DNA of 64,000 bases, taken from IMG/VR virus record IMGVR_UViG_3300030441_000216; one strand, 5' to 3'. Both the position numbers and the translations under genes were made by a program. The DNA comes from a virus. The notes under the pieces are model-generated. The model was not told the DNA's origin, did not search any database, and saw only the letters and a program-made list of their open reading frames with translations. The first letter of the stretch is position 1, and the number at the start of each line of letters is the position of its first letter. This document shows, one piece after another, positions 1 through 64,000 of this stretch.

Positions 1-1
1 G

Positions 2-178
2 GAATACTTTAATGAAATTTGTGAAATGACAGACAAAGAGAAAGAGTGGTTCGGCATTGAAGAGAATAGTCCATTAGCGAACAGTAAGTTTGAGAATCCT
101 ATGTATAACAAGGGATATGACGATGGGTTTTCGGATGCAATGAATGAGAATGAAAGCGAGGACAAAAATTATGGTTAA
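2..178 (+). CDS. hypothetical protein, 3' fragment (start lies outside window)
   Basis: Frame is open from the window edge and has an acidic C-terminus. TAA at 176-178 overlaps the next start (ATGGTTAA). Confidence 0.4.
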   Translation, partial: EYFNEICEMTDKEKEWFGIEENSPLANSKFENPMYNKGYDDGFSDAMNENESEDKNYG

Positions 179-449
179 ATTTTATGACGAATGTATAGAT
201 AGTTCGGATTGGATAGAAGAAATAACAGGATATAGACCTGTTAATGATTTAATTACTATTAATGAACTAAATGAGATCACACAAGACCCCAATAAAAATG
301 GAGGCGATGATGGTCTTCCTAATCATTGGGATTATCCTTTGAGTGAAATTCCAAACCTTGTATCTGACGGTGCTGATGGTACAAGATATGTAATTGTCAG
401 ATTTGATGATGGCTACAATGGATATGAATATAGGGTATGTGAAATATGA
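171..449 (+). CDS. hypothetical small protein
   Basis: ORF-track 144..449, trimmed to ATG 171, which overlaps the upstream stop and follows a weak SD (GCGAGGAC). Confidence 0.5.
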   Translation: MVKFYDECIDSSDWIEEITGYRPVNDLITINELNEITQDPNKNGGDDGLPNHWDYPLSEIPNLVSDGADGTRYVIVRFDDGYNGYEYRVCEI

Positions 450-504
450 GATTCGCTGAAATAAAGTAAATGGATATTTCATAGTGAAAGGTAGGTAAAA
501 AAGA

Positions 505-855
505 ATGGATAAATTAAGAGTATGGTGGATTCCACAAGCAGGTGCAACGGAGGGAGCATTTTATGTTCCTGTAAAAACAGTTGAAGAAGGCAAAAAAGTA
601 ATGGATATGTTAGCAGCATATGATGCATATCAAAGACAGAATAGAATTAAGCCTGATTATTGTAATTGCGGTGGAATTCAGAGATGGGACGAAGATTCTC
701 AGGACTGGGAAGATTGGTATATGGAAACAGAAGATGACTACTTTGATAATGTGGATGATTACTGTGAACAGTGCGAAAAGGCAGATGAACTTGAAGAGTT
801 TACACATGAATTATTTAAACAGATTGATTGGGAAAAGATCAAGAAAATGTCATAA
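505..855 (+). CDS. hypothetical acidic protein with paired Cys motifs (CNCGG...CEQCEK)
   Basis: AAAGGTAGGTAAAAAAGA leader followed by ATG; ORF-track ORF. Confidence 0.6.
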   Translation: MDKLRVWWIPQAGATEGAFYVPVKTVEEGKKVMDMLAAYDAYQRQNRIKPDYCNCGGIQRWDEDSQDWEDWYMETEDDYFDNVDDYCEQCEKADELEEFTHELFKQIDWEKIKKMS

Positions 856-896
856 TAAATGCGTGTTTTCTTGGATTAGAAAGGTAGGTAAAAAAG

Positions 897-1097
897 ATGA
901 ACGGAATGCAGATATGGGAAGTAAATGGAATTGATGATTTAGAAGGCACTTGTTTTGCACAGTGTTCTACCAAAGAAAAGGCAGAAAAGGCAATGCAAAT
1001 TCTTGAAGAAAACGGTTTTGAAGATATGCTTGAGGTTGAACAAAGTAATTTAAGATTAGACCAGTTATTGATTGGAGATAAATTAATTCAACTGTAA
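897..1097 (+). CDS. hypothetical small protein
   Basis: Same conserved leader (AAAGGTAGGTAAAAAAG-ATG) as gene 505. Confidence 0.55.
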   Translation: MNGMQIWEVNGIDDLEGTCFAQCSTKEKAEKAMQILEENGFEDMLEVEQSNLRLDQLLIGDKLIQL

Positions 1098-1132
1098 AAA
1101 ATTCGTGTTCTCTTAGAATGGAGGTAAGAGAA

Positions 1133-1354
1133 ATGATTGTAAATGCTTATTTAAAAGTAACTCAAAAACAATGGGAAGACATTAAAGAGAAATATGTAGA
1201 ACCGAATATGTATCATATTGTAAGCAGTTCAAAGCGAAAGTGCAAGCGTTGTGACGGATGCAGTGCGTACAATCCTTGTACAACTTATGAAGGATATTGT
1301 GCAGAAGTAGAAGGATTAGTTGACAGAAATTCTACTTGCGAAAGTTGGCACTAA
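1133..1354 (+). CDS. hypothetical Cys-rich small protein (CKRCDGCSAYNPC)
   Basis: The ORF-track start at 1118 is an ATG inside the SD (aATGGAGGTAAGAGAAATG). The true start is the SD-proximal ATG at 1133. Confidence 0.55.
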   Translation: MIVNAYLKVTQKQWEDIKEKYVEPNMYHIVSSSKRKCKRCDGCSAYNPCTTYEGYCAEVEGLVDRNSTCESWH

Positions 1355-1387
1355 ATATGTGTTTCTTATTGATTGGAGGTAAGAGAA

Positions 1388-1603
1388 ATGAAATATAAAA
1401 GACAGTTAAGATGTATAAAGGATTATGAAGAAGATTTAACAGGCGATGATGATTTTGCTACGGTTTGGACGGCTGGTAAAGTATATGGAGCAATTAAGCA
1501 TCATGACGGAACATATACAGTTGAAACAAATATGGGTACAAAAGGAATTGTAGGTGTTGAATATTCATGTACACCAGATTATTTTGAAGAAGTAAAAGAG
1601 TAA
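1388..1603 (+). CDS. hypothetical small protein
   Basis: Same GGAGGTAAGAGAAATG leader as gene 1133. The ORF-track start at 1373 is the ATG inside the SD. Confidence 0.55.
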   Translation: MKYKRQLRCIKDYEEDLTGDDDFATVWTAGKVYGAIKHHDGTYTVETNMGTKGIVGVEYSCTPDYFEEVKE

Positions 1604-1642
1604 AAGAAATTCGCATTTCATGAAAAAGGATGGTAGATAAAT

Positions 1643-1789
1643 ATGTATAGAGTTGAATGGTTAGATATTGATGGAGAACAAAAAGTAATGAGGGGCTTTA
1701 AAACAAGTGAGGAAGCTCATGAGTGGATTAGAACGCATCATTTCGATATGGATTTTGAAATGCCAATGGTATTCTATGATGGCGAATAA
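1643..1789 (+). CDS. hypothetical 48-aa protein (not in ORF track)
   Basis: Leader AAAAAGGATGGTAGATAAAT-ATG; open frame to TAA at 1787-1789. Confidence 0.4.
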   Translation: MYRVEWLDIDGEQKVMRGFKTSEEAHEWIRTHHFDMDFEMPMVFYDGE

Positions 1790-1808
1790 TATAGATTGGA
1801 GGAAAGAT

Positions 1809-1988
1809 ATGTTAGATCTGAATAAGATAGTAAACAACGAGATTGAGAAAGCATACTTAAAAGGAAGAAAAGATGCAGCAAGTGAGTTAAGAGATATATT
1901 ATCAAAGAAAAATAACAATAATGCATATGAAATTGATATGCAAATGATTGATAAAATATCTGAAGAATTAAACCGTGAATGGTCTTGA
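1809..1988 (+). CDS. hypothetical small protein
   Basis: ORF-track 1707..1988 trimmed to ATG 1809, which follows TTGGAGGAAAGAT. Confidence 0.5.
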   Translation: MLDLNKIVNNEIEKAYLKGRKDAASELRDILSKKNNNNAYEIDMQMIDKISEELNREWS

Positions 1989-2020
1989 AACTAAGATTTC
2001 TTAGGAAGGAGTGAAGGGAA

Positions 2021-2212
2021 ATGGCAAAATATACATGTAGCAAGACAAAGGATGAAATTCTTGAAATTATTGCAGAGGAATTTAGAAAAGTAAATAAGGA
2101 TTATGATGATGCAATGCAGAACGACAATGATAAACTCAAAGAACGGAATCAGGGTAGATATGTAGCAATGTTTGATTTGTTACATAAGTTAGAAATTTAT
2201 GAAAAGGAGTGA
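2021..2212 (+). CDS. hypothetical small protein
   Basis: SD GGAGTGAAGGGAAATG. Confidence 0.55.
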   Translation: MAKYTCSKTKDEILEIIAEEFRKVNKDYDDAMQNDNDKLKERNQGRYVAMFDLLHKLEIYEKE

Positions 2213-2218
2213 AGCGAA

Positions 2219-2434
2219 ATGACAACTATTGAAAAGTCAAAAGAGGATGCACGGAACTTAAATGAACTCACGGATCAACTGATTAAGCTGCTTGAATCGG
2301 ATGACAAGCGGTTCTCATTTGAATTTTGTGTAGGTGGCACAATGGAGATTTACGACAAAGAAAAAGAAATCGGTTATGCAGTTCACATTGCACCGATTGA
2401 ATATGATGAAGATGGAAATGCAATAAATTTATAG
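2219..2434 (+). CDS. hypothetical small protein
   Basis: SD GGAGTGAAGCGAAATG. Confidence 0.55.
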   Translation: MTTIEKSKEDARNLNELTDQLIKLLESDDKRFSFEFCVGGTMEIYDKEKEIGYAVHIAPIEYDEDGNAINL

Positions 2435-2443
2435 TAACCGCAA

Positions 2444-2483
2444 AGGCAGTTAGGAGAATAAATACCTAGCTGCCTATTTTATT
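2444..2483 (+). terminator. intrinsic terminator
   Basis: AGGCAGTTAGG-loop-CCTAGCTGCCT stem followed by ATTTTATT. Confidence 0.5.
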
Positions 2484-2505
2484 ACAAGAAAGTGAGGTTG
2501 ATTTT

Positions 2506-4122
2506 ATGAGTACCTATTATGAATATCAAGATGTAGGCGTAATGATAGCACATAAACTTATGGCAATGGACGGATGGGAAGTGTTCGGATACCATGCAGA
2601 CCATAGCGACATGATGACAGATTATTACGATCCTGCTTATTGGGGTGGAATTGCTACAAAGAATGGATATACATTAGTTGTAAATTGTAGTAGTGAAGCA
2701 AAGCCAGAAGAGATACGCAAATACAATTATGACGGAACACTTCAGAATAGAAGTATTTCAGAAAAGATTGCAAAGCTTGAACAGATGACAATGGAAAGAG
2801 GAGCAAGCGAACAGGAAGAAGAATCAGCAAAGAAAATGATTGAGAAGTTACGGAGTAAGGAAAGCGAAGCTTCTGAAAAATATATTGTAACTGGTATCAT
2901 TCCTGGACATATGGCAAATCCACCTAGGATGAATTGGCATATTGAAAAAGATGGTGTCTATGTAGCAAAGGGAAACGGAATCTTAAAGTTTGCTCATATT
3001 GATAGTTATTATAGATATGAAGGCTACATGAAAGATATGCAGAATTTCAGAACCATGAAGCGAGAAGAATATAAAAAATCTTTGATAACAACCTATATGG
3101 GTAGATGGAATGATAATGAAGAAAGTGCAGCACGACAGGCAGACAGTCACATTGAATCAATGGAAAAAGATAAAGCACTCATGGATCAGTTCGAAGCATT
3201 TATCAACAAGATTGATACTACTTGTGGTGGAATGCTTGGAGAAGGAGATGGAGTCGTATATGAAAAGGTAAAAGTTACTGAATATAAAAAGGAAAACAAA
3301 GCTGTAGAAGTTACAGATGGAAGTATTAAAGATGGTCAATGCTTTATTGTAAAGACATCTTTCAATTATGGTCATAACAAAGGATATGTTTATAGAATTC
3401 ATGAAACAGATTATAACGGAAAGAAAATGTATCATGCTTATAAGCTCAATGGAAAGCTCACAAAAGAATGTACAGGAATGGCTAATCAAGCAAATCATTG
3501 GTACATTACAGATAATTTCATAAGATGGTTTGAAAAGGGAAGTCTTGCATGGTGTGAAATTCAAGAAGTTAAAACACCTTATGAGGTTGAAAAGGTTGTA
3601 AAGAAGGTTATTAAGTCTGAAACAAATAAGACAGAAGAAAAGGCAACCGAAACTGATGTAGATGTAAACAAATATACTTATGAAGTGACAGAAGATACAG
3701 ATACACGAACAGGAGAAAGGATATATCTTGCAAAAGTAGTTGAGAAGTTAAGTCGTGAAGAATATATCAAGGTGAATCAGTACATCAAATCTCTTGGAGG
3801 TTATTATAGTAAATTCAAACATGCTTTCTTATTCAAAGAAAACCCATGTGAGAAATTAAATACAACCATTAAAGAGACAGGGAATAATACAGTGGATGAT
3901 ACAACAGAACAGACAGAAACACAAATCACATACACTGTAACAGAAGATGTACACACAAAGACAGGCGAAAAGTTATTTGTAGTAAAGCCTGATACAGAGT
4001 TGTCAAAGTCAGACTTTGCAGATGTAAAGCGAAAGTTGGCAACATTACAGGGATTTTACAGTAGCTTTAAGAAGGGATTTATATTCAAATATGATCCGAC
4101 TGAAAAGCTTAGTACAGTATAA
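2506..4122 (+). CDS. large hypothetical protein with C-terminal tandem ~62-aa repeats
   Basis: 538-aa ORF behind the SD GAGGTTGATTTT. Two homologous C-terminal modules (TYEVTEDTDTRTGERIYLAKV...FKHAFLFKENPCEKL and TYTVTEDVHTKTGEKLFVVKP...FKKGFIFKYDPTEKL). Confidence 0.8.
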   Translation: MSTYYEYQDVGVMIAHKLMAMDGWEVFGYHADHSDMMTDYYDPAYWGGIATKNGYTLVVNCSSEAKPEEIRKYNYDGTLQNRSISEKIAKLEQMTMERGASEQEEESAKKMIEKLRSKESEASEKYIVTGIIPGHMANPPRMNWHIEKDGVYVAKGNGILKFAHIDSYYRYEGYMKDMQNFRTMKREEYKKSLITTYMGRWNDNEESAARQADSHIESMEKDKALMDQFEAFINKIDTTCGGMLGEGDGVVYEKVKVTEYKKENKAVEVTDGSIKDGQCFIVKTSFNYGHNKGYVYRIHETDYNGKKMYHAYKLNGKLTKECTGMANQANHWYITDNFIRWFEKGSLAWCEIQEVKTPYEVEKVVKKVIKSETNKTEEKATETDVDVNKYTYEVTEDTDTRTGERIYLAKVVEKLSREEYIKVNQYIKSLGGYYSKFKHAFLFKENPCEKLNTTIKETGNNTVDDTTEQTETQITYTVTEDVHTKTGEKLFVVKPDTELSKSDFADVKRKLATLQGFYSSFKKGFIFKYDPTEKLSTV

Positions 4123-4152
4123 AAAAGGTGGTTGAAATATACCACCTTTTAT
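4122..4152 (+). terminator. intrinsic terminator
   Basis: AAAGGTGG-loop-CCACCTTT hairpin with an A-run before and a T-run after. Confidence 0.6.
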
Positions 4153-4163
4153 AATGAAAGGAA

Positions 4164-4370
4164 ATGGTAAATATGGTAATTGGAAATTATAAATATGGAA
4201 TTAGTTATCTTCCAGACAATTGTATAGCTTATAGAGACGGTTATAGATATGGTGCATATAAAGAAAACATCAATAACAAAAATGATATACATATAACAGA
4301 ATGGTTCAAAACAAAAGATGAGATACAAAAATTCGTAAATCAACATAAAGAATATGGAAAAGAGGTATAG
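4164..4370 (+). CDS. hypothetical small protein
   Basis: SD GAAAGGAAATGGTAAAT-ATG. Confidence 0.5.
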   Translation: MVNMVIGNYKYGISYLPDNCIAYRDGYRYGAYKENINNKNDIHITEWFKTKDEIQKFVNQHKEYGKEV

Positions 4371-4373
4371 AAT

Positions 4374-6008
4374 ATGTTCACAGATAATAAAGATTTCTAC
4401 CCAACACCACAAAATCTTATAGATAAAATGCTTGATGGATTGGATTGGAAAATGATACATACAGTTCTTGAACCATCAGCAGGTAAGGGAAATATTGTTG
4501 AAGCATTAAAGAAAAAGGAAGATTTTAATAACAGATGGTACACAACAATCAAGTTAAATATTGACTGTATAGAGAATGACGTAAACTTACGAGCAGTATT
4601 AAAGGAAAAGAATTTCAGAGTTGTACATGATGATTTTTTGACATACGACACAATGAAGGAATATGACTTAATTATTATGAATCCTCCGTTCTCAAATGGA
4701 TGTAAACATCTGTTAAAAGCATTGGAAATGCAACAGAGAAATGGCGGTGCTGTTATTTGTCTACTTAACGCAGAGACATTAAAAAATGAATGCAACAATG
4801 AAAGAATAATGCTGAATAGAATGTTAGAAGAATACAATGCAGACATTCAGTATATTCAGGATGCTTTTATGGATGCAGAGAGAAAAACAAACGTTGAAAT
4901 TGCATTGATAAAAGTAAAACTTCCAGATGTACAGAGAGATTCTTTTATCTTTGATAGCTTAGAGAAAGCCAAGGAACAGAGAGAATATACATATAACACA
5001 GAAAACACGCAGCTTGCAGAAAATGATTTTTTAAAGGCAATAGTCGAACAGTATAAAATGGAAGTTGAAGCAGGCGTGAAACTCATTAAAGAGTATTATG
5101 CAATGTCACCACATATCCTATATCAGTTTGGAAAAGACAAGCAGACAGGACAGACAATACAGACTGGCGGTTGCGTGTTAAATCTTAGTATTGGAAAAGA
5201 TAGTGCATCAGTAAACGGATATATAAGAGAAATTCGTGGTAAATATTGGTCAGCATTATTTGATAATCCGAAGTTCATTGGTCAGCTCACAAATAATTTG
5301 CAGAGAGAATACTATAACAAGGTCGAAGAATTAAAAGACTATGAATTTTCGCTGCACAATATATACGAACTGAAAATTGATATGAGCAAGAAAATCATAA
5401 AGGGAATTGAAGATACAATTATTTCACTCTTTGAAGAACTGAGTAATAAATATTCCTATTATGATGAATGCAGTAAGAACATTCATTATTTTAATGGATG
5501 GAAAACAAATAAAGCATGGATTATAAATAAAAAAGTAATCATTCCATTAAGAGGATGGAGAGATTTGGAATATTCATGGGGTGGATTTAAACCAACCGAT
5601 CACGATGTAGTAAGCAAATTAAGAGATATTGAAAAGTGCTTCAATTATCTTGATGGCGGCTTGACAGAAGCAGTTGATTTATTCCAGTCACTAGAATTTG
5701 CTGAAGAATATGGAGAGTCAAAAGATATTGTATTGAAGTATTTCAATGTAACTTTTTATAAGAAGGGAACTTGCCACATTACATTTACAAATGAAGAGTT
5801 ATTGAAAAAGTTCAATATATTTGGAGCACAACATAAAGGATGGCTGCCACCTTCATATGGAAAGAAAAAATATTCTGATATGACATTAGAAGAAAAAGCA
5901 GTTGTAAATGACTTTGAAGGTGAAGTTGAATACAACAAGGTAATGTGCAACACAAGTTATTATCTGGCAGACACAAACAGTATGTTGATGTTGGATATGG
6001 CAGAATAG
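4374..6008 (+). CDS. N6-adenine DNA methyltransferase (gamma-type order) with ~340-aa C-terminal domain
   Basis: FYPTPQ...EPSAGKGN (motif I) and IMNPPF (motif IV NPPF); SD AAGAGGTATAGAAT-ATG. Confidence 0.85.
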   Translation: MFTDNKDFYPTPQNLIDKMLDGLDWKMIHTVLEPSAGKGNIVEALKKKEDFNNRWYTTIKLNIDCIENDVNLRAVLKEKNFRVVHDDFLTYDTMKEYDLIIMNPPFSNGCKHLLKALEMQQRNGGAVICLLNAETLKNECNNERIMLNRMLEEYNADIQYIQDAFMDAERKTNVEIALIKVKLPDVQRDSFIFDSLEKAKEQREYTYNTENTQLAENDFLKAIVEQYKMEVEAGVKLIKEYYAMSPHILYQFGKDKQTGQTIQTGGCVLNLSIGKDSASVNGYIREIRGKYWSALFDNPKFIGQLTNNLQREYYNKVEELKDYEFSLHNIYELKIDMSKKIIKGIEDTIISLFEELSNKYSYYDECSKNIHYFNGWKTNKAWIINKKVIIPLRGWRDLEYSWGGFKPTDHDVVSKLRDIEKCFNYLDGGLTEAVDLFQSLEFAEEYGESKDIVLKYFNVTFYKKGTCHITFTNEELLKKFNIFGAQHKGWLPPSYGKKKYSDMTLEEKAVVNDFEGEVEYNKVMCNTSYYLADTNSMLMLDMAE

Positions 6009-6017
6009 GAGGTCATA

Positions 6018-6284
6018 ATGGAAATTCACAAAACTACAGATTATTTTAACATTACGAAAGAAGAAGCAGGTAAGATTCGTAACGGACATGGTACACGAGA
6101 AGAAGCAGAAGTGTTAGATTCTGGGCTTGAGCATTATTTCTTTGAAACTTTAGAAGGTCTTACGAAGGAATATAATTCTAAAGAACGTAAGGAATATATC
6201 AAGAAAAAGGGTTATGACGTAATCTTGTTTGAATTTGTAGCAGACAATAGTAATCATAATAAATATTGCATGGTCTTTAGATAG
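6018..6284 (+). CDS. hypothetical small protein
   Basis: SD AGGAGGTCATA-ATG. Confidence 0.55.
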   Translation: MEIHKTTDYFNITKEEAGKIRNGHGTREEAEVLDSGLEHYFFETLEGLTKEYNSKERKEYIKKKGYDVILFEFVADNSNHNKYCMVFR

Positions 6285-6296
6285 GAGCGTGATTAT

Positions 6297-6470
6297 ATGG
6301 CATATTACAGTAGTCCACGAAAGTATGAAAACGCAACAGGTAAAAGATTTACAACAAATTGTAGTTGTATTCATGTAACAGGTAGTGTTAGAGGTATGGT
6401 AAAGTTAGGATTTTGGAGTAAATATAGCGACAAGGTAAGACATGGAAACTGGATTTATCAGCAACCATAG
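6297..6470 (+). CDS. hypothetical 57-aa protein (not in ORF track)
   Basis: SD TAGGAGCGTGATTAT-ATG; open frame to TAG at 6468-6470. Confidence 0.4.
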   Translation: MAYYSSPRKYENATGKRFTTNCSCIHVTGSVRGMVKLGFWSKYSDKVRHGNWIYQQP

Positions 6471-6483
6471 AAAGGATGATTAT

Positions 6484-6759
6484 ATGGCACAACAAATATA
6501 TTACTTGCATAGCTGCAATGAATGGAAAGAATATTCTAGTATGAGTCTTTTATTCATTGGCACATCACAACAGAAGTTAAAGATGAAAATCTCGAAAGAG
6601 ATTGAAGAAGGCAATATGGAATATTATGATGGCGACTTATCTCAAAAAGAGCAAGCTAAAAAGTTTCGCAAAGACTGGAAAACTGAAACAAGAGCTACAA
6701 TTAATTCAAGATTAACATATGGAGATTTTGATTATACATATAATAATGAAGAAATGTAA
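6484..6759 (+). CDS. hypothetical small protein
   Basis: ORF-track 6442..6759 trimmed to ATG 6484 after AAAGGATGATTAT. Confidence 0.5.
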   Translation: MAQQIYYLHSCNEWKEYSSMSLLFIGTSQQKLKMKISKEIEEGNMEYYDGDLSQKEQAKKFRKDWKTETRATINSRLTYGDFDYTYNNEEM

Positions 6760-6813
6760 TCAAAGGAAATTGTAATTTACAGCGAAATTTAAGAAAGGTA
6801 AAAGGTGATTTAT

Positions 6814-7065
6814 ATGAAAAAATATGTAGTAATTTGTTATGCAGTACACGAAAAGGAAATCGCAAGTCATAATACATTTGATAATGAGGATGATGCTTAT
6901 GCATTTCTCGAAAAGGATGCACAGAATACTTATGAAGAAGAAATGAATAACGCAAGCGAAGAAGATAAGAATTCGATTGATTTTACAATAAGTGATGATG
7001 GTTCAGCATATCTTTCATCTTATGATGGAGAATATGAATGGACTTGGGAAGTAATTGAGGTTTAA
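6814..7065 (+). CDS. hypothetical acidic small protein
   Basis: ATG 6814 follows AAAGGTAAAAGGTGATTTAT. Confidence 0.55.
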   Translation: MKKYVVICYAVHEKEIASHNTFDNEDDAYAFLEKDAQNTYEEEMNNASEEDKNSIDFTISDDGSAYLSSYDGEYEWTWEVIEV

Positions 7066-7078
7066 TACAGAGAATAAT

Positions 7079-7116
7079 AAGACAGACGCAAACAAATGTG
7101 TCTGTCTTATTTATTT
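7079..7116 (+). terminator. intrinsic terminator
   Basis: Perfect 9-bp stem AAGACAGAC / GTCTGTCTT followed by ATTTATTT. Confidence 0.65.
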
Positions 7117-7132
7117 GGAAGGAGCGAATGAA

Positions 7133-7471
7133 ATGATTATATTGCAAAGAGATTCACGGTATGAGGTGGGTGATCCTGATTGTGTGTTCAAAGTAAAATC
7201 AGGTGACTTAATTACGCCTATAAAGCGAATTGGATATAAAACTACATTTGATGATTGGAAAGATTACGGAGAAATTACGGATGAAGATATAAAAGATTTA
7301 TATATTTTCTGTTGTCCTAATAACGATGAAACTCAAACAGAAGTTTATATTTCAATTTGTTCAAATTGGGATTTAATTTTTGTTGGTAGATATAAAGGTA
7401 TTTTCTTTGATAATACAGAGGCTATTACAGCAAAAATTAATGCATGGATTAACAACAATATGGAGGTGTGA
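7133..7471 (+). CDS. hypothetical protein
   Basis: ORF-track 7055..7471 would span the terminator, so it is trimmed to ATG 7133 after GGAAGGAGCGAATGAA. Confidence 0.55.
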   Translation: MIILQRDSRYEVGDPDCVFKVKSGDLITPIKRIGYKTTFDDWKDYGEITDEDIKDLYIFCCPNNDETQTEVYISICSNWDLIFVGRYKGIFFDNTEAITAKINAWINNNMEV

Positions 7472-7695
7472 CTATGAATACGTTAGAAGATATTTTAAAT
7501 GCATTAGGAAGTAAAAAATCATTCTTAGACAAGATAATAATTGATGAAGATGGTGGAAGGCAACCATTCACTAAAGGCGGTGCTAAAGCATATGAAAAAT
7601 TGACAGAAATCTTATATGCGGTTGGAGAACTTACTAACACAGATATGAATGATATTGTTGAAGAATTAGATAGTATAGCAAATCAGGATATGTAG
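7468..7695 (+). CDS. hypothetical small protein
   Basis: SD ATGGAGGTGTGACT-ATG; overlaps the upstream stop. Confidence 0.55.
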   Translation: MTMNTLEDILNALGSKKSFLDKIIIDEDGGRQPFTKGGAKAYEKLTEILYAVGELTNTDMNDIVEELDSIANQDM

Positions 7696-7707
7696 GAGGT
7701 AAGCGAA

Positions 7708-7911
7708 ATGGTACAATTACGGCAATACAAAATGGTTGAAGGAATTGGAAGTCATTGGAATAAACGATGGGAAATCCAAGAGAAATATAAATATTTTGAA
7801 AATGGAGAATGGGTTTATTCCTGGCATTTAGTATTTTGGAGCAGTGATAAAGCGAGATGCGAAGAAGTGTTTGAGAAATATAAAAAATTAGGAGGTAAGC
7901 GAAATGATTGA
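7708..7911 (+). CDS. hypothetical small protein
   Basis: SD GGAGGTAAGCGAAATG. Confidence 0.55.
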   Translation: MVQLRQYKMVEGIGSHWNKRWEIQEKYKYFENGEWVYSWHLVFWSSDKARCEEVFEKYKKLGGKRND

Positions 7912-8215
7912 GTTAAAAGATTTATTGGAAGAAAATGAAACACTTGTAACATTTCATCTTTGCAATGAATATTGGTCACGGAATGCAATCACAGTAAAAG
8001 GAAATGATGATATTTCTGGTGCATTAGAAATGACATTACATAGAATACTTGAAGCTGGTGGAATAGAAGATGATGTAAAGCGAATTATGGGTGCTGAAAT
8101 TCCAACAGAAGATGAACTAAAAGAACTTGAAGAGTTTGATGAATTTAGTTGGATAGATTTAGGTTATGTATTACCTGGTTTAATTGATTTATGGGAAGAA
8201 AGCGAGGTTGATTGA
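7904..8215 (+). CDS. hypothetical acidic protein
   Basis: SD GGAGGTAAGCGAAATG; overlaps the upstream stop. Confidence 0.55.
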   Translation: MIELKDLLEENETLVTFHLCNEYWSRNAITVKGNDDISGALEMTLHRILEAGGIEDDVKRIMGAEIPTEDELKELEEFDEFSWIDLGYVLPGLIDLWEESEVD

Positions 8216-8216
8216 T

Positions 8217-9191
8217 ATGACAATAGAAATATTAAAAACCAGAATAGATGAAATATTAAAGAAAATGTGGGGTGTAAATGAAGATGGTGGCATCGAAATT
8301 TATACTGACTACAGAGAAAGAGAACTTTCTGATAGTTTCTTAAAAGAGATATTTGAGCATGATAATCCAAGAGAGGCATTTAATGATGAATTAGCTGATT
8401 GGGCTATGGATTATGCAATGGAGTATGGAGAAGATGAGTTTGAAAAGGATATTCGTGAAGAAATGACGGATGAAGAGGAAGAGTATTTTACAGATAATTT
8501 TAATGAGATATGGGAGTATGTAAGAGAAAATACATATTTTTATTACAACGCCGAGGATTTTAATAATGAAGTCAAAGTAAATATTATGGTGGATTGTGGT
8601 AATTGGAATTACGATTGCGTTTGCGATAATGTTCTGAATTGGTATGGAAATTCAGGAGATGGAAGTATTGACAAAGAATCATCTATGCTATGGTTAGCAA
8701 AAACACAAGGTAAAGCAACAGCATTAAGAAAGGCATGTAAACAAGTACATAGGGATGATGGATATTATGTAGATAGAGATAAAAACAAAGACAAATTTAT
8801 AGAAAGCTGCATACAGGAATTTGAAAATCTTCCATCACATATGGCAACTGTAACATTTCTTGTAAAAATGCCGTTATTTGATTTGTTTGATTTAATCGAA
8901 TTACAGAATAAAGAATATGACGAAAAAGGAAAATATGATCCACGAAAGAATGAAAAATCAAAATCTTATATAGTTCTTGGAAAAGAAACAATGTGTGGGT
9001 TGTATGATTCTTGGTCTGGTGGTGGTTCTGTATTAGAAGTAGAACTGGATAAGGATGTTAAACTTCCTATTAAATATGCAATCTTTTGTGTAGAGGGATG
9101 TAAGATGCATGGATATGATATTGATGAAGTTTATGGACTGATTGATAGTTGTTGGAAAGAAACAGTAAAGGAAATAAAAGAGGTTGCATAA
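8217..9191 (+). CDS. hypothetical acidic protein (324 aa)
   Basis: ATG 8217 follows GAAAGCGAGGTTGATTGAT, 1 nt after the upstream stop; ORF-track 8184..9191. Confidence 0.7.
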   Translation: MTIEILKTRIDEILKKMWGVNEDGGIEIYTDYRERELSDSFLKEIFEHDNPREAFNDELADWAMDYAMEYGEDEFEKDIREEMTDEEEEYFTDNFNEIWEYVRENTYFYYNAEDFNNEVKVNIMVDCGNWNYDCVCDNVLNWYGNSGDGSIDKESSMLWLAKTQGKATALRKACKQVHRDDGYYVDRDKNKDKFIESCIQEFENLPSHMATVTFLVKMPLFDLFDLIELQNKEYDEKGKYDPRKNEKSKSYIVLGKETMCGLYDSWSGGGSVLEVELDKDVKLPIKYAIFCVEGCKMHGYDIDEVYGLIDSCWKETVKEIKEVA

Positions 9192-9239
9192 AACCAAAGG
9201 AAAGAACTGTTTCTTGAAAAGAAAGTGAGGTAAAAAATT

Positions 9240-9413
9240 ATGATGACAAGAGAAAGATTTGCAGAAACAAGCTGGAAAATGAGTTATGAGGAATATCAGA
9301 AATGCGATTGTACTGAATGCAAAAGAGAAGAATGTCCACATAGAGGAGCATATAGAAGAGTGCCTGAGATTGATGGTGGACTTGGTTTATGTCCTAATCT
9401 GAAGGGAGAGTGA
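9240..9413 (+). CDS. hypothetical Cys-rich 57-aa protein (not in ORF track)
   Basis: SD GAAAGTGAGGTAAAAAATT-ATG; motif CDCTECKREECPH...C. Confidence 0.4.
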   Translation: MMTRERFAETSWKMSYEEYQKCDCTECKREECPHRGAYRRVPEIDGGLGLCPNLKGE

Positions 9414-9418
9414 TTAAG

Positions 9419-9613
9419 ATGTTTAAATATATTATCAGTTATGATGGTGGTCAGTTAAGAGACAGTGGAGATTTTGAATGGGGATTATTTAATTCCTATG
9501 GTGAAGCAGAAGAAGCTGCCAATGATGCAAAAGAAGAATATATGAATGACTGGGACGTTGAAGGCAGTGAATATGATCCTGATGATTTCTGTATTGAGAT
9601 TGTGGAGGTGTAG
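9419..9613 (+). CDS. hypothetical small acidic protein
   Basis: ATG 9419 follows GAAGGGAGAGTGATTAAG; ORF-track 9410..9613. Confidence 0.5.
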   Translation: MFKYIISYDGGQLRDSGDFEWGLFNSYGEAEEAANDAKEEYMNDWDVEGSEYDPDDFCIEIVEV

Positions 9614-9615
9614 GT

Positions 9616-9801
9616 ATGATATGTGTAAAAATATTAGGAATTGTAATCAAACATGGAAAGAATGATGTTGGTTATTGGGAAGGATTTAATCTTACTGAAG
9701 CCGAAGAAAATGCAATCTGGAATATCCTTAGTAAACATGATTCAGAAGGTTGTTCTTTGAGAGGGACACCAAAAGAAATCGTAGAAGAGATTGGAGAGTG
9801 A
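9616..9801 (+). CDS. hypothetical small protein
   Basis: SD GTGGAGGTGTAGGT-ATG. Confidence 0.5.
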   Translation: MICVKILGIVIKHGKNDVGYWEGFNLTEAEENAIWNILSKHDSEGCSLRGTPKEIVEEIGE

Positions 9802-9806
9802 TAAAT

Positions 9807-10235
9807 ATGGAAGAGAAAATTACTACAACAGAAAATTTAGCAACAGAACTTTTGGGATGTATGGGTTCGGCAATAGTAGATTATGGAAATTATACTATTG
9901 CAGTTTGGGAACATTGCCATAAGGGAAGCATTGCAGAGATTTATAAGCTGATTGAGATGCCAAAGGAATATGAACTAGGAAGATGTGAATGTAAGATTTC
10001 AAGAATTGAAAGAAAAGAAAGTTTTGAAGATCCGGGACACGCAATGAAATGGGCGCTTGATAAAGTAGTAAATGGAAATATGGAATACATTAAGCAAGAA
10101 GAACTACCTAAGTATTGGAAAACAAAAGCCATTTGTATCGAATTTGCAGATGGTTCTGATGCTTTAGCACAAGAAAATGGATATACATTAGAACAATGTA
10201 TGGAAATGACAGATGCTAAGTTCTTTTTAGATTAG
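9807..10235 (+). CDS. hypothetical protein
   Basis: ATG 9807 follows ATTGGAGAGTGATAAAT; ORF-track 9750..10235 trimmed. Confidence 0.55.
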   Translation: MEEKITTTENLATELLGCMGSAIVDYGNYTIAVWEHCHKGSIAEIYKLIEMPKEYELGRCECKISRIERKESFEDPGHAMKWALDKVVNGNMEYIKQEELPKYWKTKAICIEFADGSDALAQENGYTLEQCMEMTDAKFFLD

Positions 10236-10251
10236 TTAAAAGGAGATAAAT

Positions 10252-10551
10252 ATGATAAGCACAATAGAAAGAGATTTTATAGTAAAAGATGGTGTAGCAA
10301 GTTTTCCGATGAAAGAATATCCAAACTATTGCGGAATTGAAGATATTGGATATATTTCACACGGAGAATGGGCAGACGCAGAACTTGAATACAAGGGAAA
10401 ATTATTCAATGAAAATGTGGTGTCAGATGTAATGTGGGAAAGATTTATTGAAGAATTTCCTGATAAAGATGGAAATTATGAAGCGTTTAATCAGTATATG
10501 TATGACAATAAAGACGAAGTATATGAGTTATTAGAAGGTTGGAGTGATTAA
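10252..10551 (+). CDS. hypothetical protein
   Basis: SD AAAAGGAGATAAAT-ATG. Confidence 0.55.
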   Translation: MISTIERDFIVKDGVASFPMKEYPNYCGIEDIGYISHGEWADAELEYKGKLFNENVVSDVMWERFIEEFPDKDGNYEAFNQYMYDNKDEVYELLEGWSD

Positions 10552-10552
10552 T

Positions 10553-10864
10553 ATGGTAGATCAGTGGACAGGTGAATGGACGGAAGAAAAAGATTATAGT
10601 ACATATCCAAAAGAAAAATGGTGCGATTACGATTATATGGCTGCATGGATCAGAGAACAGAAATACGAACCAGAAACATCAATGAAAAATTTAATAGGAA
10701 TGATTTTTGGTTATTACTTTGAAAATAATGATGTAAAAGAAAGAGGATATTTTGCAATTAAGGATGAAAGAAAATATCCTGATAATCTTATGATATTTGT
10801 TCCAGATGTAGCAGAATATGTATTTGCAAGTGGTGGATTAAGTGAATTTGATTATGAAACATAG
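10553..10864 (+). CDS. hypothetical protein
   Basis: ATG 10553 follows GGTTGGAGTGATTAAT. Confidence 0.55.
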   Translation: MVDQWTGEWTEEKDYSTYPKEKWCDYDYMAAWIREQKYEPETSMKNLIGMIFGYYFENNDVKERGYFAIKDERKYPDNLMIFVPDVAEYVFASGGLSEFDYET

Positions 10865-10879
10865 ATTGGAGTGATGAAA

Positions 10880-11260
10880 ATGAGAAGAACAACTAAAAAA
10901 GAACGAAAAGAAAATGCAAATAGATTTTATAATATGTTTATGAATAGTAATTGCAATCAGGCAGCTATTGTAGTTGAAAAAACAGAAAGTAGTAACCCGA
11001 ATATCAATAGGTGCAGATTCATAGCAGTTCCATCAACACTTGCATTTATGGAAAATCCAATAGTAATCGCAGAGTCTGTATCTGGGATTACAGGTTGTTT
11101 TATAGAATTATTAGATGATATTAAGTCAAGAAGAGGAACAGAAAAAACATATTTTGATGATGGTTTTAATGATTGGCTTGAAGAAACGTATAAGTTCAGA
11201 ATTACATATAAGGATGGACTTGTATTTATGTTGGAAAAGAATATTGAAGAAACACAGTAA
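10880..11260 (+). CDS. hypothetical protein
   Basis: ATG 10880 lies 6 nt after TTGGAGTG. Confidence 0.55.
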   Translation: MRRTTKKERKENANRFYNMFMNSNCNQAAIVVEKTESSNPNINRCRFIAVPSTLAFMENPIVIAESVSGITGCFIELLDDIKSRRGTEKTYFDDGFNDWLEETYKFRITYKDGLVFMLEKNIEETQ

Positions 11261-11286
11261 ATAGCAATTTCATAAGGAGGTTTGAC

Positions 11287-11511
11287 ATGAGATTACATCT
11301 ATTTTGGCTTGATAAGAATTGGAAGAAACGTGGTGATTGTGCAAATAATTATAACCTCATTGTTTATATGGAAAATAAAACATATAAGGTATATACGAAT
11401 GCTTTTTATGGATATTATCATCAAGAAGATATTGAAGTTAAAAAGAAATCAGATATTGAAGATTACATAGAGTATTTAAAGAGAAATGGATTTACAGAAA
11501 TGGAGCGATAA
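11287..11511 (+). CDS. hypothetical protein
   Basis: SD AAGGAGGTTTGAC-ATG. Confidence 0.55.
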   Translation: MRLHLFWLDKNWKKRGDCANNYNLIVYMENKTYKVYTNAFYGYYHQEDIEVKKKSDIEDYIEYLKRNGFTEMER

Positions 11512-11514
11512 ATC

Positions 11515-11751
11515 ATGACAGTGAGAGAATTAAATAGAGATCAATTAACTGAATTAAAGCGTATGTATTATGTACAACTTGTCAATGAATGCTTATTTGC
11601 AAAAGTAATGGGTGTTGATATTGATGAACCATCATATGACATGATAGAGAAAGTCAACGAATATGTCTCGGATGAAGTTATTTTCGATGCATATGATAAC
11701 ACTGTGTTTACAGAAGATGATTTCTTCTGTAGTGCGGAAAGGAGTGCTTAA
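11515..11751 (+). CDS. hypothetical protein
   Basis: ATG 11515, 3 nt after the upstream stop. Confidence 0.55.
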   Translation: MTVRELNRDQLTELKRMYYVQLVNECLFAKVMGVDIDEPSYDMIEKVNEYVSDEVIFDAYDNTVFTEDDFFCSAERSA

Positions 11752-11755
11752 TATA

Positions 11756-11980
11756 TTGGATATTACAAATTTATATGCTTACAGAATTGAAGAATTGGCT
11801 ATTGGTATTGTAAAGGCAGAGTCATATGAAGATGCAAGAGAAAAGGTGAAAGTAGCTTATTTGAAACACAACGATTGCTTTGATTCTGAAAGAGATTTTA
11901 TTGAGTTAAAGGAAATTGCAGAGAATGATTCATGGTTTAGTGATAATCCTGATGTAGTTGAAGTTGATGAATTAATATAA
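11756..11980 (+). CDS. hypothetical protein, start uncertain
   Basis: ORF-track 11663..11980 overlaps the upstream gene. The nearest in-frame start after the SD AAAGGAGTG is TTG 11756. Confidence 0.35.
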   Translation: MDITNLYAYRIEELAIGIVKAESYEDAREKVKVAYLKHNDCFDSERDFIELKEIAENDSWFSDNPDVVEVDELI

Positions 11981-11996
11981 AAATGGAGTGACAAAT

Positions 11997-12332
11997 ATGA
12001 ATTATACTTATTTTGGAAACAGAATTGAAAGAAGCCCATTAGGAAATATGGGGTTACAGTTATTAGAAGCTCAAGAGAAATTAGTTTCTCAGGAATATGA
12101 AGTTGAGAATCTTAGAATTAAAGCAGCTATGTATAAAGCATATTTCTTTCGTAATTCCATATTAGCAGAAAAATTAGAAAAACAAAGTGAAGAAAACAGA
12201 GATGCACTTATTGGAGAATTTGATGGTTTTTCATATGCAAGTTGGAGAGCTAATGCTGTATATAGAACGCTTGAAGATATGTGCTATGAAGGACTATTAA
12301 CTGAAAAAGAATATAGAGAATGCAAAGTATGA
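11997..12332 (+). CDS. hypothetical protein
   Basis: ATG 11997 follows ATGGAGTGACAAAT. Confidence 0.55.
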   Translation: MNYTYFGNRIERSPLGNMGLQLLEAQEKLVSQEYEVENLRIKAAMYKAYFFRNSILAEKLEKQSEENRDALIGEFDGFSYASWRANAVYRTLEDMCYEGLLTEKEYRECKV

Positions 12333-12368
12333 AACAAGAGTTTCCTATGGAAGAATGGAGGATATAAT

Positions 12369-12686
12369 ATGCGATTACCACAAGAATTATTTGCAGAAGC
12401 CTTATGGTTGGAATGGGATAATCATTATGGAATTATCCATAAAGAAAAATTACCAGACCTTCTCAGACGATACAATCTAAAATTAAAAAAGGAAAAGACT
12501 TTGGATGATATACAACTAGCTTTCGGTCGAGGTCTTAAAGATACGTTTGGTAATACGGTAAAACAAATAGAGCAAATTGCTGAAGAAATTTACAAAATCT
12601 GTATCATTGCCAATTGGGAAGATGCGGTTGCAAAGTATAAAATTGCTGCGGAAAGAGAGGAAAAATATTATGAGTATGAGAAGTAG
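12369..12686 (+). CDS. hypothetical protein
   Basis: SD ATGGAGGATATAAT-ATG. Confidence 0.55.
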   Translation: MRLPQELFAEALWLEWDNHYGIIHKEKLPDLLRRYNLKLKKEKTLDDIQLAFGRGLKDTFGNTVKQIEQIAEEIYKICIIANWEDAVAKYKIAAEREEKYYEYEK

Positions 12687-13128
12687 TTTTATTTATGGAT
12701 ATGGATTTAATAGTGATTGCGATGAGGGAAAATTAATTGATTTTATCAAAAATCATAAAAAAGCATTTTGTAAGACAGATGGAGAAAAAGAACTGTATGA
12801 AGAAATGCTTGATTATACTGAAAAGGAATATGATTTAGAAGATTTCTTTGAAAATTATGAATGTGATAGTAATAGACTTAAAGGAATTGGTGCTGTTATT
12901 GCTAACATCATGTCAAGAGAAACGGGAATTCGATTTGATTATTGTATGCCAGATGGAGATTGTAATACTTTGGCTTCGGTTGTATTTGAAACTGGTTATC
13001 CTTGGCAGCTTAATGAGACTGAAAAGAATTTAACAGAAGAGAAATTAAAAGAAATTTGCAAGACATATATGGATGAAATTGGTTTAATTGATGAACCTGA
13101 TTATTTAGAACTTGAATATTTTGGATAA
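12670..13128 (+). CDS. hypothetical protein
   Basis: ATG 12670 follows GAGAGGAAAAATATT and overlaps the upstream gene end. ORF-track 12577..13128 trimmed. Confidence 0.55.
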   Translation: MSMRSSFIYGYGFNSDCDEGKLIDFIKNHKKAFCKTDGEKELYEEMLDYTEKEYDLEDFFENYECDSNRLKGIGAVIANIMSRETGIRFDYCMPDGDCNTLASVVFETGYPWQLNETEKNLTEEKLKEICKTYMDEIGLIDEPDYLELEYFG

Positions 13129-13162
13129 TATGAAATGAGGATTTACAAGGAAAGGAAATATT

Positions 13163-13405
13163 ATGAATAACGGAATTTATCATATAAAGGATAATAAAAT
13201 TTACAAAATGTCAATAGATAAACCAGAAGAACAGATAAGGGTTGTTGCAAGTATTGAAGATAGAAACAATCTTATAGATGATTTTGCCAATAATCTCATA
13301 AACAAAATTGAATTAAAATATTGTAATGGAAATTTAACCAGTCAATATATTGGAATGCAAGCTTGTGAATGGATTAAAGAAATTGCAGAAAACATGAAAC
13401 GATGA
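13163..13405 (+). CDS. hypothetical protein
   Basis: SD CAAGGAAAGGAAATATT-ATG. Confidence 0.5.
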   Translation: MNNGIYHIKDNKIYKMSIDKPEEQIRVVASIEDRNNLIDDFANNLINKIELKYCNGNLTSQYIGMQACEWIKEIAENMKR

Positions 13406-13432
13406 TTTACTGATAAGATTGGAGGATGTTAT

Positions 13433-13744
13433 ATGGTAAATAGAAGTAAGGAGTGTATAGAATTTAGAAATGACCATGAATCAAAATGTTATTTAGTAAA
13501 TTCAGACACAAAACAGACTGGATTTCAGAGAATACCATTATCACAAGGATATGAAGAGTACGGAAATGGAAACACAATGTATTTCTTCGAAGCTGTTGGG
13601 AAATATGATAGTTCAATTTTAGATATCATCCATGCAAACACAAGAGAAGAAGCAGAGGAACTTGTAAATACTAAATATAAGGAAAGATTTAGAAGAAATA
13701 CAATTATTCCATTTTCAACCAGAGAACTTGTTGATGAAAGGTGA
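13433..13744 (+). CDS. hypothetical protein
   Basis: SD ATTGGAGGATGTTAT-ATG. Confidence 0.55.
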   Translation: MVNRSKECIEFRNDHESKCYLVNSDTKQTGFQRIPLSQGYEEYGNGNTMYFFEAVGKYDSSILDIIHANTREEAEELVNTKYKERFRRNTIIPFSTRELVDER

Positions 13745-13777
13745 TATTAAAGTGGTGACTTAGAAAGGAATGATTAT

Positions 13778-14110
13778 ATGAAATGTAACTATATTGAGTA
13801 TCATAGACTAACAGATCAGATGTTTTATGGTATTGCACAAACGGACGCACATCTAAATCAATATACGGAGGTTTTAAGACAATATCTTATAAATGGTGGT
13901 GCAGGTGATATAATGCTAAAACTTGGTGTTGGAATACAACTCATAACTAAGAAATTTATGTTGTTATCTGAAGAAGTTATTATGAGAAGATTTATATGGC
14001 TTAAAGGTAATAGAAAAGGAGAGTTATTAAAAAGATACGAAATAGAGGCATTAGGAATGTTTCTTCCTGGTGGTGCTTTATATGGAAAAGAAGATAATTA
14101 TAAATGGTAA
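13778..14110 (+). CDS. hypothetical protein
   Basis: SD GAAAGGAATGATTAT-ATG. Confidence 0.55.
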   Translation: MKCNYIEYHRLTDQMFYGIAQTDAHLNQYTEVLRQYLINGGAGDIMLKLGVGIQLITKKFMLLSEEVIMRRFIWLKGNRKGELLKRYEIEALGMFLPGGALYGKEDNYKW

Positions 14111-14148
14111 TGGAGTGATGATTTCTTGACAGAATGGAGGCTTGGAAT

Positions 14149-14451
14149 ATGACAAGAGAAAAAGCCACGAGAATTGTAAATGGATTTTTTAATGATATGA
14201 ATCCTACTTTATGGAATGGAGAAGGTAATAAACCCGAAAGCTTTGATGAACGACCTTGGCAATGCAAAATAGTTGATGGTATAAATCTTGAAATTACTTT
14301 TGCTTATGACGAAGAAGATGGATGGCATCATTATTGCGATTTAGTTTATACCAAAGATAACAGTTCTTTTGACTTAATGAGTGGTTATGGAATTGATTCT
14401 AAACTAAATGTGATAGATACAGTAATGGATATATGTAGAGACTATGAGTAA
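14149..14451 (+). CDS. hypothetical protein
   Basis: ATG 14149 follows AATGGAGGCTTGGAAT. Confidence 0.55.
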   Translation: MTREKATRIVNGFFNDMNPTLWNGEGNKPESFDERPWQCKIVDGINLEITFAYDEEDGWHHYCDLVYTKDNSSFDLMSGYGIDSKLNVIDTVMDICRDYE

Positions 14452-14486
14452 GTATTGGAATTGTGATTTAGATAGGAGTGATTGGA

Positions 14487-14672
14487 ATGGATTATAAAAT
14501 AGGTGATACAGTAAAAATATCTGTTTATGTAACAGAAAAATGGGGCAGATTAGTTACTTGTAAAATCACCAATAAGTATATAAGAAATAATACTACTTAT
14601 TATTCTTTGCAAGAGATAAATGGAATTTATAGAGTAAGTAACGTAAAAGAAAACCGATTCATACTTGATTAA
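14487..14672 (+). CDS. hypothetical small protein
   Basis: ATG 14487 follows GATAGGAGTGATTGGA. Confidence 0.5.
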   Translation: MDYKIGDTVKISVYVTEKWGRLVTCKITNKYIRNNTTYYSLQEINGIYRVSNVKENRFILD

Positions 14673-14721
14673 CATGAAACAGAAATCTAACGAATCGGCT
14701 ATTTAAATAGGAAGTGGTAAT

Positions 14722-14904
14722 ATGAACGAAACACAAGAAAAGATATATGGCTTGTTGGAAAGTTATTTAGAATACTGTAAGACAAACGGATATACAGAGT
14801 TTGAGGTATGGTGTGAAGATAATATTGATACTATTAATGAGGATGCATTAATACAAGATATATATCAGGAAGTAAACTATATAGCTGATAAATTATTTGA
14901 ATAG
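14722..14904 (+). CDS. hypothetical small acidic protein
   Basis: SD AGGAAGTGGTAAT-ATG. Confidence 0.5.
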   Translation: MNETQEKIYGLLESYLEYCKTNGYTEFEVWCEDNIDTINEDALIQDIYQEVNYIADKLFE

Positions 14905-14920
14905 AAAGTGAGGAAATAAT

Positions 14921-15223
14921 ATGGTAAGAAAAATTAACAATAGATTGTATAAAGTTAATACATATGCTTCTGCACACATTATTGAAGTAGATGATAATTA
15001 TGATGAAGAAGTACAGAAACTAAGAAAAGAAATCCAACTTGACAGTATTGGATGCAAATTGAACTTACTTGCATATCTTGCCACATTAACGGTACAAGGA
15101 TATGCAATCTTAAGTGTAACTGTAACTGAGTTTAATTCAGATGGAAGCAAGCCTAGAGTTGCTTATGCAAGCAATAAAGATTTTAAAAAGATTGTTAAGT
15201 ATTATCTTGGGAAGAAAGCCTAA
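14921..15223 (+). CDS. hypothetical protein
   Basis: SD AAAGTGAGGAAATAAT-ATG. Confidence 0.5.
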   Translation: MVRKINNRLYKVNTYASAHIIEVDDNYDEEVQKLRKEIQLDSIGCKLNLLAYLATLTVQGYAILSVTVTEFNSDGSKPRVAYASNKDFKKIVKYYLGKKA

Positions 15224-15253
15224 GAATCAGCGATTTAGAAAGGAGAATTAAAA

Positions 15254-15442
15254 ATGAAACAGAATCATTATATTGTAACTTTTAACAATGGGAAAACTGT
15301 ATTTGCATCTGGGTTTAATACGGAGGAAGTAGAAATCCTTGCAAAAGCCGTAATGATAAAGAATGGATTATCTTATGACATTAAAAGTGTTAAGACAACA
15401 AGTAATTTATCTGATATGGCAGATACAGATTTTGTAGCATAG
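15254..15442 (+). CDS. hypothetical small protein
   Basis: SD AAAGGAGAATTAAAA-ATG. Confidence 0.5.
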   Translation: MKQNHYIVTFNNGKTVFASGFNTEEVEILAKAVMIKNGLSYDIKSVKTTSNLSDMADTDFVA

Positions 15443-15473
15443 GAAACGGAAATTTAAAAAGGGGGAAGATGAA

Positions 15474-15770
15474 ATGACAATCAAGGATGTAAAAGAAGAA
15501 TATAAAAATAAATATATAGAATTAGAAGTATATGAAGCAGTGAGTAATGGAAAATATTATCCTAGTAATTTTCATACGGATAATTGCAGATCATTAGGAG
15601 AAGATTCACCATATGGAAACTATACTGAGGATATGGAAGTAGGTCTATATGAGCTGATGGATGAAGAAGAATACAATAATACTATAATGGCAAATTGTGA
15701 TATTTATGCAGATTTTGAAGATTGGTATGGTGATAAATATGCAAAAGTATTATGTGTTATGATTAAGTAA
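15474..15770 (+). CDS. hypothetical acidic protein
   Basis: SD AAGGGGGAAGATGAA-ATG. Confidence 0.55.
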   Translation: MTIKDVKEEYKNKYIELEVYEAVSNGKYYPSNFHTDNCRSLGEDSPYGNYTEDMEVGLYELMDEEEYNNTIMANCDIYADFEDWYGDKYAKVLCVMIK

Positions 15771-15805
15771 ACAATTAGATACTATTAGAAATGGTGGTAA
15801 AATTT

Positions 15806-16000
15806 ATGGATAGGAAAGAATATTTATTAAGACAGGTACTAAAGTTATTTAAGCAACAAAAAGAAAGTCGTTATGTTTTAAATATTGAAGAGATGACTGT
15901 TATATACGATGGAACTGAATGTAATGGAAGTTGTCTTTGTGATGATATTATGGAAGAAGTAGGAATTGACAGCTTAGAAGATATTGAGGATGAGAAATAA
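15806..16000 (+). CDS. hypothetical small acidic protein
   Basis: The ORF-track start at 15791 is an ATG inside the SD (ATGGTGGTAAAATTT). The SD-proximal ATG at 15806 is taken instead. Confidence 0.5.
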   Translation: MDRKEYLLRQVLKLFKQQKESRYVLNIEEMTVIYDGTECNGSCLCDDIMEEVGIDSLEDIEDEK

Positions 16001-16037
16001 AGTGTGATATAATATGTAAGAAAGAAGGTTGATGAAT

Positions 16038-16553
16038 ATGGCAGGGTATAACGGATGGTCAATGAGTAATAACGCAGTTGCAGCTTATGAAGATGGTGAA
16101 AAACCATTAAGTAAGTGGACAAAGACAGATATTTTTGATACAATAGTTGATACAGAAATTGAATTAAAATGTTCAATTGAGAAGTTAAGAAAACTACCTG
16201 TGAAAGTTTTAAAAGAAGTTTGTTTGAGGTATTCTTCGTGGCATCATACAAGCAATCATTATAATCAGACAGATTTTTATTCTTTGGATATAAGCAGAAT
16301 AGAAAATTTAACAGATGAAAAAATTGATAGATTACTTGCAGATTACAAGGCAGAGAAAAAGAATGAAGAAAAGCCTACTGAAGAGAAATGGAGATGTGCT
16401 TTTTTAGAATGGTCTGGAACTAGAAAACATCCAGTTGCAAAAGAAATAGTTGAAGAGGGTATTGTAAAAGGCGATTGGTTCTATCGTAAAAATGGAACTA
16501 AAAAGAAAACAACAGCAAATGGGTTTGAATTTATTAAGAAATTGGAGGAATGA
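16038..16553 (+). CDS. hypothetical protein (171 aa)
   Basis: ATG 16038 lies 9 nt after AAGG; ORF-track 16029 is a TTG start. Confidence 0.6.
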   Translation: MAGYNGWSMSNNAVAAYEDGEKPLSKWTKTDIFDTIVDTEIELKCSIEKLRKLPVKVLKEVCLRYSSWHHTSNHYNQTDFYSLDISRIENLTDEKIDRLLADYKAEKKNEEKPTEEKWRCAFLEWSGTRKHPVAKEIVEEGIVKGDWFYRKNGTKKKTTANGFEFIKKLEE

Positions 16554-16558
16554 TAATA

Positions 16559-16831
16559 ATGGCATTTATAAATGAACAAGGAATAAAAATTAGCTTTGAG
16601 TGTTCAGATTTAATTAAAGAACTTAAAGAAGATATTACTGAATTTGGTGGTGACACAGTTGTTGCTGTTTGGTGTAAGGATAATTCAGGAGTTACATTAT
16701 ATGTAAATTATGATTTTATTAATAAAGATCAGCCAATAACTGAAAAAGAATTAGATAAAGATGAATACATACAGAAAATGACAATGAGTGCATTATTAAT
16801 TTTATTAGAAAAGCAAAATGAAATTTTGTAA
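16559..16831 (+). CDS. hypothetical protein
   Basis: ATG 16559 follows TTGGAGGAATGATAATA. Confidence 0.55.
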   Translation: MAFINEQGIKISFECSDLIKELKEDITEFGGDTVVAVWCKDNSGVTLYVNYDFINKDQPITEKELDKDEYIQKMTMSALLILLEKQNEIL

Positions 16832-16861
16832 TTGAAAATAAAATATAATATTAATTAAATT

Positions 16862-16896
16862 GAGACGGATAATTATATATTATCTGTCTTTTTTAT
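16862..16896 (+). terminator. intrinsic terminator
   Basis: GAGACGGATAAT-loop-ATTATCTGTCT followed by TTTTTT. Confidence 0.55.
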
Positions 16897-16913
16897 TGGA
16901 TTGGAGTGATATT

Positions 16914-17117
16914 ATGAGAAGAGAATTTAAAGTAAATAAAACAAAATGTGCGATAGTAAATCGCAATACTGGCAATATGGAAATTAACAAATATAATCAG
17001 AAATATGAAGTTAGGTGTTTTTCACAAAAATATAATGGTTGGATTAGGTTGTGTAGTTGTGCAACTATCTCTGAAGGAAGAGAAAAGGCTGTACAAATAT
17101 TATCATTGGCGATATAA
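16914..17117 (+). CDS. hypothetical small Cys-containing protein
   Basis: ATG 16914 follows TTGGAGTGATATT. ORF-track 16860..17117 would span the terminator. Confidence 0.45.
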   Translation: MRREFKVNKTKCAIVNRNTGNMEINKYNQKYEVRCFSQKYNGWIRLCSCATISEGREKAVQILSLAI

Positions 17118-17147
17118 TATGTATATAATTATTTTTGGAGGTACAAT

Positions 17148-17396
17148 ATGACAAAATTGGGGTTATTAGAAGCGTTTCAATATGCTGTCGAAACAGTAAA
17201 TGTTACAAAATTTGAAGAGGCTTTAATAATATTTTCTGTTGAGTATGGTATTCAGATACCAAGGGAGGCGGCAGAGTTAATTAAAGCTCAAGATGATAAT
17301 TTGTCAAAAGAAAAATTAAAGGAAATTATGCTAAAGATACAAATGCCTATCTATAATTATATTAAGACAAATGGCAATGTTAATGAATTAAAGTAA
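17148..17396 (+). CDS. hypothetical protein
   Basis: SD TTTGGAGGTACAAT-ATG. Confidence 0.55.
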   Translation: MTKLGLLEAFQYAVETVNVTKFEEALIIFSVEYGIQIPREAAELIKAQDDNLSKEKLKEIMLKIQMPIYNYIKTNGNVNELK

Positions 17397-17421
17397 TAAA
17401 TAGAATAATAGAGAATATAGT

Positions 17422-17455
17422 AAGAGACTTGTAAAAAACAAGTCTCTTATTTTTA
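17422..17455 (+). terminator. intrinsic terminator
   Basis: Perfect stem AAGAGACTTGT / ACAAGTCTCTT followed by ATTTTT. Confidence 0.7.
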
Positions 17456-17476
17456 TGGAAAGGAACAGTGATTACT

Positions 17477-17701
17477 ATGTTTGACTATAAAGAATTTAAG
17501 AAGGAAATGTCTAAAAGAGGACATGAAGTACATAAACATGGAGATTATATAACTATTGAACCCAATAATAATTATGAAGGATATAATAAAGGATTTTTAT
17601 ATGCATCGGATGTCATTAAAGGATTTGAACATGAGTTAAAACTTGTTTATATGCATCATTTCAATACTTGGATATATAGTGTAAGATTCAGGTTAGTATG
17701 A
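17477..17701 (+). CDS. hypothetical protein
   Basis: ATG 17477 follows GGAAAGGAACAGTGATTACT. Confidence 0.5.
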   Translation: MFDYKEFKKEMSKRGHEVHKHGDYITIEPNNNYEGYNKGFLYASDVIKGFEHELKLVYMHHFNTWIYSVRFRLV

Positions 17702-17756
17702 TATAATTAAAATATAGTAACTGTGGGAATGGAATTTAAAAACGGAGGTAATTGTT

Positions 17757-17870
17757 ATGATAGAATTAATTAGTGTAATTATAGGTTGGATTGTTGTATT
17801 TACAATCCTAAACAGATTTTTAAGCAAATCAGAAGCTAAGAAGAGAGAAGAAAGATATAAAAATATGTAA
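17757..17870 (+). CDS. hypothetical 37-aa single-TM protein (not in ORF track)
   Basis: SD AACGGAGGTAATTGTT-ATG; hydrophobic core LISVIIGWIVVFTIL followed by a basic tail. Confidence 0.35.
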   Translation: MIELISVIIGWIVVFTILNRFLSKSEAKKREERYKNM

Positions 17871-17884
17871 GGAGAGTGATGAAT

Positions 17885-18535
17885 ATGTTAGGATTATTGT
17901 TGTCTTTAGGAATATTTGGTGGAGCGGCTGCAAAAAATGCTTACGACAATGCAGCAATGAAGAAGTATACAAGTTCTTATGATAATAATGGAAATCATCA
18001 TTATTGTGATAATAACATGAGAGAATATATTAATGGTGAGAGAATTAGAAATAGTGGATATACTGATAATGACGGAATATATCACAGAACGGAAATTGGA
18101 CTAAATAGTGGAAAGGTATATACAGATTATGTATGCCCGTCTGAACAGTTGAAAAAGAAATACGATGATGAAGATAGGGAATATTACCGTAAAAAAGGAT
18201 TCCCTGCATATCCAGCTTATAATCCACGATTTAAGAGAAAAGTAACAACTGAATTTAGTACGGGAAAAGTGGTAGCTGCTGTAGTATGGTTTCACAATAT
18301 ATTTACTCAAGAAAATCATTGGGTTAAGTTTTATGTTAAGCCTGACGCAAAAGAGTATGAATATGATACACCAGGAGAATACGACAAAGGAATTGAGATT
18401 ACCAAGGAAGAAGCTGAGTTATATGATAGAATATTAGGGAAATCTCATAGCGGCATGGCATTCGGAAACAAGATTTGGGATGGATTTGACACGAGAAAGC
18501 CTGAAGGATGGGATGAAGTACATAGGAAGAAATAA
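17885..18535 (+). CDS. membrane-anchored or secreted hypothetical protein
   Basis: ATG 17885 follows GGAGAGTGATGAAT. The N-terminal hydrophobic segment LGLLLSLGIFGGAAA is followed by a hydrophilic domain. Confidence 0.65.
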   Translation: MLGLLLSLGIFGGAAAKNAYDNAAMKKYTSSYDNNGNHHYCDNNMREYINGERIRNSGYTDNDGIYHRTEIGLNSGKVYTDYVCPSEQLKKKYDDEDREYYRKKGFPAYPAYNPRFKRKVTTEFSTGKVVAAVVWFHNIFTQENHWVKFYVKPDAKEYEYDTPGEYDKGIEITKEEAELYDRILGKSHSGMAFGNKIWDGFDTRKPEGWDEVHRKK

Positions 18536-18556
18536 TAGTTTCATTGGAAGATTGGA

Positions 18557-18871
18557 GTGAGTAATATTAGAAGAGAAACAAAAATAATTCAATCGTTGTT
18601 AAAAGAGATATATCCAAATAGAAAATTCTCAATACAATTAAAGCAACCATCATCCTATGTATCTAATTCGGATAAAATAAAGATTAAGTGTCCTGAATTT
18701 GTAGATGTAAATAATGTAATTGCTGAATTAAAAAAATATGTACATGGCATTGATGTTTATGAAAAAGGAAGTTTTGGATATATTTCTCATATAAATAATA
18801 CACCATATATAGAAATGTCAAATGGTGATAAAGTAGAAATGGATATGGTTGAATTTATTGAAGTAGGATGA
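18557..18871 (+). CDS. hypothetical protein, paralogue of 22005..22313 (family A)
   Basis: The shared motif LL.E.YP..KFSI.....Y...SD.I...C links it to its paralogue. The only in-frame starts after the SD GGAGTGAG are GTG 18557 and ATT 18566 (the ATT aligns with the paralogue's ATG). Confidence 0.55.
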   Translation: MSNIRRETKIIQSLLKEIYPNRKFSIQLKQPSSYVSNSDKIKIKCPEFVDVNNVIAELKKYVHGIDVYEKGSFGYISHINNTPYIEMSNGDKVEMDMVEFIEVG

Positions 18872-18904
18872 AACCAAGTTTTCTTGTAGAAAGGAAAATA
18901 AAAT

Positions 18905-19177
18905 ATGAAAATAACATTAGAAATGGTAACAGAATTTAACAATGAACTTGCATTAAAAGGTTGTCCTTTTAGATACGAATATGATGAATATGGTGCAAGC
19001 GGAAATTCGCAAATAAAGATTACGCTCCCAAGTATGAGCAGTGTTGATAGCTTTATAATTAACCCAACAAGAGATTTCTTTGATTGGATGGAATTATGGT
19101 TCAAGAACAAAGGAATTGAATTAAGCTGCAATGCAGACGGAAGTATTTTATGGAGCAAATCTGGTTGGAATAAGTAA
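18905..19177 (+). CDS. hypothetical protein
   Basis: SD GAAAGGAAAATAAAAT-ATG. Confidence 0.5.
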   Translation: MKITLEMVTEFNNELALKGCPFRYEYDEYGASGNSQIKITLPSMSSVDSFIINPTRDFFDWMELWFKNKGIELSCNADGSILWSKSGWNK

Positions 19178-19221
19178 AAAAAATCTAAATTTACAATTAG
19201 TTTGAAAGGAGTATTAAGATT

Positions 19222-19671
19222 GTGGGAAGGTTTTCAGAAGAAGAACAGAATATTATAAAATACTCATTGAAATTTTTACACAATAGAGACTTGTCTTTAT
19301 TTTACGATAAAGAATTCATTTCTACATTGGAAAATACTATGCGCAAATTTGAAATAGAATTCACTCCACAAGAAGAAATTGATAAAAAGAAAATAGAGAA
19401 ATATATAGTAATATATGAAGAAGAGAAAAAGGAAATTTTCTTAAACGAATCAGACAAACAGCTTTCATCGGATATTCTTGAGGACACGATTGCTAGAGTT
19501 ATAAAAAAGTATAACTTATCTTCAGCTAGTTTAAAAATACTGATGAATAAAAATACTTTTGATTGTCTATCTAAAATATTTACAACAATGCCTTATGTTA
19601 TGGGGTTATTTTATTATTCTGTTAATATAGATGAAAGTACAGGAAATGGAGAAATAAAAATAGCTAAGTAA
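19222..19671 (+). CDS. hypothetical protein
   Basis: GTG 19222 lies 8 nt after GAAAGGAGT. Confidence 0.55.
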   Translation: MGRFSEEEQNIIKYSLKFLHNRDLSLFYDKEFISTLENTMRKFEIEFTPQEEIDKKKIEKYIVIYEEEKKEIFLNESDKQLSSDILEDTIARVIKKYNLSSASLKILMNKNTFDCLSKIFTTMPYVMGLFYYSVNIDESTGNGEIKIAK

Positions 19672-19705
19672 ATTTAACTTTCCTTTGATGATTGGAGGTA
19701 GAAAA

Positions 19706-20152
19706 ATGGAAAATAAAAATTTAGATAGTTATGGATATTTATTAAATTGTCCAGATGAAATGCTTGGCGATGTGAATAAAACGATGAACGATAAACGAGC
19801 CATTATAAATTGGAATAATTTTAATGTAGGTGATGCTTTTTACACAGAAAATATTTACAGATGTGTAATGGTAGATCACGTAATGAAAAGAATTGTGTTT
19901 GTAACTGAAGAGGAATATAAAAATGAGTTTGAATTAAGATATAATAACAATAAACATAAAAAGCCAGATATGAGAGAAAAGATAAGAGAATATATTAATG
20001 AGCTTGATACAGAAATTAATAGGTGTGAAAATGAATTGCAAAAATATTATAAGAGTAATGGAGATATAGGTGTTATAAGTATGCAAAATAGAATTCAAGT
20101 TTTAATCGAAGTAAAGAATGATTTACTTGGAAGAATGGAAGAGGTGGTATAG
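19706..20152 (+). CDS. hypothetical protein, paralogue of 23148..23477 (family B)
   Basis: ATG 19706 follows ATTGGAGGTAGAAAA. It shares C-terminal motifs P.MREK..EYI.EL..EI.R.E and L.GR.EE.V with its paralogue. Confidence 0.6.
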   Translation: MENKNLDSYGYLLNCPDEMLGDVNKTMNDKRAIINWNNFNVGDAFYTENIYRCVMVDHVMKRIVFVTEEEYKNEFELRYNNNKHKKPDMREKIREYINELDTEINRCENELQKYYKSNGDIGVISMQNRIQVLIEVKNDLLGRMEEVV

Positions 20153-20340
20153 TGAAAGAATTTAGAAGTACTGATGAGATCACAAAAGAAGACCTTGAGA
20201 AAATGTATAACGCAATTGCTAAATTTGATAATTATATTTCATCAGCAACAAGAAAGCCAACAGATGAAAACATTGGATTATATGAACATTGGATTGATTG
20301 CAGGTATGATATAGAGAATTTAATTGTAACTGAGAGATAA
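20152..20340 (+). CDS. hypothetical small protein
   Basis: GTG 20152 follows GGAAGAGGTGGTATA and overlaps the upstream stop. Confidence 0.5.
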   Translation: MKEFRSTDEITKEDLEKMYNAIAKFDNYISSATRKPTDENIGLYEHWIDCRYDIENLIVTER

Positions 20341-20352
20341 GAGGTGAAGTAA

Positions 20353-20643
20353 ATGGAAAGACTTGATATTTATAAAACTAATGATGGGAAATCTTTAGTT
20401 CTTTTAAACAATGAAAATGATTCGAATGGATATATAAATTATTTACCAATTACAAATAATGCAAAAAATGGTATGAGTGTTAATACAAAATCTGGCAATC
20501 CTGTTATTATAGATATAGACAATGTATCTATAATTAAGTTGAACGAGTTAGAGTCGTGTATTGATCATGTAATAGAAAGTGATTTTGATTTTAAAATTAA
20601 GTGGTATATTGATGGTAGGCAAAGAGAAGAGGTAAAAGATTGA
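20353..20643 (+). CDS. hypothetical protein
   Basis: SD AAGAGGTGAAGTAA-ATG. Confidence 0.5.
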   Translation: MERLDIYKTNDGKSLVLLNNENDSNGYINYLPITNNAKNGMSVNTKSGNPVIIDIDNVSIIKLNELESCIDHVIESDFDFKIKWYIDGRQREEVKD

Positions 20644-20653
20644 GGTGAGTAAA

Positions 20654-20812
20654 ATGAAAGACAAACCAAATAAAATAAAGGCAAGATTAACAGTAGAAGT
20701 CGAAGCTGAATTTTATGATGACGAAAGTAGTGAAGAAACTGTTAGATATTGTGTTGAACAGGATTTAGAAGATGCAGGATTAAATGTTATTGATGTGTCT
20801 GTGATGGAATGA
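20654..20812 (+). CDS. hypothetical acidic 52-aa protein (not in ORF track)
   Basis: SD TTGAGGTGAGTAAA-ATG; open frame to TGA at 20810-20812. Confidence 0.4.
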   Translation: MKDKPNKIKARLTVEVEAEFYDDESSEETVRYCVEQDLEDAGLNVIDVSVME

Positions 20813-20822
20813 GGTGATACAA

Positions 20823-21002
20823 ATGGAATTTAAGAAAGGTGATAGAGTATTTCATAAGGGCTTAAGGGTTATAGGAACTTTTATGGAATATTCATGGAAT
20901 AGTGATGAAGAAGCTATTGTGAAATTTGATAATGCTGACAATCCTGATGATTGCAGACATATATCTGTAAATCAATTACAGAAATATCCAAGTAACGAAT
21001 AA
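20823..21002 (+). CDS. hypothetical small protein
   Basis: ATG 20823 follows TGAGGTGATACAA. Confidence 0.5.
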   Translation: MEFKKGDRVFHKGLRVIGTFMEYSWNSDEEAIVKFDNADNPDDCRHISVNQLQKYPSNE

Positions 21003-21041
21003 ATTGGTAAAAAATTGCGAGGTATAACAGTGGTAAAATAT

Positions 21042-21236
21042 ATGGAATGTTCTAAATGTGGTAAGTCATTACTTGAAAATTCAATTATTGTTGTACGAAC
21101 TGGGTTTACAGATAAATATTGTTCATATGGTTGTGCAGCAATTGATAGTGGACTTTTTGAAAATATAAAATTAACTGATGAAATTGTCCAAGAACACAAA
21201 TCTTGTGATGGAAGAGATTGGCTAATAGGAGATTGA
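21042..21236 (+). CDS. zinc-ribbon small protein (CSKCGK...CSYGC)
   Basis: ATG 21042 chosen. ORF-track 21015 is a TTG start with no SD. Confidence 0.45.
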   Translation: MECSKCGKSLLENSIIVVRTGFTDKYCSYGCAAIDSGLFENIKLTDEIVQEHKSCDGRDWLIGD

Positions 21237-21246
21237 GGTGATATAA

Positions 21247-21447
21247 ATGAGTCGAATTAATAAAACACAAAATAACTTGCAGTCAGTATGGAATAATTTG
21301 GATTTAGCTTATGAATATATGGAAAGAGCTATTGAGGATTTATCACAAATGACTGGATTATCTGATGAATTAGAGAAAATGGTTGAGCAGTATGATTTAT
21401 CGGAAATTAGTATGATAAAGCAGGAAGTTGAAGAATTGATGAAATGA
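21247..21447 (+). CDS. hypothetical small protein
   Basis: SD ATTGAGGTGATATAA-ATG. Confidence 0.5.
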   Translation: MSRINKTQNNLQSVWNNLDLAYEYMERAIEDLSQMTGLSDELEKMVEQYDLSEISMIKQEVEELMK

Positions 21448-21457
21448 GGTAATGTAG

Positions 21458-21721
21458 ATGGAAAATAAAAAAACATTAAAATATTTAAACGATATGAAGA
21501 ATAGTAAAATGCCACCATTTGATAGTCAATATGAATTTTTCTTTGCTACACTGGAAGATTATTATATTGCAAAATCAAATGGTGCAAAGATAATAAAAGA
21601 GGAGCTTATGGAATGGGATTCTGAAGCACAAAAAGAAATTGTTAATATATTGGCTGATATTATAGAATCTGATGAATTGATTGGCTTTGATAAAAATGAT
21701 ATTTTATCGTTAGCTGATTAA
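21458..21721 (+). CDS. hypothetical protein
   Basis: SD AAATGAGGTAATGTAG-ATG. Confidence 0.5.
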   Translation: MENKKTLKYLNDMKNSKMPPFDSQYEFFFATLEDYYIAKSNGAKIIKEELMEWDSEAQKEIVNILADIIESDELIGFDKNDILSLAD

Positions 21722-21788
21722 ATGACGATTTACTTGGCTTTTAAACAGAGAATAATACTATATAAAATTGAAATGGAGTGTGATGCAT

Positions 21789-21992
21789 ATGTCAAAGCTT
21801 ATATTACAAAGAAAAGACAGAAAACTCATAGATAATATTTTCGAGCATCCTGGAAATATTTTCAGTGTACACTTTGCAGGATATGAAGATACAGTTTGGT
21901 GTAAATCTATTTCAGAAATTTATATGGCATTAGAGCAATTTAAGAAAAATGGATTTGTGAAGACAGATGAAAATGCAGAGTTATTAGTATAG
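21789..21992 (+). CDS. hypothetical small protein
   Basis: ATG 21789 lies 7 nt after GGAGTG; ORF-track 21768 is a TTG start. Confidence 0.45.
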   Translation: MSKLILQRKDRKLIDNIFEHPGNIFSVHFAGYEDTVWCKSISEIYMALEQFKKNGFVKTDENAELLV

Positions 21993-22004
21993 AAAGTGAG
22001 AATT

Positions 22005-22313
22005 ATGAGAGAAGAATGTAAGGCATTAAAGCAATTACTATCTGAACTATATCCATCATCAAAATTCAGTATTCGATTCAAACGGGCGAGAAATTATATA
22101 GATACATCGGATATGATAATTGTAAGATGTCTATCAAGCATAGATACAGATGAACTTATAAAGCAAATCAAACATTATTCTTCTGGAATAGCAGTATTTA
22201 AAGATGGTTCTTGTAAATCTATATGGAATCGAAAAATTGAACCTAAAATTCTCATACCATCTACAAAAACTGTAATAGATTTAGATACAACAGAATTTAT
22301 AAAAATAATATAG
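22005..22313 (+). CDS. hypothetical protein, paralogue of 18557..18871 (family A)
   Basis: ATG 22005 follows GAAAGTGAGAATT; shares the motif of gene 18557. Confidence 0.55.
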   Translation: MREECKALKQLLSELYPSSKFSIRFKRARNYIDTSDMIIVRCLSSIDTDELIKQIKHYSSGIAVFKDGSCKSIWNRKIEPKILIPSTKTVIDLDTTEFIKII

Positions 22314-22330
22314 AAAAGAGGGGAAATATA

Positions 22331-22609
22331 ATGACAAAAAATCAGATAGAAAAATTCGCAGTAGGTTATCCTTATTATCCCACAGATTATGTTGAAGCAG
22401 TATTAAAAGTTTCAAATTTTGATACGGAGATAGCTGAAGAAATTTTAGATGATAAAGAGAAAACATTGGCAATTTGGCAAAATGGAACAATTATGATTGA
22501 TGGAATTACATCTTGTTGTGGTTATGATTTTGGAGAAGATGCATTCAGCAAAAAGATAAATATTGGTTATTGTCCGATTTGTGGAAGAAAAATTGTAATT
22601 AAAAAGTAA
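22331..22609 (+). CDS. hypothetical protein with C-terminal zinc ribbon (CCGYD...CPICGRK)
   Basis: SD AAGAGGGGAAATATA-ATG. Confidence 0.55.
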   Translation: MTKNQIEKFAVGYPYYPTDYVEAVLKVSNFDTEIAEEILDDKEKTLAIWQNGTIMIDGITSCCGYDFGEDAFSKKINIGYCPICGRKIVIKK

Positions 22610-22640
22610 TGAAAGAATTGATTCAAAAGGAGGCATAGTG

Positions 22641-22892
22641 ATGAATGCTTTTGATATAAATAAATATATAATTGAAGAAATGGAATCAGCAGAAGAAAAA
22701 GGAGAAGATGTCACCGTCAGATTATATTTATCAAACAGTGAAATTATAGAGATATGGTTTGATAAGGAAAATGATTATTATACATGGAGTAATGCTTCTT
22801 ATGGGTATGAAGATACACTTGCAATTATGAATGATATATTTGAATGGCTTCACGAAGAATCGTTATCTGTAATTAATATGGAAACGATTTAG
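22641..22892 (+). CDS. hypothetical acidic protein
   Basis: ATG 22641 follows AAAGGAGGCATAGTG. Confidence 0.55.
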   Translation: MNAFDINKYIIEEMESAEEKGEDVTVRLYLSNSEIIEIWFDKENDYYTWSNASYGYEDTLAIMNDIFEWLHEESLSVINMETI

Positions 22893-22902
22893 TATAATAG
22901 CT

Positions 22903-22937
22903 GCTAGTAGAAATGCTGGCAGTTATTTTTATTGTAA
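22903..22937 (+). terminator. intrinsic terminator
   Basis: CTGCTAG-loop-CTGGCAG hairpin (one G-U pair) followed by TTATTTTTATT. Confidence 0.55.
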
Positions 22938-22981
22938 GAGAGAATATTATAATATAAAATAAAAGAAAGGTTGTGATATGA

Positions 22982-23161
22982 ATGATAACAACAGGAATTG
23001 TAAGACGCTTTGACGACTTAGGGAGAATACATATTCCAAAAGAAATTAGAAAAAAGGTGTTTGGAAAATATAATGTAGAAGGTACACCTATGGAAATTTT
23101 TTATGATAAGGATGGAAATATTATTATAAAACTATACAAGGAGAGCAATGTCAATGAGTAA
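22982..23161 (+). CDS. AbrB/MazE/SpoVT-family DNA-binding protein (59 aa, not in ORF track)
   Basis: N-terminus MITTGIVRRFDDLGRIHIPKEIRKK matches the swapped-hairpin AbrB/MazE signature (GIVRK.D.LGR..IP.E.R). ATG 22982 follows AAAGAAAGGTTGTGAT. Confidence 0.6.
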   Translation: MITTGIVRRFDDLGRIHIPKEIRKKVFGKYNVEGTPMEIFYDKDGNIIIKLYKESNVNE

Positions 23162-23477
23162 ATTAGTACAGAAAGTCAAATGGAATTTAGATGGTTCTAA
23201 TATAGAAATGTATATATATGGCGAAGCTGATTTTGAGGCAAACAAAGCAATGCAAGAACCATTAGAAAAGCTGTATCAGTATGAGAATCAGCCTAATATG
23301 AGAGAAAAGGTTGTTGAATATATTGGTGAGCTTAAAATGGAAATAAAGAGAGTAGAGCAATACATTGTTGATAACGAAAAGGAAGCAGAAACAACAAATA
23401 ATATGTTACTTGCACGTTGTCAGACTTTACAAGAAGTTATCAATGATTTAAAAGGTAGATTGGAGGAAAGAGTATGA
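23148..23477 (+). CDS. hypothetical protein, paralogue of 19706..20152 (family B)
   Basis: ORF-track ORF. Its start overlaps the end of the AbrB-like gene, and it shares the C-terminal motifs of gene 19706. Confidence 0.55.
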   Translation: MSMSKLVQKVKWNLDGSNIEMYIYGEADFEANKAMQEPLEKLYQYENQPNMREKVVEYIGELKMEIKRVEQYIVDNEKEAETTNNMLLARCQTLQEVINDLKGRLEERV

Positions 23478-23707
23478 TTGAAGCAAAGAGAATGATTATA
23501 AAGCATTTAAGAGAAGTTACGTTTTGTATGGTTGAAGAATCGAATGAAGAAACAGATTGTACAAAAAATAGATTTGGTAATAGGACAATGGATGAACTTA
23601 ACAATATAAAATTTGATAAGGTTAGGTTATCGCAAATTAGTGATGATATTCCAAAAGTAAGAGAACAGTTTTATGGTAAAAATTTGTGGTTATTATTAGA
23701 TGAATGA
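23474..23707 (+). CDS. hypothetical protein
   Basis: SD TTGGAGGAAAGAGT-ATG; overlaps the upstream stop. Confidence 0.5.
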   Translation: MIEAKRMIIKHLREVTFCMVEESNEETDCTKNRFGNRTMDELNNIKFDKVRLSQISDDIPKVREQFYGKNLWLLLDE

Positions 23708-23732
23708 GTTATTTCAAATGGGAGGTGTAATT

Positions 23733-23954
23733 ATGGAAAGAGTATATCCTTCAGATTTTAACATGTCGGAAAATAAATCACAAGAATCCTTTGTTAGAGT
23801 GAGCGAAATAAATGATATGATTGCATATGGTGTATTCAAATTAGATAGAAATAAATTAAAAGAATATAAGTTTGATACAACAGTAATATACAATAAGGAA
23901 AGATATACGAGAGAGGAAGCAATGAATTTGTTCGGAAGTTTGGTTGGATTATAA
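23733..23954 (+). CDS. hypothetical protein
   Basis: ATG 23733 follows ATGGGAGGTGTAATT. Confidence 0.5.
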   Translation: MERVYPSDFNMSENKSQESFVRVSEINDMIAYGVFKLDRNKLKEYKFDTTVIYNKERYTREEAMNLFGSLVGL

Positions 23955-24177
23955 ACCCAAAGAAAAATTGCTTTCAATAGCAGAACGGAGGATGATAAAA
24001 ATGGAAAGACAGCACACTGTAGAAGTGACAATAACGGTTGATGACAAAGATTTGTTTCATTAACAAACAGTTGATGAATTAGTTTTTGGATAGTTTAGAA
24101 GAAGCTCCTTTCCAAGTTGATACTATAGTGGTAAAATAAAGACAGTTGAAGATTGTTTTCAAGAGGAAAGTAATTAT

Positions 24178-24792
24178 ATGGAAATAAATATAGGTGATAA
24201 ATTTGGTGATTGGACTGTGCTAGCTTTGTCAGATAAAACAGATTCGTCACACAATAAGTATTACACATGTCAATGTGTGTGTGGGACAATTAGAGCAATT
24301 AACAAAGGAAAATTAATTTCAGGAAAGTCTAAGTCTTGTGGTTGTAAAAGAAAATTAGATATGACTAGGAAAATCGTAAAAGATTTATTGTTTTTAGAGC
24401 CTTTTGGCTATGAAAATGGAAAAGTTATATGGAAATGTAAATGTCTAAAATGTGGAAGAATGTGCTACAGAACGGTATCTGAGGCAAAAAAGGTTGGTAC
24501 TTGTGGAAATCATAGAGATGGGAAAACATTAAATGAAAATAGAAAAAAGCGTACACAGGTCGATGGAACGATTGTACAAACTTTAACTCAAAAAGTTTCA
24601 AAAAATAATACTTCAGGTATAAAAGGAGTTTCTTTTGACAAAACCAGAAAATTGTGGGTTGCACAAATTGGATTTCAAGGAAAGAATTATAGTCTCGGTA
24701 AATTTAAAAAAATTGAAGATGCAGAAAAAGCTAGAAAAGATGCAGAAGATAGATTTTTTAAACCGATTATAGATAAGTATAAAAAAGACTGA
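24178..24792 (+). CDS. AP2-domain DNA-binding protein with two N-terminal Cys4 zinc-ribbon motifs
   Basis: GIKGVSFDKTRKLWVAQIGFQGKNYSLGKFKKIEDAEKARKDAEDRF matches the AP2 fold (YRGV...W.A.I...G....LG.F...EEAA.AY). Repeated W.C.C.CG....SCGC motifs. No HNH motif seen. Confidence 0.7.
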   Translation: MEINIGDKFGDWTVLALSDKTDSSHNKYYTCQCVCGTIRAINKGKLISGKSKSCGCKRKLDMTRKIVKDLLFLEPFGYENGKVIWKCKCLKCGRMCYRTVSEAKKVGTCGNHRDGKTLNENRKKRTQVDGTIVQTLTQKVSKNNTSGIKGVSFDKTRKLWVAQIGFQGKNYSLGKFKKIEDAEKARKDAEDRFFKPIIDKYKKD

Positions 24793-24809
24793 TTTGAAAG
24801 GAAGGAAAA

Positions 24810-25142
24810 ATGCCAAGAATTAGAGATTGTGTTATTTGTGGTAAGAGGTTTACAAGTTACCATGGAATAAATGTATGTAGTGAACAATGTAAAATAGAAA
24901 AAAAGAAACGACAAGATGAAAATTCGAATAAAAGAAGATATAGTAAGGAATCGAATACACCAATAATTAAAATCTGTCCTATTTGTGGGGAAAAGTTTGA
25001 AACACTTAGAAGAACATATTGTTCAGAAGAGTGTTCTGAGAAAGCACATAAAATACATGTAAAGGAAATTTCAGATCAATACTATAAAGATCATAGAGAA
25101 GAAATAATTGATAAAGTAAAAGAAAGAAATAATAAATATTAA
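24810..25142 (+). CDS. zinc-ribbon protein (4 CxxC pairs)
   Basis: CVICGK...CSEQC...CPICGEK...CSEEC; SD AAAGGAAGGAAAA-ATG. Confidence 0.55.
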   Translation: MPRIRDCVICGKRFTSYHGINVCSEQCKIEKKKRQDENSNKRRYSKESNTPIIKICPICGEKFETLRRTYCSEECSEKAHKIHVKEISDQYYKDHREEIIDKVKERNNKY

Positions 25143-25149
25143 TTATAAG

Positions 25150-25179
25150 GAAGCAGAAATTGTCTGCTTCTTTTTTTTG
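25150..25179 (+). terminator. intrinsic terminator
   Basis: GAAGCAGA-AATTG-TCTGCTTC followed by TTTTTTTTG. Confidence 0.7.
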
Positions 25180-25205
25180 TTACAAAAAAATGAGGTGAAT
25201 AATGT

Positions 25206-25487
25206 TTGAGTAGATATAAGAACGGAAATCCAAAACATGCAAGTCGATTCATATGTTTAAAATGTATGCAAGAAAATATGTTAGCAAGAGGAATTCAGCG
25301 TAAGAAACAACGTGAGAAATTTCATATTAAAGATCTTACTTGTATATTATGCGGTGGAATTGAAACTAAAAATATGGAAGTAAGGTATTGTGATGATTAT
25401 AAAGAGATTTATACAAAAGCATTAGAGAAAAGAGAGAATTATTATACAGGAGATTTTAGAAAGGTGGTTGATAATTATGTGTTATAA
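25206..25487 (+). CDS. zinc-ribbon protein (CLKC...CILCGG)
   Basis: TTG 25206 lies 7 nt after GAGGTGA. It overlaps the integrase start by 11 nt. Confidence 0.45.
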   Translation: MSRYKNGNPKHASRFICLKCMQENMLARGIQRKKQREKFHIKDLTCILCGGIETKNMEVRYCDDYKEIYTKALEKRENYYTGDFRKVVDNYVL

Positions 25488-26457
25488 AATAGAAGTCCAA
25501 AATAAAAATGCAGAGAAGCTTAACAGGAAGTTGGATGAGTTGAATCTTCCTATATATACGAGAAAATATTTCACTGTTAAAATTGAAAGCAAAGCAGGTG
25601 CATTAAATTATCTTGGAGTTATTGTAGATTTGCTCAATTGGTTTATTGAAGAGAAACTTATTAATAAAACAAATATTTCAGATATTGAGCCATCGGATTT
25701 TACAGATATCATGGCAGAAGATATTACATTATATTTAAAGACAAAAGAACAAAATGGAATGTCGCCAACTACATTAGAAACAAGGAAACATATTATAAGT
25801 AGCTTTTGGGATTATATGAGTAGAGTAAAGGGAACTGAAATTAAAGATGGATTCTTTAAAGATGTAACCTATAAGGGAATTCCATCTGGAAATAATTTAA
25901 CAAAAAAACTTCCAACAGAAAAGCAGCTTAATGATATGGAAGAGAAAATAATGTGGAAAAAGGATGAATGTGTAAGAAATAGGAATATTGCTATCTTTCG
26001 AGTGTTAAGAGGAACTGGAATAAGAGAATCTGAACTTGCAGGTTTAGATTTGTCTAATTTGCATTTAAAAGAAGAAATGCCATACATTACTATTCTTGGC
26101 AAAGGTGTGTACAGAGAACTGCAAAATAGAACAGTATATCTTAGTGGATCTGCTTTAAAAGCATTAAGAGAATGGTTAGAATACAGAAGTACATTGAATA
26201 ATGTTGTAGACAAAGAAGCTGTGTTTATAAATAAAAACGGTACACGTACAACAGAAAGAAATATTAAACAGATATTTGAAAATTATGGCAATGGCATCAC
26301 TCCACATATGATGCGACATTATTATGCCAGTATAATGAACAGAAATGGAAATCTTGCATTTGTACAGCAACAGCTTGGACATAGTAGTGTAAATACGACA
26401 GTTAATAATTATGCAAACGGAGCAGTGGGAATGAAAGATATATTAGACAATATGTGA
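25477..26457 (+). CDS. int: tyrosine site-specific recombinase / phage integrase
   Basis: C-terminal catalytic signature HMMRHYYASIM...LGHSSVNTTVNNYAN (R-H-R-Y family). ATG 25477 follows AAAGGTGGTTGATAATT. Confidence 0.9.
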   Translation: MCYKIEVQNKNAEKLNRKLDELNLPIYTRKYFTVKIESKAGALNYLGVIVDLLNWFIEEKLINKTNISDIEPSDFTDIMAEDITLYLKTKEQNGMSPTTLETRKHIISSFWDYMSRVKGTEIKDGFFKDVTYKGIPSGNNLTKKLPTEKQLNDMEEKIMWKKDECVRNRNIAIFRVLRGTGIRESELAGLDLSNLHLKEEMPYITILGKGVYRELQNRTVYLSGSALKALREWLEYRSTLNNVVDKEAVFINKNGTRTTERNIKQIFENYGNGITPHMMRHYYASIMNRNGNLAFVQQQLGHSSVNTTVNNYANGAVGMKDILDNM

Positions 26458-26463
26458 TATGTA

Positions 26464-26495
26464 AAGGACGATACAGATTAATTTGTGTCGTCCTT
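26464..26495. terminator. bidirectional hairpin between convergent int and repressor genes
   Basis: AAGGACGA-16 nt-TCGTCCTT, 8-bp perfect stem. It overlaps the repressor stop codon. Confidence 0.5.
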
Positions 26496-26748
26496 ATTCT
26501 TACTTGCTTTATTAATTTCAGTTGCATAGGTTAGTAATCGCTTCATTTGATAGTCATCAGTATCTAATATTTCGAGTGGCGAACAATTAAGTTCTTTACA
26601 AATTGCCTCTAAAATATCAAATTTAATTGAAGTTGATTCACCTTTGTAGATTTTGTCAATTGTTGGATATGTTACGCCTATTTTTTTAGCCAGTTCGTAA
26701 CGTGTCATATTTTTTTCTTTTAATTTGTTTTGAATAGATAATTTCATG
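26478..26748 (-). CDS. XRE-family helix-turn-helix transcriptional repressor (CI/Cro-like)
   Basis: MKLSIQNKLKEKNMTRYELAKKIGVTYPTIDKIYKGES matches the XRE HTH. Start ATG (- strand) at 26748 preceded by AGGAGGATTACATTC. The longer ORF-track form (26478..27095) has a spurious hydrophobic extension. Confidence 0.8.
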
Positions 26749-26823
26749 AATGTAATCCTCCTATATACATAGAGTACCATATATAAAAGAAAAAATAAAT
26801 ATAAAAAATAATTGTAATAATAC

Positions 26824-26852
26824 TTGACAATATATATAGTGAAGTATATAAT
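26824..26852 (+). promoter_or_regulatory. sigma70-type promoter (TTGACA-17-TATAAT) with embedded palindromic box
   Basis: TTGACA 26824-29, 17-nt spacer ATATATATAGTGAAGTA, TATAAT 26847-52. It sits 44 nt upstream of the mazF-like GTG start and is divergent from the repressor. Confidence 0.65.
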
Positions 26853-26895
26853 ACAAAATATCAAAGGAACAAACAGAGAAAGGAGGGCTAACATA

Positions 26896-27246
26896 GTGGA
26901 AATTAAACGTGGTGAAATATATTTCGCTGATATAACTAAATATGATTCTAAAGGTTCAGAACAGAGTGGTAGAAGACCAGTACTGATATTGCAGAATGAT
27001 ATTGGCAATAAGTTTAGCCCTACCACTATAATTGCCATCATAACAACAAAATCTAAAAGGGAATTGCCAACACATGTAGAAATACATAAGAACAAGCTTA
27101 ATGGGTTGAAATATGATTCTGTTGTGGCATTAGAGCAGATTTCGACAATTGATAAAGATAGGATTCAATTTAAAATTGGTGAATTATCTGCTGAAGATAA
27201 TTTAAAGGTTATGGAAGCAATGAAAATTAGTTTGGCTATGATATAA
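26896..27246 (+). CDS. mazF: MazF/PemK/EndoA-family endoribonuclease toxin
   Basis: VEIKRGEIYFADIT...GSEQSGRRPVLILQNDIGNKFSPTTIIAIITTK...LPTHVEI...LEQISTIDKDRI is close to Bacillus EndoA/NdoA. GTG 26896 follows AAAGGAGGGCTAACATA. No antitoxin gene lies immediately upstream. Confidence 0.85.
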   Translation: MEIKRGEIYFADITKYDSKGSEQSGRRPVLILQNDIGNKFSPTTIIAIITTKSKRELPTHVEIHKNKLNGLKYDSVVALEQISTIDKDRIQFKIGELSAEDNLKVMEAMKISLAMI

Positions 27247-27264
27247 GAGTGAGGAGAGAACATT

Positions 27265-27561
27265 ATGAAGACAGAAACTTATGATTACGCAAGTATAGAT
27301 GAAGCAATTGAAAGATTACAAAAGTTAAAAGCTGAAGGTAAAAATCCTAAAAATGTTGTTATATTAACAATGGATTTTGATAATAATACCTCTTCAAAGA
27401 AAATCACAACTCCTGATGATGGATGTTTATTAGTAAGAAAATCAAAAACAATTATTGTGAACGAAGATGCTTATATCCCTCATATGCAGCTATTCAATAC
27501 CGAACAGGATATAGAGAATATTATTAAAAGAGGAATTATGCATGACATTCTGTTAAGATAA
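27265..27561 (+). CDS. hypothetical protein downstream of the mazF-like gene (antitoxin candidate?)
   Basis: SD GAGTGAGGAGAGAACATT-ATG, 18 nt after the mazF stop. Confidence 0.55.
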   Translation: MKTETYDYASIDEAIERLQKLKAEGKNPKNVVILTMDFDNNTSSKKITTPDDGCLLVRKSKTIIVNEDAYIPHMQLFNTEQDIENIIKRGIMHDILLR

Positions 27562-27589
27562 TTTATTCGAATATTTGTTTGGTTTTATA

Positions 27590-27621
27590 TTGACACAAAC
27601 GTATGTTTGGAGTAATATAAT
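27590..27621 (+). promoter_or_regulatory. candidate sigma70 promoter
   Basis: TTGACA-17 nt-TAATAT/TATAAT in the 300-bp intergenic region. Confidence 0.4.
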
Positions 27622-27640
27622 GGAAGAGGAAATAAAAAAT

Positions 27641-27675
27641 GCTTGACTAGAAAGTTGGCAGCTGGCTAGTCAAGC
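27641..27675. repeat. 10-bp perfect inverted repeat GCTTGACTAG-15 nt-CTAGTCAAGC
   Basis: Read directly; the spacer contains CAGCTG. Confidence 0.5.
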
Positions 27676-27865
27676 AACATACAAAGTCTATTTCTTGGGG
27701 AAATAATCAGTATGCATTCAAATTATACATAGTAATAGTTATAAAAGTCAATTGCATATCAGCAAAATTTCCAATTTTTTATCACAATTTAATAGCATTT
27801 TTAATTTTTCTTTGGTATTTCCAAGGCTTATTAAAGTGCGCTAAAAATCAGAGAGGAGTGTTGTT

Positions 27866-28534
27866 TTGTTTATATTAACAGATGGAAAGAATTATGTTAT
27901 GGAAAATCCTATGAAGTCAGGTGAGTATATGATAACGACTTCGAGTTCTATGGCAAAGGAGTTTACTTACAAACAAGCGAGATCGTTAGTGCAAAACAGT
28001 AGAAAGAAATATTCATGGATTAAAAAATATAATCTTATTGATGTGGATACAGGACAGAAATCTGATAAATCTCTTTATTATAGAGGAAATGCAAATGTCT
28101 ATACAGGAGATGAAGGTAATTTCGATTATGCTTTATTAGATAAGATTGAATCAGAAGCCAATTCTATCTTAGGGTTAGCAGGTTGGGACGACAATCAACT
28201 TATTACATATAAAAATTTATTAAATACTGAACTATCAAAGTGCGATAGCGCAGAAAGTGATATTAATCATGCATTAGAGAAGTATAAGAAAGTACATAAT
28301 GGTAAGAAACCACAAGCTCATAAAGTAGCAAAGATAGGATATTTGCTTGATGATATTCGTGATAAACATAAACGAATAAAGCAGTGTATAAGATATGTTC
28401 AGGTTATGCAAGATGCGATAGTCAAAGGATATAACATTGAGAAGATAAAATTAGAACTTAGTAAAGTCACTAGCGATGATTACAAGGGAAGAACGGAATA
28501 TTGGAAAATGGCTAATGATATTTTGGAGGATTAA
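27866..28534 (+). CDS. hypothetical protein (222 aa), first gene of the DUF262 operon
   Basis: TTG 27866 lies 5 nt after AGAGAGGAGTG. Confidence 0.6.
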   Translation: MFILTDGKNYVMENPMKSGEYMITTSSSMAKEFTYKQARSLVQNSRKKYSWIKKYNLIDVDTGQKSDKSLYYRGNANVYTGDEGNFDYALLDKIESEANSILGLAGWDDNQLITYKNLLNTELSKCDSAESDINHALEKYKKVHNGKKPQAHKVAKIGYLLDDIRDKHKRIKQCIRYVQVMQDAIVKGYNIEKIKLELSKVTSDDYKGRTEYWKMANDILED

Positions 28535-28536
28535 TT

Positions 28537-28728
28537 ATGGTGATATGTAGAAACTGTTTAATTCCTATGGTAGAGACTATGAGTTTTCAACAAGGAGAAA
28601 GAAATCGACATGATAGATATTGTAAGTGTCCAAAATGTAAAAGAGAAACTAAACATATTAAAGTTATGAATTCTGAATTGTCTTTCGGGGAATATGTGAA
28701 TAAAGAATTGCGAAAGGCAGGTAGATGA
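28537..28728 (+). CDS. zinc-ribbon small protein (CRNC...CKCPKC)
   Basis: SD TTTGGAGGATTAATT-ATG, 2 nt after the upstream stop. Confidence 0.55.
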   Translation: MVICRNCLIPMVETMSFQQGERNRHDRYCKCPKCKRETKHIKVMNSELSFGEYVNKELRKAGR

Positions 28729-28729
28729 A

Positions 28730-30952
28730 ATGATTAATAAAGAGATGATGAGGATTATTAATAGTAATCCTGAGATGATGAAAATCATTAATGATTATTC
28801 AGATGATGAAAACAAAAAATTAAAAAAATTATGTCACAAGATTTGGCTTGGGAAGATTGATATGTATGAATATGATGATTTATATGATGTCGCTATACAA
28901 TGCTTAATGGAATCTGTGTATAGTTTTAATTCAGAGAAAGCAAATTTTGAAACATATTTAACAGGAAACATTAAAAGAAAATTTGATACATGGATGCGAG
29001 ATAATAGATTTCGACTAAAAAGAAATAATCTTGTCACGGATGAAAAAGGAAAAATAATTTATGACGAAAACGGCACTCCAACGATAATTAAAAATATCTC
29101 ATTAGATGCACATACGGAAGATGATAATAACTTAATAGAGAAATTAGATTCAGGAATAAATATAGAAGATGAATGTAAATTTAATTTTGATTCTGATGAA
29201 AAAGTAGAAAAGTTTCTCAATTCATTATCTAAAATACAAAAAAATATCTTGCTTATGCGGATGGAGGATTTTCCTTCTGAGAAAATCAAAGAAGAATTAG
29301 GTATTTCTAATGGAGAATATAACAGTGCAATGAAAGCAATAAAAATGAACAAAGGGCTTTCGATGTTCTCAATAAATAAAAATGATGGTGGTTATAATAT
29401 GGAGGTAAATATGGAAGATAGAATTATTGAAATTAGCGAATCTGAAAATTACAGAATGGATAAATATAGTATGTACTCGTTGTTACAAGATAAAAAAAAT
29501 GGGGATATGAATTGCAACTATATCTTGCAGCGTGAACCGTTTCAATGGAGTAAGGAAGAAGCAAATAGATATTTCTGTCGTATTCTTAGCAATCTTCCAA
29601 TTCCTGAAATTATACTTTGTGAACAGAAGAAAAAGGGATTAACTATATCACATTTGATTGATGGATTGCAGAGACTTTCATATGCAGAAGCTTTTAAGGA
29701 GAATCGAATTAAGATTGGTTCGGCAGGAGCGGAAAGACACTTAATTCAGTATAGAGATTATGTTTTAGATGATAATGGAAATCGTGTGCCTGATGAAGAA
29801 GGATTTCCTGAGTATGAAATGAAAGTTTTTGATGTTATTGGAAAATATTATAAAGATTTACCAGATGAGTTAAAGAAAAGATTTAATAATTTTAATATTA
29901 ATGTAACAAAGTTTTTTGATTGTACTGACGAGCAGATTGCCGATCATATTCGTGATTACAATAATCATGCAAGTATGAATAAAGAACAGGGTGGATTACT
30001 CAACGTATCAGCCGATATTGCTGGACATATTAAAAAGATTTCTCAAAAAAATTCATTTTTCAAAAACTGCGGTAAGTTTACAAATAATAATTCAATTAAA
30101 GGAAAACTTGAAAGAGTTGTTGTTGAATCAATTATGTTGTTATTCTTTCGTGAATCGTGGAGAGCGAGTTTAGATTCGATTTATAAATTCGTCAATGAAA
30201 ATACAACAGAACAGCAATTTTTAAAATTGAATTCACAGTTTAACAGATTGGAACTAGCATTAGGTGATAATAACAAAGATTTATCAAAGGAATTATTTAC
30301 ACCTACAACAATGCCAATGTGGATTTCAGTGTTTGATAAATTTACTACATATAATATAGAAGATAGTCGTTTCGTAGATTTCTTAAATGCATATAGCATA
30401 GAACTCAAAGACAAAGAAATCAATGGTATATCAATGGCTGACTTTAAGGATCAACAGACCAAGAAAAAGACAACTATTGTAGGTAAGATTGATTTACTTA
30501 TAAGGCTTATGAATGATTTTTTACATATTGATACAACTGAAACAGAGAATAATATAGAGTCTTCTGATAATAAGGTAACAAATGATAATGAATCTGAACA
30601 GAATACGGGTTGTGATGATGAAATATTATCATTTGTTAAAGAAAATGTTGCCGATGATATAGAGGATATTGATATAAAGGAATACCAGGATTTCGTGGAT
30701 GTGTATTTAGATATAAATAATCCATTATATATACAATGCAAGGCAGCATTAATGGCATTAACAGCATATGCTTACAGAACCGAAAAGGATGTTGAATTGG
30801 CGACCTGGTTGGAAAATTATCAGAAGAATGCTACTGATAAGAATTATAGTCCATCACAAGATGTTAATTATAAGTATATTAAGATGGATTTTGATAATTA
30901 CATAAACTTCTTAAATAATGTGAAGAAAGGAGGGATAATTAATGTTAATTAA
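28730..30952 (+). CDS. fusion protein: sigma-70-family region 2 / region 4-like N-terminal domain plus DUF262 (ParB/GmrS-like) domain
   Basis: DLYDVAIQCLMESVYSFNSEKANFETYLTGNIKRKFDTWMR resembles sigma region 2 (DL.QEG..GL..AV.KFD...G..FSTYA.WWIR). LSKIQKNILLMRMEDFPSEKIKEELGISNGEYNSAMKAIK resembles the region 4 HTH. YILQREPFQWSKEEANRYFCRILSNLPIPEIIL...ISHLIDGLQRL matches the DUF262 QR..W / DGQQR motifs. An in-frame internal GGAGGTAAAT-ATG lies at 29411. Confidence 0.8.
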   Translation: MINKEMMRIINSNPEMMKIINDYSDDENKKLKKLCHKIWLGKIDMYEYDDLYDVAIQCLMESVYSFNSEKANFETYLTGNIKRKFDTWMRDNRFRLKRNNLVTDEKGKIIYDENGTPTIIKNISLDAHTEDDNNLIEKLDSGINIEDECKFNFDSDEKVEKFLNSLSKIQKNILLMRMEDFPSEKIKEELGISNGEYNSAMKAIKMNKGLSMFSINKNDGGYNMEVNMEDRIIEISESENYRMDKYSMYSLLQDKKNGDMNCNYILQREPFQWSKEEANRYFCRILSNLPIPEIILCEQKKKGLTISHLIDGLQRLSYAEAFKENRIKIGSAGAERHLIQYRDYVLDDNGNRVPDEEGFPEYEMKVFDVIGKYYKDLPDELKKRFNNFNINVTKFFDCTDEQIADHIRDYNNHASMNKEQGGLLNVSADIAGHIKKISQKNSFFKNCGKFTNNNSIKGKLERVVVESIMLLFFRESWRASLDSIYKFVNENTTEQQFLKLNSQFNRLELALGDNNKDLSKELFTPTTMPMWISVFDKFTTYNIEDSRFVDFLNAYSIELKDKEINGISMADFKDQQTKKKTTIVGKIDLLIRLMNDFLHIDTTETENNIESSDNKVTNDNESEQNTGCDDEILSFVKENVADDIEDIDIKEYQDFVDVYLDINNPLYIQCKAALMALTAYAYRTEKDVELATWLENYQKNATDKNYSPSQDVNYKYIKMDFDNYINFLNNVKKGGIINVN

Positions 30953-31136
30953 AACATTGTTCAAAAGTATCGTATTGAAAAAGAAGATAAAAATCGAAGT
31001 AGTGGAAACCTTATCTGATATTTGTTTATACATACAATTAGACGGATTCAAAAAAGATAATGGGTATGGTCAATTTATGTATGCACATTATAACAATTTA
31101 CAAGATATTCTAAAAGAATATAAGGGAGAAAAATAA
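30942..31136 (+). CDS. hypothetical small protein
   Basis: ORF-track ORF; SD AAGGAGGGATAATTA-ATG overlaps the upstream gene end. Confidence 0.45.
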   Translation: MLIKTLFKSIVLKKKIKIEVVETLSDICLYIQLDGFKKDNGYGQFMYAHYNNLQDILKEYKGEK

Positions 31137-31227
31137 CTACGCAGGATATTACAATGTATTTTAGCAAAAAGTGTAATCCTAGACAGAACATAAATCTACC
31201 ACTGATTAATGAAAGGAGGGAAATTAA

Positions 31228-31422
31228 ATGATTGGATTTATTATGATTATAATTATAGTTTCAATTATATGTAGCTCATTTTTATTCGGATTTTACATGT
31301 CTTGTTGTAAAGAAAATGAAGTTGGAATGTTTAAAAAAACAACTTATGATGAAGAGAGATTAAATGAGTTAGAACAGCGAATTGAAATGTTAGAAAATAG
31401 GAATCTAAGGGAGAATGTATAA
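31228..31422 (+). CDS. small single-TM protein with coiled-coil tail
   Basis: MIGFIMIIIIVSIICSSFLFGFY; SD AAAGGAGGGAAATTAA-ATG. Confidence 0.5.
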   Translation: MIGFIMIIIIVSIICSSFLFGFYMSCCKENEVGMFKKTTYDEERLNELEQRIEMLENRNLRENV

Positions 31423-31584
31423 ATGCCAGTATTTTTTATATTAGTTCTAATAGGATTAATAATTCTATGGTTTCTACTGTCGCCTTTATTTGTAAAAATT
31501 GGTGAGTTTGTTATCAATATTATAAATAAGGTATTTTCGACAGATGAAATAAATAATAACGAAAAAAAGGAGACAAAGAGATGA
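31423..31584 (+). CDS. small TM protein (53 aa, not in ORF track)
   Basis: ATG overlaps the upstream TAA (TAAATG). Hydrophobic ILVLIGLIILWFLLSPLFV. Its stop overlaps the next ATG (ATGA). Confidence 0.4.
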   Translation: MPVFFILVLIGLIILWFLLSPLFVKIGEFVINIINKVFSTDEINNNEKKETKR

Positions 31585-32444
31585 AGAAGAAAGCAATTGG
31601 AGGAGTAGTAACAGTGGTAGTAATTGTTGTGGCAGCAATATTATTACTAATATCGAGTGTTCGTGTACCTGCTGGGTATATTGCCGTACAGTACAGTATG
31701 TCGGGTGGCGTAAAGGGTGATATTCTTACACAAGGATGGCATTTAAAGTCACCAACTGTAAAAACGACACTTTACTCAGTAAGTTTAGAACAGAGCTATC
31801 TTACATCTGGTAAGGACGGAGACTCTAAAAACGATGACAGCTTTTCAGCAAGTTCATCTGAAGGTAAGGCTATGCAGATAGATCTTACATTTACATATCA
31901 GTATAGTCCTGATAAGGTAGCTGATTTATTTACAAGATTCAGAGGTCAGTCTGGTAAGGAAGTAAGAGATAGTTTCATCAAACCAAACATTATTAGCTGG
32001 ACTAAGGAAATTGTTGCAAATTATAAGGTATCAGACATTCTTGGTTCTGAGAGAGCAAACGTTAATACAGCATTAACTGATTATCTTAATAAGAAATTTG
32101 AACCATATGGAATTGCAATTAGCAATGTATCATTAATTAACATTTCTGTGGATGAGAAGACACAAGAAGCTATTAATGCAAAGATTACAGCACAGCAGGC
32201 AGCCGAAACTCAGGAAATTAACAATCAGACAGCTATTAATAAGGCAAAGGCAGATGCAGAAGTAACTAAGGCAGAAGCAAAGGCTAAAGCTGATGCACAG
32301 CTCATAGAAGCTCAGGCACAGGCAGAAGCTAATAGTAAATTAAGTTCTTCAATCACTGATGAACTTATAAGAATGAAGGAAGCAGAAGCAAGAGTTGAAC
32401 ATGGCTGGGTCGAAATTCAGGGTGTCAATACTGTAGTTAAGTAA
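31581..32444 (+). CDS. SPFH/band-7 (prohibitin/HflKC-like) membrane protein
   Basis: N-terminal TM VVTVVVIVVAAILLLI, SPFH core (GYIAVQYSMSGGVKGDILTQGWHLKSPTVKT...) and Ala/Gln-rich coiled coil. Confidence 0.85.
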   Translation: MKKKAIGGVVTVVVIVVAAILLLISSVRVPAGYIAVQYSMSGGVKGDILTQGWHLKSPTVKTTLYSVSLEQSYLTSGKDGDSKNDDSFSASSSEGKAMQIDLTFTYQYSPDKVADLFTRFRGQSGKEVRDSFIKPNIISWTKEIVANYKVSDILGSERANVNTALTDYLNKKFEPYGIAISNVSLINISVDEKTQEAINAKITAQQAAETQEINNQTAINKAKADAEVTKAEAKAKADAQLIEAQAQAEANSKLSSSITDELIRMKEAEARVEHGWVEIQGVNTVVK

Positions 32445-32487
32445 TTATAAAGTAAATAAGGGTGTGGCGAAATTCCGCACCTGACAA

Positions 32488-32560
32488 TGGTCTGTGGTGA
32501 AGTGGTCAACACAACAGATTTTGATTCTGTCATTCGTGGGTTCAAGTCCCACCAGCCTAG
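32488..32560 (+). tRNA. tRNA-Gln(UUG)
   Basis: Hand-folded 73-nt cloverleaf: U8, A14, anticodon loop UUUUGAU (U33, anticodon UUG, A37), T-arm GTGGG-TTCAAGT-CCCAC, U1-A72. One acceptor mismatch (4-69) and one D-stem mismatch. The antisense ORF 32417..32638 shows the typical GWWDLNP artefact. Confidence 0.6.
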
Positions 32561-32675
32561 TCTTGAATCGTTAAATCGGTTGGTAGAGCATTTGATTTTT
32601 AAGATGTTGGAAGACAGAAATGCAAAGAAACTAATCAAGATGAAAGTAACGTAGCATTTCAGGAGGTAGAATTGT

Positions 32676-32840
32676 ATGAAAAAGATAATTAAAAGCTATA
32701 TGGAATACGGAAAACATTGTGGAATTGCGAAACAAGTCGAAGGAAAGGTCGTTGATGCAGAATTAGGAAAAGATAATCTTTGGCATTTTGAATTTGGTGG
32801 ATATAAATGGGTAGCAAGCGACTATGCATTTAAAGAGTAA
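32676..32840 (+). CDS. hypothetical 54-aa protein (not in ORF track)
   Basis: Strong SD CAGGAGGTAGAATTGT-ATG; open frame to TAA at 32838-32840. Confidence 0.5.
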   Translation: MKKIIKSYMEYGKHCGIAKQVEGKVVDAELGKDNLWHFEFGGYKWVASDYAFKE

Positions 32841-32870
32841 AATTCTTTTCTTTGAATTATGAGGTGAAAT

Positions 32871-33146
32871 ATGGAGATACAAGAAATGGAAGTACATCAA
32901 ACAGTAAAAAAATATATCTTAACAGAGGACGAATATCATAGTTTAATAAACCAAAATAGAAAATATGGAAGCAGAAAAATTAAAGAGTATATTATTTTTT
33001 GCATAGAGTATTACAAATTTGAATTAAACGTTCGTGGAATGCAAGAATTAATTCAGGATATTATTAATTTTGTAGAAGGAAACAGAAATGATATTCCGAA
33101 TTTATATGACAAGAATTTTTTTAAATGGTTGGATGAAAATAGGTAA
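32871..33146 (+). CDS. hypothetical protein
   Basis: SD TGAGGTGAAAT-ATG. Confidence 0.55.
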   Translation: MEIQEMEVHQTVKKYILTEDEYHSLINQNRKYGSRKIKEYIIFCIEYYKFELNVRGMQELIQDIINFVEGNRNDIPNLYDKNFFKWLDENR

Positions 33147-33198
33147 ATGATAACAAGAATTAAATGTCCGATTTTTTTTGGAAGAGAGGTAGAAAAAG

Positions 33199-33444
33199 AT
33201 GTTTAGAAGAAAAACAAAACTTGAGAAAATATTAGACAAGAGAATAAATTATGTGACATTTAGAGATTTTTTATCATCGTTATCACATAAGGAATTACAT
33301 ATCTTGGCAGAAGAAATAATCTGGAAAGATTATGATGGATATAATGGTTCATCTTGTTATATGGAACAAAATCATTATGACTTAATGGATAGATGGCAAA
33401 AAGAATTTTATATAGAGGAAAGAGAGTATTTATTGCCATATTAA
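33199..33444 (+). CDS. hypothetical protein
   Basis: SD GAAGAGAGGTAGAAAAAG-ATG. Confidence 0.55.
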   Translation: MFRRKTKLEKILDKRINYVTFRDFLSSLSHKELHILAEEIIWKDYDGYNGSSCYMEQNHYDLMDRWQKEFYIEEREYLLPY

Positions 33445-33475
33445 TGTTAGGTTTCATAGGAAGAAAGGTGAAAAG

Positions 33476-33847
33476 ATGCAAATAAATATTAGTTATACAT
33501 TATATACAGACGGTGATTACAGTTTAAGGAATGCCGAAGATTTTGGCTGTACTAATAGAGACGTAGTAGTTGATGATTCTGAATATTATGATTATGTTGG
33601 TTCTATGGAATTTAAATATGAAGATGAGTGGCATTGTAAAAGCGAAGCAAAAGATTTTCTTTGGAGATTTTTATGTGATGGAATTCATATATCTTATACA
33701 CATCCTTGGTTGCTTAAAGATTTTTATGATATTATGAAATATTTAGAAAATGTTATCAATGAATATCAGAATGGAGTGTTTGTAACAAAAAGGCGCATCA
33801 CGGGTAATTACGAAGGTACTGAAATTGAAGTAAGAATATCAAAGTAA
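33476..33847 (+). CDS. hypothetical protein
   Basis: SD GAAAGGTGAAAAG-ATG. Confidence 0.55.
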   Translation: MQINISYTLYTDGDYSLRNAEDFGCTNRDVVVDDSEYYDYVGSMEFKYEDEWHCKSEAKDFLWRFLCDGIHISYTHPWLLKDFYDIMKYLENVINEYQNGVFVTKRRITGNYEGTEIEVRISK

Positions 33848-33929
33848 AATTCTTTCTTTAAATGGTGAGTTTAAGTTATGGATGAATAATAAAAATATTC
33901 TATTTTTAGAAAATCGAAAGGAGACAATT

Positions 33930-34313
33930 ATGAGTCAGTGGACACATGTAGCGGCAATTTTTAGATTAGATAGCATAGGGGGAATTTCAGACGAAAGTAT
34001 TTATAAAGCTTTTGGTAAGGAAGTAACTTGGAATGATTTATATAACTATGACGAATCAGATGATATAAAGACATTACCTATGGGAAGTGAAGGAACATTA
34101 GAGATGAGTATCTGGCACAATCCAGATAAAGGTTGTATAGCTTCTACAACAGTATCAGTGTTTGGAGATTTAAGAGATTATGGTGGAAGAGATATAGACA
34201 AACTAAAAGAGTGGTTTAATGATTGTTGTAAACAATTTAGGGTTAGACAGGCAGTAATGCATGTAATTGATGAATATGCCGATGAGCCGATAGTTGTACA
34301 GTATGTTGATTAA
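33930..34313 (+). CDS. hypothetical protein
   Basis: ATG 33930 follows CGAAAGGAGACAATT; ORF-track 33882..34313 trimmed. Confidence 0.55.
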   Translation: MSQWTHVAAIFRLDSIGGISDESIYKAFGKEVTWNDLYNYDESDDIKTLPMGSEGTLEMSIWHNPDKGCIASTTVSVFGDLRDYGGRDIDKLKEWFNDCCKQFRVRQAVMHVIDEYADEPIVVQYVD

Positions 34314-34351
34314 GAATGTTCGATTTCTTGGGAAAATGAAAGGAGATTTAT

Positions 34352-34744
34352 ATGGGCGTATCATGTGATGTTTGTAAGTATGGATGTGAACACGATTATG
34401 TGAGAGGTAATTATTATTGTTCAAACAAGAATAGTGGTCATCCAACAGCGGATTCTCCAATTATAAATAATTGTACACATGGAGAAATAGATCAGTGGAA
34501 ATATAATTTTAAATATAAACCAGATAAAAGTGATCGTAATGTATCAAAGAAACTTATGTATGAAGAATTAAAAAAGATTCTTTTTGGGATTAAACTCAAA
34601 GACATTGATACTATTATGACAGAAATTAACGATTTACAAGAAAAGATTACATCGTATAGAGAGCCTTATAAATGCGAAACTTGTGCGGTTAAAGAGTGTG
34701 ATGTATATGCATTAGGTTGTAGAGATTGTAGTGGTTGGAAGTAG
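34352..34744 (+). CDS. Cys-rich hypothetical protein (CDVCKYGCEH...CETCAVKECDVYALGCRDC)
   Basis: SD GAAAGGAGATTTAT-ATG. Confidence 0.55.
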   Translation: MGVSCDVCKYGCEHDYVRGNYYCSNKNSGHPTADSPIINNCTHGEIDQWKYNFKYKPDKSDRNVSKKLMYEELKKILFGIKLKDIDTIMTEINDLQEKITSYREPYKCETCAVKECDVYALGCRDCSGWK

Positions 34745-34786
34745 TAAGAAAACTTCGTTTCATGCGAAATTAAGAAAGGAGACAAT

Positions 34787-35098
34787 ATGTTAAACGTAGG
34801 AGATTATGTAGGACAGATTAACAAAGATTCATCTGGTGTATGGAAGTTATATAAGGATAAGATAAATAAAATCACTACAACAAAGAAATATGATAGAAGA
34901 TATTTTACCAAAACAGTGTTTCGACCATTAGATGCAGATGATGTAAATAACAATACAAAAGATATGGAAGAGTCGATTTGTGAAGGATATATCATCGTAA
35001 GAGAAGTGTTTGGGTTAAATAATAAGACTGAACCTTATGCTGAAAGATGGATAAAATGGGCTAATGAAAATCCAGATAAAGCGACTGGTTTGATATAA
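34787..35098 (+). CDS. hypothetical protein
   Basis: SD AAGAAAGGAGACAAT-ATG. Confidence 0.55.
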   Translation: MLNVGDYVGQINKDSSGVWKLYKDKINKITTTKKYDRRYFTKTVFRPLDADDVNNNTKDMEESICEGYIIVREVFGLNNKTEPYAERWIKWANENPDKATGLI

Positions 35099-35162
35099 AC
35101 GGAGAATATAATAATAGAAGCAATTAACAAAAAATAAATATAAGAAAGAAGAGGTACAAAAC

Positions 35163-37220
35163 ATGGATGGATTTATGATGTTTAAGAAGGCTTTACAGAA
35201 GCACTTCGATGAAATGCAGAAAGAGGCAACACATTTATTTGAGGTAAATGTAGATAAGGATGAATTATGGAATACATATCTTGATAGCTTCCCTGCTGGT
35301 ACAAATGAGATTTTCAGAGAGCGTAGAGAGCATGATTGTAGTTGTTGTAGACAGTTTATTAAGAATATTGGTTCTGCTGTCACTATCAAGGATAACCAGA
35401 TTCATACGATTTGGGAACTGAATCTTGGTGATACAACATATCAGCCAGTATGTGATGCACTTGATACTTTTGTAAAAGCTCATACAGTTACAGATATTTA
35501 TACAACTAAGTTCCCCAAAATTGGTACAGATTTTAACTTTGAGGAAATCAATGAAAAATCTCATCAGTGGGATCATTTCTTCTTAGAGCTTCCAAACAAG
35601 TTCGTAAATAGAAGTAGTCGTTCTAACGAGGAAGTTAAAGGACAGTTCAGAGATACAAGAAATGTATTTAAGCGTTCTCTCGATGAGATTACTATGGAAG
35701 CACTTGATACAATTCTTGAACTTATCAATTCAAATACGCTTTACAAGGGCGAAGAGTGGAAAGGTGTACTCGCAGAGTTCAAGAAGTATAAGAAGGAATA
35801 CGATAAGCTGACTTCTGATACTGAAAAGGATTTATATGCTTGGGAGAAGTCGGTAACAGCAGGTATGGCTATTGGTAGAATTAGAAATCATTCTATTGGA
35901 ACACTTCTTATTAATGTAAGTGAGGATATGGATCTTGACACAGCAGTTAAGAAGTATGAGCAGATTACAGCACCGAGCAACTATAAAAGACCAAAGGCTA
36001 TTTTTACAAAGAAGATGCTTGAGGATGCAAAGAAGACCATTACAGAACTTGGATATATGGATTCATTACAGAGAAGATTTGCTAATCTGAATGATATTAC
36101 TGTAAATAATGTACTGTTCTCAAATAAGAGTGCTGCAAGAAGAATGGTTGGCGCAGATGATATTTTTGGTCAGATGGAAAAAGATGTTGCTGTAAGTCCT
36201 AAGAAGTTTTCTAAGGTTGAGGAGATTTCAGCACAGGATTTCATTGATAAGGTACTTCCAACTGCAAAGGAGATTGAAGCTTTTGTAGAGAATAAGCATG
36301 AGAAGAACTTTGTTTCTATGATTGCACCTGTTAATCCAGACGCTAAGACAATGTTCAAATGGAATAATGGATTATCTTGGGCTTATTCAGGAAACATTAC
36401 TGACTCTGATATGAAGCAGAATGTAAAAGCTGCTGGCGGTAATGTTGACGGTGTACTCAGATTTTCTATTCAGTGGAATGAAGATGGTCATGATAATTAC
36501 GACCTTGATGCCCATTGTGTTGAGCCAAATGGAACAGAAATTTATTATGGTAGTTACAAAGCACCAAGAATTACTTCTATGGGCGGTCAGTTAGATGTTG
36601 ATGTTATTGATCCACGTGGAAAAGTTGCAGTAGAGAATATTACATGGCAGGATTTATCAAAAATGAAACCAGGAACATATAGATTCTTTGTACATCAGTA
36701 TTCAGGCGCAGTAAGGCATGGATTCAGAGCGGAAGTTGAGTTTAATGGAGAGATTTATTCATTTGATTATAGCAATCCTATGAGAACTGGTGAAAATGTT
36801 CAGGTGGCAGAAGTTACACTTGACGAGAATGGAAACTTCTCAATTAAGGAAAAACTGTCTGGAAGTTCATCTATTTCAAGTCGTGAGATTTGGGGTGTAA
36901 ATACTAATCAGTTTGTTCCTGTATCAGTAATCAGCTATAGTCCAAACTATTTTGATGAGCAGGATGGAATTGGTCATAGACATTTATTCTTCTTCTTGAA
37001 GGATTGTGTGAATAACGAAAGTCCTAATGGATACTACAATGAATTCTTAAAGAGTGATCTTGAAAAGCATAAGAGAGTATTTGAGGCTTTAGGTGCTAAG
37101 TGTCATGTAGAAGATACTGATGATCAGCTTTCAGGAATTGGATTCTCTATGACAAAGAGAGCAGATTTAGTTGTTAAGGTTAAGGGTGCAACAGAGCGTG
37201 TAATGAAGATTAAGTTTTAA
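35163..37220 (+). CDS. large hypothetical protein (685 aa)
   Basis: SD AAGAAGAGGTACAAAAC-ATG. Long uninterrupted ORF with composition that looks less AT-rich by eye (not computed). No motif recognised. Confidence 0.8.
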   Translation: MDGFMMFKKALQKHFDEMQKEATHLFEVNVDKDELWNTYLDSFPAGTNEIFRERREHDCSCCRQFIKNIGSAVTIKDNQIHTIWELNLGDTTYQPVCDALDTFVKAHTVTDIYTTKFPKIGTDFNFEEINEKSHQWDHFFLELPNKFVNRSSRSNEEVKGQFRDTRNVFKRSLDEITMEALDTILELINSNTLYKGEEWKGVLAEFKKYKKEYDKLTSDTEKDLYAWEKSVTAGMAIGRIRNHSIGTLLINVSEDMDLDTAVKKYEQITAPSNYKRPKAIFTKKMLEDAKKTITELGYMDSLQRRFANLNDITVNNVLFSNKSAARRMVGADDIFGQMEKDVAVSPKKFSKVEEISAQDFIDKVLPTAKEIEAFVENKHEKNFVSMIAPVNPDAKTMFKWNNGLSWAYSGNITDSDMKQNVKAAGGNVDGVLRFSIQWNEDGHDNYDLDAHCVEPNGTEIYYGSYKAPRITSMGGQLDVDVIDPRGKVAVENITWQDLSKMKPGTYRFFVHQYSGAVRHGFRAEVEFNGEIYSFDYSNPMRTGENVQVAEVTLDENGNFSIKEKLSGSSSISSREIWGVNTNQFVPVSVISYSPNYFDEQDGIGHRHLFFFLKDCVNNESPNGYYNEFLKSDLEKHKRVFEALGAKCHVEDTDDQLSGIGFSMTKRADLVVKVKGATERVMKIKF

Positions 37221-37238
37221 TTAGAAAAGGAGATTATT

Positions 37239-37628
37239 ATGACAAACAACGAATTATTTATTAATGCAACAAGAGCTAACTATCAGTTCCCATTCAGAGG
37301 AATGATTAACGTAATTGATTTGTGGGATTTATCTCTCGCAAATCTGGACTCAGTATTTAAGACACTCAATGCGGAAGTAAAGAAGTCTGAGGAAGAGAGC
37401 CTTCTGAATACTAAGTCAAAGGAAGACGAGGAGATTTCTAACAAGATTGAAATTGTTAAGTATATTGTTAGCGTGAAGTTGGATGAGAAAAAGAAGAGAG
37501 AAGACGCTAAGAAAAATGCTGAGATGAGACAGAGATTGCTTGAAATCAAAGCAAAGAGACAGGATGCAAAACTTGAAAATATGTCTGATGAGGATCTGGA
37601 TAAGGCACTTGCAGAGTTAGGCGAGTAG
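37239..37628 (+). CDS. coiled-coil, Lys/Glu-rich hypothetical protein
   Basis: SD AAAAGGAGATTATT-ATG. Confidence 0.6.
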   Translation: MTNNELFINATRANYQFPFRGMINVIDLWDLSLANLDSVFKTLNAEVKKSEEESLLNTKSKEDEEISNKIEIVKYIVSVKLDEKKKREDAKKNAEMRQRLLEIKAKRQDAKLENMSDEDLDKALAELGE

Positions 37629-37639
37629 TTGTTACAATA

Positions 37640-37685
37640 TACCATATATAGTATTAAAAACAAGCAATATATACTATATATGGTA
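37640..37685. promoter_or_regulatory. paired palindromic boxes TACCATATATAGTA-18 nt-TACTATATATGGTA
   Basis: The two 14-mers are exact reverse complements. They lie between gene 37239 and gene 37742. Confidence 0.55.
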
Positions 37686-37741
37686 TATATTTTACATTGG
37701 AATGAAACGCACATTTCTTGCGGAATTTTTGGAGGTAAAAT

Positions 37742-37978
37742 ATGAAATCATATGATAGAATTTGTAGAATTGATATAGATGATATTATAAAAGAATCTCA
37801 AGGTGAAGACATTGAATATATTAGAGATGGAGATAGAAGTGCTGATGATCTTGATGTTATATGTGACTTTATGAAAAAAGGATACTTACATGAAATAAGG
37901 TGCGAAAAAGGATTTTATCATACAGAAAGAATAGTGATAAAATTTAGTAAAATTAAAAATCAAGAGGAAAGATTATGA
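37742..37978 (+). CDS. hypothetical small protein
   Basis: SD TTTTTGGAGGTAAAAT-ATG. Confidence 0.5.
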   Translation: MKSYDRICRIDIDDIIKESQGEDIEYIRDGDRSADDLDVICDFMKKGYLHEIRCEKGFYHTERIVIKFSKIKNQEERL

Positions 37979-38038
37979 CATCGCATTGAAGAAAGATGAG
38001 CTGTTGTTTTTAGATATGATTACGAATGGAGGATAACT

Positions 38039-38197
38039 ATGAAATCTACAATAAGATTTTTAATATGGCTTATGACATTAAACTTATTAATGAATTTTAT
38101 TTTTCCCGAACCAGTTGAATTATGGAAATTTTTATTAATAGAGACATGTTTGGGATTTTTATCATTTATTATGGTTGATTGGAAAGAAGACAAGTGA
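38039..38197 (+). CDS. small 2-TM membrane protein (52 aa, not in ORF track)
   Basis: SD ATGGAGGATAACT-ATG; sequence MKSTIRFLIWLMTLNLLMNFIF...LGFLSFIMV. Confidence 0.4.
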   Translation: MKSTIRFLIWLMTLNLLMNFIFPEPVELWKFLLIETCLGFLSFIMVDWKEDK

Positions 38198-38206
38198 GGT
38201 GAGATT

Positions 38207-38416
38207 ATGAAAATTATTGTAGATAAAATGCCAGATGAACCAAAAGAATGCATCTTTTCTGAATGTACAAATCAGTTGCGTGGTAATTATGCATGTAATT
38301 TATACCAAGGAAGAGGATGTGAACCTAATAGATGCGATTTTTTAAAGCCAATTACAGATTATCATGCGGTTGAACATATGGGTGATAATATAGCGAGAAT
38401 GATACCAATAGAATGA
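38207..38416 (+). CDS. Cys-rich small protein
   Basis: SD AAGTGAGGTGAGATT-ATG. Confidence 0.5.
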   Translation: MKIIVDKMPDEPKECIFSECTNQLRGNYACNLYQGRGCEPNRCDFLKPITDYHAVEHMGDNIARMIPIE

Positions 38417-38426
38417 GGTGAAATAA

Positions 38427-38870
38427 ATGACGTATAGAGAAGAAAATAAAGACTTATTTACAGTACCAGAAAATTATTATTTAGCACATTGTATTAGTGC
38501 AGATTTTGGAATGGGTAAAGGGATTGTAGTTGAATTCAATAAAAGATTTGATATGAAACGAAAATTACAGACAAAATATCCAGATTATCTTAATCAGTAT
38601 ACTCATAAGAGAATTGGTGGTGACTGTCTATTAGAGGGTAGGGTATTAAATCTTATTACAAAAGAGAGATATTTTCACAAACCAACAATTATCACAATGA
38701 GACTTGCACTTGAAAAGATGAAACAGATTTGTTTAAAAAATAATATCAAAAAGATTGCAATGCCTGTAATTGGTTGTGGTTTAGATAGGTTGAACTGGAA
38801 TGATGTCTCAGAACAGATTAAAGATGTTTTTGCAGATATGGATGTTGAGATTTTAGTGTGTAAGAGGTAA
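38427..38870 (+). CDS. macro-domain protein, TARG1/DarG-like subtype
   Basis: DLFTVPENYYLAHCISADFGMGKGIVVEFNKRF and IAMPVIGCGLDRLNW match the OARD1/TARG1-type macro domain (LAHCIS.D..MG.GIA). Confidence 0.8.
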   Translation: MTYREENKDLFTVPENYYLAHCISADFGMGKGIVVEFNKRFDMKRKLQTKYPDYLNQYTHKRIGGDCLLEGRVLNLITKERYFHKPTIITMRLALEKMKQICLKNNIKKIAMPVIGCGLDRLNWNDVSEQIKDVFADMDVEILVCKR

Positions 38871-38873
38871 ATT

Positions 38874-39647
38874 ATGGCAGTATATGTAACAGGTGATATA
38901 CATGGAAATCCTACACGATTAAGTAAAGATAATTTCTATGAACAGAAAGATTTTTCTGGTAATAGAGATGAGAACACTGTAATTATTTTAGGAGATTTCG
39001 GTCTTGTATGGAACAGAAATGGTGAAAGCAGGCGGGAAAAATATTGGTTGGATTGGTTAAATCAGAAACCATTCACAACAGTATTTATTGATGGAAATCA
39101 TGAGAACCATAAAAGACTTGCAACTTATCCTATAAAAGAATGGTGTGGCGGTAAGGTTCATGAAGTCAGATCCAATGTACTTCATCTAAAGCGTGGTGAG
39201 ATTTTTACTATAGAAGATAAGAAATTCTTTACATTTGGCGGTGCATCAAGTCACGATATTCAGGATGGTATTCTCGATTACAATGATGAAGATTGGAGAG
39301 AAGAAGCCAAGAAACTTGATAAGCAAGGAAAATATATGTATCGTATCAAAGATCTGTCTTGGTGGAAAGAAGAATTACCAACAGTTGAAGAAATGCAGCA
39401 TGGGTTAGAAATACTAAAAGAGAATAATAATGTAGTTGATTATATTATTACTCATAGTCCTTCTACATCAGAGTTATATCTTATGGGTGGTAAAGGATTA
39501 TATGAATCAGATATATTGACTAATTATTTGGAAGAAGTGAAAGCTACAACTGAATACAAAAAACATCTGTTTGGTCATATGCATTTAAATAAGGCAATCA
39601 ATGATAGAGATATTTGTTTGTATGAACAGATTGTTAGGATATTGTAA
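38874..39647 (+). CDS. calcineurin-like metallophosphoesterase (lambda-PPase/ApaH-like)
   Basis: Motifs GDIHG, GDFG..WNRNG, GNHE, ITHSP, FGHMH. Confidence 0.85.
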   Translation: MAVYVTGDIHGNPTRLSKDNFYEQKDFSGNRDENTVIILGDFGLVWNRNGESRREKYWLDWLNQKPFTTVFIDGNHENHKRLATYPIKEWCGGKVHEVRSNVLHLKRGEIFTIEDKKFFTFGGASSHDIQDGILDYNDEDWREEAKKLDKQGKYMYRIKDLSWWKEELPTVEEMQHGLEILKENNNVVDYIITHSPSTSELYLMGGKGLYESDILTNYLEEVKATTEYKKHLFGHMHLNKAINDRDICLYEQIVRIL

Positions 39648-39661
39648 AGTGAGGTGAGAAT

Positions 39662-40051
39662 GTGAAAATAAAAGATAAAATACGAAATAAATTAAGAACT
39701 TGGTTCTTTGAGACTGAATTAAAAGACTTGCAAAAATCTACTATACAGATGCAAATGGCACGAAACCAATATTCAGACGCATATAGATTAGTCAATGATT
39801 GTCATCAATTAATAAATTCAATGATGGATGTCGGAACTGATATTCATTTACATAGCGACCATTCTTGGGCTGTTGTATGTATTAAAGGTCACCCAGAGTA
39901 CGTATCATTTATGCCATTATCATCTGGTGATGCTCGTGATGTAATCAGATTTTTACAACAATTCAAATATTCAGATAGGGTGATTGATTCACCTTTTGGA
40001 TTTAAAAATATGATTAATGACCATATTATGGATAATCCATTTGTAAAGTAG
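39662..40051 (+). CDS. hypothetical protein
   Basis: GTG 39662 follows AAGTGAGGTGAGAAT. Confidence 0.55.
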   Translation: MKIKDKIRNKLRTWFFETELKDLQKSTIQMQMARNQYSDAYRLVNDCHQLINSMMDVGTDIHLHSDHSWAVVCIKGHPEYVSFMPLSSGDARDVIRFLQQFKYSDRVIDSPFGFKNMINDHIMDNPFVK

Positions 40052-40105
40052 AGAATAATCTAATATAGAAGTAATTCTATTCAAAGGTTGGTCAGCCAAA
40101 TTAAG
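40049..40105 (+). repeat. direct repeat copy 1 (AGAATAATC..ATATAGAA..TTCTAT..TCAGCCAAATT)
   Basis: About 50 bp, roughly 75% identical to 40410..40465. Contains the palindrome ATAGAAGTAATTCTAT. Confidence 0.5.
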
Positions 40106-40117
40106 CGAGGTGATAAA

Positions 40118-40420
40118 GTGAAGAAATATTGGAAAACAGGTGAAAAGAATAAATTTGGTAAGGAATGTTATAAATTACATTTTAGTCAATTTTATGAAGA
40201 AGATGATGAAAAAAATGTAGTAGCTGGTTTTGTACAAGATGAGACAGACGAAAACATATTTATATATGTATCAAAAGAACTAAATGTTGAATATGATACA
40301 TTGTTTGCAGACAGTATAGAAGATGCAAAGCATCAAATTGAAGAGATGTTAATAGACCATTGGAATGAAGAGATTGATTATTTAGAAAATCGAATTAAAT
40401 CATTTCAAGGCGAAGAATAA
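40118..40420 (+). CDS. hypothetical protein flanked by direct repeats
   Basis: GTG 40118 follows AAGCGAGGTGATAAA; ORF-track 40088 is a TTG start. Confidence 0.5.
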   Translation: MKKYWKTGEKNKFGKECYKLHFSQFYEEDDEKNVVAGFVQDETDENIFIYVSKELNVEYDTLFADSIEDAKHQIEEMLIDHWNEEIDYLENRIKSFQGEE

Positions 40421-40465
40421 TCATATATAGAAATTTCTATCTTGGCGATTCAGCCAAATTTTCCA
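40410..40465 (+). repeat. direct repeat copy 2
   Basis: GAAGAATAATCATATATAGAAATTTCTATCTTGGCGATTCAGCCAAATT. Confidence 0.5.
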
Positions 40466-40612
40466 AATAAAAGTAACAAGAATTATTTTTTCCTATGGTC
40501 TTTGCAGACGTGCAAATTCTATAGGATTTTACAACAAAATAATTAAGAAGAAAGGATTTAACAGTAAATTCTAGGTAATTATGGTTACGTAACCTCTGTA
40601 AAATAGTGTATT

Positions 40613-41536
40613 TTGACAGAGAATAATGAAAAAAATAATTCTCAAGGGCTACGAGTATTAAGTTTATGTGGTGGCGTTGAAACAGGATTGTATGCGTTAC
40701 AGCAGCTCGGAATATCTATAAGAGAATATCATACATATGAAATTTTGCCAGAAGCCATAGCGGTTTCTCAGTACCATTTTCCGTTTGTGGTACATCATGG
40801 CGATTTATATGAAGCGGATTTTGAACAGTTCAAAGGATTTGATTTACTGTTGGCAGGAACTTGTTGTCAGTCACTTTCAAGAGTACGAATTGAAAGTAAA
40901 GAGGTCAATAATGGTCTTGATGGTAAGTCAAGAATTTTCTTTAAAGCTATTGAGTGTCTTAGGGCAATTCAGCCCAAATATTTCATGTTTGAGAATGTAA
41001 TACCAAGTAGTGACGAAGATCTGAAGACAATGACAGAATGTATTGGTGTAGAACCTATTTTAATTGATTCAGGAAAATTTTCTGCACAGAGTCGTGAAAG
41101 ATATTATTGGACAAACATACCATTAGGTAAATTACCTGATGAATCTCCATTAGTTTTGAAAGATATTATGGAGAATAGTGTAGATGAGAAATATTTCTAT
41201 AAGAAAGATTTTGAAATCTTGGATATGCAAAAGCGTGTATGTGCAGAGTTGAAAGTTAATACAACTGAGATGTGCAAACGTATTTTTAATCCAGATTTCA
41301 AAATGTCTACATTAACTTGCGTGTCAGGTGGATATCAGGAAAAGAAGGTATTAGATAGGGGTAAACCACGAAAACTTACAGAAGTTGAATATGAAAGATT
41401 ACAGGGATTGCCTGATAATTTTACAAAAATTCAGCTTAACAATCGTTGGTTGTCATACTCAAAAAGATGTAGTTTGATGGGTAATGGATGGAATGAACCT
41501 ACTGTTGAATGGATTTTGAGTGGGTTAAGAGAATAA
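40613..41536 (+). CDS. DNA (cytosine-5)-methyltransferase
   Basis: Motif I LSLCGGVETG, motif IV GTCCQSLS (PCQ-like), ENV motif FMFENV, motif X MGNGW. TTG start 40613 with no SD; the TTGACA at the start also looks like a -35 element. Confidence 0.85.
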   Translation: MTENNEKNNSQGLRVLSLCGGVETGLYALQQLGISIREYHTYEILPEAIAVSQYHFPFVVHHGDLYEADFEQFKGFDLLLAGTCCQSLSRVRIESKEVNNGLDGKSRIFFKAIECLRAIQPKYFMFENVIPSSDEDLKTMTECIGVEPILIDSGKFSAQSRERYYWTNIPLGKLPDESPLVLKDIMENSVDEKYFYKKDFEILDMQKRVCAELKVNTTEMCKRIFNPDFKMSTLTCVSGGYQEKKVLDRGKPRKLTEVEYERLQGLPDNFTKIQLNNRWLSYSKRCSLMGNGWNEPTVEWILSGLRE

Positions 41537-41593
41537 AAGAAAGGAGTAAGAGGTTTGGTATACCGAAAACGCAGCGTTTACTCCTGATACATA

Positions 41594-42097
41594 ATGATAA
41601 TAAATAGAATTTGGCAGATGCCAAGTAGTAATACATTTTCAATTAAGCCAATTAAGGAATTGATTGAGAAATATGCAACTGGTAAGATTGTTGATCCGTT
41701 TGCAAATAGTAATAAGCTGGCAACAGTAACAAATGACTTAGATACACAATATGATACTGATTACCATATGGACGCACTGAATTTCTTAAAGATATTCGAT
41801 GATAACTCAGTAGATACAGTGCTATATGATCCACCATACTCGCCACGACAGGTAAGCGAATGTTACAAAAATCTTGGACAGACAGTAAATATGCAGACAA
41901 CACAAGCTTCATATTGGTCTAAACAGAAGGAACAGATAGGAAGAATTGTAAAGAAAGATGGCATTGTAATTACTTGTAGCTGGAATAGTGGTGGCATTGG
42001 TAAGAAGTATGGCTTTGAAATTCAGGAAATTTTACTTGTTCCTCATGGTGGTTGGCACAATGACACGATTGTTGTGGTTGAAAAGAAGATTGAGTAG
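41594..42097 (+). CDS. DNA methyltransferase, N4/N6 DPPY class (small)
   Basis: VLYDPPYSPRQ motif. Start ATG 41594 or 41618. The 5' leader forms the hairpin AGGAGTAA-27 nt-TTACTCCT, which sequesters the SD. Confidence 0.75.
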   Translation: MIINRIWQMPSSNTFSIKPIKELIEKYATGKIVDPFANSNKLATVTNDLDTQYDTDYHMDALNFLKIFDDNSVDTVLYDPPYSPRQVSECYKNLGQTVNMQTTQASYWSKQKEQIGRIVKKDGIVITCSWNSGGIGKKYGFEIQEILLVPHGGWHNDTIVVVEKKIE

Positions 42098-42163
42098 AGA
42101 ATAACAGAATATGAAGTTCGCAGGAAAGCGGAATTTCTTATGGGCGAAAGGAGAGAGAATTAT

Positions 42164-42370
42164 ATGAAATTAGTGCAAAATTATAGAGCTGATGGAAGAA
42201 TACCAACTGATGATGAAATAAATCAGTGTATTGAAATTGCAAATAGAGAGGATTGTATCGTTCATTTGGAATGGGTTTTTCCATATAGCGGAAGATATTC
42301 AGTAGATATTGTCAAAGGAATGGCTTACGAAGCTGTAAAAAATAAGTTGCCAAAATGTTATCCAGTATAA
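42164..42370 (+). CDS. hypothetical small protein
   Basis: ATG 42164 follows GAAAGGAGAGAGAATTAT. Confidence 0.5.
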   Translation: MKLVQNYRADGRIPTDDEINQCIEIANREDCIVHLEWVFPYSGRYSVDIVKGMAYEAVKNKLPKCYPV

Positions 42371-42381
42371 GGGGGATTGTA

Positions 42382-42657
42382 ATGAGTAAAGCTGTTTTAA
42401 TGATGGATATGCCAAATAGTTGTGATAAATGTCCATGTTTTTGTGGTCATTATTCTGATATGTGTTGCATGGCTTTAAATAACCGTACAATTAATTATCC
42501 TTATCCGAAAGATTTTAGACAAAGATGGTGTCCATTAAAAGAATTGCCAGAAGAGACACACAATAATGAGTATATGGACGAATATTGCGATGGTTATGAT
42601 GATGGTTGGAACTCATTAAGAAAGAAAATTTTAGGCGAAGATGAGGAGGATAAATAG
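42382..42657 (+). CDS. Cys-rich hypothetical protein (CDKCPCFCGH...CCM)
   Basis: ATG 42382 follows AAGGGGGATTGTA. Confidence 0.5.
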   Translation: MSKAVLMMDMPNSCDKCPCFCGHYSDMCCMALNNRTINYPYPKDFRQRWCPLKELPEETHNNEYMDEYCDGYDDGWNSLRKKILGEDEEDK

Positions 42658-43161
42658 ATGACAGTTGGTGTAAAAATATGTGAAGCAAAAGATACAATTA
42701 AGAAATACGAAAACCTTGGGTATAGATTTGTTAGTGAAGAAAATGTGGGTGAAGGATATTTAAAACTTAACTTCAGAGATCCAATTGTTCCAGAAGAGAA
42801 TAATACAACAGATATTCAATTTCATGAAGGTGATTATGTAGAAAATAGTGATGGCAAAGTTGGATATATTTCATCCATTTGTCATTGTGATGAGTGCAAG
42901 AGGCGTGGATTCTTTGAACCAACTATTAAATATTCCGATGGAACAACAGATTACATTAGCAATTATTCTGTTAAAACTGTTTCGTCTGATTATAAGCAGA
43001 TTGGAACTCAGAAGTTTTCAACAGAAGATATATTGAAAAATAAAATAGCTGCACTTGAAAAAGAGAATAAAGAATTAACTGAAAAGGTAAATTATTTGAC
43101 TGATAGAAATCATGAATTGCTCAGTCTATGCTGCTTTTATGATATGGAAAGGAACGGATGA
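42658..43161 (+). CDS. hypothetical protein with C-terminal coiled coil
   Basis: SD GAGGAGGATAAATAG-ATG; contains CHCDECKRRG. Confidence 0.6.
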   Translation: MTVGVKICEAKDTIKKYENLGYRFVSEENVGEGYLKLNFRDPIVPEENNTTDIQFHEGDYVENSDGKVGYISSICHCDECKRRGFFEPTIKYSDGTTDYISNYSVKTVSSDYKQIGTQKFSTEDILKNKIAALEKENKELTEKVNYLTDRNHELLSLCCFYDMERNG

Positions 43162-43165
43162 GACA

Positions 43166-43363
43166 ATGGTAGATATTCAATGTAAAGACGGAAAATATAT
43201 TATTGACGCAAGAATTCATAGTGAAGTTGATACAAATGATATTGCAAAAGTGCAGGAAAGATTTACTTCTGATTGTGCTTATGAGTTTGCAGAAGCTATG
43301 AGAGAAGCAGTAAACGTTAGCCATTTGGTAATGAAAGAACAAAGAAAAGAGGTAACAAAATGA
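43166..43363 (+). CDS. hypothetical small protein, start uncertain
   Basis: ORF-track 43112..43363, with ATG 43166 chosen just after the upstream stop. Confidence 0.4.
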   Translation: MVDIQCKDGKYIIDARIHSEVDTNDIAKVQERFTSDCAYEFAEAMREAVNVSHLVMKEQRKEVTK

Positions 43364-43872
43364 GAGAAACATTAATTGTTGTAGATATGCAGAATGATTT
43401 TATTGATGGAACACTTGGTACAAAGGAAGCACAGGCGATTGTATCAAATGTAGCAAAGAAAATTAAGGAGTACAAGGATGCTGGTAAACAGGTAATCTTT
43501 ACAAGAGACACACATCCCGAGAATTATTTAGAGACATATGAAGGTATACATCTTCCTGTTACTCACTGTGTAAAGAATACTGCTGGTTGGCAGATTTTAG
43601 ATAAGTTAGATTTTGATATTGATAATGACATTCTGATTGACAAAATTACTTTTGGATGGACTCATTGGGATGATTTTAGATTTGAAAGCGTTGAGATTTG
43701 CGGATTATGCACCGATATCTGCGTGATTTCAAATGCACTTATTATTAGAGCAAACTATCCTGAGATTGATATTACAGTAGATGCAAGCTGTTGTGCAGGT
43801 GTCACACCTGATACTCACAAGGCTGCATTAGCAACTATGAAGATGTGTCAGATTGAAGTGATTGGAGAGTAG
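43360..43872 (+). CDS. pncA: isochorismatase-family hydrolase, nicotinamidase (PncA)-like
   Basis: LIVVDMQNDFIDG (Asp), K in the KNTAGW region, and the catalytic Cys context CGLCTDICVISNAL. Confidence 0.8.
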   Translation: MRETLIVVDMQNDFIDGTLGTKEAQAIVSNVAKKIKEYKDAGKQVIFTRDTHPENYLETYEGIHLPVTHCVKNTAGWQILDKLDFDIDNDILIDKITFGWTHWDDFRFESVEICGLCTDICVISNALIIRANYPEIDITVDASCCAGVTPDTHKAALATMKMCQIEVIGE

Positions 43873-43875
43873 AAT

Positions 43876-44712
43876 ATGATTAAAATTAATGGCGATATTG
43901 TAACAATCAATAAGTTCCCAGATGGAACACCAAGAGTAAATATTGATATAAACAACATTGAGGAAGACTCTTATGATGGCTCTCCTTGTATTTGGATTGA
44001 ATGGATTTATGAGAGTAACGATGAGATATTTTATCTGATGTTAGTAAAGAAACATCTTGAAAGATTTTTTACTAATGTGGATTATTATTTGTCTCTTCCA
44101 TATATTCCTAATGCACGAATGGATAGAGTAAAAAATGATGATGAAGTATTCACATTGAAGTATTTTTGCGATTTTATCAATTGGTTAGGATTTTCATCAG
44201 TTTATGTTTTAGATGCTCATAGCGATGTTTCTACTGCATTACTCAATAATTGTGTAAAAGAAAATCCAAAAGAGTATGTTGATAAAGCTATTTCAAAGAT
44301 TGGTATGAGAAATCTTGTACTTTATTTTCCAGATGCAGGTGCAGCTAAGAGATATTCAGATTTATTCCCTGAGTTACCGTATTGTTATGGTGAAAAGAAG
44401 AGAGATTGGAAGACTGGTAAAATCCTTGGATTAGACATTAGAACAAATGGTATTGATTTGAAGGATAAAGCTGTGTTAATGATTGATGATATTATCGCAT
44501 ATGGCGGTTCACTTTATTATAGTGCAGAAGAATTAAAGAAACATGGTGTAACTGAGATTTATGCGTATGCAACACATACAGAGAATTCAATTCTTGATAA
44601 AGAAAAAGGAACGTTGATCAAGTCTTTGGAGAATAATACAGTGAACAGATTATTTACGACAAACAGTTTATTTAATGGTAGTCATGAAAAAATTACAGTT
44701 ATGGAGGTTTAA
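43876..44712 (+). CDS. ribose-phosphate pyrophosphokinase (Prs)-family protein, candidate ADPR-pyrophosphate synthetase (Adps-like)
   Basis: Aligns by eye to Prs: KFPDGTPRVNI, LPYIPNARMDRV, VLDAHSD, FPDAGAAKRYSDL, VLMIDDIIAYGGSL...IYAYATH (PRPP-binding loop). Confidence 0.85.
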   Translation: MIKINGDIVTINKFPDGTPRVNIDINNIEEDSYDGSPCIWIEWIYESNDEIFYLMLVKKHLERFFTNVDYYLSLPYIPNARMDRVKNDDEVFTLKYFCDFINWLGFSSVYVLDAHSDVSTALLNNCVKENPKEYVDKAISKIGMRNLVLYFPDAGAAKRYSDLFPELPYCYGEKKRDWKTGKILGLDIRTNGIDLKDKAVLMIDDIIAYGGSLYYSAEELKKHGVTEIYAYATHTENSILDKEKGTLIKSLENNTVNRLFTTNSLFNGSHEKITVMEV

Positions 44713-44716
44713 AATT

Positions 44717-46177
44717 ATGGATAACACAATGGCTTTATTATTATCAGATACTTATAAACAGTGTCATGATCGCATGTACCCAAATGGTTTGACTAAATTG
44801 GTGTCGTATTGGGTGCCTAGAAAATCAATGTTAGAGAATCAGAATGAAATGGTTTTCTTTGGATTACAGGCATTTATCAAAGAATATTTAATGGGATATT
44901 TTCAGAAAAATTTCTTCGATTTATCGGAAGATGAGATGCTAACTCTTTATACAGATTCGATGGACGTACAGATTGGTAGAGACAACTATGATTTAGATAA
45001 AATTGTAGAGCTTCACAGATTAAGATATTTACCACTTGAGATTAGAGCATTACCAGAAGGTACACTTGTTCCTATGGGTGTTCCTTGTATTGAGATTACA
45101 AATACGGATGATAAATTTGCTTGGCTTGTTCAGTGGATCGAATGTATTCTTCAGGTAGAATTATGGAAGCCTTGTTGTCATGCAACTATCGGTCATATGT
45201 ATCGTGAGATTGCAGATTATTGGTATAACAAGACAACAGACGGGTTGCCTGGAAATATGGCTTGTGCAGATTTTGGCATGAGAGGAATGTCTTGTATGGA
45301 TGAAGCTACAAGATGTTCAGCATCATGGTTGCTTTCATTTAATAAGACATCTACAATTCCAGCAATTAATTATATTGATAGATATTACAATGCCGATTGT
45401 AAGAATAATGGTATTGGAATCGGTGCTGTCTCAACTGAGCATTCTGTAATGGGGGCTAATTTCTCAATTGATGGAGATGAGATTACGTTCGTTAAGAGAC
45501 TTTTAACAGAGTTATATCCAAATACATCATTTAGTATGGTTTCAGATACTTATGATTATTGGAATATGGTAAATAATATTCTTCCACAGTGTAAAGAAGA
45601 GATTATGAATCATAATGGAAAGCTCTTGGTTCGTCCTGATAGTGGTGATATTGTAGAGATTTCAGTTAAGACAGTTGAAAGGTTATGGGAGATTTTTGGT
45701 GGTTCTGTAAATGGTAAAGGTTATAAGGTATTAAATCCGCATATCGGTATTATTTATGGTGATGGCTGCACACTTTCTAATGTAGAAACTATTTGGAAAG
45801 AATTAGAAAAGCGTGGTTTCGCAGCTAATAATATTGCTTATGGTGTAGGAGCTTTTTGCTTCACTGCAATCGTTGAAAATGGCAAGATGATTGTTGTTAC
45901 AAGAGATACTTTTGGTATTGCAATGAAAGCTACATATGGAGTAATTGATGGTAAGAAGTTAATGATTTTCAAAGATCCTAAGACAGATACGAGTCACTTA
46001 AAGAAATCTCATAAAGGATGTTGTAGAGTATACGATGATAACGGTGAATTAAAGTGTCAAGATCAGTTACTTGAAATGAGTGATAACAGTTTACTTACTA
46101 CCGTATTTAAAGATGGAGAGTTAGTAAGAGAAGATACATTTGCGGATATCAGAAACAGAATGTACGGAGGTAAGTAA
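44717..46177 (+). CDS. nicotinamide phosphoribosyltransferase (NAMPT/NadV)-family protein, candidate Namat-like
   Basis: N-terminus LLLSDTYKQCHDRMYPNG matches the NAMPT start (LLATDSYKVTHYKQYPP). 486 aa; ATG 44717 lies 9 nt after GGAGG. Confidence 0.8.
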   Translation: MDNTMALLLSDTYKQCHDRMYPNGLTKLVSYWVPRKSMLENQNEMVFFGLQAFIKEYLMGYFQKNFFDLSEDEMLTLYTDSMDVQIGRDNYDLDKIVELHRLRYLPLEIRALPEGTLVPMGVPCIEITNTDDKFAWLVQWIECILQVELWKPCCHATIGHMYREIADYWYNKTTDGLPGNMACADFGMRGMSCMDEATRCSASWLLSFNKTSTIPAINYIDRYYNADCKNNGIGIGAVSTEHSVMGANFSIDGDEITFVKRLLTELYPNTSFSMVSDTYDYWNMVNNILPQCKEEIMNHNGKLLVRPDSGDIVEISVKTVERLWEIFGGSVNGKGYKVLNPHIGIIYGDGCTLSNVETIWKELEKRGFAANNIAYGVGAFCFTAIVENGKMIVVTRDTFGIAMKATYGVIDGKKLMIFKDPKTDTSHLKKSHKGCCRVYDDNGELKCQDQLLEMSDNSLLTTVFKDGELVREDTFADIRNRMYGGK

Positions 46178-46638
46178 TGATTAAAATTATTGATGGAGAC
46201 TTGCTCACTTCGAACACTGATATTATTGCGCACCAGGTTAATTGCAAAGGTGCTTTTAATTCTGGTGTTGCAAAAGCGATCCGTGATTATGATGCGCAAG
46301 TATATAAAGATTATCATAGTTTTTGTTCGATTAATACACCTGAACAATTATTGGGTTCTGTTAGATATTTTCAGTCTAATATTGACGCAAGAATATATGC
46401 AAATTTATTTGCACAAAAATCATATGGCTATGACGGAAAACAGTATACAGATATTAATTCTTTAAGAAAATGTTTTGAAAATTTGAGATCATATGCGGTT
46501 TTGGAAAATATGAGTATTGCAATGCCATATAAAATTGGCTGTGTTCGTGGCGGTGCAAATTGGGAGGAAGTACATCAAATGATAGAGGATATTTTTTATG
46601 ATTGCAATGTTGAATTATGGAGGCTTGACAAAGGATGA
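46177..46638 (+). CDS. macro-domain protein (second copy)
   Basis: IIDGDLLTSNTDIIAHQVNCKGAFNSGVAKAI matches GDIT...DAIVNAAN..L.GGGV..AI. Confidence 0.8.
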   Translation: MIKIIDGDLLTSNTDIIAHQVNCKGAFNSGVAKAIRDYDAQVYKDYHSFCSINTPEQLLGSVRYFQSNIDARIYANLFAQKSYGYDGKQYTDINSLRKCFENLRSYAVLENMSIAMPYKIGCVRGGANWEEVHQMIEDIFYDCNVELWRLDKG

Positions 46639-47048
46639 TAAATGAATTTAGAGGTAAATATTATTTTTTAAGCAACTTTTATTCTTCTCCTGTTACATAT
46701 GAAGGACTTACATATTTGAATAATGAAGCCGCTTTTCAATCAGCAAAAACTTTTTCAGATAGAGAATGTTTCACGAATTTAGATCCATCATCTGCAAAGA
46801 AACTTGGCAGAAGAGTTCAGCTTCGATCTGATTGGGAAGATGTGAAGTACAACGTTATGTACGAAATTGTAAAAGCGAAATTTACTCAAAATTTAAAGCT
46901 CAAAGCAAAGTTACTTGAGACTGATAATCAGCATCTCGAAGAAGGTAATACTTGGGGTGATAAAATTTGGGGCACAGTGAATGGTGTTGGAGAAAATAAT
47001 TTAGGAAAAATTCTTATGAGAGTTAGAGAGGAGATTAGACATGAGTAA
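46635..47048 (+). CDS. NADAR/YbiA-like (DUF1768) protein
   Basis: GKYYFLSNFYSSPVTYEGLTYLNNEAAFQSAK...WGDKIWG fits the NADAR signature (FLSNF...E..FQ..K). Confidence 0.75.
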   Translation: MINEFRGKYYFLSNFYSSPVTYEGLTYLNNEAAFQSAKTFSDRECFTNLDPSSAKKLGRRVQLRSDWEDVKYNVMYEIVKAKFTQNLKLKAKLLETDNQHLEEGNTWGDKIWGTVNGVGENNLGKILMRVREEIRHE

Positions 47049-47778
47049 TTTTGATGTAAAGAAAGCAACTAATGATTGCGTTCAGTGGATTAAGGATTTC
47101 TTTGAACAGAATGGTAAAGATTGTATGGCAGTAGTGGGTATCTCAGGCGGAAAGGATTCAAGTGTTGTGGCAGCATTATGTGTAGAAGCTCTTAGTAAGG
47201 ATAGAGTAATTGGAGTCCTTATGCCACAAGGAGAACAAAGTGATATCGAATATTCAAAAATGTTGGTTGACTTTTTAGACATCACTAGAATTACGTGCAA
47301 TATTGAGGGTGCTGTCAATGAAGTGTTAGAGAGTTTTGAAGGTGTAGTTTCACCGACACCTCAGACAACAACAAATCTTCCTGCTCGTATTCGTATGGCT
47401 ACATTATATGCTATTTCTCAGTCAGTAAATGGTCGTGTTGCTAATACGTGTAATCTTTCCGAAAATTGGGTAGGTTACGCCACAAAATATGGTGACGCTG
47501 CTGGTGATTTCAGTCCGTTATCTCAGCTTACAGTAACAGAGGTTAAAGCTATTGGTCGTGAGTTGGGACTTCCGTCAGAATTAGTTGATAAGACACCTAC
47601 CGATGGTCTTTGCGGAAAGACTGATGAAGATAACCTTGGATTTACTTATGCTGAATTAGATGCATATATCAGAGATGGAATTGAGCCAAACGAGGAAGTA
47701 AAAACTAAGATTGATTCAATGCATGAGAAAAATCTGTTTAAATTACAGCCAATGCCAAGTTTTGTGTACCAGGCGTAA
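47041..47778 (+). CDS. nadE: NH3-dependent NAD+ synthetase
   Basis: PP-loop VVGISGGKDSSV, RIRMATLYAIS, ENWVGYATKYGDAAGDFSPL, DKTPTDGL...DEDNLGFTYAELDAYI. Confidence 0.9.
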   Translation: MSNFDVKKATNDCVQWIKDFFEQNGKDCMAVVGISGGKDSSVVAALCVEALSKDRVIGVLMPQGEQSDIEYSKMLVDFLDITRITCNIEGAVNEVLESFEGVVSPTPQTTTNLPARIRMATLYAISQSVNGRVANTCNLSENWVGYATKYGDAAGDFSPLSQLTVTEVKAIGRELGLPSELVDKTPTDGLCGKTDEDNLGFTYAELDAYIRDGIEPNEEVKTKIDSMHEKNLFKLQPMPSFVYQA

Positions 47779-47785
47779 ACAAGAT

Positions 47786-47829
47786 ACTATATATAGTGCT
47801 TATAGAAAATATAGACACTATATATAGTG
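47786..47829. promoter_or_regulatory. paired palindromic boxes TACTATATATAGTG-18 nt-CACTATATATAGTG
   Basis: Lies between nadE and gene 47890; the second box is a perfect 14-bp palindrome. Confidence 0.55.
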
Positions 47830-47889
47830 ATATTTTTACAAAGAAACATAGATTTCTTTTGGAGAATAAATTAGCAGGAGGTAAGCAAT

Positions 47890-48426
47890 ATGGAATATAG
47901 AGAGATTAATTTTTGCTGCGGTTGGACTATTGAACGAGCTGTAAAGGAATTACACGAAAGAGCAAAGGATGGCAATAAATATTGTGGTGAATTCAATGGG
48001 AATAAACTAACATCTGATATGTCTTTAGATGATGCTTATATGCTTTGTATAGGCAAAACTTTTGACGAATTTAATAAAGAGCAAGAAGAAAGTCGTCAAA
48101 GATTAATTCATGAAGAGGAAGAACACAAAAGAAAAATCCCTGAATTATCAAAGTATTGGATAGAAGAAGGTCATAAGGTTTTATCTAAAGATAAATGGGA
48201 AATGTGGGATAAATGTGTTCCTATTCGACTTGGTGATTTATATAGAGGAATGGAACTTGGTCAGTGTTTAGATATTATCAGAACCGTTAAAGAAAAATCT
48301 ATTCAAGATGGAATTGAAATTATGAAAAATCAGGGACATTCTGGTATGTCATGGGGATTAATGAAGTCTATGGTTAGAGAATTTTGTGATTGTGGAAACG
48401 AATTCTTAGAACAGTTGGGAGAATAA
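47890..48426 (+). CDS. hypothetical protein
   Basis: SD AGCAGGAGGTAAGCAAT-ATG. Confidence 0.6.
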   Translation: MEYREINFCCGWTIERAVKELHERAKDGNKYCGEFNGNKLTSDMSLDDAYMLCIGKTFDEFNKEQEESRQRLIHEEEEHKRKIPELSKYWIEEGHKVLSKDKWEMWDKCVPIRLGDLYRGMELGQCLDIIRTVKEKSIQDGIEIMKNQGHSGMSWGLMKSMVREFCDCGNEFLEQLGE

Positions 48427-48427
48427 T

Positions 48428-48691
48428 ATGGCAGGATTTGTATCAAAGCAACCAAATGGATTATATTGTAGATTTTCGAGTGTTACGGATTGTCCTACAG
48501 CATGGAATATGACGAGAGAAGATTATATCAATATGAAAATGCAGGAAGCAAAAGAAGATGCTGAAGATGTATTAGATAATTATTTAAAGCCGTTTGATAT
48601 AGTGATGGATATGTATTATCCGAACAATATGACAAAAGAGGAATTTGATAAATTTCTTGAAGAGACTGGATATGATAAGAAATCTAAATAA
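48428..48691 (+). CDS. hypothetical protein
   Basis: ATG overlaps the upstream stop (GGAGAATAATATGG). Confidence 0.5.
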   Translation: MAGFVSKQPNGLYCRFSSVTDCPTAWNMTREDYINMKMQEAKEDAEDVLDNYLKPFDIVMDMYYPNNMTKEEFDKFLEETGYDKKSK

Positions 48692-48724
48692 AGCAGAGAA
48701 TAACATAATAGGAGGTGCAAATAA

Positions 48725-49138
48725 ATGCAGAATATTAGTATTAAAGGAGTTTGCGATTGTGTAGACTTAGACAGAAATATCAAATTAACAAATGGTGCAG
48801 TCGTAGTGCAGAAAGAAAATAACAATGTAATAGGTGTTTATTTAGTGATTTCGTTCAGAGACAATAAAAACAAATATGGTGGTGACACTACATCAACATA
48901 TTGTAGTTTGGTAAATCTCGACAATGGACAATTAGCTTTTGAAGAAAGATGTAGTCGTGCTACAACAGAGAGACGTGTTCTTAGACATTTAACAAGAGCA
49001 GGTTTTAGTTATCCTTATGATCCAAATTCTCATGAGCAGGATAGTAAGTTTTATAATATGAGGGTTCAGGTTTATAACAATGGAAATTACAAAATGAATC
49101 TTGAACTTGGTGATGAATACATTATGTATGGTAGATAG
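48725..49138 (+). CDS. hypothetical protein
   Basis: SD ATAGGAGGTGCAAATAA-ATG. Confidence 0.55.
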   Translation: MQNISIKGVCDCVDLDRNIKLTNGAVVVQKENNNVIGVYLVISFRDNKNKYGGDTTSTYCSLVNLDNGQLAFEERCSRATTERRVLRHLTRAGFSYPYDPNSHEQDSKFYNMRVQVYNNGNYKMNLELGDEYIMYGR

Positions 49139-49141
49139 GAG

Positions 49142-49511
49142 AATAAATCATATGAAGAAGAAAATTTTATATAGTTTGGCTTTACTATTAGCATTTATGT
49201 TTATATTAACCGGCTGTGCAAAATGCATTAGCACCGAAATATCTACGGTTCAAGTAAAAATAATAGATGAATATCACAGGGCTGCTTATACAACAATGCA
49301 TTATAGTCCTGCGACTAAAACGATGATACCACAATCGCATCCAGCAGTTTATAGAATTACTGTTGAATATAACGGTGTAGAATATAATATTTCTGGTAGT
49401 AATACATATAACAAATATTCAGACAAAATTGGAGAATATGTTGATGGAATATTAGAAACCAAGAAATATGACGATGGCACTGTTAGATACAATATTGTTG
49501 ACTTACCATAG
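49142..49511 (+). CDS. lipoprotein
   Basis: MKKKILYSLALLLAFMFILTGC is a signal peptide plus lipobox (LTGC). SD TAGGAGAATAAATCAT-ATG. ORF-track 49101 trimmed. Confidence 0.7.
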
Positions 49512-49576
49512 TAAATAAATGATATTACAAAAGACACAGTAAACAGAAGTTTCTTTGCAACTTAGGAGGTATAAAA

Positions 49577-49918
49577 ATGCTATTTTCAGAAGCAAAAACG
49601 AAAATAGGAACTTGGACTGATATTGAATGTGTTCCTACTGGAAAGATTGAAACAAAAGAACAGTATGACTATTTAAAATATTATGTTGAAAATACACCAA
49701 TAGATGATAGATATATTAAATCATTTGAAGAATCAAAGGGTAAATATATACATATGGGATCTTGGTTTGGTGGTGCAGGGTTTTATTTTTATATGAGTGA
49801 TGAACCACAAGGCGATTATAATTACAGAATAGAAGATAAAAATGGTGTAATTGTTGGTTATACAAAATATGAAGAAGATTTTTCATATGGTAAATTAGGA
49901 AAAATTGAATTCGATTAA
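49577..49918 (+). CDS. hypothetical protein
   Basis: SD CTTAGGAGGTATAAAA-ATG. Confidence 0.55.
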   Translation: MLFSEAKTKIGTWTDIECVPTGKIETKEQYDYLKYYVENTPIDDRYIKSFEESKGKYIHMGSWFGGAGFYFYMSDEPQGDYNYRIEDKNGVIVGYTKYEEDFSYGKLGKIEFD

Positions 49919-49987
49919 GAGAATAATACATTGAAAGGAGCAAGAGATTTGCTGCAGCATTAAATCTGGATTTGCTCTGAGTAAAAA

Positions 49988-50851
49988 ATGTTAGAGATTA
50001 ACAAAATATACAATGAAGATTGTCTTGAAGGTATGAAAAAGATTGATGATAAGTCAATTGATTTTATCTTCACGGATTTGCCTTATAATACGACCAATAA
50101 TTTTTGGGAATGTGAAATGCCGTTAAATGATTATGTCGAGTTATCAGGTCAATATTTTTATGAAACAGATTTATTTAAGTTAGCTCAAGTAACAAATAGT
50201 AGTCTTGAATATACAAGAGATTGGTTTTATGAGAACAAAAAAGATGGTTTATGGACTCATTACAATCGAATCATCAAAGATAATGGTTGTATTGCATTAT
50301 GGGCGCAGTCACCATTTGATAAGAGACTCGCTTGTAGTAATGAAAAATTGTATCGCTATGAATGGATTATCGAAAAGACCAAAGCAACTGGTCATCTAAA
50401 TGCTAAGAAAATGCCTATGAAGGCACACGAAAATGTTTTGATTTTCTATAAAAAACTCCCTACTTACAATCCACAAATGACAGAAGGACATACACCTGTT
50501 CATTCTTATACAAAACATACAACAGATGGCAACTGTTATGGTGCTACAAAGACTGGTATTTCAGGTGGTGGCAGTACACAAAGATATCCAAGAGATGTTC
50601 TGCAGTTCAAGTGGGATACTCAGAAAAGTAGCTTACATCAGTGCCAAAAGCCTGTTGAAGCATGTGAGTATTTTATTAAGACCTACACCAATCCAGGAGA
50701 TTTAGTTCTTGATTCGTGTGCAGGAAGTTGTACAACTGCAGTTGCAGCTTTGAATATAGGTAGAAATTATATATGTTTTGAGAAGGACAAGGATATTTTT
50801 GAGGTTGGAAGTAAGAGAGTAGCTGAGTGCAAAGGAGAGAAAAATGACTGA
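49988..50851 (+). CDS. DNA methyltransferase, N4/N6 class (DPPY-type)
   Basis: FIFTDLPYNT (DPPY-like) and LVLDSCAGSCTTAVAALNIGRNYICFEKD (AdoMet-binding FxGxG-like, at the C-terminus). Confidence 0.8.
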   Translation: MLEINKIYNEDCLEGMKKIDDKSIDFIFTDLPYNTTNNFWECEMPLNDYVELSGQYFYETDLFKLAQVTNSSLEYTRDWFYENKKDGLWTHYNRIIKDNGCIALWAQSPFDKRLACSNEKLYRYEWIIEKTKATGHLNAKKMPMKAHENVLIFYKKLPTYNPQMTEGHTPVHSYTKHTTDGNCYGATKTGISGGGSTQRYPRDVLQFKWDTQKSSLHQCQKPVEACEYFIKTYTNPGDLVLDSCAGSCTTAVAALNIGRNYICFEKDKDIFEVGSKRVAECKGEKND

Positions 50852-51050
50852 GAAAGAAAAATTATTAGAATACATTAAGAAACCAGTATTGACCACAGCA
50901 AGAAATAGCATGGGTTGTGATGAAAATTGGTATAATTCATATTTTGCAATCAAAGAGACTTTTTCGATTGAAGAAATCAATTTTATGTCTGATAAGGAAG
51001 TAGCGAATCTCGTAAGACTTGGAGATTCAATGTCGGAAGCATTGTATTAA
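50844..51050 (+). CDS. hypothetical small protein
   Basis: SD AAAGGAGAGAAAA-ATG; overlaps the upstream gene end. Confidence 0.45.
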   Translation: MTEKEKLLEYIKKPVLTTARNSMGCDENWYNSYFAIKETFSIEEINFMSDKEVANLVRLGDSMSEALY

Positions 51051-51117
51051 AAATAAGAATAATGAAAGGAGACGAGGTTCGTGTACACAAGAAGGAATTC
51101 CTTACTCCAAGTAATTT

Positions 51118-51840
51118 ATGAAATACGTTGGTAGCAAAAATAGATTAAGCAAAGATTTAGCACCAATTATTCAATCATATATAACTAATGAGACGGAAGG
51201 ATATTTAGAGCCTTTCGTTGGTGGTGCTAATATGATTGATAAAATTAAATGCGATAAAAAAATAGGTACAGACAATCACAAATATTTAATTGCTGTACTT
51301 AAAAAGTTATCTGAAGGTTGGACACCGCCAGAAGACATTACAGAAGAAAAATATAAGGATATTCAAAATAATAAAGAAGGATATCCAGATTATTTGGTTG
51401 GATATGTTGGGTTTCAGCTTTCATATGGTGGGAAATGGTTTGGTGGGTACAGAAGAGACAAGGTTGGAAAACGTAATTACTCATTAGAAGCATATAAAAA
51501 TACTATCAAACAAATCCCAAATCTTAAAAATATTCAATTTGAAGTGTTCGACTTCAGAAATATTCCCTTAGAAAAAATTAAAAATTATGTTATTTATTGC
51601 GATATTCCGTATCGTGATACAACAAAGTATTCAACTGGAGGCTTCCCATATGAAGAATTTTACGAATGGGTTAAGAAGACAAGTGTAAATAATACTGTTT
51701 TAATTAGTGAATATAACATGCCTGATGAGTTTGAATGTATCTGGCAAAAAGAAACTAAAACGCTTTTGGATAGTAACAAAGAAAAAAGCGATGATAAGAA
51801 TATTAGAATTGAGAAGTTGTTTACATATAACGGTAAATAA
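51118..51840 (+). CDS. Dam-family (D12 class) N6-adenine DNA methyltransferase
   Basis: N-terminal KYVGSKNRL (KWAGGK-like) and YCDIPYRD (DPPY). First in-frame ATG is at 51118, with the nearest SD 40 nt upstream. Confidence 0.8.
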   Translation: MKYVGSKNRLSKDLAPIIQSYITNETEGYLEPFVGGANMIDKIKCDKKIGTDNHKYLIAVLKKLSEGWTPPEDITEEKYKDIQNNKEGYPDYLVGYVGFQLSYGGKWFGGYRRDKVGKRNYSLEAYKNTIKQIPNLKNIQFEVFDFRNIPLEKIKNYVIYCDIPYRDTTKYSTGGFPYEEFYEWVKKTSVNNTVLISEYNMPDEFECIWQKETKTLLDSNKEKSDDKNIRIEKLFTYNGK

Positions 51841-51991
51841 AAACTAACAAGAAATTTTGGTTTCATGGTTTGTCACGAAAACCATACAATATTCGAGACA
51901 AAAAGAGAATATAACAATGTAATTACAAGTTAAGGAAAGGAAAAAAGTTCACATGTGAGTAAAGCTGCGCAGCTACTATTGGTGAACAAAT

Positions 51992-52828
51992 TTGAAAAAT
52001 ACATATATTAAATCGCCTCTAAATTATGTCGGAGGCAAGTATAAGTTACTACCAATCATTGTACCAATGTTCCCAGATAAGATAAATACTTTTGTGGATT
52101 TATTTGGTGGAGGTTTTAATGTTGGTATTAATGTAAATGCCGATCATATTATCTATAATGATATATGCAAACAGGTAGTTGGTTTTCTAAAATATTTACA
52201 AGGTTCAAATATTGAAGAAGTGCTACAGAAAATTGATTCATATATTGATAAGTATGAATTAACGAAAGAAAACAAAGAAGGATATTTACTGTTTAGAGAA
52301 GAATACAACATAGGTATCAAAGATCCAATTAAATTCTATACGCTTTTATGTTATGCGTTCAATAATCAAATCAGATTCAATTCCAAAGGTGAATATAATA
52401 TGCCTTTTGGCAAAGATAGATCAAGTTTTAATCCCACTCTTAGACAAAAATTTATAGATTTTCACAAGCGACTAAATGAAATAGATTGTAGTTTCTTAAA
52501 TATTCCATTTGAGAGATTTGATTTTTCTGATTTTATGGAAGGTGATTTTGTTTATGCAGATCCACCATATTTTAATTCTGTTGCTACATACAATGAAAAT
52601 GGTGGTTGGACAGAAGAAATGGAGAATAAATTACTAGAGACTCTTGATACTTTGAATGATAAAGGCGTTAAGTTTGCATTAAGTAATAATCTCAAATATG
52701 ATAATCCATTACTTGATAAATGGAAAGATAAATACATAGTTCATTATTTAAAACATGATTATAGCAACTGCAATTATCAGAAAAAGGACAAGAGTGCCGA
52801 TTGCGAGGTATTAATCACAAATTATTAA
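51992..52828 (+). CDS. Dam-family (D12 class) N6-adenine DNA methyltransferase
   Basis: PLNYVGGKYKLLP, FVDLFGGGFNVG and VYADPPYF. TTG 51992 lies 6 nt after GGTGA. Confidence 0.8.
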   Translation: MKNTYIKSPLNYVGGKYKLLPIIVPMFPDKINTFVDLFGGGFNVGINVNADHIIYNDICKQVVGFLKYLQGSNIEEVLQKIDSYIDKYELTKENKEGYLLFREEYNIGIKDPIKFYTLLCYAFNNQIRFNSKGEYNMPFGKDRSSFNPTLRQKFIDFHKRLNEIDCSFLNIPFERFDFSDFMEGDFVYADPPYFNSVATYNENGGWTEEMENKLLETLDTLNDKGVKFALSNNLKYDNPLLDKWKDKYIVHYLKHDYSNCNYQKKDKSADCEVLITNY

Positions 52829-52917
52829 AATCTCAATCTCTGAAATGCCCTAAAATCAAGGCTTTCAGAGGTTGAAAAAGCCAAGGAAAACCACGTTTCA
52901 TTTGAGGAGGTGATTGA

Positions 52918-53079
52918 GTGGATACATCATGTGAAACTTGTAAATGTAATACCTGTAAGATGAATGAAAATGGTGGCATTTATGGTGGATGTTTCGATTG
53001 TGAAGATTGTAAAGAACAAGATTTATACTGTGAAGATTGTTCAATGTATGAATATGACAAAGATAGACTGAGTAATTAG
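52918..53079 (+). CDS. Cys-rich 53-aa protein (not in ORF track)
   Basis: GTG 52918 lies 8 nt after TTGAGGAGGTG; sequence CETCKCNTCK...CFDCEDCK...CEDC. Confidence 0.45.
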   Translation: MDTSCETCKCNTCKMNENGGIYGGCFDCEDCKEQDLYCEDCSMYEYDKDRLSN

Positions 53080-53091
53080 GCGAATAATAGT

Positions 53092-53373
53092 ATGAATAAG
53101 AGACAGAAAAAGAAATTCATTAAGAAGAATATGACTAAGCTAAGGAAGATACATCCAAGCGAAGGTGATATTATAGTTCTTCGGTGGAATCCAGATAGTG
53201 AATATATAGATTTTGACACCATTGTTGAGTTTTATAAAGTTTGGAAGAATGCAGGAATTTTTGATAAATGTGGAGTTGCTATTGTCCCATGTGATTTTAA
53301 GATTTTCAATAATGAAGAGGCTCAAATATATATTGACAAATTACAGAGTATTGTAGATCAGATGGGGGAATAA
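53092..53373 (+). CDS. hypothetical protein
   Basis: ORF-track ORF. Confidence 0.5.
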   Translation: MNKRQKKKFIKKNMTKLRKIHPSEGDIIVLRWNPDSEYIDFDTIVEFYKVWKNAGIFDKCGVAIVPCDFKIFNNEEAQIYIDKLQSIVDQMGE

Positions 53374-53377
53374 GAAT

Positions 53378-53602
53378 ATGGGTAAAGTTGTAGATATGAG
53401 TAATTTTGATCCGTTATTTGATAATTTGGAAAAGTATGTGAATAAACAAGGATGTACTCTCGGTAAAGACGCTGAGAGATTACAAAAGTTATTATATTCA
53501 ATTCAGTATTGTTATATACATGGAGTATTAACAGATAGTCAAAATGAATCAGCTTGTAAGAAATTTAGAAAACAATTTCAGAAAGCTTTATATGAGAAAT
53601 AA
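53378..53602 (+). CDS. hypothetical protein
   Basis: SD GATGGGGGAATAAGAAT-ATG. Confidence 0.5.
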   Translation: MGKVVDMSNFDPLFDNLEKYVNKQGCTLGKDAERLQKLLYSIQYCYIHGVLTDSQNESACKKFRKQFQKALYEK

Positions 53603-53701
53603 GAAAGAAGCATTTCCTGTTAATTTTGTCTAAGAGCATTTCTACACACGGTTTTCCAAAATAAAAAAGAGAGAATAACTAAATATAAGGAGGTATAGAA
53701 C

Positions 53702-53959
53702 TTGCATATAAGAATTGTTGGTTTTAGCGACAGATATGATGATTATAAACTTCTTGGATATACAGAAGTAGAGAATATATCAGAAGTTTTTAAGACGCTA
53801 GATTATATGAGAAAGAACGAAATTCCATTAATAATCAATACTAATGATGTCATTGATACAGACGGAGAAGAATATTACATAGATAGTATTACAATGGTAT
53901 TCCCAAAAGTGAGTGGTGAGATTGGAAGTTGTATTACTGTTTATGTGGAAGATGTTTAG
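53702..53959 (+). CDS. hypothetical protein
   Basis: TTG 53702 lies 7 nt after AAGGAGGT. Confidence 0.5.
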   Translation: MHIRIVGFSDRYDDYKLLGYTEVENISEVFKTLDYMRKNEIPLIINTNDVIDTDGEEYYIDSITMVFPKVSGEIGSCITVYVEDV

Positions 53960-53971
53960 AAGGATAAAGAT

Positions 53972-54454
53972 ATGAAAATAGAATTGATTAGATTAAAATT
54001 TAATGGCACTCATTCGTACAAGTATAATCCATTTAAGCATTGCTGTGATGAAATTCAGAAGGATAAAACTATTGTATTTACAGGTGAAGATATAAATGAT
54101 ATTGGTGGAGAATATGAAGATGATGGCATCTATATTCCACAATTTTGTACTTCCTATACACAAACAGTTGGTTCTTGGGAGGACGAATGGGAGCAGACAG
54201 ACAATTTTCCAATTAAATTCTGCCCTCATTGCGGTGAAAAGATTGAGATTTCAGTTGTAGATAAGATTGATGTATCTGATAAATATGAAGAATTAACTAA
54301 GCAGCGTGATGAATTATGGGAGAGGTGTCAGAGAACAGATAGTAAGAAGAAAGAATCTGAACTAAGAGAGCAGGTTGGAAAGCTTGATAAGCAGATTGAC
54401 AGTTTCTATTGGTTGGATGAGTGGAAAGGAGAATATTATTATGGCAGTATTTAA
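53972..54454 (+). CDS. hypothetical protein with zinc ribbon (CPHCGEK)
   Basis: SD TAGAAGGATAAAGAT-ATG. Confidence 0.55.
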   Translation: MKIELIRLKFNGTHSYKYNPFKHCCDEIQKDKTIVFTGEDINDIGGEYEDDGIYIPQFCTSYTQTVGSWEDEWEQTDNFPIKFCPHCGEKIEISVVDKIDVSDKYEELTKQRDELWERCQRTDSKKKESELREQVGKLDKQIDSFYWLDEWKGEYYYGSI

Positions 54455-54716
54455 AAATTTTAAAGATGATGAATTGATTGTAAGTTGTAAGTGTGGATGT
54501 GACGAAGGTATTCATTTTAAAATTCATGATTATGGAGATGGCGACTATGCTTTCTTATCATATACAAATGGTAACTTTTACACTCAGCAAAGACCATTCT
54601 TTGAAAAATTGAAGAAGATTTGGGCGATTATTATGAATAAGGATTTTTATTATTCTGATATTGTGCTTACAAAGGATGATTTCAAAGAATTTAAGGAATG
54701 GATTAATAGAAAGTAG
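54441..54716 (+). CDS. hypothetical protein (CKCGCDEG)
   Basis: ATG 54441 follows GAAAGGAGAATATTATT; ORF-track 54375..54716 trimmed. Confidence 0.5.
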   Translation: MAVFKNFKDDELIVSCKCGCDEGIHFKIHDYGDGDYAFLSYTNGNFYTQQRPFFEKLKKIWAIIMNKDFYYSDIVLTKDDFKEFKEWINRK

Positions 54717-54823
54717 AGTAATAAGAATTTCAGGTTTCTTTGGTAACAAAGAGAGAATATTAAAGTAAGGATAAAATCAATGATTTTTATGAACTAAGAA
54801 AAAATAAAAGAGGTGAACGATTA

Positions 54824-55450
54824 ATGTCTTTAGTATATAAAAATGACACATATAACTATAATGGTGAATATGAAATGGGTTCATTAAATAAATTTGCACA
54901 AGTAGAAAGAAGATTGTCAGCAAAGAAACAAGCATTAGATGATATGAAGAATGAATATAATCTTATTGAACAACAGGCATTTCGCACTTATAAAGAGAAT
55001 ATTCAGTATATACTGCTTGATCAACCTTCTACGATTAAAACGTGTAGAGAATGGTTAAATATGTTATCAAAGAATCAGGATGCAGATGGTAACAAGCTTG
55101 ATAAGAGAAAGAAATATAAAGAAAAGGAAACATATGATTGGTATATTGATTATATTAAAAAGCTTCTTGATATTGAGTATATGAATAACGTTAAATTCAT
55201 TGATTATAATTTTGGTCAAGCTACTAATATCCAGTTTGAATATAAAGAGCATAATTGGTATTTAGAAATTCCTCATATTAAAGCTATCAAATTAGATGCA
55301 TATAAGAATTATGGTGGCAGTGTATTTAAACTTGCGTTAGTACACAATAATACAGAATATAGTTGTAGTTGGTCGCAGTTTGGCTCTACATATGAGGAAG
55401 ATGAATTAAGAGATATTATGGCACAAGGTATTGAGAAATATTGTAATTAG
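54824..55450 (+). CDS. hypothetical protein
   Basis: SD AAAGAGGTGAACGATTA-ATG. Confidence 0.6.
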   Translation: MSLVYKNDTYNYNGEYEMGSLNKFAQVERRLSAKKQALDDMKNEYNLIEQQAFRTYKENIQYILLDQPSTIKTCREWLNMLSKNQDADGNKLDKRKKYKEKETYDWYIDYIKKLLDIEYMNNVKFIDYNFGQATNIQFEYKEHNWYLEIPHIKAIKLDAYKNYGGSVFKLALVHNNTEYSCSWSQFGSTYEEDELRDIMAQGIEKYCN

Positions 55451-55502
55451 TTGAGGTAACTTCACAGGAAAGCAACATATCCTTGGATTATAGAGGTGAT
55501 AT

Positions 55503-55793
55503 ATGAAACGAGAAAATTTAGAAAAAGCAACAAAAATTAATCAAGAAATCAAGAGACTCGAACAAGAAATAGAGTTTCTTGACGATGCAAATATGAGAAG
55601 AACACATTCAATAGTTAAGGCATTAAAACCAAAGGAGTATACATATAAGGGATATTTTTGCTCAGAGCGAAATATTGATTCTATTGGTTCATGTATATAT
55701 TTAGATCATAAAGAATGTGTAGCTCTTGCAGATTTTAAACGAAATGAAATTGAAGAATTGCAGAAGCAATATGAATTATTGGATTCTGAATAA
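55503..55793 (+). CDS. hypothetical protein
   Basis: SD ATAGAGGTGATAT-ATG. Confidence 0.5.
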   Translation: MKRENLEKATKINQEIKRLEQEIEFLDDANMRRTHSIVKALKPKEYTYKGYFCSERNIDSIGSCIYLDHKECVALADFKRNEIEELQKQYELLDSE

Positions 55794-55821
55794 AAGAGAA
55801 TAATACATTGGAGGTGAAATT

Positions 55822-56214
55822 ATGTATCAAAATTGTTGTAAGAAATGTGGAAGCATTTCACTGCATACAGAATTAAAAGGTAATAATACAGGACTTTATT
55901 GTGATGATTGCGGAGCATGGATCAAATGGCTCGGAAAAAATGAATTGAGAGCTTTCGAACATGCAAATAAATCAAGAGGTTTAAGAGCAACTGCAAAAAT
56001 ATATGGCGATGTATTTGCCAATAATTCAACAGATAATGAAAACATTAGTGATTGTTTGATTATTGGATTTGATAAACATAAGGGTGAACAAACTTGGATG
56101 TCTATTGGTAGAAAAGATGGAGACGCATTGAACATTGTAAACATGATTAAGGATGAAAGAGCAGAAGAATTATATAAGCAACTACTTTCAACTCAAAAAT
56201 CAGTTTCGCAGTAA
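55822..56214 (+). CDS. hypothetical protein with N-terminal zinc ribbon (CCKKCGS...CDDCG)
   Basis: SD TTGGAGGTGAAATT-ATG. Confidence 0.55.
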   Translation: MYQNCCKKCGSISLHTELKGNNTGLYCDDCGAWIKWLGKNELRAFEHANKSRGLRATAKIYGDVFANNSTDNENISDCLIIGFDKHKGEQTWMSIGRKDGDALNIVNMIKDERAEELYKQLLSTQKSVSQ

Positions 56215-56350
56215 ACCAATCTTTCTTTTGGAAATTTTTAATCATATCTAAGCCATTCGGCTGTGGGAATCCCAGTAAATAAGAGAATATTACAAAGAAA
56301 GGATAATTAGTAGCTGGCTTTAAAGGTTGCAACCGCTTTGGTACTAATTA

Positions 56351-57157
56351 TTGAAATTACAAAATGACAAGTATTACACACCAATAGAATTAGCAAACCA
56401 CTGTTGGGATAAGGTTTTTGAAGTTGTTGGTGAAGAAAATATATCAGAGATTATTGAGCCTAGTGTTGGGAATGGCAGTTTTCTTCATCATGCAGAGCAA
56501 CTACCACATTTTGCGTATGATATTGAACCTGAGTGCGAATCTAATTTTACTCATATCTTTAAGCAGGATTATTTAAGTGCTGATATAAAGTATCTTTGGG
56601 GAAGGCTGATAATAGGAAATCCACCATACGGAAGATGTTTGAATATGGCACAAAAATTCTTTAAAAAGTCCGTAGAAATTGCAGATACAATCGCATTTAT
56701 TCTTCCAATAAGCCAATTGAATAACACGAGGTCAATGTATGAATTTGATTTAGTTTATAGTGAAGACTTAGGTATTCAGCATTATACAGATAGAGATTTG
56801 CATTGCTGCTTTAATATTTATCGCAGACCTGATAGTGGAGAATTAAATAGTAAACCAGTCGCAAAATTAAAGGATGTCACCATCTATCGTCAGGATAGCA
56901 AGGGATATGACGAGAAAGATTTTGATGTTCGTATGTGCTATTGGGGTGATGGATCTGCTGGAAAGATATTAAAGGATGATGAACATTATTCGGCAGAATA
57001 TAAAATCAAGATAAATAATGAAGAATTAAGAGAAGATATTATTGAAGTGCTTACTACATTTGATTGGAAGAAATATCTAAATTGCATTGCAATGAGAAAA
57101 ATACAACAATTTCACATCATAAATATACTTAAAGAGAATGTGGAAGGAATCAAATAG
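56351..57157 (+). CDS. N6-adenine DNA methyltransferase (NPPY type)
   Basis: YYTPIELANH, EPSVGNGSF (motif I) and IIGNPPYG (motif IV). TTG 56351 directly follows a stop codon with no SD. Confidence 0.8.
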   Translation: MKLQNDKYYTPIELANHCWDKVFEVVGEENISEIIEPSVGNGSFLHHAEQLPHFAYDIEPECESNFTHIFKQDYLSADIKYLWGRLIIGNPPYGRCLNMAQKFFKKSVEIADTIAFILPISQLNNTRSMYEFDLVYSEDLGIQHYTDRDLHCCFNIYRRPDSGELNSKPVAKLKDVTIYRQDSKGYDEKDFDVRMCYWGDGSAGKILKDDEHYSAEYKIKINNEELREDIIEVLTTFDWKKYLNCIAMRKIQQFHIINILKENVEGIK

Positions 57158-57581
57158 TCGAAGGAAATTTTTCTTTCTTTTGGGCAGATTGGAGGTGATT
57201 AATATTTTAGAGCTACATGGTAAATTTGAAAAAATAAGTGATGCTACAAAAGTCTTAATAGTTGGTAAACAGATAGATACCATAGGGAAAATGATAAGTG
57301 TAATAGCAGAAGCTCGAACAAAAAATGAACTTGAACAAAAATATAAAGACTTAGGCATACAAGTACAAGAAGATCCGCTTGCAAAGCTTCTTGAAACAAT
57401 TAATGAAATGCATTTTGGCGATAATTTTCCTATTGAATGTCTTGAACCTCCAAAACAAGAGATATCTACTCTTAAAAAGAGAATAAAGTATTGTAAGAAT
57501 CCTATGGAGAAAAAGAAATTAGAGCAGGAATTAAATGCTTTATATAAAGAACAGAAGAGAAATAGGAGAATAATATCATGA
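57138..57581 (+). CDS. hypothetical protein, start uncertain
   Basis: ORF-track ATG 57138 overlaps the MTase end. A strong SD TTGGAGGTG at 57189-57197 has only TTG, GTG or ATT in-frame starts nearby. Confidence 0.4.
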   Translation: MWKESNSRRKFFFLLGRLEVINILELHGKFEKISDATKVLIVGKQIDTIGKMISVIAEARTKNELEQKYKDLGIQVQEDPLAKLLETINEMHFGDNFPIECLEPPKQEISTLKKRIKYCKNPMEKKKLEQELNALYKEQKRNRRIIS

Positions 57582-57772
57582 AAGGTAAATATAAAGGCTG
57601 TGACATAGAAGTAGGACTAGATAGCTTAGGTTTCTTAACCTTTGCAGTGTTCGATAATGGATACGAAGTAACAAGTGGATTTTCTGAAAGTAGTGATTCT
57701 GTAAGAGATTATTTTAGTTATATGAAAAGTGTAGTAGATGACTATAAAGAACATCCAGAAGATTACGAATAG
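57578..57772 (+). CDS. hypothetical small protein
   Basis: SD AATAGGAGAATAATATC-ATG; overlaps the upstream stop. Confidence 0.5.
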   Translation: MKGKYKGCDIEVGLDSLGFLTFAVFDNGYEVTSGFSESSDSVRDYFSYMKSVVDDYKEHPEDYE

Positions 57773-57784
57773 GAGAATAATATT

Positions 57785-58102
57785 ATGAAGTTGATTAACA
57801 AATATGCAAATACAAGATATTCAAAAATGAATGAATATTATTGTGAAATTACAACAGAGTTGGACAAGCTTGCAGGACTTGATCCTAATGGACATTGGAA
57901 ACATTATGTGCTTTGTGATTATGAGGATAGTTGTTTGCCCATCAGAATTCCAGGTGGAACACTTGGAAGTATTGAGTATGATGAGAATAAGATTATTACA
58001 AAAATTCATGTTTGCACTGATTATGTTGTGAAAACTTATCCTGATGATGTAAATGAACAGCTTCAGAAGTTCATTGGTCAGAAGATAGAAATGGGAGACT
58101 AA
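57785..58102 (+). CDS. hypothetical protein
   Basis: SD TAGGAGAATAATATT-ATG. Confidence 0.55.
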   Translation: MKLINKYANTRYSKMNEYYCEITTELDKLAGLDPNGHWKHYVLCDYEDSCLPIRIPGGTLGSIEYDENKIITKIHVCTDYVVKTYPDDVNEQLQKFIGQKIEMGD

Positions 58103-58106
58103 CATT

Positions 58107-58364
58107 ATGGCACAGTTAATTGATAAAACAGTATTACGAAAAGAATTATCTAAGTTGCCATCTGAAATGGGATTTGTAAGAAAGTCTGATGTAATGCAAA
58201 CTCTTGGCAGTCAGAAATGTGCCTACGATATAAAAGAAGAGAGAAATAAAACTCTTGATGAAGTTCTAAAGGCTTGTGACATTGAATGTGGATTTTATAG
58301 TGGTGATGTTAAAAATCTCACAAGACACGTTTTGATGAGAGTATTGAATGGATTGAGAGAATAA
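58107..58364 (+). CDS. hypothetical protein
   Basis: ATG 58107 follows ATGGGAGACTAACATT. Confidence 0.5.
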   Translation: MAQLIDKTVLRKELSKLPSEMGFVRKSDVMQTLGSQKCAYDIKEERNKTLDEVLKACDIECGFYSGDVKNLTRHVLMRVLNGLRE

Positions 58365-58409
58365 TTTAACAGGAATGATTCGTTCCTTTTGGAAATGTGA
58401 GGTGGAATA

Positions 58410-58982
58410 ATGGAGAAATTTTATATTGTAACAAATGAGAAATTCTTAAAAGAGATTAATGATTATAGAAAACATGAAGAAGAAAGAAGAATAGTAGCAA
58501 ATAATTTTTTTGAGAACAAAGGTATTGTAGGGGAAGAATATTATATTAGTGGAGATGGATTTGTAAATCGCCCATTTAAAGAGCATGAAAAGAATAATAT
58601 CAGATTATATATATCTGATTGTAATGAAAATGATCAGAAATTTGGAAAAGAGTTACTGAAGCCAACGAAACTATTCAGTGATTCTGATGTGTTAATGAGA
58701 AAGTTTAGAGCTAACAGCAAGACTTTAAAAGAGTTTCAGAATTTATGCATCGAAAAGAATATTGTCATTAACAATCATTTGATTCGTGAAGGAGATTATT
58801 TTAAGGAACTACATTTAGGTGGGTATTCAGTTTCAAGATTTAAGTATGAGAATAAATTATACTTGAAAATTTCTACAATAAAACATGAAACTATCACACC
58901 AGATGATAGTACAGGTTTTATAGAAATTAAAGGTAGTGAATTTTATAAAGCACTTGAAGAATTTGAATCGAAGAATGAATAA
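58410..58982 (+). CDS. hypothetical protein
   Basis: SD GTGAGGTGGAATA-ATG. Confidence 0.6.
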   Translation: MEKFYIVTNEKFLKEINDYRKHEEERRIVANNFFENKGIVGEEYYISGDGFVNRPFKEHEKNNIRLYISDCNENDQKFGKELLKPTKLFSDSDVLMRKFRANSKTLKEFQNLCIEKNIVINNHLIREGDYFKELHLGGYSVSRFKYENKLYLKISTIKHETITPDDSTGFIEIKGSEFYKALEEFESKNE

Positions 58983-59035
58983 ATATCGTTTCCTTTAGAA
59001 ATAAATTTTGCACAAAGAAAGGAGAGAATAACAGA

Positions 59036-60298
59036 ATGAACAGTAGCATTTTTGTTCCTAAAACGATAAATGTTGGATATCAAAATCGTTCAGGAACTTA
59101 CACAGGAAAACTTGCTTATGTCATTTACTATGATGAAAAAGGTAAGCTACGAAAAGAAGCATCGTGGAATAGTTGGCGTGACGATAAAATTCCGAATGAT
59201 GAATTTGATAATGTGCCAACAGAAGGATTTGTATTAAATAAGAAAGCTGGCGATTACTCTACAGGATGGGATCACAGACATGCTTATTGTAGAGTATATG
59301 ATCCAAGAGGATTTGAGTTTGAAATTACCATTGAAAATTTATTATATATTCTTGAAAATGCGAATTGTATCAAGGGTAAGGGACTTGAAGGAGAATTTAT
59401 ATATGGATGGGATGGTAAGGATTTAGTTCTTATGCCAGTTGAGTCACCTGACTATAAGCAAATTGCGGCTTATAATAAGATTGTACATAATAATGAATCT
59501 ATTAAGACAAAAGATTTGATTATTGGTGCAACATATCTTACAAAAGAAAATATTGAATGGATTTATATGGGACGTTTTGAAACATATGGATATGGTTATG
59601 AGTTTATACAGGATGGTAAAATTGTAAGAACAAAATCTTATAAAGATATTCCAACTGAACCAGGTCGATTTGGATATACAAAAATTTCTCATAAAGGAAT
59701 TAACAACCTTCCATATGGTAAAATGCATTGGTTTGCAAGATTAAGAGATGGGAAGTATGAATTTGAGCAATTCAAAAGTGTTCCTAAAAACAAACTTATT
59801 AGTTGTCTTGATGCTAAATGCACATCTAAATATTCTGAAATTTATGATTCAATGGAATCATCTTATCAATTCTCCCCTATAGACGATAACAAAGATAAAA
59901 TCGTAAATATCTCATTTGAAGATTTTTATGAAAAAGCAATTAATACATATGTCGATAATGATATAACAAGAAAATATGTCGATGTTCGTTTTATGGTAAA
60001 CGACAATGGAGAATATATTAGATATGAAATGACAACGCCATATAGATCAGAAGATAACGGCAAATATACTGTTTATAAATATAGTACCAAGAATATCTAT
60101 CATGGAGATAAGGAAGCAATTGATATTTTCCCGACAGAAGAAAGAGAAGTGGAAGTACATTATGGTCAAAAAGAAATTCAGACGCATATGATCCCAGTTT
60201 CTATTGAAACAGTTTTTGAAAAGTTAAAACCAGTATGTAAGCAGAAATATTTAGCAAATGGTAGAGAATATAAAAAGGAGTACGAGTTTAATGAGTAA
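59036..60298 (+). CDS. hypothetical protein (420 aa)
   Basis: SD AAAGGAGAGAATAACAGA-ATG; long uninterrupted ORF. Confidence 0.7.
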   Translation: MNSSIFVPKTINVGYQNRSGTYTGKLAYVIYYDEKGKLRKEASWNSWRDDKIPNDEFDNVPTEGFVLNKKAGDYSTGWDHRHAYCRVYDPRGFEFEITIENLLYILENANCIKGKGLEGEFIYGWDGKDLVLMPVESPDYKQIAAYNKIVHNNESIKTKDLIIGATYLTKENIEWIYMGRFETYGYGYEFIQDGKIVRTKSYKDIPTEPGRFGYTKISHKGINNLPYGKMHWFARLRDGKYEFEQFKSVPKNKLISCLDAKCTSKYSEIYDSMESSYQFSPIDDNKDKIVNISFEDFYEKAINTYVDNDITRKYVDVRFMVNDNGEYIRYEMTTPYRSEDNGKYTVYKYSTKNIYHGDKEAIDIFPTEEREVEVHYGQKEIQTHMIPVSIETVFEKLKPVCKQKYLANGREYKKEYEFNE

Positions 60299-60698
60299 AA
60301 ATGATGACAGAATTTTAGAATTAAAGAAACAGATTGAAACTAAGAAGAAATCAATTTCTGAGAAGAAGGTTAGGTTCATTCCTGAAACAAATTGCGTTCT
60401 TAATATGGATGGTATGACAATTAATCTTAATGTGTGTTCAGACGATGCATTATTATTACTTTTGATTAGATTGAATTCATATTTAATGTCTGCAAAGGAT
60501 CTTAATATGTCTGATTTTGAAATTTCAGGATACAGTGTGACAGCATGGATTAAAGATATTAAGAGTAAGTTAGAGGTATCTGATCTGAAGAAAGAAGAGT
60601 CTGATTTGAAGAAAATGGAGAGTAAGCTGGACAAATTACTTTCTGATGATAAAAAAACAGAGCTGGAAATTGATGAGATTGCTGCTTTATTGAAGTAA
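60291..60698 (+). CDS. coiled-coil hypothetical protein
   Basis: ATG 60291 follows AAAAGGAGTACGAGTTTA and overlaps the upstream stop. Confidence 0.55.
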   Translation: MSKNDDRILELKKQIETKKKSISEKKVRFIPETNCVLNMDGMTINLNVCSDDALLLLLIRLNSYLMSAKDLNMSDFEISGYSVTAWIKDIKSKLEVSDLKKEESDLKKMESKLDKLLSDDKKTELEIDEIAALLK

Positions 60699-60732
60699 AA
60701 GAGAGAATAATACAATAGGTAGTATATTTCAT

Positions 60733-60777
60733 AAAATCAAATACTATATATAGTGATTAGATAGATTAAAACTACTA
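60733..60777. promoter_or_regulatory. paired palindromic boxes TACTATATATAGTG-17 nt-TACTATATATAGTG
   Basis: Direct copies 31 bp apart, between gene 60291 and gene 60830. Confidence 0.55.
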
Positions 60778-60829
60778 TATATAGTGACAAAATAGACAAG
60801 AAATATCGGTTTCCTTGAGAGGTAAAATA

Positions 60830-61255
60830 ATGGAGATTTTAGGAAATAAATTAAAAAGATTTTTTGACATTGTAGATAATCCACCAAATGATGCTGAAAT
60901 TACATATGCTGGGAATAGATATGAGGTATGGGAAATATCTGAAAACCTATTTAATAAGATGTGTGATATGTCAGAAGATGAATTTGTTAAATTAGCAGGT
61001 GAAGAGGCATGGTGGAGACAGTGTAATGGCAGTGTACTTGGTGTTCCTGATACAAAATTCATTATTAGTGGTGAAGAAATGGTAGGTTGGAATACAAGAG
61101 GAGAATATGAAAATTTTCAGTATGCTAAATTGACTGATTATCTATGCTATGGAATTGGAGCATCGCAACCTAAAAATGTATGTGCTTGTTGTGTGGATCT
61201 TGCAAAATACAATGATATGACAATGGCAGAATTATTTGAAAAGTATGGAGAATAA
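60830..61255 (+). CDS. hypothetical protein
   Basis: ATG 60830 follows TGAGAGGTAAAATA. Confidence 0.6.
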   Translation: MEILGNKLKRFFDIVDNPPNDAEITYAGNRYEVWEISENLFNKMCDMSEDEFVKLAGEEAWWRQCNGSVLGVPDTKFIISGEEMVGWNTRGEYENFQYAKLTDYLCYGIGASQPKNVCACCVDLAKYNDMTMAELFEKYGE

Positions 61256-61329
61256 CTTATTAGGGAGGTGCATGACATATCGAAAAATATCCAAGTATCG
61301 AAGATGTATCAAATTACTTAGTTGAAGAA

Positions 61330-61512
61330 ATGAAGAAGTATGACGAGTCTTATGATGGTGAAGTAAAAGATGTTGAACTTGACAAAGAACAAGTAGATAA
61401 ACAGACGATAGAATGGATAAAACTAGCTTTATCTAATTCTGGTTATCCAAGTAAGGAATGCAAAGAAAGATTAAAAAGAATATATGAAGGAGTTAAACAC
61501 GATGGAGAATAA
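61330..61512 (+). CDS. hypothetical small protein, probably coupled to a 17-codon upstream ORF
   Basis: No SD directly upstream. The SD AGGGAGGTG serves ATG 61273 of a 17-codon leader ORF that stops at TGA 61324-61326, 3 nt before ATG 61330. Confidence 0.45.
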   Translation: MKKYDESYDGEVKDVELDKEQVDKQTIEWIKLALSNSGYPSKECKERLKRIYEGVKHDGE

Positions 61513-61759
61513 TAAGGTAAGACAGTTTATTGATTTACTTGTCAATGAAGAAGAAACAATCGAAAATGCAGCAAAGGTATCTGGAATTGGCAATATGAAA
61601 TTGGTCGATGTTTTAAAGACTATTTCAGAGATGGAGTTTGAAAGTATTAAAGCTTTTTCAAGTGCTGTTGCTGGTATGAATAGTATGAAGGAAGCTATTC
61701 AGACGGTTAAGGATTTAGATTATGCATTAACAGACTTAAAGAAATCTTCTGAAAAGTAG
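61502..61759 (+). CDS. hypothetical protein
   Basis: ORF-track ATG 61484 lies inside the SD (ATGAAGGAG). The SD-proximal ATG at 61502 is chosen. Confidence 0.5.
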   Translation: MENNKVRQFIDLLVNEEETIENAAKVSGIGNMKLVDVLKTISEMEFESIKAFSSAVAGMNSMKEAIQTVKDLDYALTDLKKSSEK

Positions 61760-61805
61760 AGAATATATTGATAGATTGGTATTTATTGGTGAAGAGTAAA
61801 TAACA

Positions 61806-61852
61806 TACCATATATAGTGAGCGTAAAGCACAACAAACACTATATATGGTAT
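61806..61852. promoter_or_regulatory. paired palindromic boxes TACCATATATAGTG-19 nt-CACTATATATGGTA
   Basis: The two boxes are exact reverse complements. They lie upstream of gene 61904. Confidence 0.55.
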
Positions 61853-61903
61853 GGAAATCAAGACCGAATGAAACTGACATTTCTTGGTTGTGGAGGTGAG
61901 ATT

Positions 61904-62164
61904 GTGAAATACAACATTAAAACAGTAAGAACATTAGTAACAGATAACAAGAAAAACTTTAGAGTTGGTGAAGATATTGCATTTACGTTATTCAATAAAG
62001 TGACAAATCATCATGATCACTACATAGGAAATATTGTAGAAATGACAGACACTTCTATTAAAATTTCTAATATTGAAATTGATAGATATCATGAAGATGG
62101 CGAAATGATTATTGACTTAGAAAATATTGAATCCAATAGCTGTAATTATGTGTATTGTGATTAA
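61904..62164 (+). CDS. hypothetical protein
   Basis: GTG 61904 follows TGGAGGTGAGATT. The alternative ATG 61868 lacks an SD. ORF-track 61817 would span the regulatory boxes. Confidence 0.5.
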   Translation: MKYNIKTVRTLVTDNKKNFRVGEDIAFTLFNKVTNHHDHYIGNIVEMTDTSIKISNIEIDRYHEDGEMIIDLENIESNSCNYVYCD

Positions 62165-62194
62165 AACAGAGAATATATAGTTGGAGGTAAGAAT

Positions 62195-62578
62195 GTGATA
62201 TATACAAGTTATTTTGCAAAACTTAAATCGTTACCAGATAATATAATTCCAATTTCAATTTGTGGAAAAGCACCTAATTGGTATACAGGCTTGCAATATA
62301 AAAAGCTTGCACCAAAATATGACTTCTTTATGAAGTGGAAAGAAAATCATGATAATGATTATTATATAAAGTGCTTTAATGAGCAGGTATTAAATAAATT
62401 AAACGCTACTGATGTTGTCTTAGATTTTTCAAGAATTTGCTATGGATATAATGTTGGAGAAAATGACATTGCTTTGATTTGCTATGAAAAGCCTACAGAT
62501 TTTTGTCATCGTCATTTAGTATCCGATTGGTTAAATAAAAACGGCTTTAAATGTGATGAATATTTATTTAGCAAGTAA
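62195..62578 (+). CDS. hypothetical protein
   Basis: GTG 62195 follows TTGGAGGTAAGAAT. Confidence 0.55.
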   Translation: MIYTSYFAKLKSLPDNIIPISICGKAPNWYTGLQYKKLAPKYDFFMKWKENHDNDYYIKCFNEQVLNKLNATDVVLDFSRICYGYNVGENDIALICYEKPTDFCHRHLVSDWLNKNGFKCDEYLFSK

Positions 62579-62664
62579 ATCTAACTTATCTATGATTCCT
62601 TCGAATCACAATTTCCAATAAAAATGAAAATCAAATAGAGAATAAACATATAAAGGAGGATTTT

Positions 62665-62955
62665 ATGTTTGCAGAATTTGAAGATGATATACAGTTTTGG
62701 GGATGCAATATTCCGAATGAAGTGAAAATGGTTATAGATTCAGCAAATGAAAGTGTAGACAAATCATTCGATAATGAAGATCAAAAACAAGCTTATCATC
62801 TTGGTGTAGAAAATACATTGTCTGTATTGAAACAGTTACTTGATGAAGGGTTAAGTAGAGATAGCATTACATTTTATTATCCAAACGCAGCTACAACAGA
62901 AGAAATGGATATAGAAGATATTAACCAATGGCTAGAAACATTATCATATAAATAA
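62665..62955 (+). CDS. hypothetical acidic protein
   Basis: SD AAAGGAGGATTTT-ATG. Confidence 0.55.
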   Translation: MFAEFEDDIQFWGCNIPNEVKMVIDSANESVDKSFDNEDQKQAYHLGVENTLSVLKQLLDEGLSRDSITFYYPNAATTEEMDIEDINQWLETLSYK

Positions 62956-62994
62956 ATCACTGTTTCATTGGGAAATTTGAGAAGGTGACTATCA

Positions 62995-63207
62995 ATGCAG
63001 AAAGATGGTACAGATATATCAATCGTTTTTACATGTAGGTTTGTTGATGGTACAAAATATGGTTTATCAGTCGGCGAAAAACATGGTTGTATAAGAGAGT
63101 TTTGTGATTTTGATAGTGCAGAAGAAATTGAAACACTTATGCTTGGATTGGCTGATATGCTTAATAAAATCAGATTAGAACATAATGGAAAATTCCCAAG
63201 ATGGTAA
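62995..63207 (+). CDS. hypothetical small protein
   Basis: SD GAGAAGGTGACTATCA-ATG. Confidence 0.5.
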   Translation: MQKDGTDISIVFTCRFVDGTKYGLSVGEKHGCIREFCDFDSAEEIETLMLGLADMLNKIRLEHNGKFPRW

Positions 63208-63234
63208 GAGAATAACATTTTGAGGAGGTGAGAA

Positions 63235-63627
63235 ATGGATACGCAGCTATGTAAAGCAAAGAGCATTAGTAGTGGTCAATGGGTTTGTGGATATTATGTA
63301 AAAGGTTTAGATATGTATGGCAAAGAAATTCATATAATATTTGAACCTACGACAGTATTTTATTCTCATGGTGAAACCGATGGTTTTGAAGAAATAGATT
63401 CAAAGACATTATGTAGGTGCACTGGCAGTCATGATAAGAATGGTAATTTAATCTTTGAAAACGATATTCTAAACGGAGAATTATATAATGTAGTCTCTTA
63501 TGGGAATGGTGAGAATGAATTTCTTGGAATGAATGTTGGTTGGTATGTACAGAGAGATAATTTTGAATCATGGTGTGAATTAAATGATTTAGAGTTATAC
63601 GAGGTCACAGGAAATATCTTAGATTAG
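63235..63627 (+). CDS. hypothetical protein
   Basis: SD TGAGGAGGTGAGAA-ATG. Confidence 0.55.
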   Translation: MDTQLCKAKSISSGQWVCGYYVKGLDMYGKEIHIIFEPTTVFYSHGETDGFEEIDSKTLCRCTGSHDKNGNLIFENDILNGELYNVVSYGNGENEFLGMNVGWYVQRDNFESWCELNDLELYEVTGNILD

Positions 63628-63684
63628 TCTTGAACAATTCAGTTCAAAATTTCCAAATATAAAATAGAGAATATATGAATAGAG

Positions 63685-63996
63685 GTGATATACATAGAAG
63701 TAATTGAAACAAATCTAATCATTGATGAAAATAATATCATCAGAGATCATCAATCAAGAGTGGTTGAGGCAGACAGTTGGGATGAATATTGTGAAGCATA
63801 TAAAAATTATGATGGTAAAGCAGTTTTATTCAAGTCAAAAGTTATGAAAGGTAACAGTATACAATCTAATTGTAAAATTTCAAATCTTAAATATGATGAA
63901 ATGCATTTGTCTTGTAATATCACAAAATTAAAAGATAATGGAGAAGAAATATTTACAGATAAAAGGTTAGCATATCGAATAGTTGATCCGACTTAA
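63685..63996 (+). CDS. hypothetical protein, start uncertain
   Basis: GTG 63685 directly abuts AGAGGTG. An upstream 10-codon ATG ORF at 63676 ends inside it. Confidence 0.45.
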   Translation: MIYIEVIETNLIIDENNIIRDHQSRVVEADSWDEYCEAYKNYDGKAVLFKSKVMKGNSIQSNCKISNLKYDEMHLSCNITKLKDNGEEIFTDKRLAYRIVDPT

Positions 63997-64000
63997 TCAA

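Follow-up and report, generated by a model that had tools for sequence, protein, structure and literature searches.

A 64,000-nt stretch of an uncultured human-gut phage genome (the window) repeats a short motif beside the ends of many of its genes, raising the question of whether this motif is a genuine signal and, if so, whether it acts as a promoter or in RNA. A first-pass annotation had offered both a phage-specific promoter and an RNase processing site.

Abundance and sequence classes

The motif is genuine and not a product of chance. In the window, AGAGAATAA occurs 22 times on the plus strand and never on the minus strand, as against 3.14 ± 1.7 in dinucleotide shuffles, which upholds the earlier claim of enrichment; sequences with at most one mismatch to RAGAGAATAAYA number 30 (7.5 expected), and GAGAATA is found 65 times on the plus and twice on the minus strand. 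The top non-SD intergenic 8-mer is AGAGAATA, with 21–22 copies (0.99 expected from shuffles) in intergenic DNA, which makes up 11% of the window. Among ∼80–100 related gut-phage contigs, the coding strand carries about one motif per 1.1 kb and the opposite strand approximately none; the density is equal even in relatives whose marker protein is 55–62% identical, and the motif is still found where the relative's sigma factor is 31% identical. Within ORFs, AGAGAATA is also in ∼3-fold excess (20–21 copies vs. 6.1 expected from codon shuffles), a point against a promoter reading.

What had been described as one motif is two classes: GGAGAATAW is a ribosome-binding site plus spacer, 9–15 nt upstream of ATG, whereas AGAGAATAW is a distinct signal. 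The ribosome-binding-site class (GGAGAATAA) has G at −1 in 89%, and in the phage family GGAGAATAW forms the SD and spacer of 26% of GGAG-led starts. Copies of GGAGAATAW 9–15 nt before an ATG were left out of the promoter count. Sites of this kind in the window are:

48418..48426, +, SD-type GGAGAATAA, ribosome-binding site plus spacer and not of the promoter-like class; ATG 48428, 9 nt on
49138..49146, +, SD-type GGAGAATAA; ATG 49152, 13 nt on
54428..54436, +, SD-type GGAGAATAT; ATG 54441, 12 nt on
57565..57573, +, SD-type GGAGAATAA; ATG 57578, 12 nt on
57772..57780, +, SD-type GGAGAATAA; ATG 57785, 12 nt on
59023..59031, +, AGAGAATAA after AAGGAG, readable as either SD spacer or motif; ATG 59036, 12 nt on

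Copies first placed at 48416, 49136, and 57772 are thus SD plus spacer 9–13 nt before ATG, that at 59023 is ambiguous, and none is upstream of the next SD. The proposed location between stop codon and next ribosome-binding site is correct for the A(−1) class. Most other coordinates were confirmed; the copy given as 58366 lies 10 nt away (58356–58364), and 40412 is a weak variant, GAAGAATAA. The 8-mer is common to both classes, G at −1 giving the preferred SD and spacer, which hints at an RNA-level or recombinational cause of the shared sequence and counts against a promoter.

Derived from two sets of sites, 77 non-redundant start-proximal ones and 195 remote from starts, the AGAGAATAW consensus extends to A(−4), A(−1), W(+7), an AT-rich stretch at +8 to +12, T(+13) in 64% of sites, and a purine(+14) in 92–97%. 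The +13/+14 bias was not found in in-ORF copies, and no −35-like signal was seen in the logos. Two of the three reading frames of the consensus AGAGAATAATAAAATAG contain a stop (TAA at +5, TAG at +13), and its association with stop codons is in part mechanical because ORFs entering it in those frames terminate there. For the same reason, R/G-E-stop gene ends are less strong evidence of selection on nucleic acid than was originally argued.

Placement relative to stops, starts, and stem-loops

In the family, the distance from the motif to the next SD-led start peaks at 25–31 nt, and that to the upstream stop at −5 to +11. Start-proximal copies in the window are:

47861..47876, +, GGAGAATAA, G at −1; SD from ∼+14, ATG 47890; a homology block with relatives begins here
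48695..48710, +, AGAGAATAACATAATAG followed by GAGG; ATG 48725; homology breakpoint at +1
53670..53685, +; TTG start 53702
55795..55810, +, AGAGAATAATACATT followed by GGAGG; ATG 55822; homology breakpoint at 0
60263..60278, +, within the 3′ end of 59036-60298; overlapping gene begins at 60291, 27 nt on
62168..62183, +; GTG start 62195
62637..62652, +; ATG 62665; previous stop 60 nt upstream, thus start-anchored and not stop-anchored
63207..63222, +; ATG 63235

The remaining copies are:

2453..2468, +, doubtful copy, GGAGAATAA, occupying a hairpin loop (terminator-like); 2506 is 52 nt on
7069..7084, +, 5 nt past a stop; terminator stem from +9
17410..17425, +, directly 5′ of a terminator stem (from +11)
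21747..21762, +, 35 nt before 21783; no terminator near
22939..22954, +, 3′ of a terminator-like hairpin; 22982 is 42 nt on
35101..35116, +, GGAGAATAT, 4 nt past a stop; DUF8224 gene (35163) 61 nt on; homology breakpoint
40050..40065, +, over the TAG stop of 39662-40051, 67 nt before 40118
40618..40633, +, at or just 5′ of the 5′ end of a C5-methylase ORF; pairs with downstream ATAATTCTC
41528..41543, +, supplies the TAA stop of 40613-41536
42096..42111, +, over a TAG stop; heads the unit leading into the motif-free NAD-salvage cluster 42140-47778
49918..49933, +, 1 nt past a stop, 69 nt before 49988; homology breakpoint
51904..51919, +, 87 nt before 51992
54752..54767, +, after GGTTTCTTTGG, 71 nt before 54824; homology breakpoint
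56282..56297, +, 68 nt before 56351
58356..58371, +, supplies the TAA stop of 58107-58364
60702..60717, +, full consensus AGAGAATAATACAATAG, 5 nt past a stop; operator-like palindrome pair downstream
61247..61262, +, GGAGAATAA, supplies the TAA stop of 60815-61255
61758..61773, +, over a TAG stop; palindrome pair downstream
63666..63681, +, AGAGAATATATGAATAG followed by AGGTGA; precedes the window's last ORF

Left-half copies had been said to occur only beside terminators. This is true of 7069 and 17410, 9–11 nt 5′ of the stems, and of 22939, after one; 2453 sits in a hairpin loop, and 21747 is an exception. Location just 5′ of intrinsic terminators counts against a promoter at 7069 and 17410, and at 7069 the predicted +14 start would fall inside the 5′ arm of the stem. 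Many copies also hug the preceding stop although the next gene is 60–145 nt off, again a point against promoters.

The fixed 25–31 nt to many start codons, together with the resemblance to the family's preferred SD and spacer, could indicate a translation signal at the following ribosome-binding site (an upstream enhancer, a standby site, or a RegA-like translational repressor target). We consider this very improbable, as more than half of intergenic copies either have no start within 40 nt or stand before ORF-less DNA, A at −1 abolishes GGAG pairing, and inspection of the motif revealed no complementarity to the canonical anti-SD.

AGAGAATAW stands at the head of gene groups and is found in the majority of spacers ≥27 nt in 35–64 kb. 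It is missing where genes are tightly clustered, as in the run of eight NAD-salvage genes at 42658-47778. Matches to sigma-A-type promoters were not enriched. Directly 3′ of the strongest copies is a stem-loop without a T-run, and full-consensus copies elsewhere in the family genomes are followed by stable T-run-less stem-loops from +11 to +14, after which come an SD and ATG or ORF-less stretches. Hairpins of ≤−8 kcal/mol lie downstream of 15–18% of intergenic copies; upstream of them the figure is 8%, and for in-ORF copies it is 3%. Of 64 stems, 36 begin at +11 to +14.

These stem-loops bear on the processing alternative, by which a phage or host endoribonuclease would recognize AGAGAAUAW and cut ∼7 nt downstream, between U+13 and R+14, leaving RNAs that begin at an SD or a protective 5′ stem-loop. 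The strand-specific, intergenic signal, the conserved U/R at +13/+14, the onset of stems at +11 to +14, the copies near upstream stops, and a PemK/MazF-family toxin gene in the window (26896-27246) are consistent with it. The layout of core, AT-rich spacer, and YR is nevertheless that of a −10 region and start site, tight-cluster junctions lack the motif though segmentation would be equally useful there, in-ORF copies are enriched and not avoided, and the phage encodes a matching sigma factor. To our knowledge, sequence-specific RNases (RegB, MazF/PemK family) cut within short sites, not 7 nt past a 9-mer across a weakly conserved spacer, which also counts against this proposal. Processing, one of the two original suggestions, is thus weakened and appears unlikely.

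Several copies coincide with homology breakpoints, as would be expected if GAGAATAA were a stop-SD-spacer module at cassette borders providing microhomology for cassette exchange, with A(−1) copies being inactivated former ribosome-binding sites upstream of cassettes that bring their own SD. Among relatives, 25 of 107 homology starts and 24 of 104 ends fall within 30 nt of the motif (∼7.5 by chance), and 29 of 146 intergenic breakpoints fall within 12 nt (10% expected, p = 3e-4); GGAGAATAW as an SD plus spacer and the motif-derived stops in two frames also fit. However, eight invariant bases and T+13/R+14 would not persist in a relic across relatives with a 55%-identical marker protein, nor would a relic head ORF-less stretches or structural-region stem-loops, and the breakpoint excess is just ∼2-fold within intergenic DNA, as expected if conserved promoters secondarily act as crossover points. 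Crossover at conserved promoters has been described for T4-type regulatory cassettes. We regard a linker origin as quite unlikely.

A candidate reader encoded by the phage

A promoter would require a reader, for which the N-terminus of the 28730..30952 protein had been proposed. Three features are relevant:

27591..27621, +, putative host sigma-A-type promoter TTGACA-N17-TAATAT, read directly from the sequence, 5′ of the sigma-containing operon
28730..29368, +, sigma-70-family domain (regions 2 and 4, ∼aa 1-213 of a 740-aa ORF), candidate motif reader
29369..30952, +, GmrSD_N/DUF262-like part joined to the sigma domain; most relatives encode it as a gene of its own

The domain matches TIGR02937 (E = 5e-10, spanning regions 2 and 4) and PDB profiles of FliA and SigH; in Foldseek, B. 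subtilis sigma-H ranks first (9a4r_A, E = 8e-5), and the remainder among the matches listed are all sigma factors except one anti-sigma complex. The gene is syntenic in all relatives checked, and stand-alone versions of it (182-214 aa) occur in relatives. A region-2.3/2.4-like patch (aa 73-97), which would read a −10 element, does not vary among homologues even at 28% identity, and the region-4 helix-turn-helix diverges, a pattern that mirrors a constant −10 motif with no −35. Region 4 usually implies a −35 element, yet none was seen, a point against a promoter. No sigma-motif covariation could be shown across phages with the same motif, whose sigma factors are 28% to 100% identical; the proposed coupling therefore depends on the single conserved patch. 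Neither another polymerase or sigma in the sampled part of the relatives' genomes nor a DxDGD-type polymerase in the sampled family sequence was found, and because those genomes (IMG/VR contigs of ∼150-170 kb; ENA contigs with an identical 685-aa protein, 230-423 kb) were sampled in part, another polymerase or sigma may exist.

The favored reading, to which we give an even chance, is that AGAGAATAW, with AT-rich +8 to +12 and T/purine at +13/+14, is the −10 element of a phage promoter that needs no −35 and is read by the phage sigma; its geometry, its presence at gene-group heads, and its absence inside groups point this way. Taking +14 as the transcription start would place the core at −15 to −7, G falling at −14 and A at −11. 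This geometry fits the sigma-H −10 box RNNGAATWW and its start spacing. In 14 of 22 C. difficile SigH promoters (PMC7438776, Table 3), G of GAAT is 12-13 nt from the last listed base, assumed from the table legend to be the start site; this corresponds to +14/+15 here, and one of these promoters reads CAGAGAATATAAT (PMC7438776). We infer that 5′ ends would lie at +14, that they would arise by initiation and not cleavage, and that the sigma at 28730-29368 probably reads the motif. In such a scheme, host RNA polymerase with sigma-A would transcribe the early operon from the TTGACA/TAATAT promoter at 27.59 kb, yielding the sigma-H-like phage sigma (aa 1-213 of 28730-30952); host core polymerase with this sigma would then initiate at the motif copies, which in 35-64 kb head the majority of gene groups and, in other parts of related genomes, operons for structure and replication as well; transcripts would start right at the SD or a 5′-terminal stem-loop. 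If true, this would be a familiar phage strategy (own sigma and promoter) in a new virus family.

The same resemblance would also suit host sigma-H promoters, by which accessory genes would be wired to the host transition-state/sporulation sigma and the phage sigma would act elsewhere, e.g., on host genes. The −10 box and start spacing match, CAGAGAATAT is identical in the C. difficile frr promoter, and the host is probably a Lachnospiraceae Firmicute. The AGGA −35 box (∼20 nt 5′ of GAAT), on the other hand, is at only 5% of copies and absent from logos, the phage core is stricter, with AGA before GAAT where host promoters vary, and the phage has its own sigma-H-like gene; we thus find host sigma-H decidedly unlikely.

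Comparison with known systems

T4 late promoters (TATAAATA) are recognized by gp55, which is a minimal sigma-70-family protein and acts on host core polymerase (PMC2988020). The motif resembles them as a short AT-rich element near −10 without a −35 box before many phage transcription units, with a phage-encoded candidate reader of the sigma family; the motif has another sequence (AGAGAATAW) and a Firmicute host, and gp55 consists of domain 2 alone and needs gp33 and the sliding clamp as partners, whereas the candidate here has regions 2 and 4 and is not known to couple to a clamp. Sigma-H (Spo0H) promoters of Bacillus/Clostridioides read RNAGGAWWW - 11-12 bp - RNNGAATWW; they share the R-N-N-GAAT-W-W box, the 12-13 nt from GAAT to start, one C. 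difficile promoter containing AGAGAATAT (PMC7438776), and the best structural match of the phage sigma, but the likely reader here is a phage gene and not a host gene. In the Bacillus phage SPO1 (PMC13401047), gp28 (middle) and gp33/34 (late) are likewise phage sigma factors that redirect host core polymerase after early sigma-A transcription, and one element, AGGAGA, is also SD-like; SPO1 promoters are bipartite (−35 and −10), with no detectable sequence relation to the motif, and the sigma here is sigma-H-like. Phages with multisubunit polymerase genes also carry a conserved ∼10-nt motif, bioinformatically findable before many operons (PMC7598289), but their promoters need those genes.

PeSLs (promoter plus stem-loop), the mobile regulatory cassettes of T4-type phages, lie at mosaic borders and consist of a host sigma-70 early promoter and a terminator stem-loop. 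They are similar in being conserved, promoter-containing elements that border shuffled accessory genes, with homology breakpoints on the element, and different in that the element here is a single short phage-specific box.

Enrichment of the motif in the window and across a gut-phage family

We consider it fairly likely that the AGAGAATAW signal is a promoter of some kind, and put at about even chances the narrower reading, drawn from sequence comparison, of a phage-specific −10-only promoter that would be read by the host core polymerase carrying a phage σH-like factor. The first-pass annotation had described a conserved gene-end motif, either the promoter of a phage sigma factor or an RNase processing site, and its enrichment against shuffled controls was confirmed: AGAGAATAA occurs 22 times on the + strand of the window and never on the − strand (3.1 expected), the 12-mer with one mismatch was found 30 times (7.5 expected), and 22 motif copies are intergenic where 0.99 were expected. 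Copies inside ORFs are also in excess under codon shuffling (20 versus 6.1), and AGAGAATA is the most enriched intergenic 8-mer not related to the Shine-Dalgarno sequence (SD).

The window (30% G+C, strong purine skew, all genes on the + strand, strong SDs of the GGAGG type) holds many small ORFs, several DNA methylases, an NAD-salvage cluster, an integrase/HTH/PemK module and a sigma-like ORF. Megablast of 40–60 kb against cultured phages returned no close relative. The window is a member of a large family of human-gut phage contigs: its 685-aa protein has an identical copy on ENA contigs of 230–423 kb, and the protein encoded at 59036–60298, used here as the family marker, has 55–99% identical relatives on IMG/VR contigs mostly of 90–216 kb. 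Tape-measure proteins, helicases and a polymerase of the DnaE type are encoded at family loci, which makes the phage a tailed one; the nearest cultured DnaE polymerases (36–45% identical) belong to large phages of Clostridioides, Bacillus and Thomasclavelia. The host is probably Lachnospira, the clue being that a Lachnospira eligens MAG carries an annotated homologue of the sigma gene. One sigma homologue lies on a 752-kb contig assigned to L. eligens, and the IMG/VR relatives cluster at 150–170 kb, shorter than the ENA contigs; the phage may be integrated into the host genome, which would fit its integrase. The 685-aa protein itself (DUF8224/phrog_1735, 35163–37220) shares ∼60% identity with proteins from Bastille-like phages of Bacillus and appears in more than 550 phage records from many host phyla, an unusual conservation.

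In every relative but one, AGAGAATA recurs about every 1.1 kb on the coding strand and is nearly missing from the other, and this density is likewise kept where the marker protein is only 55–62% identical. The exception, L173 (IMGVR_UViG_3300045988_150231), encodes an 82% identical marker and shows no motif enrichment; a check for a variant motif that might covary with a different sigma factor showed L173 to be simply without the motif, and it is probably an unrelated phage sharing the marker gene. Clostridioides phage pCD1602_4, the closest cultured relative by DnaE, shows no such enrichment; the motif is therefore family-specific, and the closest cultured relative offers no transferable transcript data. 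An exact 17-mer scan of IMG/VR gave many chance matches in unrelated contigs and also sampled other parts of family genomes, and an iterated PWM scan was abandoned because purine-rich coding matches contaminated the result.

Two classes of copies and the layout of the promoter-like class

The 1,698 unique family contexts of NGAGAATAW, sorted by distance to the next SD-led start, separate into two classes. With the first G of GAGAATA numbered 0, position −1 is G in 289 of the 323 copies lying 9–15 nt from a start, whereas it is A in 173 of 216 copies at 22–33 nt and in 389 of 539 farther away. The near copies are SDs (GGAG) plus spacer: GGAGAATAA/T makes up 208 of 802 GGAG-N6-9-ATG starts in the family (26%) and 65% of all-A/T spacers, far above what AT-richness explains. 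Of the two classes, only G(−1) copies, 9–15 nt from ATG, qualify as ribosome-binding sites by anti-SD complementarity and closeness to a start (5–10 nt for a typical SD); A(−1) copies lie at 22–33 nt or farther and are followed by an SD of their own, and a translation signal is the less likely account of the motif. The single motif set of the first-pass annotation thus stands for the promoter-like copies but had merged with them a separate SD-type class, and its placement between stop codon and next ribosome-binding site holds for A(−1) copies and fails for G(−1) copies, which are the SD itself.

SD-type copies in the window
48418, + strand: SD-type copy
49138, + strand: SD-type copy
54428, + strand: SD-type copy
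57565, + strand: SD-type copy
57772, + strand: SD-type copy
59023, + strand: probably an SD-type copy

We rejected SD-type copies as starts of leaderless mRNAs, since their ATG at +12 to +14 is 2–3 nt too close for the predicted start.

Among 77 non-redundant start-proximal A(−1) copies, nothing is conserved upstream of −5, and a −35-like element sought in their logos was absent. Downstream of the core come W at +7, an AT-rich stretch at +8 to +12, T at +13 and a purine at +14 (75 of 77), and then the SD. T+13 (64%) and R+14 (92%) also mark 195 copies far from any start, so the SD does not account for them; copies within ORFs are without this bias. The strongest copies read AGAGAATAATAAAATAG and share 17 nt, although most conserve only ∼10. 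This layout (core −1 to +7, T+13, and R+14 in 92–97%) would fit a −10-only (extended −10) promoter of the sigma-70 family with a putative start at +14. A TTCCAAA box upstream was discarded as a partner, its spacing being variable and its occurrences mostly at orthologous sites. Around individual copies, GAATAATCWWATATAGAA...TCAGCCAAATT is common to the intergenic segments 40049–40110 and 40412–40480 as a local repeat, and ATAGAAGYAATT recurs 3′ of the motif at 35101, 40050 and 63666, where it may mark homologous N-termini with a non-canonical start codon.

Across the family, the distance from motif to next start peaks at 25–31 nt and that to the upstream stop at −5 to +11, and copies anchored only to a start or only to a stop both occur. 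The consensus carries stops in two frames (TAA at +5, TAG at +13), so its association with gene ends is partly mechanical. Within the window the motif is strand-specific and stands at the head of gene groups; tightly packed clusters, such as that of the eight NAD-salvage genes, have none. In 35–64 kb, a majority of the spacers that reach 27 nt carry it; spacers of similar length in 1–35 kb carry small TTTC-N-GAAA hairpins instead, which may sequester the SD or form a second signal class. Matches to σA-type promoters and intrinsic terminators are not enriched in 44–64 kb.

Left-half signal and accessory genes of the window
1–35000, most 25–50 nt spacers (e.g., 1988–2021, 9191–9240, 18871–18905, 34313–34352): TTTC-N3-4-GAAA or TTTCTT mini-hairpins, 5–12 nt 5′ of the SD
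42658–47778, + strand: NAD-salvage cluster of eight genes (isochorismatase, PRPP-type transferase, NAMPT, NADAR, NAD synthase)
4374, 40613, 41594, 49988, 51118, 51992, 56351, + strand: DNA methyltransferases, at least six in the window

RNA processing at +13/+14 is the other reading offered by the first-pass annotation, and the sole candidate nuclease gene for it is that of the PemK-family toxin. We judge it unlikely, as the promoter-like layout, the lack of copies within clusters and their excess within ORFs all speak against it.

In the structural and replication regions of the family, full-consensus copies are followed directly, from +11 to +14, by stable stem-loops without T-runs (e.g., AGGGCTGTC-GTGA-GACAGCCCT), beyond which lies either an SD and ATG or an ORF-less stretch, as in family locus L082 at 700–1210 with its three copies. 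Among 326 non-redundant intergenic copies, hairpins of −8 kcal/mol or stronger within +11 to +52 follow 15%, as compared with 8% upstream and 3% for in-ORF copies, and 36 of 64 stems begin at +11 to +14. A stem-loop at the extreme 5′ end is a known mRNA stabilizer in Firmicutes, and such stems fit an RNA 5′ end near +14. The motif is not an intrinsic terminator: it is unstructured, the hairpins downstream mostly lack T-runs, and it precedes true terminators only at 7069 and 17410. At 7069 the predicted start falls inside the 5′ arm of the terminator stem, and transcripts starting there would escape a terminator that halts those from upstream. Near the tape-measure region, clusters of copies head ORF-less, somewhat GC-richer stretches that may be phage non-coding RNAs; those of L082 had no Rfam or tRNA match, with folding z-scores of −2.1 and −1.3.

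Clustered full-consensus copies (two or three, 170–340 nt apart) near the tape-measure region of family loci
L082, 700–1210
L107, 458–900
L091, 8354–8774, − strand
L033, 796–1100

A candidate sigma factor and a proposed σH-like promoter grammar

Phage-encoded sigma factors with short promoters of their own are well known (T4 gp55, SPO1 gp28/gp34). The first-pass proposal that the N-terminal domain of the 740-aa ORF at 28730–30952 is sigma-like was borne out: residues 31–195 match TIGR02937 (sigma-70 family, regions 2 and 4; E = 5e-10), a profile of its homologues matches FliA (1rp3) and F. nucleatum SigH (3mzy) in the PDB, and an AlphaFold model (pLDDT 68, domains 75–90) finds almost only sigma factors, the best being B. 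subtilis σH (9a4r_A, E = 8e-5). That this domain (28730–29368), syntenic in relatives, reads the motif is our inference. Most relatives have a stand-alone sigma gene (182–214 aa) in a fixed neighborhood of integrase, HTH, PemK, a ∼200-aa protein, a 63-aa protein, sigma and a GmrSD_N-like protein; the 740-aa ORF is a fusion of sigma and a GmrSD_N/DUF262-like protein that are separate, adjacent genes in most of them. A σA-type promoter lies 5′ of the sigma operon, which fits early expression by host σA.

Sigma loci
Window, 28730–30952, + strand: sigma/GmrSD_N fusion ORF
L235, 10001–12005: sigma/GmrSD_N locus
L238, 10001–12210: sigma/GmrSD_N locus
Window, 27591–27676: σA-type promoter TTGACA-N17-TAATAT, then an 11-bp inverted repeat TGCTTGACTAG...CTAGTCAAGCA, 5′ of the sigma operon

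Identity among the homologues falls to 28–36%, but residues 73–97 (F.T.L.GNI.RK..T..RD....R.K) are invariant or nearly so, while the region-4 helix-turn-helix diverges. Residues 73–97 would correspond to regions 2.3/2.4, which read the −10 element, and a constant patch beside a diverging region 4 parallels a −10-like motif that stays constant where no −35 exists, a pattern that is suggestive, not proof.

Taking +14 as +1, AGAGAATAW spans −15 to −7 with G at −14, A at −11 and W at −7, which would be the layout of a sigma-70-family −10 region, and its core (A-G-A-GAAT-A-W) agrees with the σH −10 box RNNGAATWW. In 14 of 22 C. difficile SigH promoters (PMC7438776, Table 3; last listed base taken as the start site), the G of GAAT lies 12–13 nt from that base, equivalent to +14/+15 here, and the frr promoter in that set contains CAGAGAATATAAT. 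However, the σH −35 box, (R)AGGA(WWW) at 11–12 bp 5′ of the −10, has an AGGA-like counterpart at only 5% of intergenic copies and none in logos. The copies are thus not canonical σH promoters, and use by host σH is the less likely reading.

T7-like promoters conserve ∼17–23 bp from −17 to +6 and go with a phage single-subunit RNAP gene; here the strongest copies share 17 nt and most conserve ∼10. Early promoters of jumbo phages go with a virion RNAP of the multisubunit kind (β/β′-like, DxDGD). A DxDGD scan that covered the window and, from 173 partly sampled family loci, 383 ORFs of 350 aa or longer found no such ORF, and Pfam found no phage RNAP family, single-subunit enzymes included, among 20 large ORFs of sampled loci. 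YonO of SPβ was dropped as a comparison, as it serves just one late operon and has no known promoter.

The mechanism we favor is that host core polymerase carrying the phage σH-like factor would initiate at the motif, with 5′ ends near +14. If confirmed, motif and sigma would map transcription in a large human-gut phage family that is common and has yet to be cultured, delimiting gene units, locating internal promoters and splitting host-sigma-dependent from phage-sigma-dependent genes. Phage σH-like genes are usually discussed as manipulators of host sporulation; here one would act on the phage's own genome, and the pair would be a compact orthogonal promoter/sigma system for Firmicutes.

Cassette borders and paired palindromes

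Where homology between the window and its relatives breaks off, it does so mainly at gene borders: 146 of 211 breakpoints fall in 15% of the sequence. Twice as many intergenic breakpoints as expected lie within 12 nt of the motif (29 of 146 versus 10% expected, p = 3e-4), and many homology blocks begin exactly at it or end 7–9 nt past G0. Between accessory-gene cassettes, each with a copy at its 5′ end, the motif thus also behaves like a crossover point, and it makes a useful landmark when cassette borders are annotated in these mosaic genomes; that it is purely a recombination linker is less likely than a promoter role. The NAD-salvage and methyltransferase region looks like an anti-defense or accessory arm. 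It is also conceivable, though we think it improbable, that the phage copied σH promoter grammar, so that anti-defense, methylase and NAD-salvage cassettes would be read by host σH or a phage mimic and the same 9-mer would serve for cassette shuffling between phages, in which case accessory-gene expression would be coupled to the host's decision to enter stationary phase or to sporulate. What makes the motif of interest is its σH-like grammar, its second role at cassette junctions and how abundant the family is in the human gut.

The 12-bp palindrome ACYATATATRGT occurs eight times (0.6 expected), always in long intergenic regions adjoining motif copies.

Pairs of ACYATATATRGT, 31–32 bp apart
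37641/37673
47786/47817
60743/60774
61807/61839

These pairs look like repressor operators, and a TTGACA-N17-TATAAT promoter near 26.82 kb has a half-site in its spacer, near 26830.

Follow-up and report, generated by a model that had tools for sequence, protein, structure and literature searches.

Six tightly packed genes for NAD+-related enzymes

The window, i.e. the whole 64-kb stretch of DNA analysed here out of a roughly 150-kb genome, carries six ORFs at 43360-47778 on the + strand, in what appears to be a gut phage. The ORFs are translationally coupled: neighbours lie at most 4 nt apart or overlap by up to 8 nt, and a Shine-Dalgarno-like motif precedes every start. No convincing internal terminator was found within the six genes. 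Coordinates, strand, junctions and motifs confirm the tight, partly overlapping packing described in the first-pass annotation. Its six enzyme-family assignments all hold against Pfam, TIGR, PRK and phrog profiles, as do the two families it had named for a macro and phosphoesterase pair at 38427..39647. The features are given below, "core" denoting the four genes (PncA, Adps-like, Namat variant and NadE) that we propose to make up the pathway.

43360..43872, + strand: PncA-like nicotinamidase, 170 aa, core (PF00857, E=2.6e-28)
43876..44712, + strand: Adps-like PRPS-fold enzyme, 278 aa, core (phrog_619, E=1e-64)
44717..46177, + strand: Namat-family transferase variant, 486 aa, core (PRK09198, 464 bits; phrog_448, E=3.5e-161)
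45350..45352, + strand: Ser212 codon of the transferase, the diagnostic substitution (equivalent to SPbetaL1 Namat Asp215 and human NAMPT Asp219)
45848..45907, + strand: selectivity-clamp helix segment of the transferase, GAFCFTAIVENGKMIVVTRD, residues 378-397, with a 9-residue insertion at about 384-392
46177..46638, + strand: macro-domain protein, 153 aa, accessory (phrog_335 'phosphatase', E=3e-38)
46635..47048, + strand: NADAR-domain protein, 137 aa, accessory (PF08719, E=2.7e-27)
47041..47778, + strand: NH3-dependent NAD+ synthetase NadE, 245 aa, core (TIGR00552, 186 bits)
38427..39647, + strand: second macro protein (38427-38870; phrog_335, E=3.5e-21) and calcineurin-like metallophosphoesterase (38874-39647; phrog_1649, E=1.3e-34)

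A longer version of the transferase ORF, starting at 44675, is possible; the start at 44717 is preceded by a GGAGG ribosome-binding site of its own.

The best solved relative of the PncA-like protein is the pyrazinamidase/nicotinamidase of Pyrococcus horikoshii (1ILW/1IM5; full-length alignment, 64.6 bits), and 150 unique homologues show no variation in its catalytic residues (D9, K95 and C121) or its metal ligands (D50, H52 and H69). NadE scored far above the TIGR00552 cut-off of 63.65 bits, and each of its top sixteen solved relatives is annotated in its deposition as an NH3-dependent NAD+ synthetase or as NAD+ synthetase.

The Prs-like protein groups with Adps

The NAD+ reconstitution pathway NARP1 consists of the two enzymes Adps and Namat (Osterman et al., bioRxiv 10.1101/2024.02.11.579819; structures in PMC12774641 and PMC13586617). 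The Prs-like protein had previously been read as Adps, and comparison with both families favours this side. It shares 37-39% identity with the validated Adps of SPbetaL1 as opposed to 22% with E. coli Prs, and it reaches 231 bits against a canonical-Adps profile that gives E. coli Prs 121 bits. With the PRPP synthetase model TIGR01251 it scored 91 bits, which, like the scores of the validated Adps proteins (106 and 98), lies under the cut-off of 113 bits. Residues F18, R87, H121, D161, K185, D212 and D213 of ICP1 Adps are all kept, and in 96 of 100 bootstraps the protein is placed within the clade formed by the Adps of ICP1 and SPbetaL1. Judged by these measures, it belongs to the Adps family and would not be a true PRPP synthetase. 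One residue would count against this reading and against ADPR-PP as its product: the donor-site cap, which in canonical Adps is always Phe221, is Leu in the window protein.

The base pocket of the transferase is altered where PncA and NadE are present

The best PDB matches of the transferase are 9W5W/9W5X, the Namat of SPbetaL1 (384 bits), as compared to about 186 bits for human NAMPT. It keeps the catalytic core (D11, Y13, F186, R189, H242, R306, D308, D349, R396 and D397). The earlier equation of this protein with Namat is therefore sound as to the closest solved relative and the core, but Asp215, the clamp motif and the SCL stacking residue deviate from the published form, so that the protein is a variant rather than a strict member of the family.

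Four positions of the base pocket differ between SPbetaL1 Namat and the window protein: D215 is S212, A242 is S239, H187 is A184 and G213 is K210. Asp215 of Namat forms a hydrogen bond with the amide of nicotinamide (PMC12774641). At the equivalent position of human NAMPT, the same Asp-to-Ser change (D219S, Khan et al. 2006) switched substrate affinity, as tabulated in PMC4919578. That change was an engineered single mutation in a PRPP-dependent enzyme, whereas the change in the island is natural, accompanied by three more pocket changes and placed in a Namat-type enzyme. The nicotinamide pocket thus seems to have been re-tooled for nicotinic acid, as judged by its residues.

To relate the pocket to gene content, 228 related loci were surveyed, 52 with Asp/Glu and 176 with Ser/Ala at position 215. 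PncA or NadE was found beside none of the 52 Asp/Glu-type enzymes. Among the 176 Ser/Ala-type loci, PncA occurs in 173 and NadE in 171; the five exceptions for NadE are short loci cut at contig ends, and most or all of the loci that lack a PncA or NadE match are likewise cut by contig ends and short where checked. The residue that reads the amide is hence replaced exactly in those homologues that are accompanied by PncA and NadE. Together with position 215, H187 and G213 switch in the Ser/Ala types and the named pocket residue Ala242 is Ser in 62 of 63 Ser/Ala-type sequences, while all ribosyl-transfer residues are invariant. The same four-gene core is found in Phass-1, in two bacterial chromosomal operons and in 7/7 further independent lineages, and assemblies of gut Clostridia show the same pattern of residue and genes. 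The linkage persists where the gene order has changed, where an IS element has inserted and where the genes have moved to bacterial chromosomes. Parsimony on a rough tree requires at least three independent state changes; since most Ser/Ala forms make up one large clade, few independent events underlie the association.

These data bear on the view that the island is a canonical NARP1, joining ADPR-PP to nicotinamide to give NAD+, and that PncA and NadE form an unrelated parallel module which merely boosts nicotinate salvage by the host or removes nicotinamide. The pairing of Adps with Namat and the conserved catalytic core agree with this view, and Ser at the position of human NAMPT Asp219 is recorded in the table of PMC4919578 as shifting, not abolishing, substrate use. 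We nevertheless find it very improbable. The four pocket positions switch jointly, and they do so exclusively in homologues that are linked to PncA and NadE; whichever side one starts from, this linkage has practically no exceptions. In addition, if the Namat used nicotinamide, a nicotinamidase from its own phage operon would break down the very substrate that it needs.

A proposed deamidated version of NARP1

With a confidence marginally above even, we propose that four core genes of the island make up a deamidated and self-contained form of NAD+ reconstitution pathway 1. The starting point would be a bacterial NADase that splits NAD+ into ADP-ribose and nicotinamide. The PncA-like nicotinamidase would convert nicotinamide to nicotinate, and the Adps-like enzyme would produce ADPR-PP and AMP from ADPR and ATP. 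The Namat-family variant would then join ADPR-PP to nicotinate, giving NaAD and PPi, and NadE would finally form NAD+ from NaAD, ATP and NH3. In this scheme the macro protein would act as an optional feeder, making ADPR from the ADPR-1''-phosphate that RES-type NADases produce, and NADAR would be a second optional accessory. The genes, families, catalytic residues, residue pattern and co-occurrence are observed directly; the individual enzymatic reactions, the choice of nicotinate as base and of ADPR-PP as donor, and a role in counter-defence are predictions from sequence. If they are correct, a transferase has been re-tooled for nicotinic acid and is accompanied by the enzymes for the preceding and the following step. 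We found no published description of a deamidated NARP1 operon in the literature.

The island resembles NARP1 in its adjacent, co-oriented pair of Adps- and Namat-family genes with conserved Adps residues and ribosyl-transfer core, and in its likely input, ADPR freed by NADases. Apart from the altered pocket, clamp motif and SCL stacking residue, it differs from NARP1 in two obligatory additional genes, PncA upstream and NadE downstream, and in the predicted product of its transferase, NaAD instead of NAD+. With the Preiss-Handler pathway (PncA, PncB, NadD, NadE) it shares PncA as the first enzyme, NadE as the last and deamidated intermediates. In contrast to that pathway, the window holds neither a PncB-family NAPRTase nor NadD; the Adps-like and Namat-like pair replaces the two middle steps and would bypass the mononucleotide.

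ADPR-PP or PRPP as the donor

The main rival to the deamidated NARP1 is a phage-boosted Preiss-Handler route via PRPP, which we consider possible, though on the improbable side. PncA would provide nicotinate, the Prs-like enzyme PRPP and the transferase, its pocket adapted to nicotinate and its adenine clamp degenerate, NaMN; host NadD, or a NadM-like enzyme encoded elsewhere by the phage, would convert NaMN to NaAD, and the phage NadE would finish the pathway. The earlier proposal of an Adps/Namat pair extended by PncA and NadE thus stands as the best-supported reading, with this route as the alternative, and the base switch and the PncA/NadE linkage fit both equally well. Gut Clostridia, the probable hosts, fit the PRPP route. 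In Firmicute hosts NadD has a preference for NaMN, and by the logic of the PRPP route a phage without an adenylyltransferase therefore needs the deamidated mononucleotide.

The adenine clamp speaks for both sides. The canonical Namat motif, GSXphiXphiXphiTRD, has 11 residues, whereas the window clamp has 20: F380 and F382 are kept, and the equivalent of Y396 is Val. The subclade of the window protein, in which a 9-residue insertion splits the motif, has the most derived form of the clamp and has lost two of the three adenine-stacking residues; R40 of SPbetaL1 Namat is M38 in the window. As a consequence of M38, Val and the insertion, the preference for ADPR-PP could be lost, and Namat enzymes keep PRPP activity in vitro even with a mutated clamp. 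The Namat-side phylogenetic bracket is unstable. The variant can do without the insertion: Ser/Ala215 goes with an 11-residue clamp in Phass-1 and in about ten of the representative clusters. Moreover, several Ser/Ala lineages with the same four genes have the exact Namat clamp with R40 retained, which would speak against the PRPP route and for ADPR-PP as the retained donor.

With regard to the partner enzyme, the PRPP route requires that a protein inside the clade of validated Adps has reverted to PRPP synthesis, and the Adps of SPbetaL1 yields no Prs-type product. The Prs-like gene also adjoins the transferase gene in about 175 of the 176 Ser/Ala-type loci although the hosts make PRPP themselves. 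One relative (L260) speaks for the PRPP route, having a Ser-type enzyme with NadE, macro and NADAR and neither a Prs-like gene nor PncA within 8 kb.

No homologue of NadD, NadR, NadM or PncB was found in the 64-kb window; as this is only part of the roughly 150-kb genome, a distant adenylyltransferase is possible. No NadM- or NadR-like gene lies near the module in any Ala-type locus, and an adenylyltransferase is absent from all seven sampled independent lineages. These results argue against the PRPP route, as does the self-sufficiency of the three characterised NARP pathways, and the absence from the window may be taken as a sign of a closed pathway. The earlier statement that an NMN adenylyltransferase is missing is accordingly true of the window but not of nine Ser-type relatives, eight of which carry NadM-like NMN/NaMN adenylyltransferase genes near the module and one (L248) a NadR-like gene, which speaks for the PRPP route. 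The few relatives with NadM-like genes might combine the deamidated route with one like NARP2 (Nampt and Nmnat of Vibrio phage KVP40). The island shares with NARP2 a NAMPT-family enzyme and the rebuilding of NAD+ from a free pyridine base, but its window has a Prs/Adps-like partner in place of the adenylyltransferase, and its transferase is much nearer to Namat than to the PRPP-type Nampt.

Accessory genes and biological role

The island macro scored 20.9 bits with Pfam Macro, slightly below the cut-off of 22, and is 34% identical (E=2e-24) to the macro encoded between Adps and Namat of Vibrio phage F88. The PDB relatives of these two proteins rank identically, which places them in the same subfamily. 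Macro proteins embedded in NARP1 (Adpp, NARP1-AP) are ADPR-1''-P phosphatases (bioRxiv 10.64898/2026.01.28.702374), and the island macro is probably likewise an Adpp-type ADPR-1''-phosphate phosphatase yielding ADPR. This precedent replaces the earlier suggestion of a macro that reverses DarT-type ADP-ribosylation. As in NARP1-AP, the macro gene lies inside the operon; it differs in following the transferase gene instead of separating the core genes, in being dispensable in relatives and in that its phosphatase role is a prediction. It is present in about three quarters of the Ser/Ala-type loci. NADAR, which scored over the cut-off of TIGR02464 (79 bits), occurs in 32/176 of these loci, all in the Ser subclade, and in 5/52 Asp/Glu-type loci. 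Judged by their distribution, both are dispensable accessories outside the core.

The island could also be a housekeeping operon for recycling NAD+ and ADP-ribose, made up of auxiliary metabolic genes and not specifically directed at defence. This alternative concerns the biological role only, is compatible with either chemistry, and seems unlikely to us. The two chromosomal operons with the same four genes lie beside NrtR-type regulators of NAD metabolism, which we count as a possible link to ADPR, and a role in the homeostasis of the host has been suggested for chromosomal NARP1. By analogy, NARP1, NARP1-AP, NARP2 and NARP3, which all counter NAD+-depleting defence, would argue for a counter-defence role. 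A Tad2-like anti-Thoeris gene lies 2 kb from one related module, a possible anti-defence context, and an Adpp-type macro makes sense chiefly against RES-type NADases.

The macro and phosphoesterase genes at 38427..39647 are possibly a related accessory pair. The two macro proteins of the window are distantly alike (32% identity over 73 residues), and in relatives the phosphoesterase has homologues that turn up repeatedly close to the module.

Organisation of the island

The six genes of the island lie on the + strand between 43360 and 47778. All six ORFs of the first-pass annotation, which had described them as a run of NAD+-related genes, were exact in their coordinates, and their domain calls were upheld. 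The genes, together with a second macro-containing pair, are:

43360-43872, + strand, PncA-like nicotinamidase (isochorismatase, E=2.6e-28)
43876-44712, + strand, Prs-like (Adps-like) protein (PRPS fold, phrog_619 E=1e-64)
44717-46177, + strand, NAMPT-like (Namat-like) protein (NAMPT family, PRK09198 464 bits)
46177-46638, + strand, macro domain (phrog_335 'phosphatase' E=3e-38)
46635-47048, + strand, NADAR domain (E=2.7e-27; PF08719 96.5 bits against a cut-off of 35.1, gathering threshold passed)
47041-47778, + strand, NadE (TIGR00552 186 bits against a cut-off of 63.65)
38427-39647, second macro and calcineurin-like phosphoesterase pair

Between neighbouring genes of the island there is either a gap of no more than 4 nt or an overlap that does not exceed 8 nt, a GGAG/GAGG motif stands before every gene start, and no convincing internal terminator was found within the island. 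The island is a single translationally coupled operon. For the NAMPT-like gene, the start at 44717 was preferred over a longer ORF from 44675 because the GGAG/GAGG motif precedes 44717; with this start the gene lies 4 nt downstream of the Prs-like gene on the same strand, and each of the two has its own RBS.

Three ORFs near the island (40613-41536, 41594-42097 and 49988-50851) carry DNA-methyltransferase-like motifs as read from their translations, one of the C5 type and two with DPPY- or DLPY-type motifs. Positions 1-36000 of the window hold just 15 ORFs of at least 150 aa and a single tRNA-Gln(TTG) at 32488-32560. Stop-codon recoding was suspected because of this small number of ORFs and because the human-gut phage Phass-1 uses code 15. 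No signal of recoding of TAG, TGA or TAA was found in the window, the gain in ORF coverage being similar under every alternative code. The region 1-36000 is instead dense in small genes.

Adps-family membership of the Prs-like protein

In NARP1, Adps converts ADP-ribose (ADPR) to ADPR-PP and Namat joins ADPR-PP to nicotinamide, giving NAD+. The earlier suggestion that the Prs-like product is an Adps is borne out by profile, cut-off, identity and tree alike. The protein is 37-39% identical to the Adps of phage SPbetaL1, whose activity has been validated biochemically, as against 22% to E. coli Prs. Its TIGR01251 score (91 bits) falls below the cut-off of 113, as do those of SPbetaL1 Adps (106) and ICP1 Adps (98), and a profile built solely from Prs-like genes adjoining canonical Namat gave it 231 bits compared to 121 for E. 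coli Prs. In neighbour-joining trees rooted on E. coli Prs it fell within the ICP1-SPbetaL1 Adps clade in 96 of 100 bootstraps. It is 278 aa long and lacks the PRPS C-terminal extension; in a PDB set without solved Adps structures, its best match, B. subtilis PRPP synthetase, scored 52 bits.

Residues were mapped on the ICP1 Adps sequence, in which 15 of 15 residues named in the structure paper were found at their stated numbers. The window protein has all seven of the acceptor and catalytic residues (F18, R87, H121, D161, the catalytic K185, D212 and D213), and these hardly vary among 132 homologues associated with Ser/Ala-type transferases, that is, Namat-family proteins with Ser or Ala at SPbetaL1 Namat position 215. 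The donor-site cap, formed in ICP1 by F221 and F223, has an F221 that is invariant in 43 canonical Adps; the window protein has L221, Y222 and Y223 here, and position 221 of the Ser/Ala-associated group is M, L or F, followed by aromatics at 222 and 223.

The NAMPT-like protein combines a Namat core with a different pocket

The NAMPT-like product had been put forward as a Namat, a claim that stands as far as its closest solved relative and its catalytic core are concerned but not for Asp215, the clamp motif or the SCL residue. Among solved structures it scores highest with 9W5W and 9W5X (384 bits, with human NAMPT at ~186 bits), which are SPbetaL1 Namat according to the structure paper; the second-best structure is 9KE8/9KEO (306 bits), whose identity was sought in the literature and not found. 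Identity to SPbetaL1 Namat is 43%, and the window protein retains all of the core residues D13, Y15, F189, R192, H245, R306, D308, D361, R399 and D400, each of which is also present throughout the 63 Ser/Ala-type sequences or missing from just one or two.

Asp215 of SPbetaL1 Namat, which hydrogen-bonds the nicotinamide amide (PMC12774641), corresponds to Ser212 in the window protein and to Ser, Ala or Val across the variant subfamily. At the equivalent position of human NAMPT, D219S has been tabulated as a switch of substrate affinity (PMC4919578). On the adenine side, the window segment GAFCFTAIVENGKMIVVTRD departs from the clamp motif GSXphiXphiXphiTRD (aromatics at 3 and 7): the position-3 Phe is retained and followed by a 9-residue insertion, and the position-7 equivalent is Val. 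Other Ser/Ala lineages do satisfy this motif. The third position of the SCL, where a stacking Arg, Lys or Tyr is expected (R40 in SPbetaL1), is Met38 in the window protein, and the Arg is kept in 52 of the 63 Ser/Ala-type sequences. The island thus shares with NARP1 the Adps-Namat gene pair, the Adps acceptor and catalytic residues and the Namat catalytic core, whereas its transferase differs at Asp215, in the clamp motif and at the SCL stacking residue; we regard unchanged NARP1 chemistry as very improbable.

To see where the two types of transferase diverge, 200 non-redundant Namat-family sequences were compared between the Asp/Glu group and the Ser/Ala group. The columns that separate the groups best lie in or beside the nicotinamide pocket.

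Specificity positions (SPbetaL1 Namat numbering): Asp/Glu group; Ser/Ala group
215: Asp or Glu; Ser or Ala
242 (named pocket residue): Ala 133/135; Ser 62/63
187: His 134/135; Gly, Ser, Cys or Ala
213: Gly 133/135; Lys or Asn

Positions 239, 240 and 304 differ between the groups as well, and all ribosyl-transfer and phosphate-contact residues are invariant in both, within one or two exceptions. A pocket switch around fixed ribosyl-transfer residues is the pattern expected for a changed base handled by the same chemistry. Loss of Asp215 would relieve carboxylate repulsion, and the Ser and Lys changes in the pocket could, as we infer, bind a carboxylate. The phylogenetic bracket on the Namat side was left out of the argument because the point tree, which places the window protein outside the ICP1-SPbetaL1 clade, disagrees with the bootstraps, 40 of 50 of which place it inside.

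Many Namat-family proteins are 550-900 aa long, well above ~490 aa, with matches split into two or three stretches (for example the protein at L083:6001-7749, one of the collected loci). The family representative P0150 has an intein-like insertion of ~280 residues within the clamp motif that starts with Cys and ends with His-Asn. These long forms suggest inteins or other insertions at active-site positions.

Residue 215 and the presence of PncA and NadE

We scored 234 loci around Namat-family genes, taken from viral contigs and phage records, for residue 215 and for the neighbouring genes, and rechecked the co-occurrence with profile HMMs.

Residue 215: loci; PncA; NadE; clamp length
Asp or Glu: 52; 0; 0; 11 aa (18 aa in one locus)
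Ser or Ala: 176; 173; 171; 17-27 aa

The Ser/Ala-type loci without a PncA or NadE match are short, and those checked are cut by a contig end. A Prs-like gene stands beside transferases of both types, and its pairing with the transferase is retained in about 175 of the 176 Ser/Ala-type loci. A macro gene occurs in about three quarters of the Ser/Ala-type loci and NADAR in 32, these being confined to the Ser subclade. In the Ala clade PncA follows NadE, and one Ser/Ala-type locus has an IS605-type element between the transferase and NadE.

A direct homologue search with the Namat-like protein returned close relatives only (71-98% identity), and the wider diversity was drawn from 1.84 billion representatives clustered at 50% identity. 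Position 215 was Asp in 94 of the 150 Namat-family representatives, Ala in 30, Ser in 20, Glu in 2, Val in 1 and Lys in 1, with 2 gapped. Seven of seven divergent Ser/Ala representatives had an isochorismatase, a Prs-like protein of 269-292 aa, the transferase and an NAD synthase in their context; an eighth was left out, its contig being too short to judge. The same gene set is carried by the deposited genome of Phass-1, whose paper leaves it without interpretation, and by bacterial assemblies, with close relatives in Lachnospiraceae, Roseburia, Ruminococcus and other gut Clostridia. Single 90% clusters of Ser/Ala215 proteins hold more than 2,000 member sequences.

We considered the clamp insertion as the key feature and rejected it, since Ser/Ala215 forms with a canonical clamp also carry PncA and NadE: an 11-residue clamp goes with Ser/Ala215 in Phass-1 and in about ten representative clusters, several of these having the exact canonical motif and R40. 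Two loci, L260 and L261, which seemed to lack the module, are not firm exceptions, because the L261 contig stops 1.2 kb upstream of the gene and because L263, with an identical clamp, retains PncA and a Prs-like gene 3.3 kb upstream. In a rough neighbour-joining tree most Ser/Ala forms fall into one large clade, with a few small separate lineages beside it, and parsimony gives at least three state changes at position 215. It should be underlined that the association of PncA and NadE with residue 215 therefore represents few independent events; it is kept across divergence down to about 40% identity.

When the phage locus L001:6647-11068 is compared with window 43360-47778, the Adps-like, Namat-like, macro and NADAR proteins are 99-100% identical, and PncA and NadE are 71% and 83% identical. 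Because the identities differ between flank and centre, PncA and NadE appear to have been swapped by recombination independently of the central block. Relatives of the Namat-like protein also occur in isolate scaffolds, at 83% identity in L251 (KE159538.1, Lachnospiraceae bacterium A4, 792 kb) and 73% in L254 (Ruminococcus sp. AM36-2AA, 499-kb scaffold), which implies integrated or co-assembled prophage-like elements and makes these bacteria candidate hosts.

A predicted deamidated route to NAD+

The two flanking enzymes of the four-gene core have the residues and domains of their families. The best structural relative of the PncA-like protein is the Pyrococcus horikoshii nicotinamidase, aligned over its full length; window D9, K95, C121, D50, H52 and H69 correspond to D10, K94, C133, D52, H54 and H71 of that enzyme, and neither the Asp-Lys-Cys triad nor the Asp/His/His metal site varies among 150 homologues. 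NadE, a single domain of 245 aa without a glutaminase domain, has NH3-dependent NAD+ synthetases as its closest solved relatives in the PDB.

In the proposed mechanism PncA would convert nicotinamide to nicotinate, the Adps-like enzyme would convert ADPR to ADPR-PP, the Namat variant would join ADPR-PP and nicotinate into NaAD with release of PPi, and NadE would convert NaAD to NAD+, so that the four core enzymes would form a closed path starting from the products of NADase attack. We give even weight to this ADPR-PP route, with NaAD made directly, being right or wrong. The alternative is a PRPP route leading through NaMN to NaAD with the help of host NadD or a distant phage gene, which we consider rather unlikely. 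It would need a protein of the Adps clade to have reverted to PRPP synthesis. The deamidated route through nicotinate and NadE, common to both leading readings, would be the firmer conclusion.

Much of what bears on the PRPP route concerns the adenylyltransferase. The reported absence of an NMN adenylyltransferase holds within the 64-kb window: no NadD, NadR or NadM homologue and no ORF with an (H/T)xGH motif was found in this part of the ~150-kb genome, and with E. coli PncB and NadD as phmmer queries neither the window nor any of 236 phage loci gave a match at E<=1. In this the window differs both from NARP2 (Nampt and Nmnat), whose phage-encoded NMN adenylyltransferase was not found in the 64 kb, and from Preiss-Handler salvage, whose PncB-family NAPRTase and NadD were likewise not found in the window. 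Adenylyltransferases are also missing from every Ala-type locus and from seven of seven sampled independent lineages, and the same four genes occur in lineages with a fully canonical adenine clamp, all of which argues against the PRPP route. In its favour, eight Ser-type loci have a NadM-like gene no more than a few kb from the module, the one at L261:624-1187 being immediately upstream of the transferase, and a NadR-like gene follows NadE at L248:9453-10565. A Namat with a disabled clamp has been published to keep PRPP activity, and the clamp is at its most derived in the subclade of the window. The 64 kb are the visible part of a ~150-kb genome, and the NadM-like gene usually lies off the module (in 46 of 53 gut-phage loci, among the matches listed). 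A search for window-type phage genomes with a NadM-like gene gave, among the matches listed, just two already-known contigs in common, a weak negative.

The NadM-like NMN/NaMN adenylyltransferase genes of Ser-type loci, among them those at L079:14485-15060 and L072:13031-13603, are divergent, and L261 also carries AAA_28 kinase-like and nucleoside 2-deoxyribosyltransferase-like genes, forming an even larger NAD island.

Returning to the ADPR-PP route, the Ser/Ala215 Namat would be an undescribed nicotinate ADP-ribose transferase that, with PncA, Adps and NadE, makes up a fourth, deamidated pathway, abundant in phages of human-gut Clostridia and fixed in NrtR-linked bacterial operons; we judge the chances of this being so as evenly balanced. 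Papers on NARP1, NARP1-AP, RyDEP, NARP3 and the Namat and Adps structures make no mention of NadE, PncA, nicotinic acid as a Namat substrate or Asp215 variants. Full-text literature gave nothing relevant on NARP1 with nicotinamidase, on ADPR-PP with NaAD or on the four-enzyme set in phages, within a partial coverage of journals that makes an earlier mention possible. If confirmed, the pathway would bring an enzymatic reaction that is itself new and would open another branch of phage NAD+ reconstitution, in which cells and phages recycle ADP-ribose to NAD+ via NaAD without a mononucleotide intermediate. The module would be a compact four-enzyme maker of NAD+ from NAD+ breakdown products and, in the human gut, a candidate determinant of whether phages succeed against NAD+-depleting immunity. 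As a rule for annotation, Asp/Glu or Ser/Ala at 215 together with Ala242 to Ser could re-annotate many gut-virome genes now called "nicotinamide phosphoribosyltransferase". We speculate that phages of gut Firmicutes may take the deamidated way because nicotinamide is a poor substrate in these hosts, owing to their nicotinamidase activity or to enzymes specific for NaMN.

Copies on bacterial chromosomes

Two context look-ups proved to be bacterial chromosomal and near NrtR-type regulators. The four-gene core with a Ser/Ala-type Namat-like gene stands in such contexts at L241:128-4614 and L244:6570-17217, with chemoreceptor, tRNA synthetase and kinase genes as neighbours and an NrtR-type Nudix/winged-helix regulator nearby. 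This suggests that the chromosomal core is a regulated cellular operon for ADP-ribose recycling, and the NrtR linkage points to a housekeeping role in bacteria.

Macro, NADAR and other accessory genes

Macro and NADAR are variable accessories of the four-gene core. The island macro is 34% identical (E=2e-24) to the macro between Adps and Namat of Vibrio phage F88. The two have the same PDB relatives, and Poa1p is a weak match for both (E about 0.01-0.03). Macros embedded in NARP1 dephosphorylate ADPR-1''-phosphate from RES-type NADases, forming NARP1-AP (bioRxiv 10.64898/2026.01.28.702374). The island resembles this system in having a homologous macro gene inside the operon, and by this homology its macro may have a phosphatase role. 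Reversal of DarT modification, the role that the first-pass annotation had in mind, fares poorly: only the macro domain aligns to DarG (47.6 bits against a cut-off of 250), the island protein is 153 aa long and lacks the second, C-terminal DarT-binding domain, and it has no DarT-like neighbour. NARP1-AP is the better precedent.

Calcineurin-like metallophosphoesterases recur near NARP1-type modules of unrelated phages (L243:5478-6149 and L083:933-3441), sometimes paired with a second macro, as at 38427-39647 of the window; our guess is that they act on cyclic or phosphorylated ADPR derivatives. In a divergent phage, a gene similar to the anti-Thoeris sponge Tad2 lies ~2 kb downstream of the four-gene module (L319:12004-12297 and L320:12217-12510), which suggests an anti-defence gene neighbourhood.
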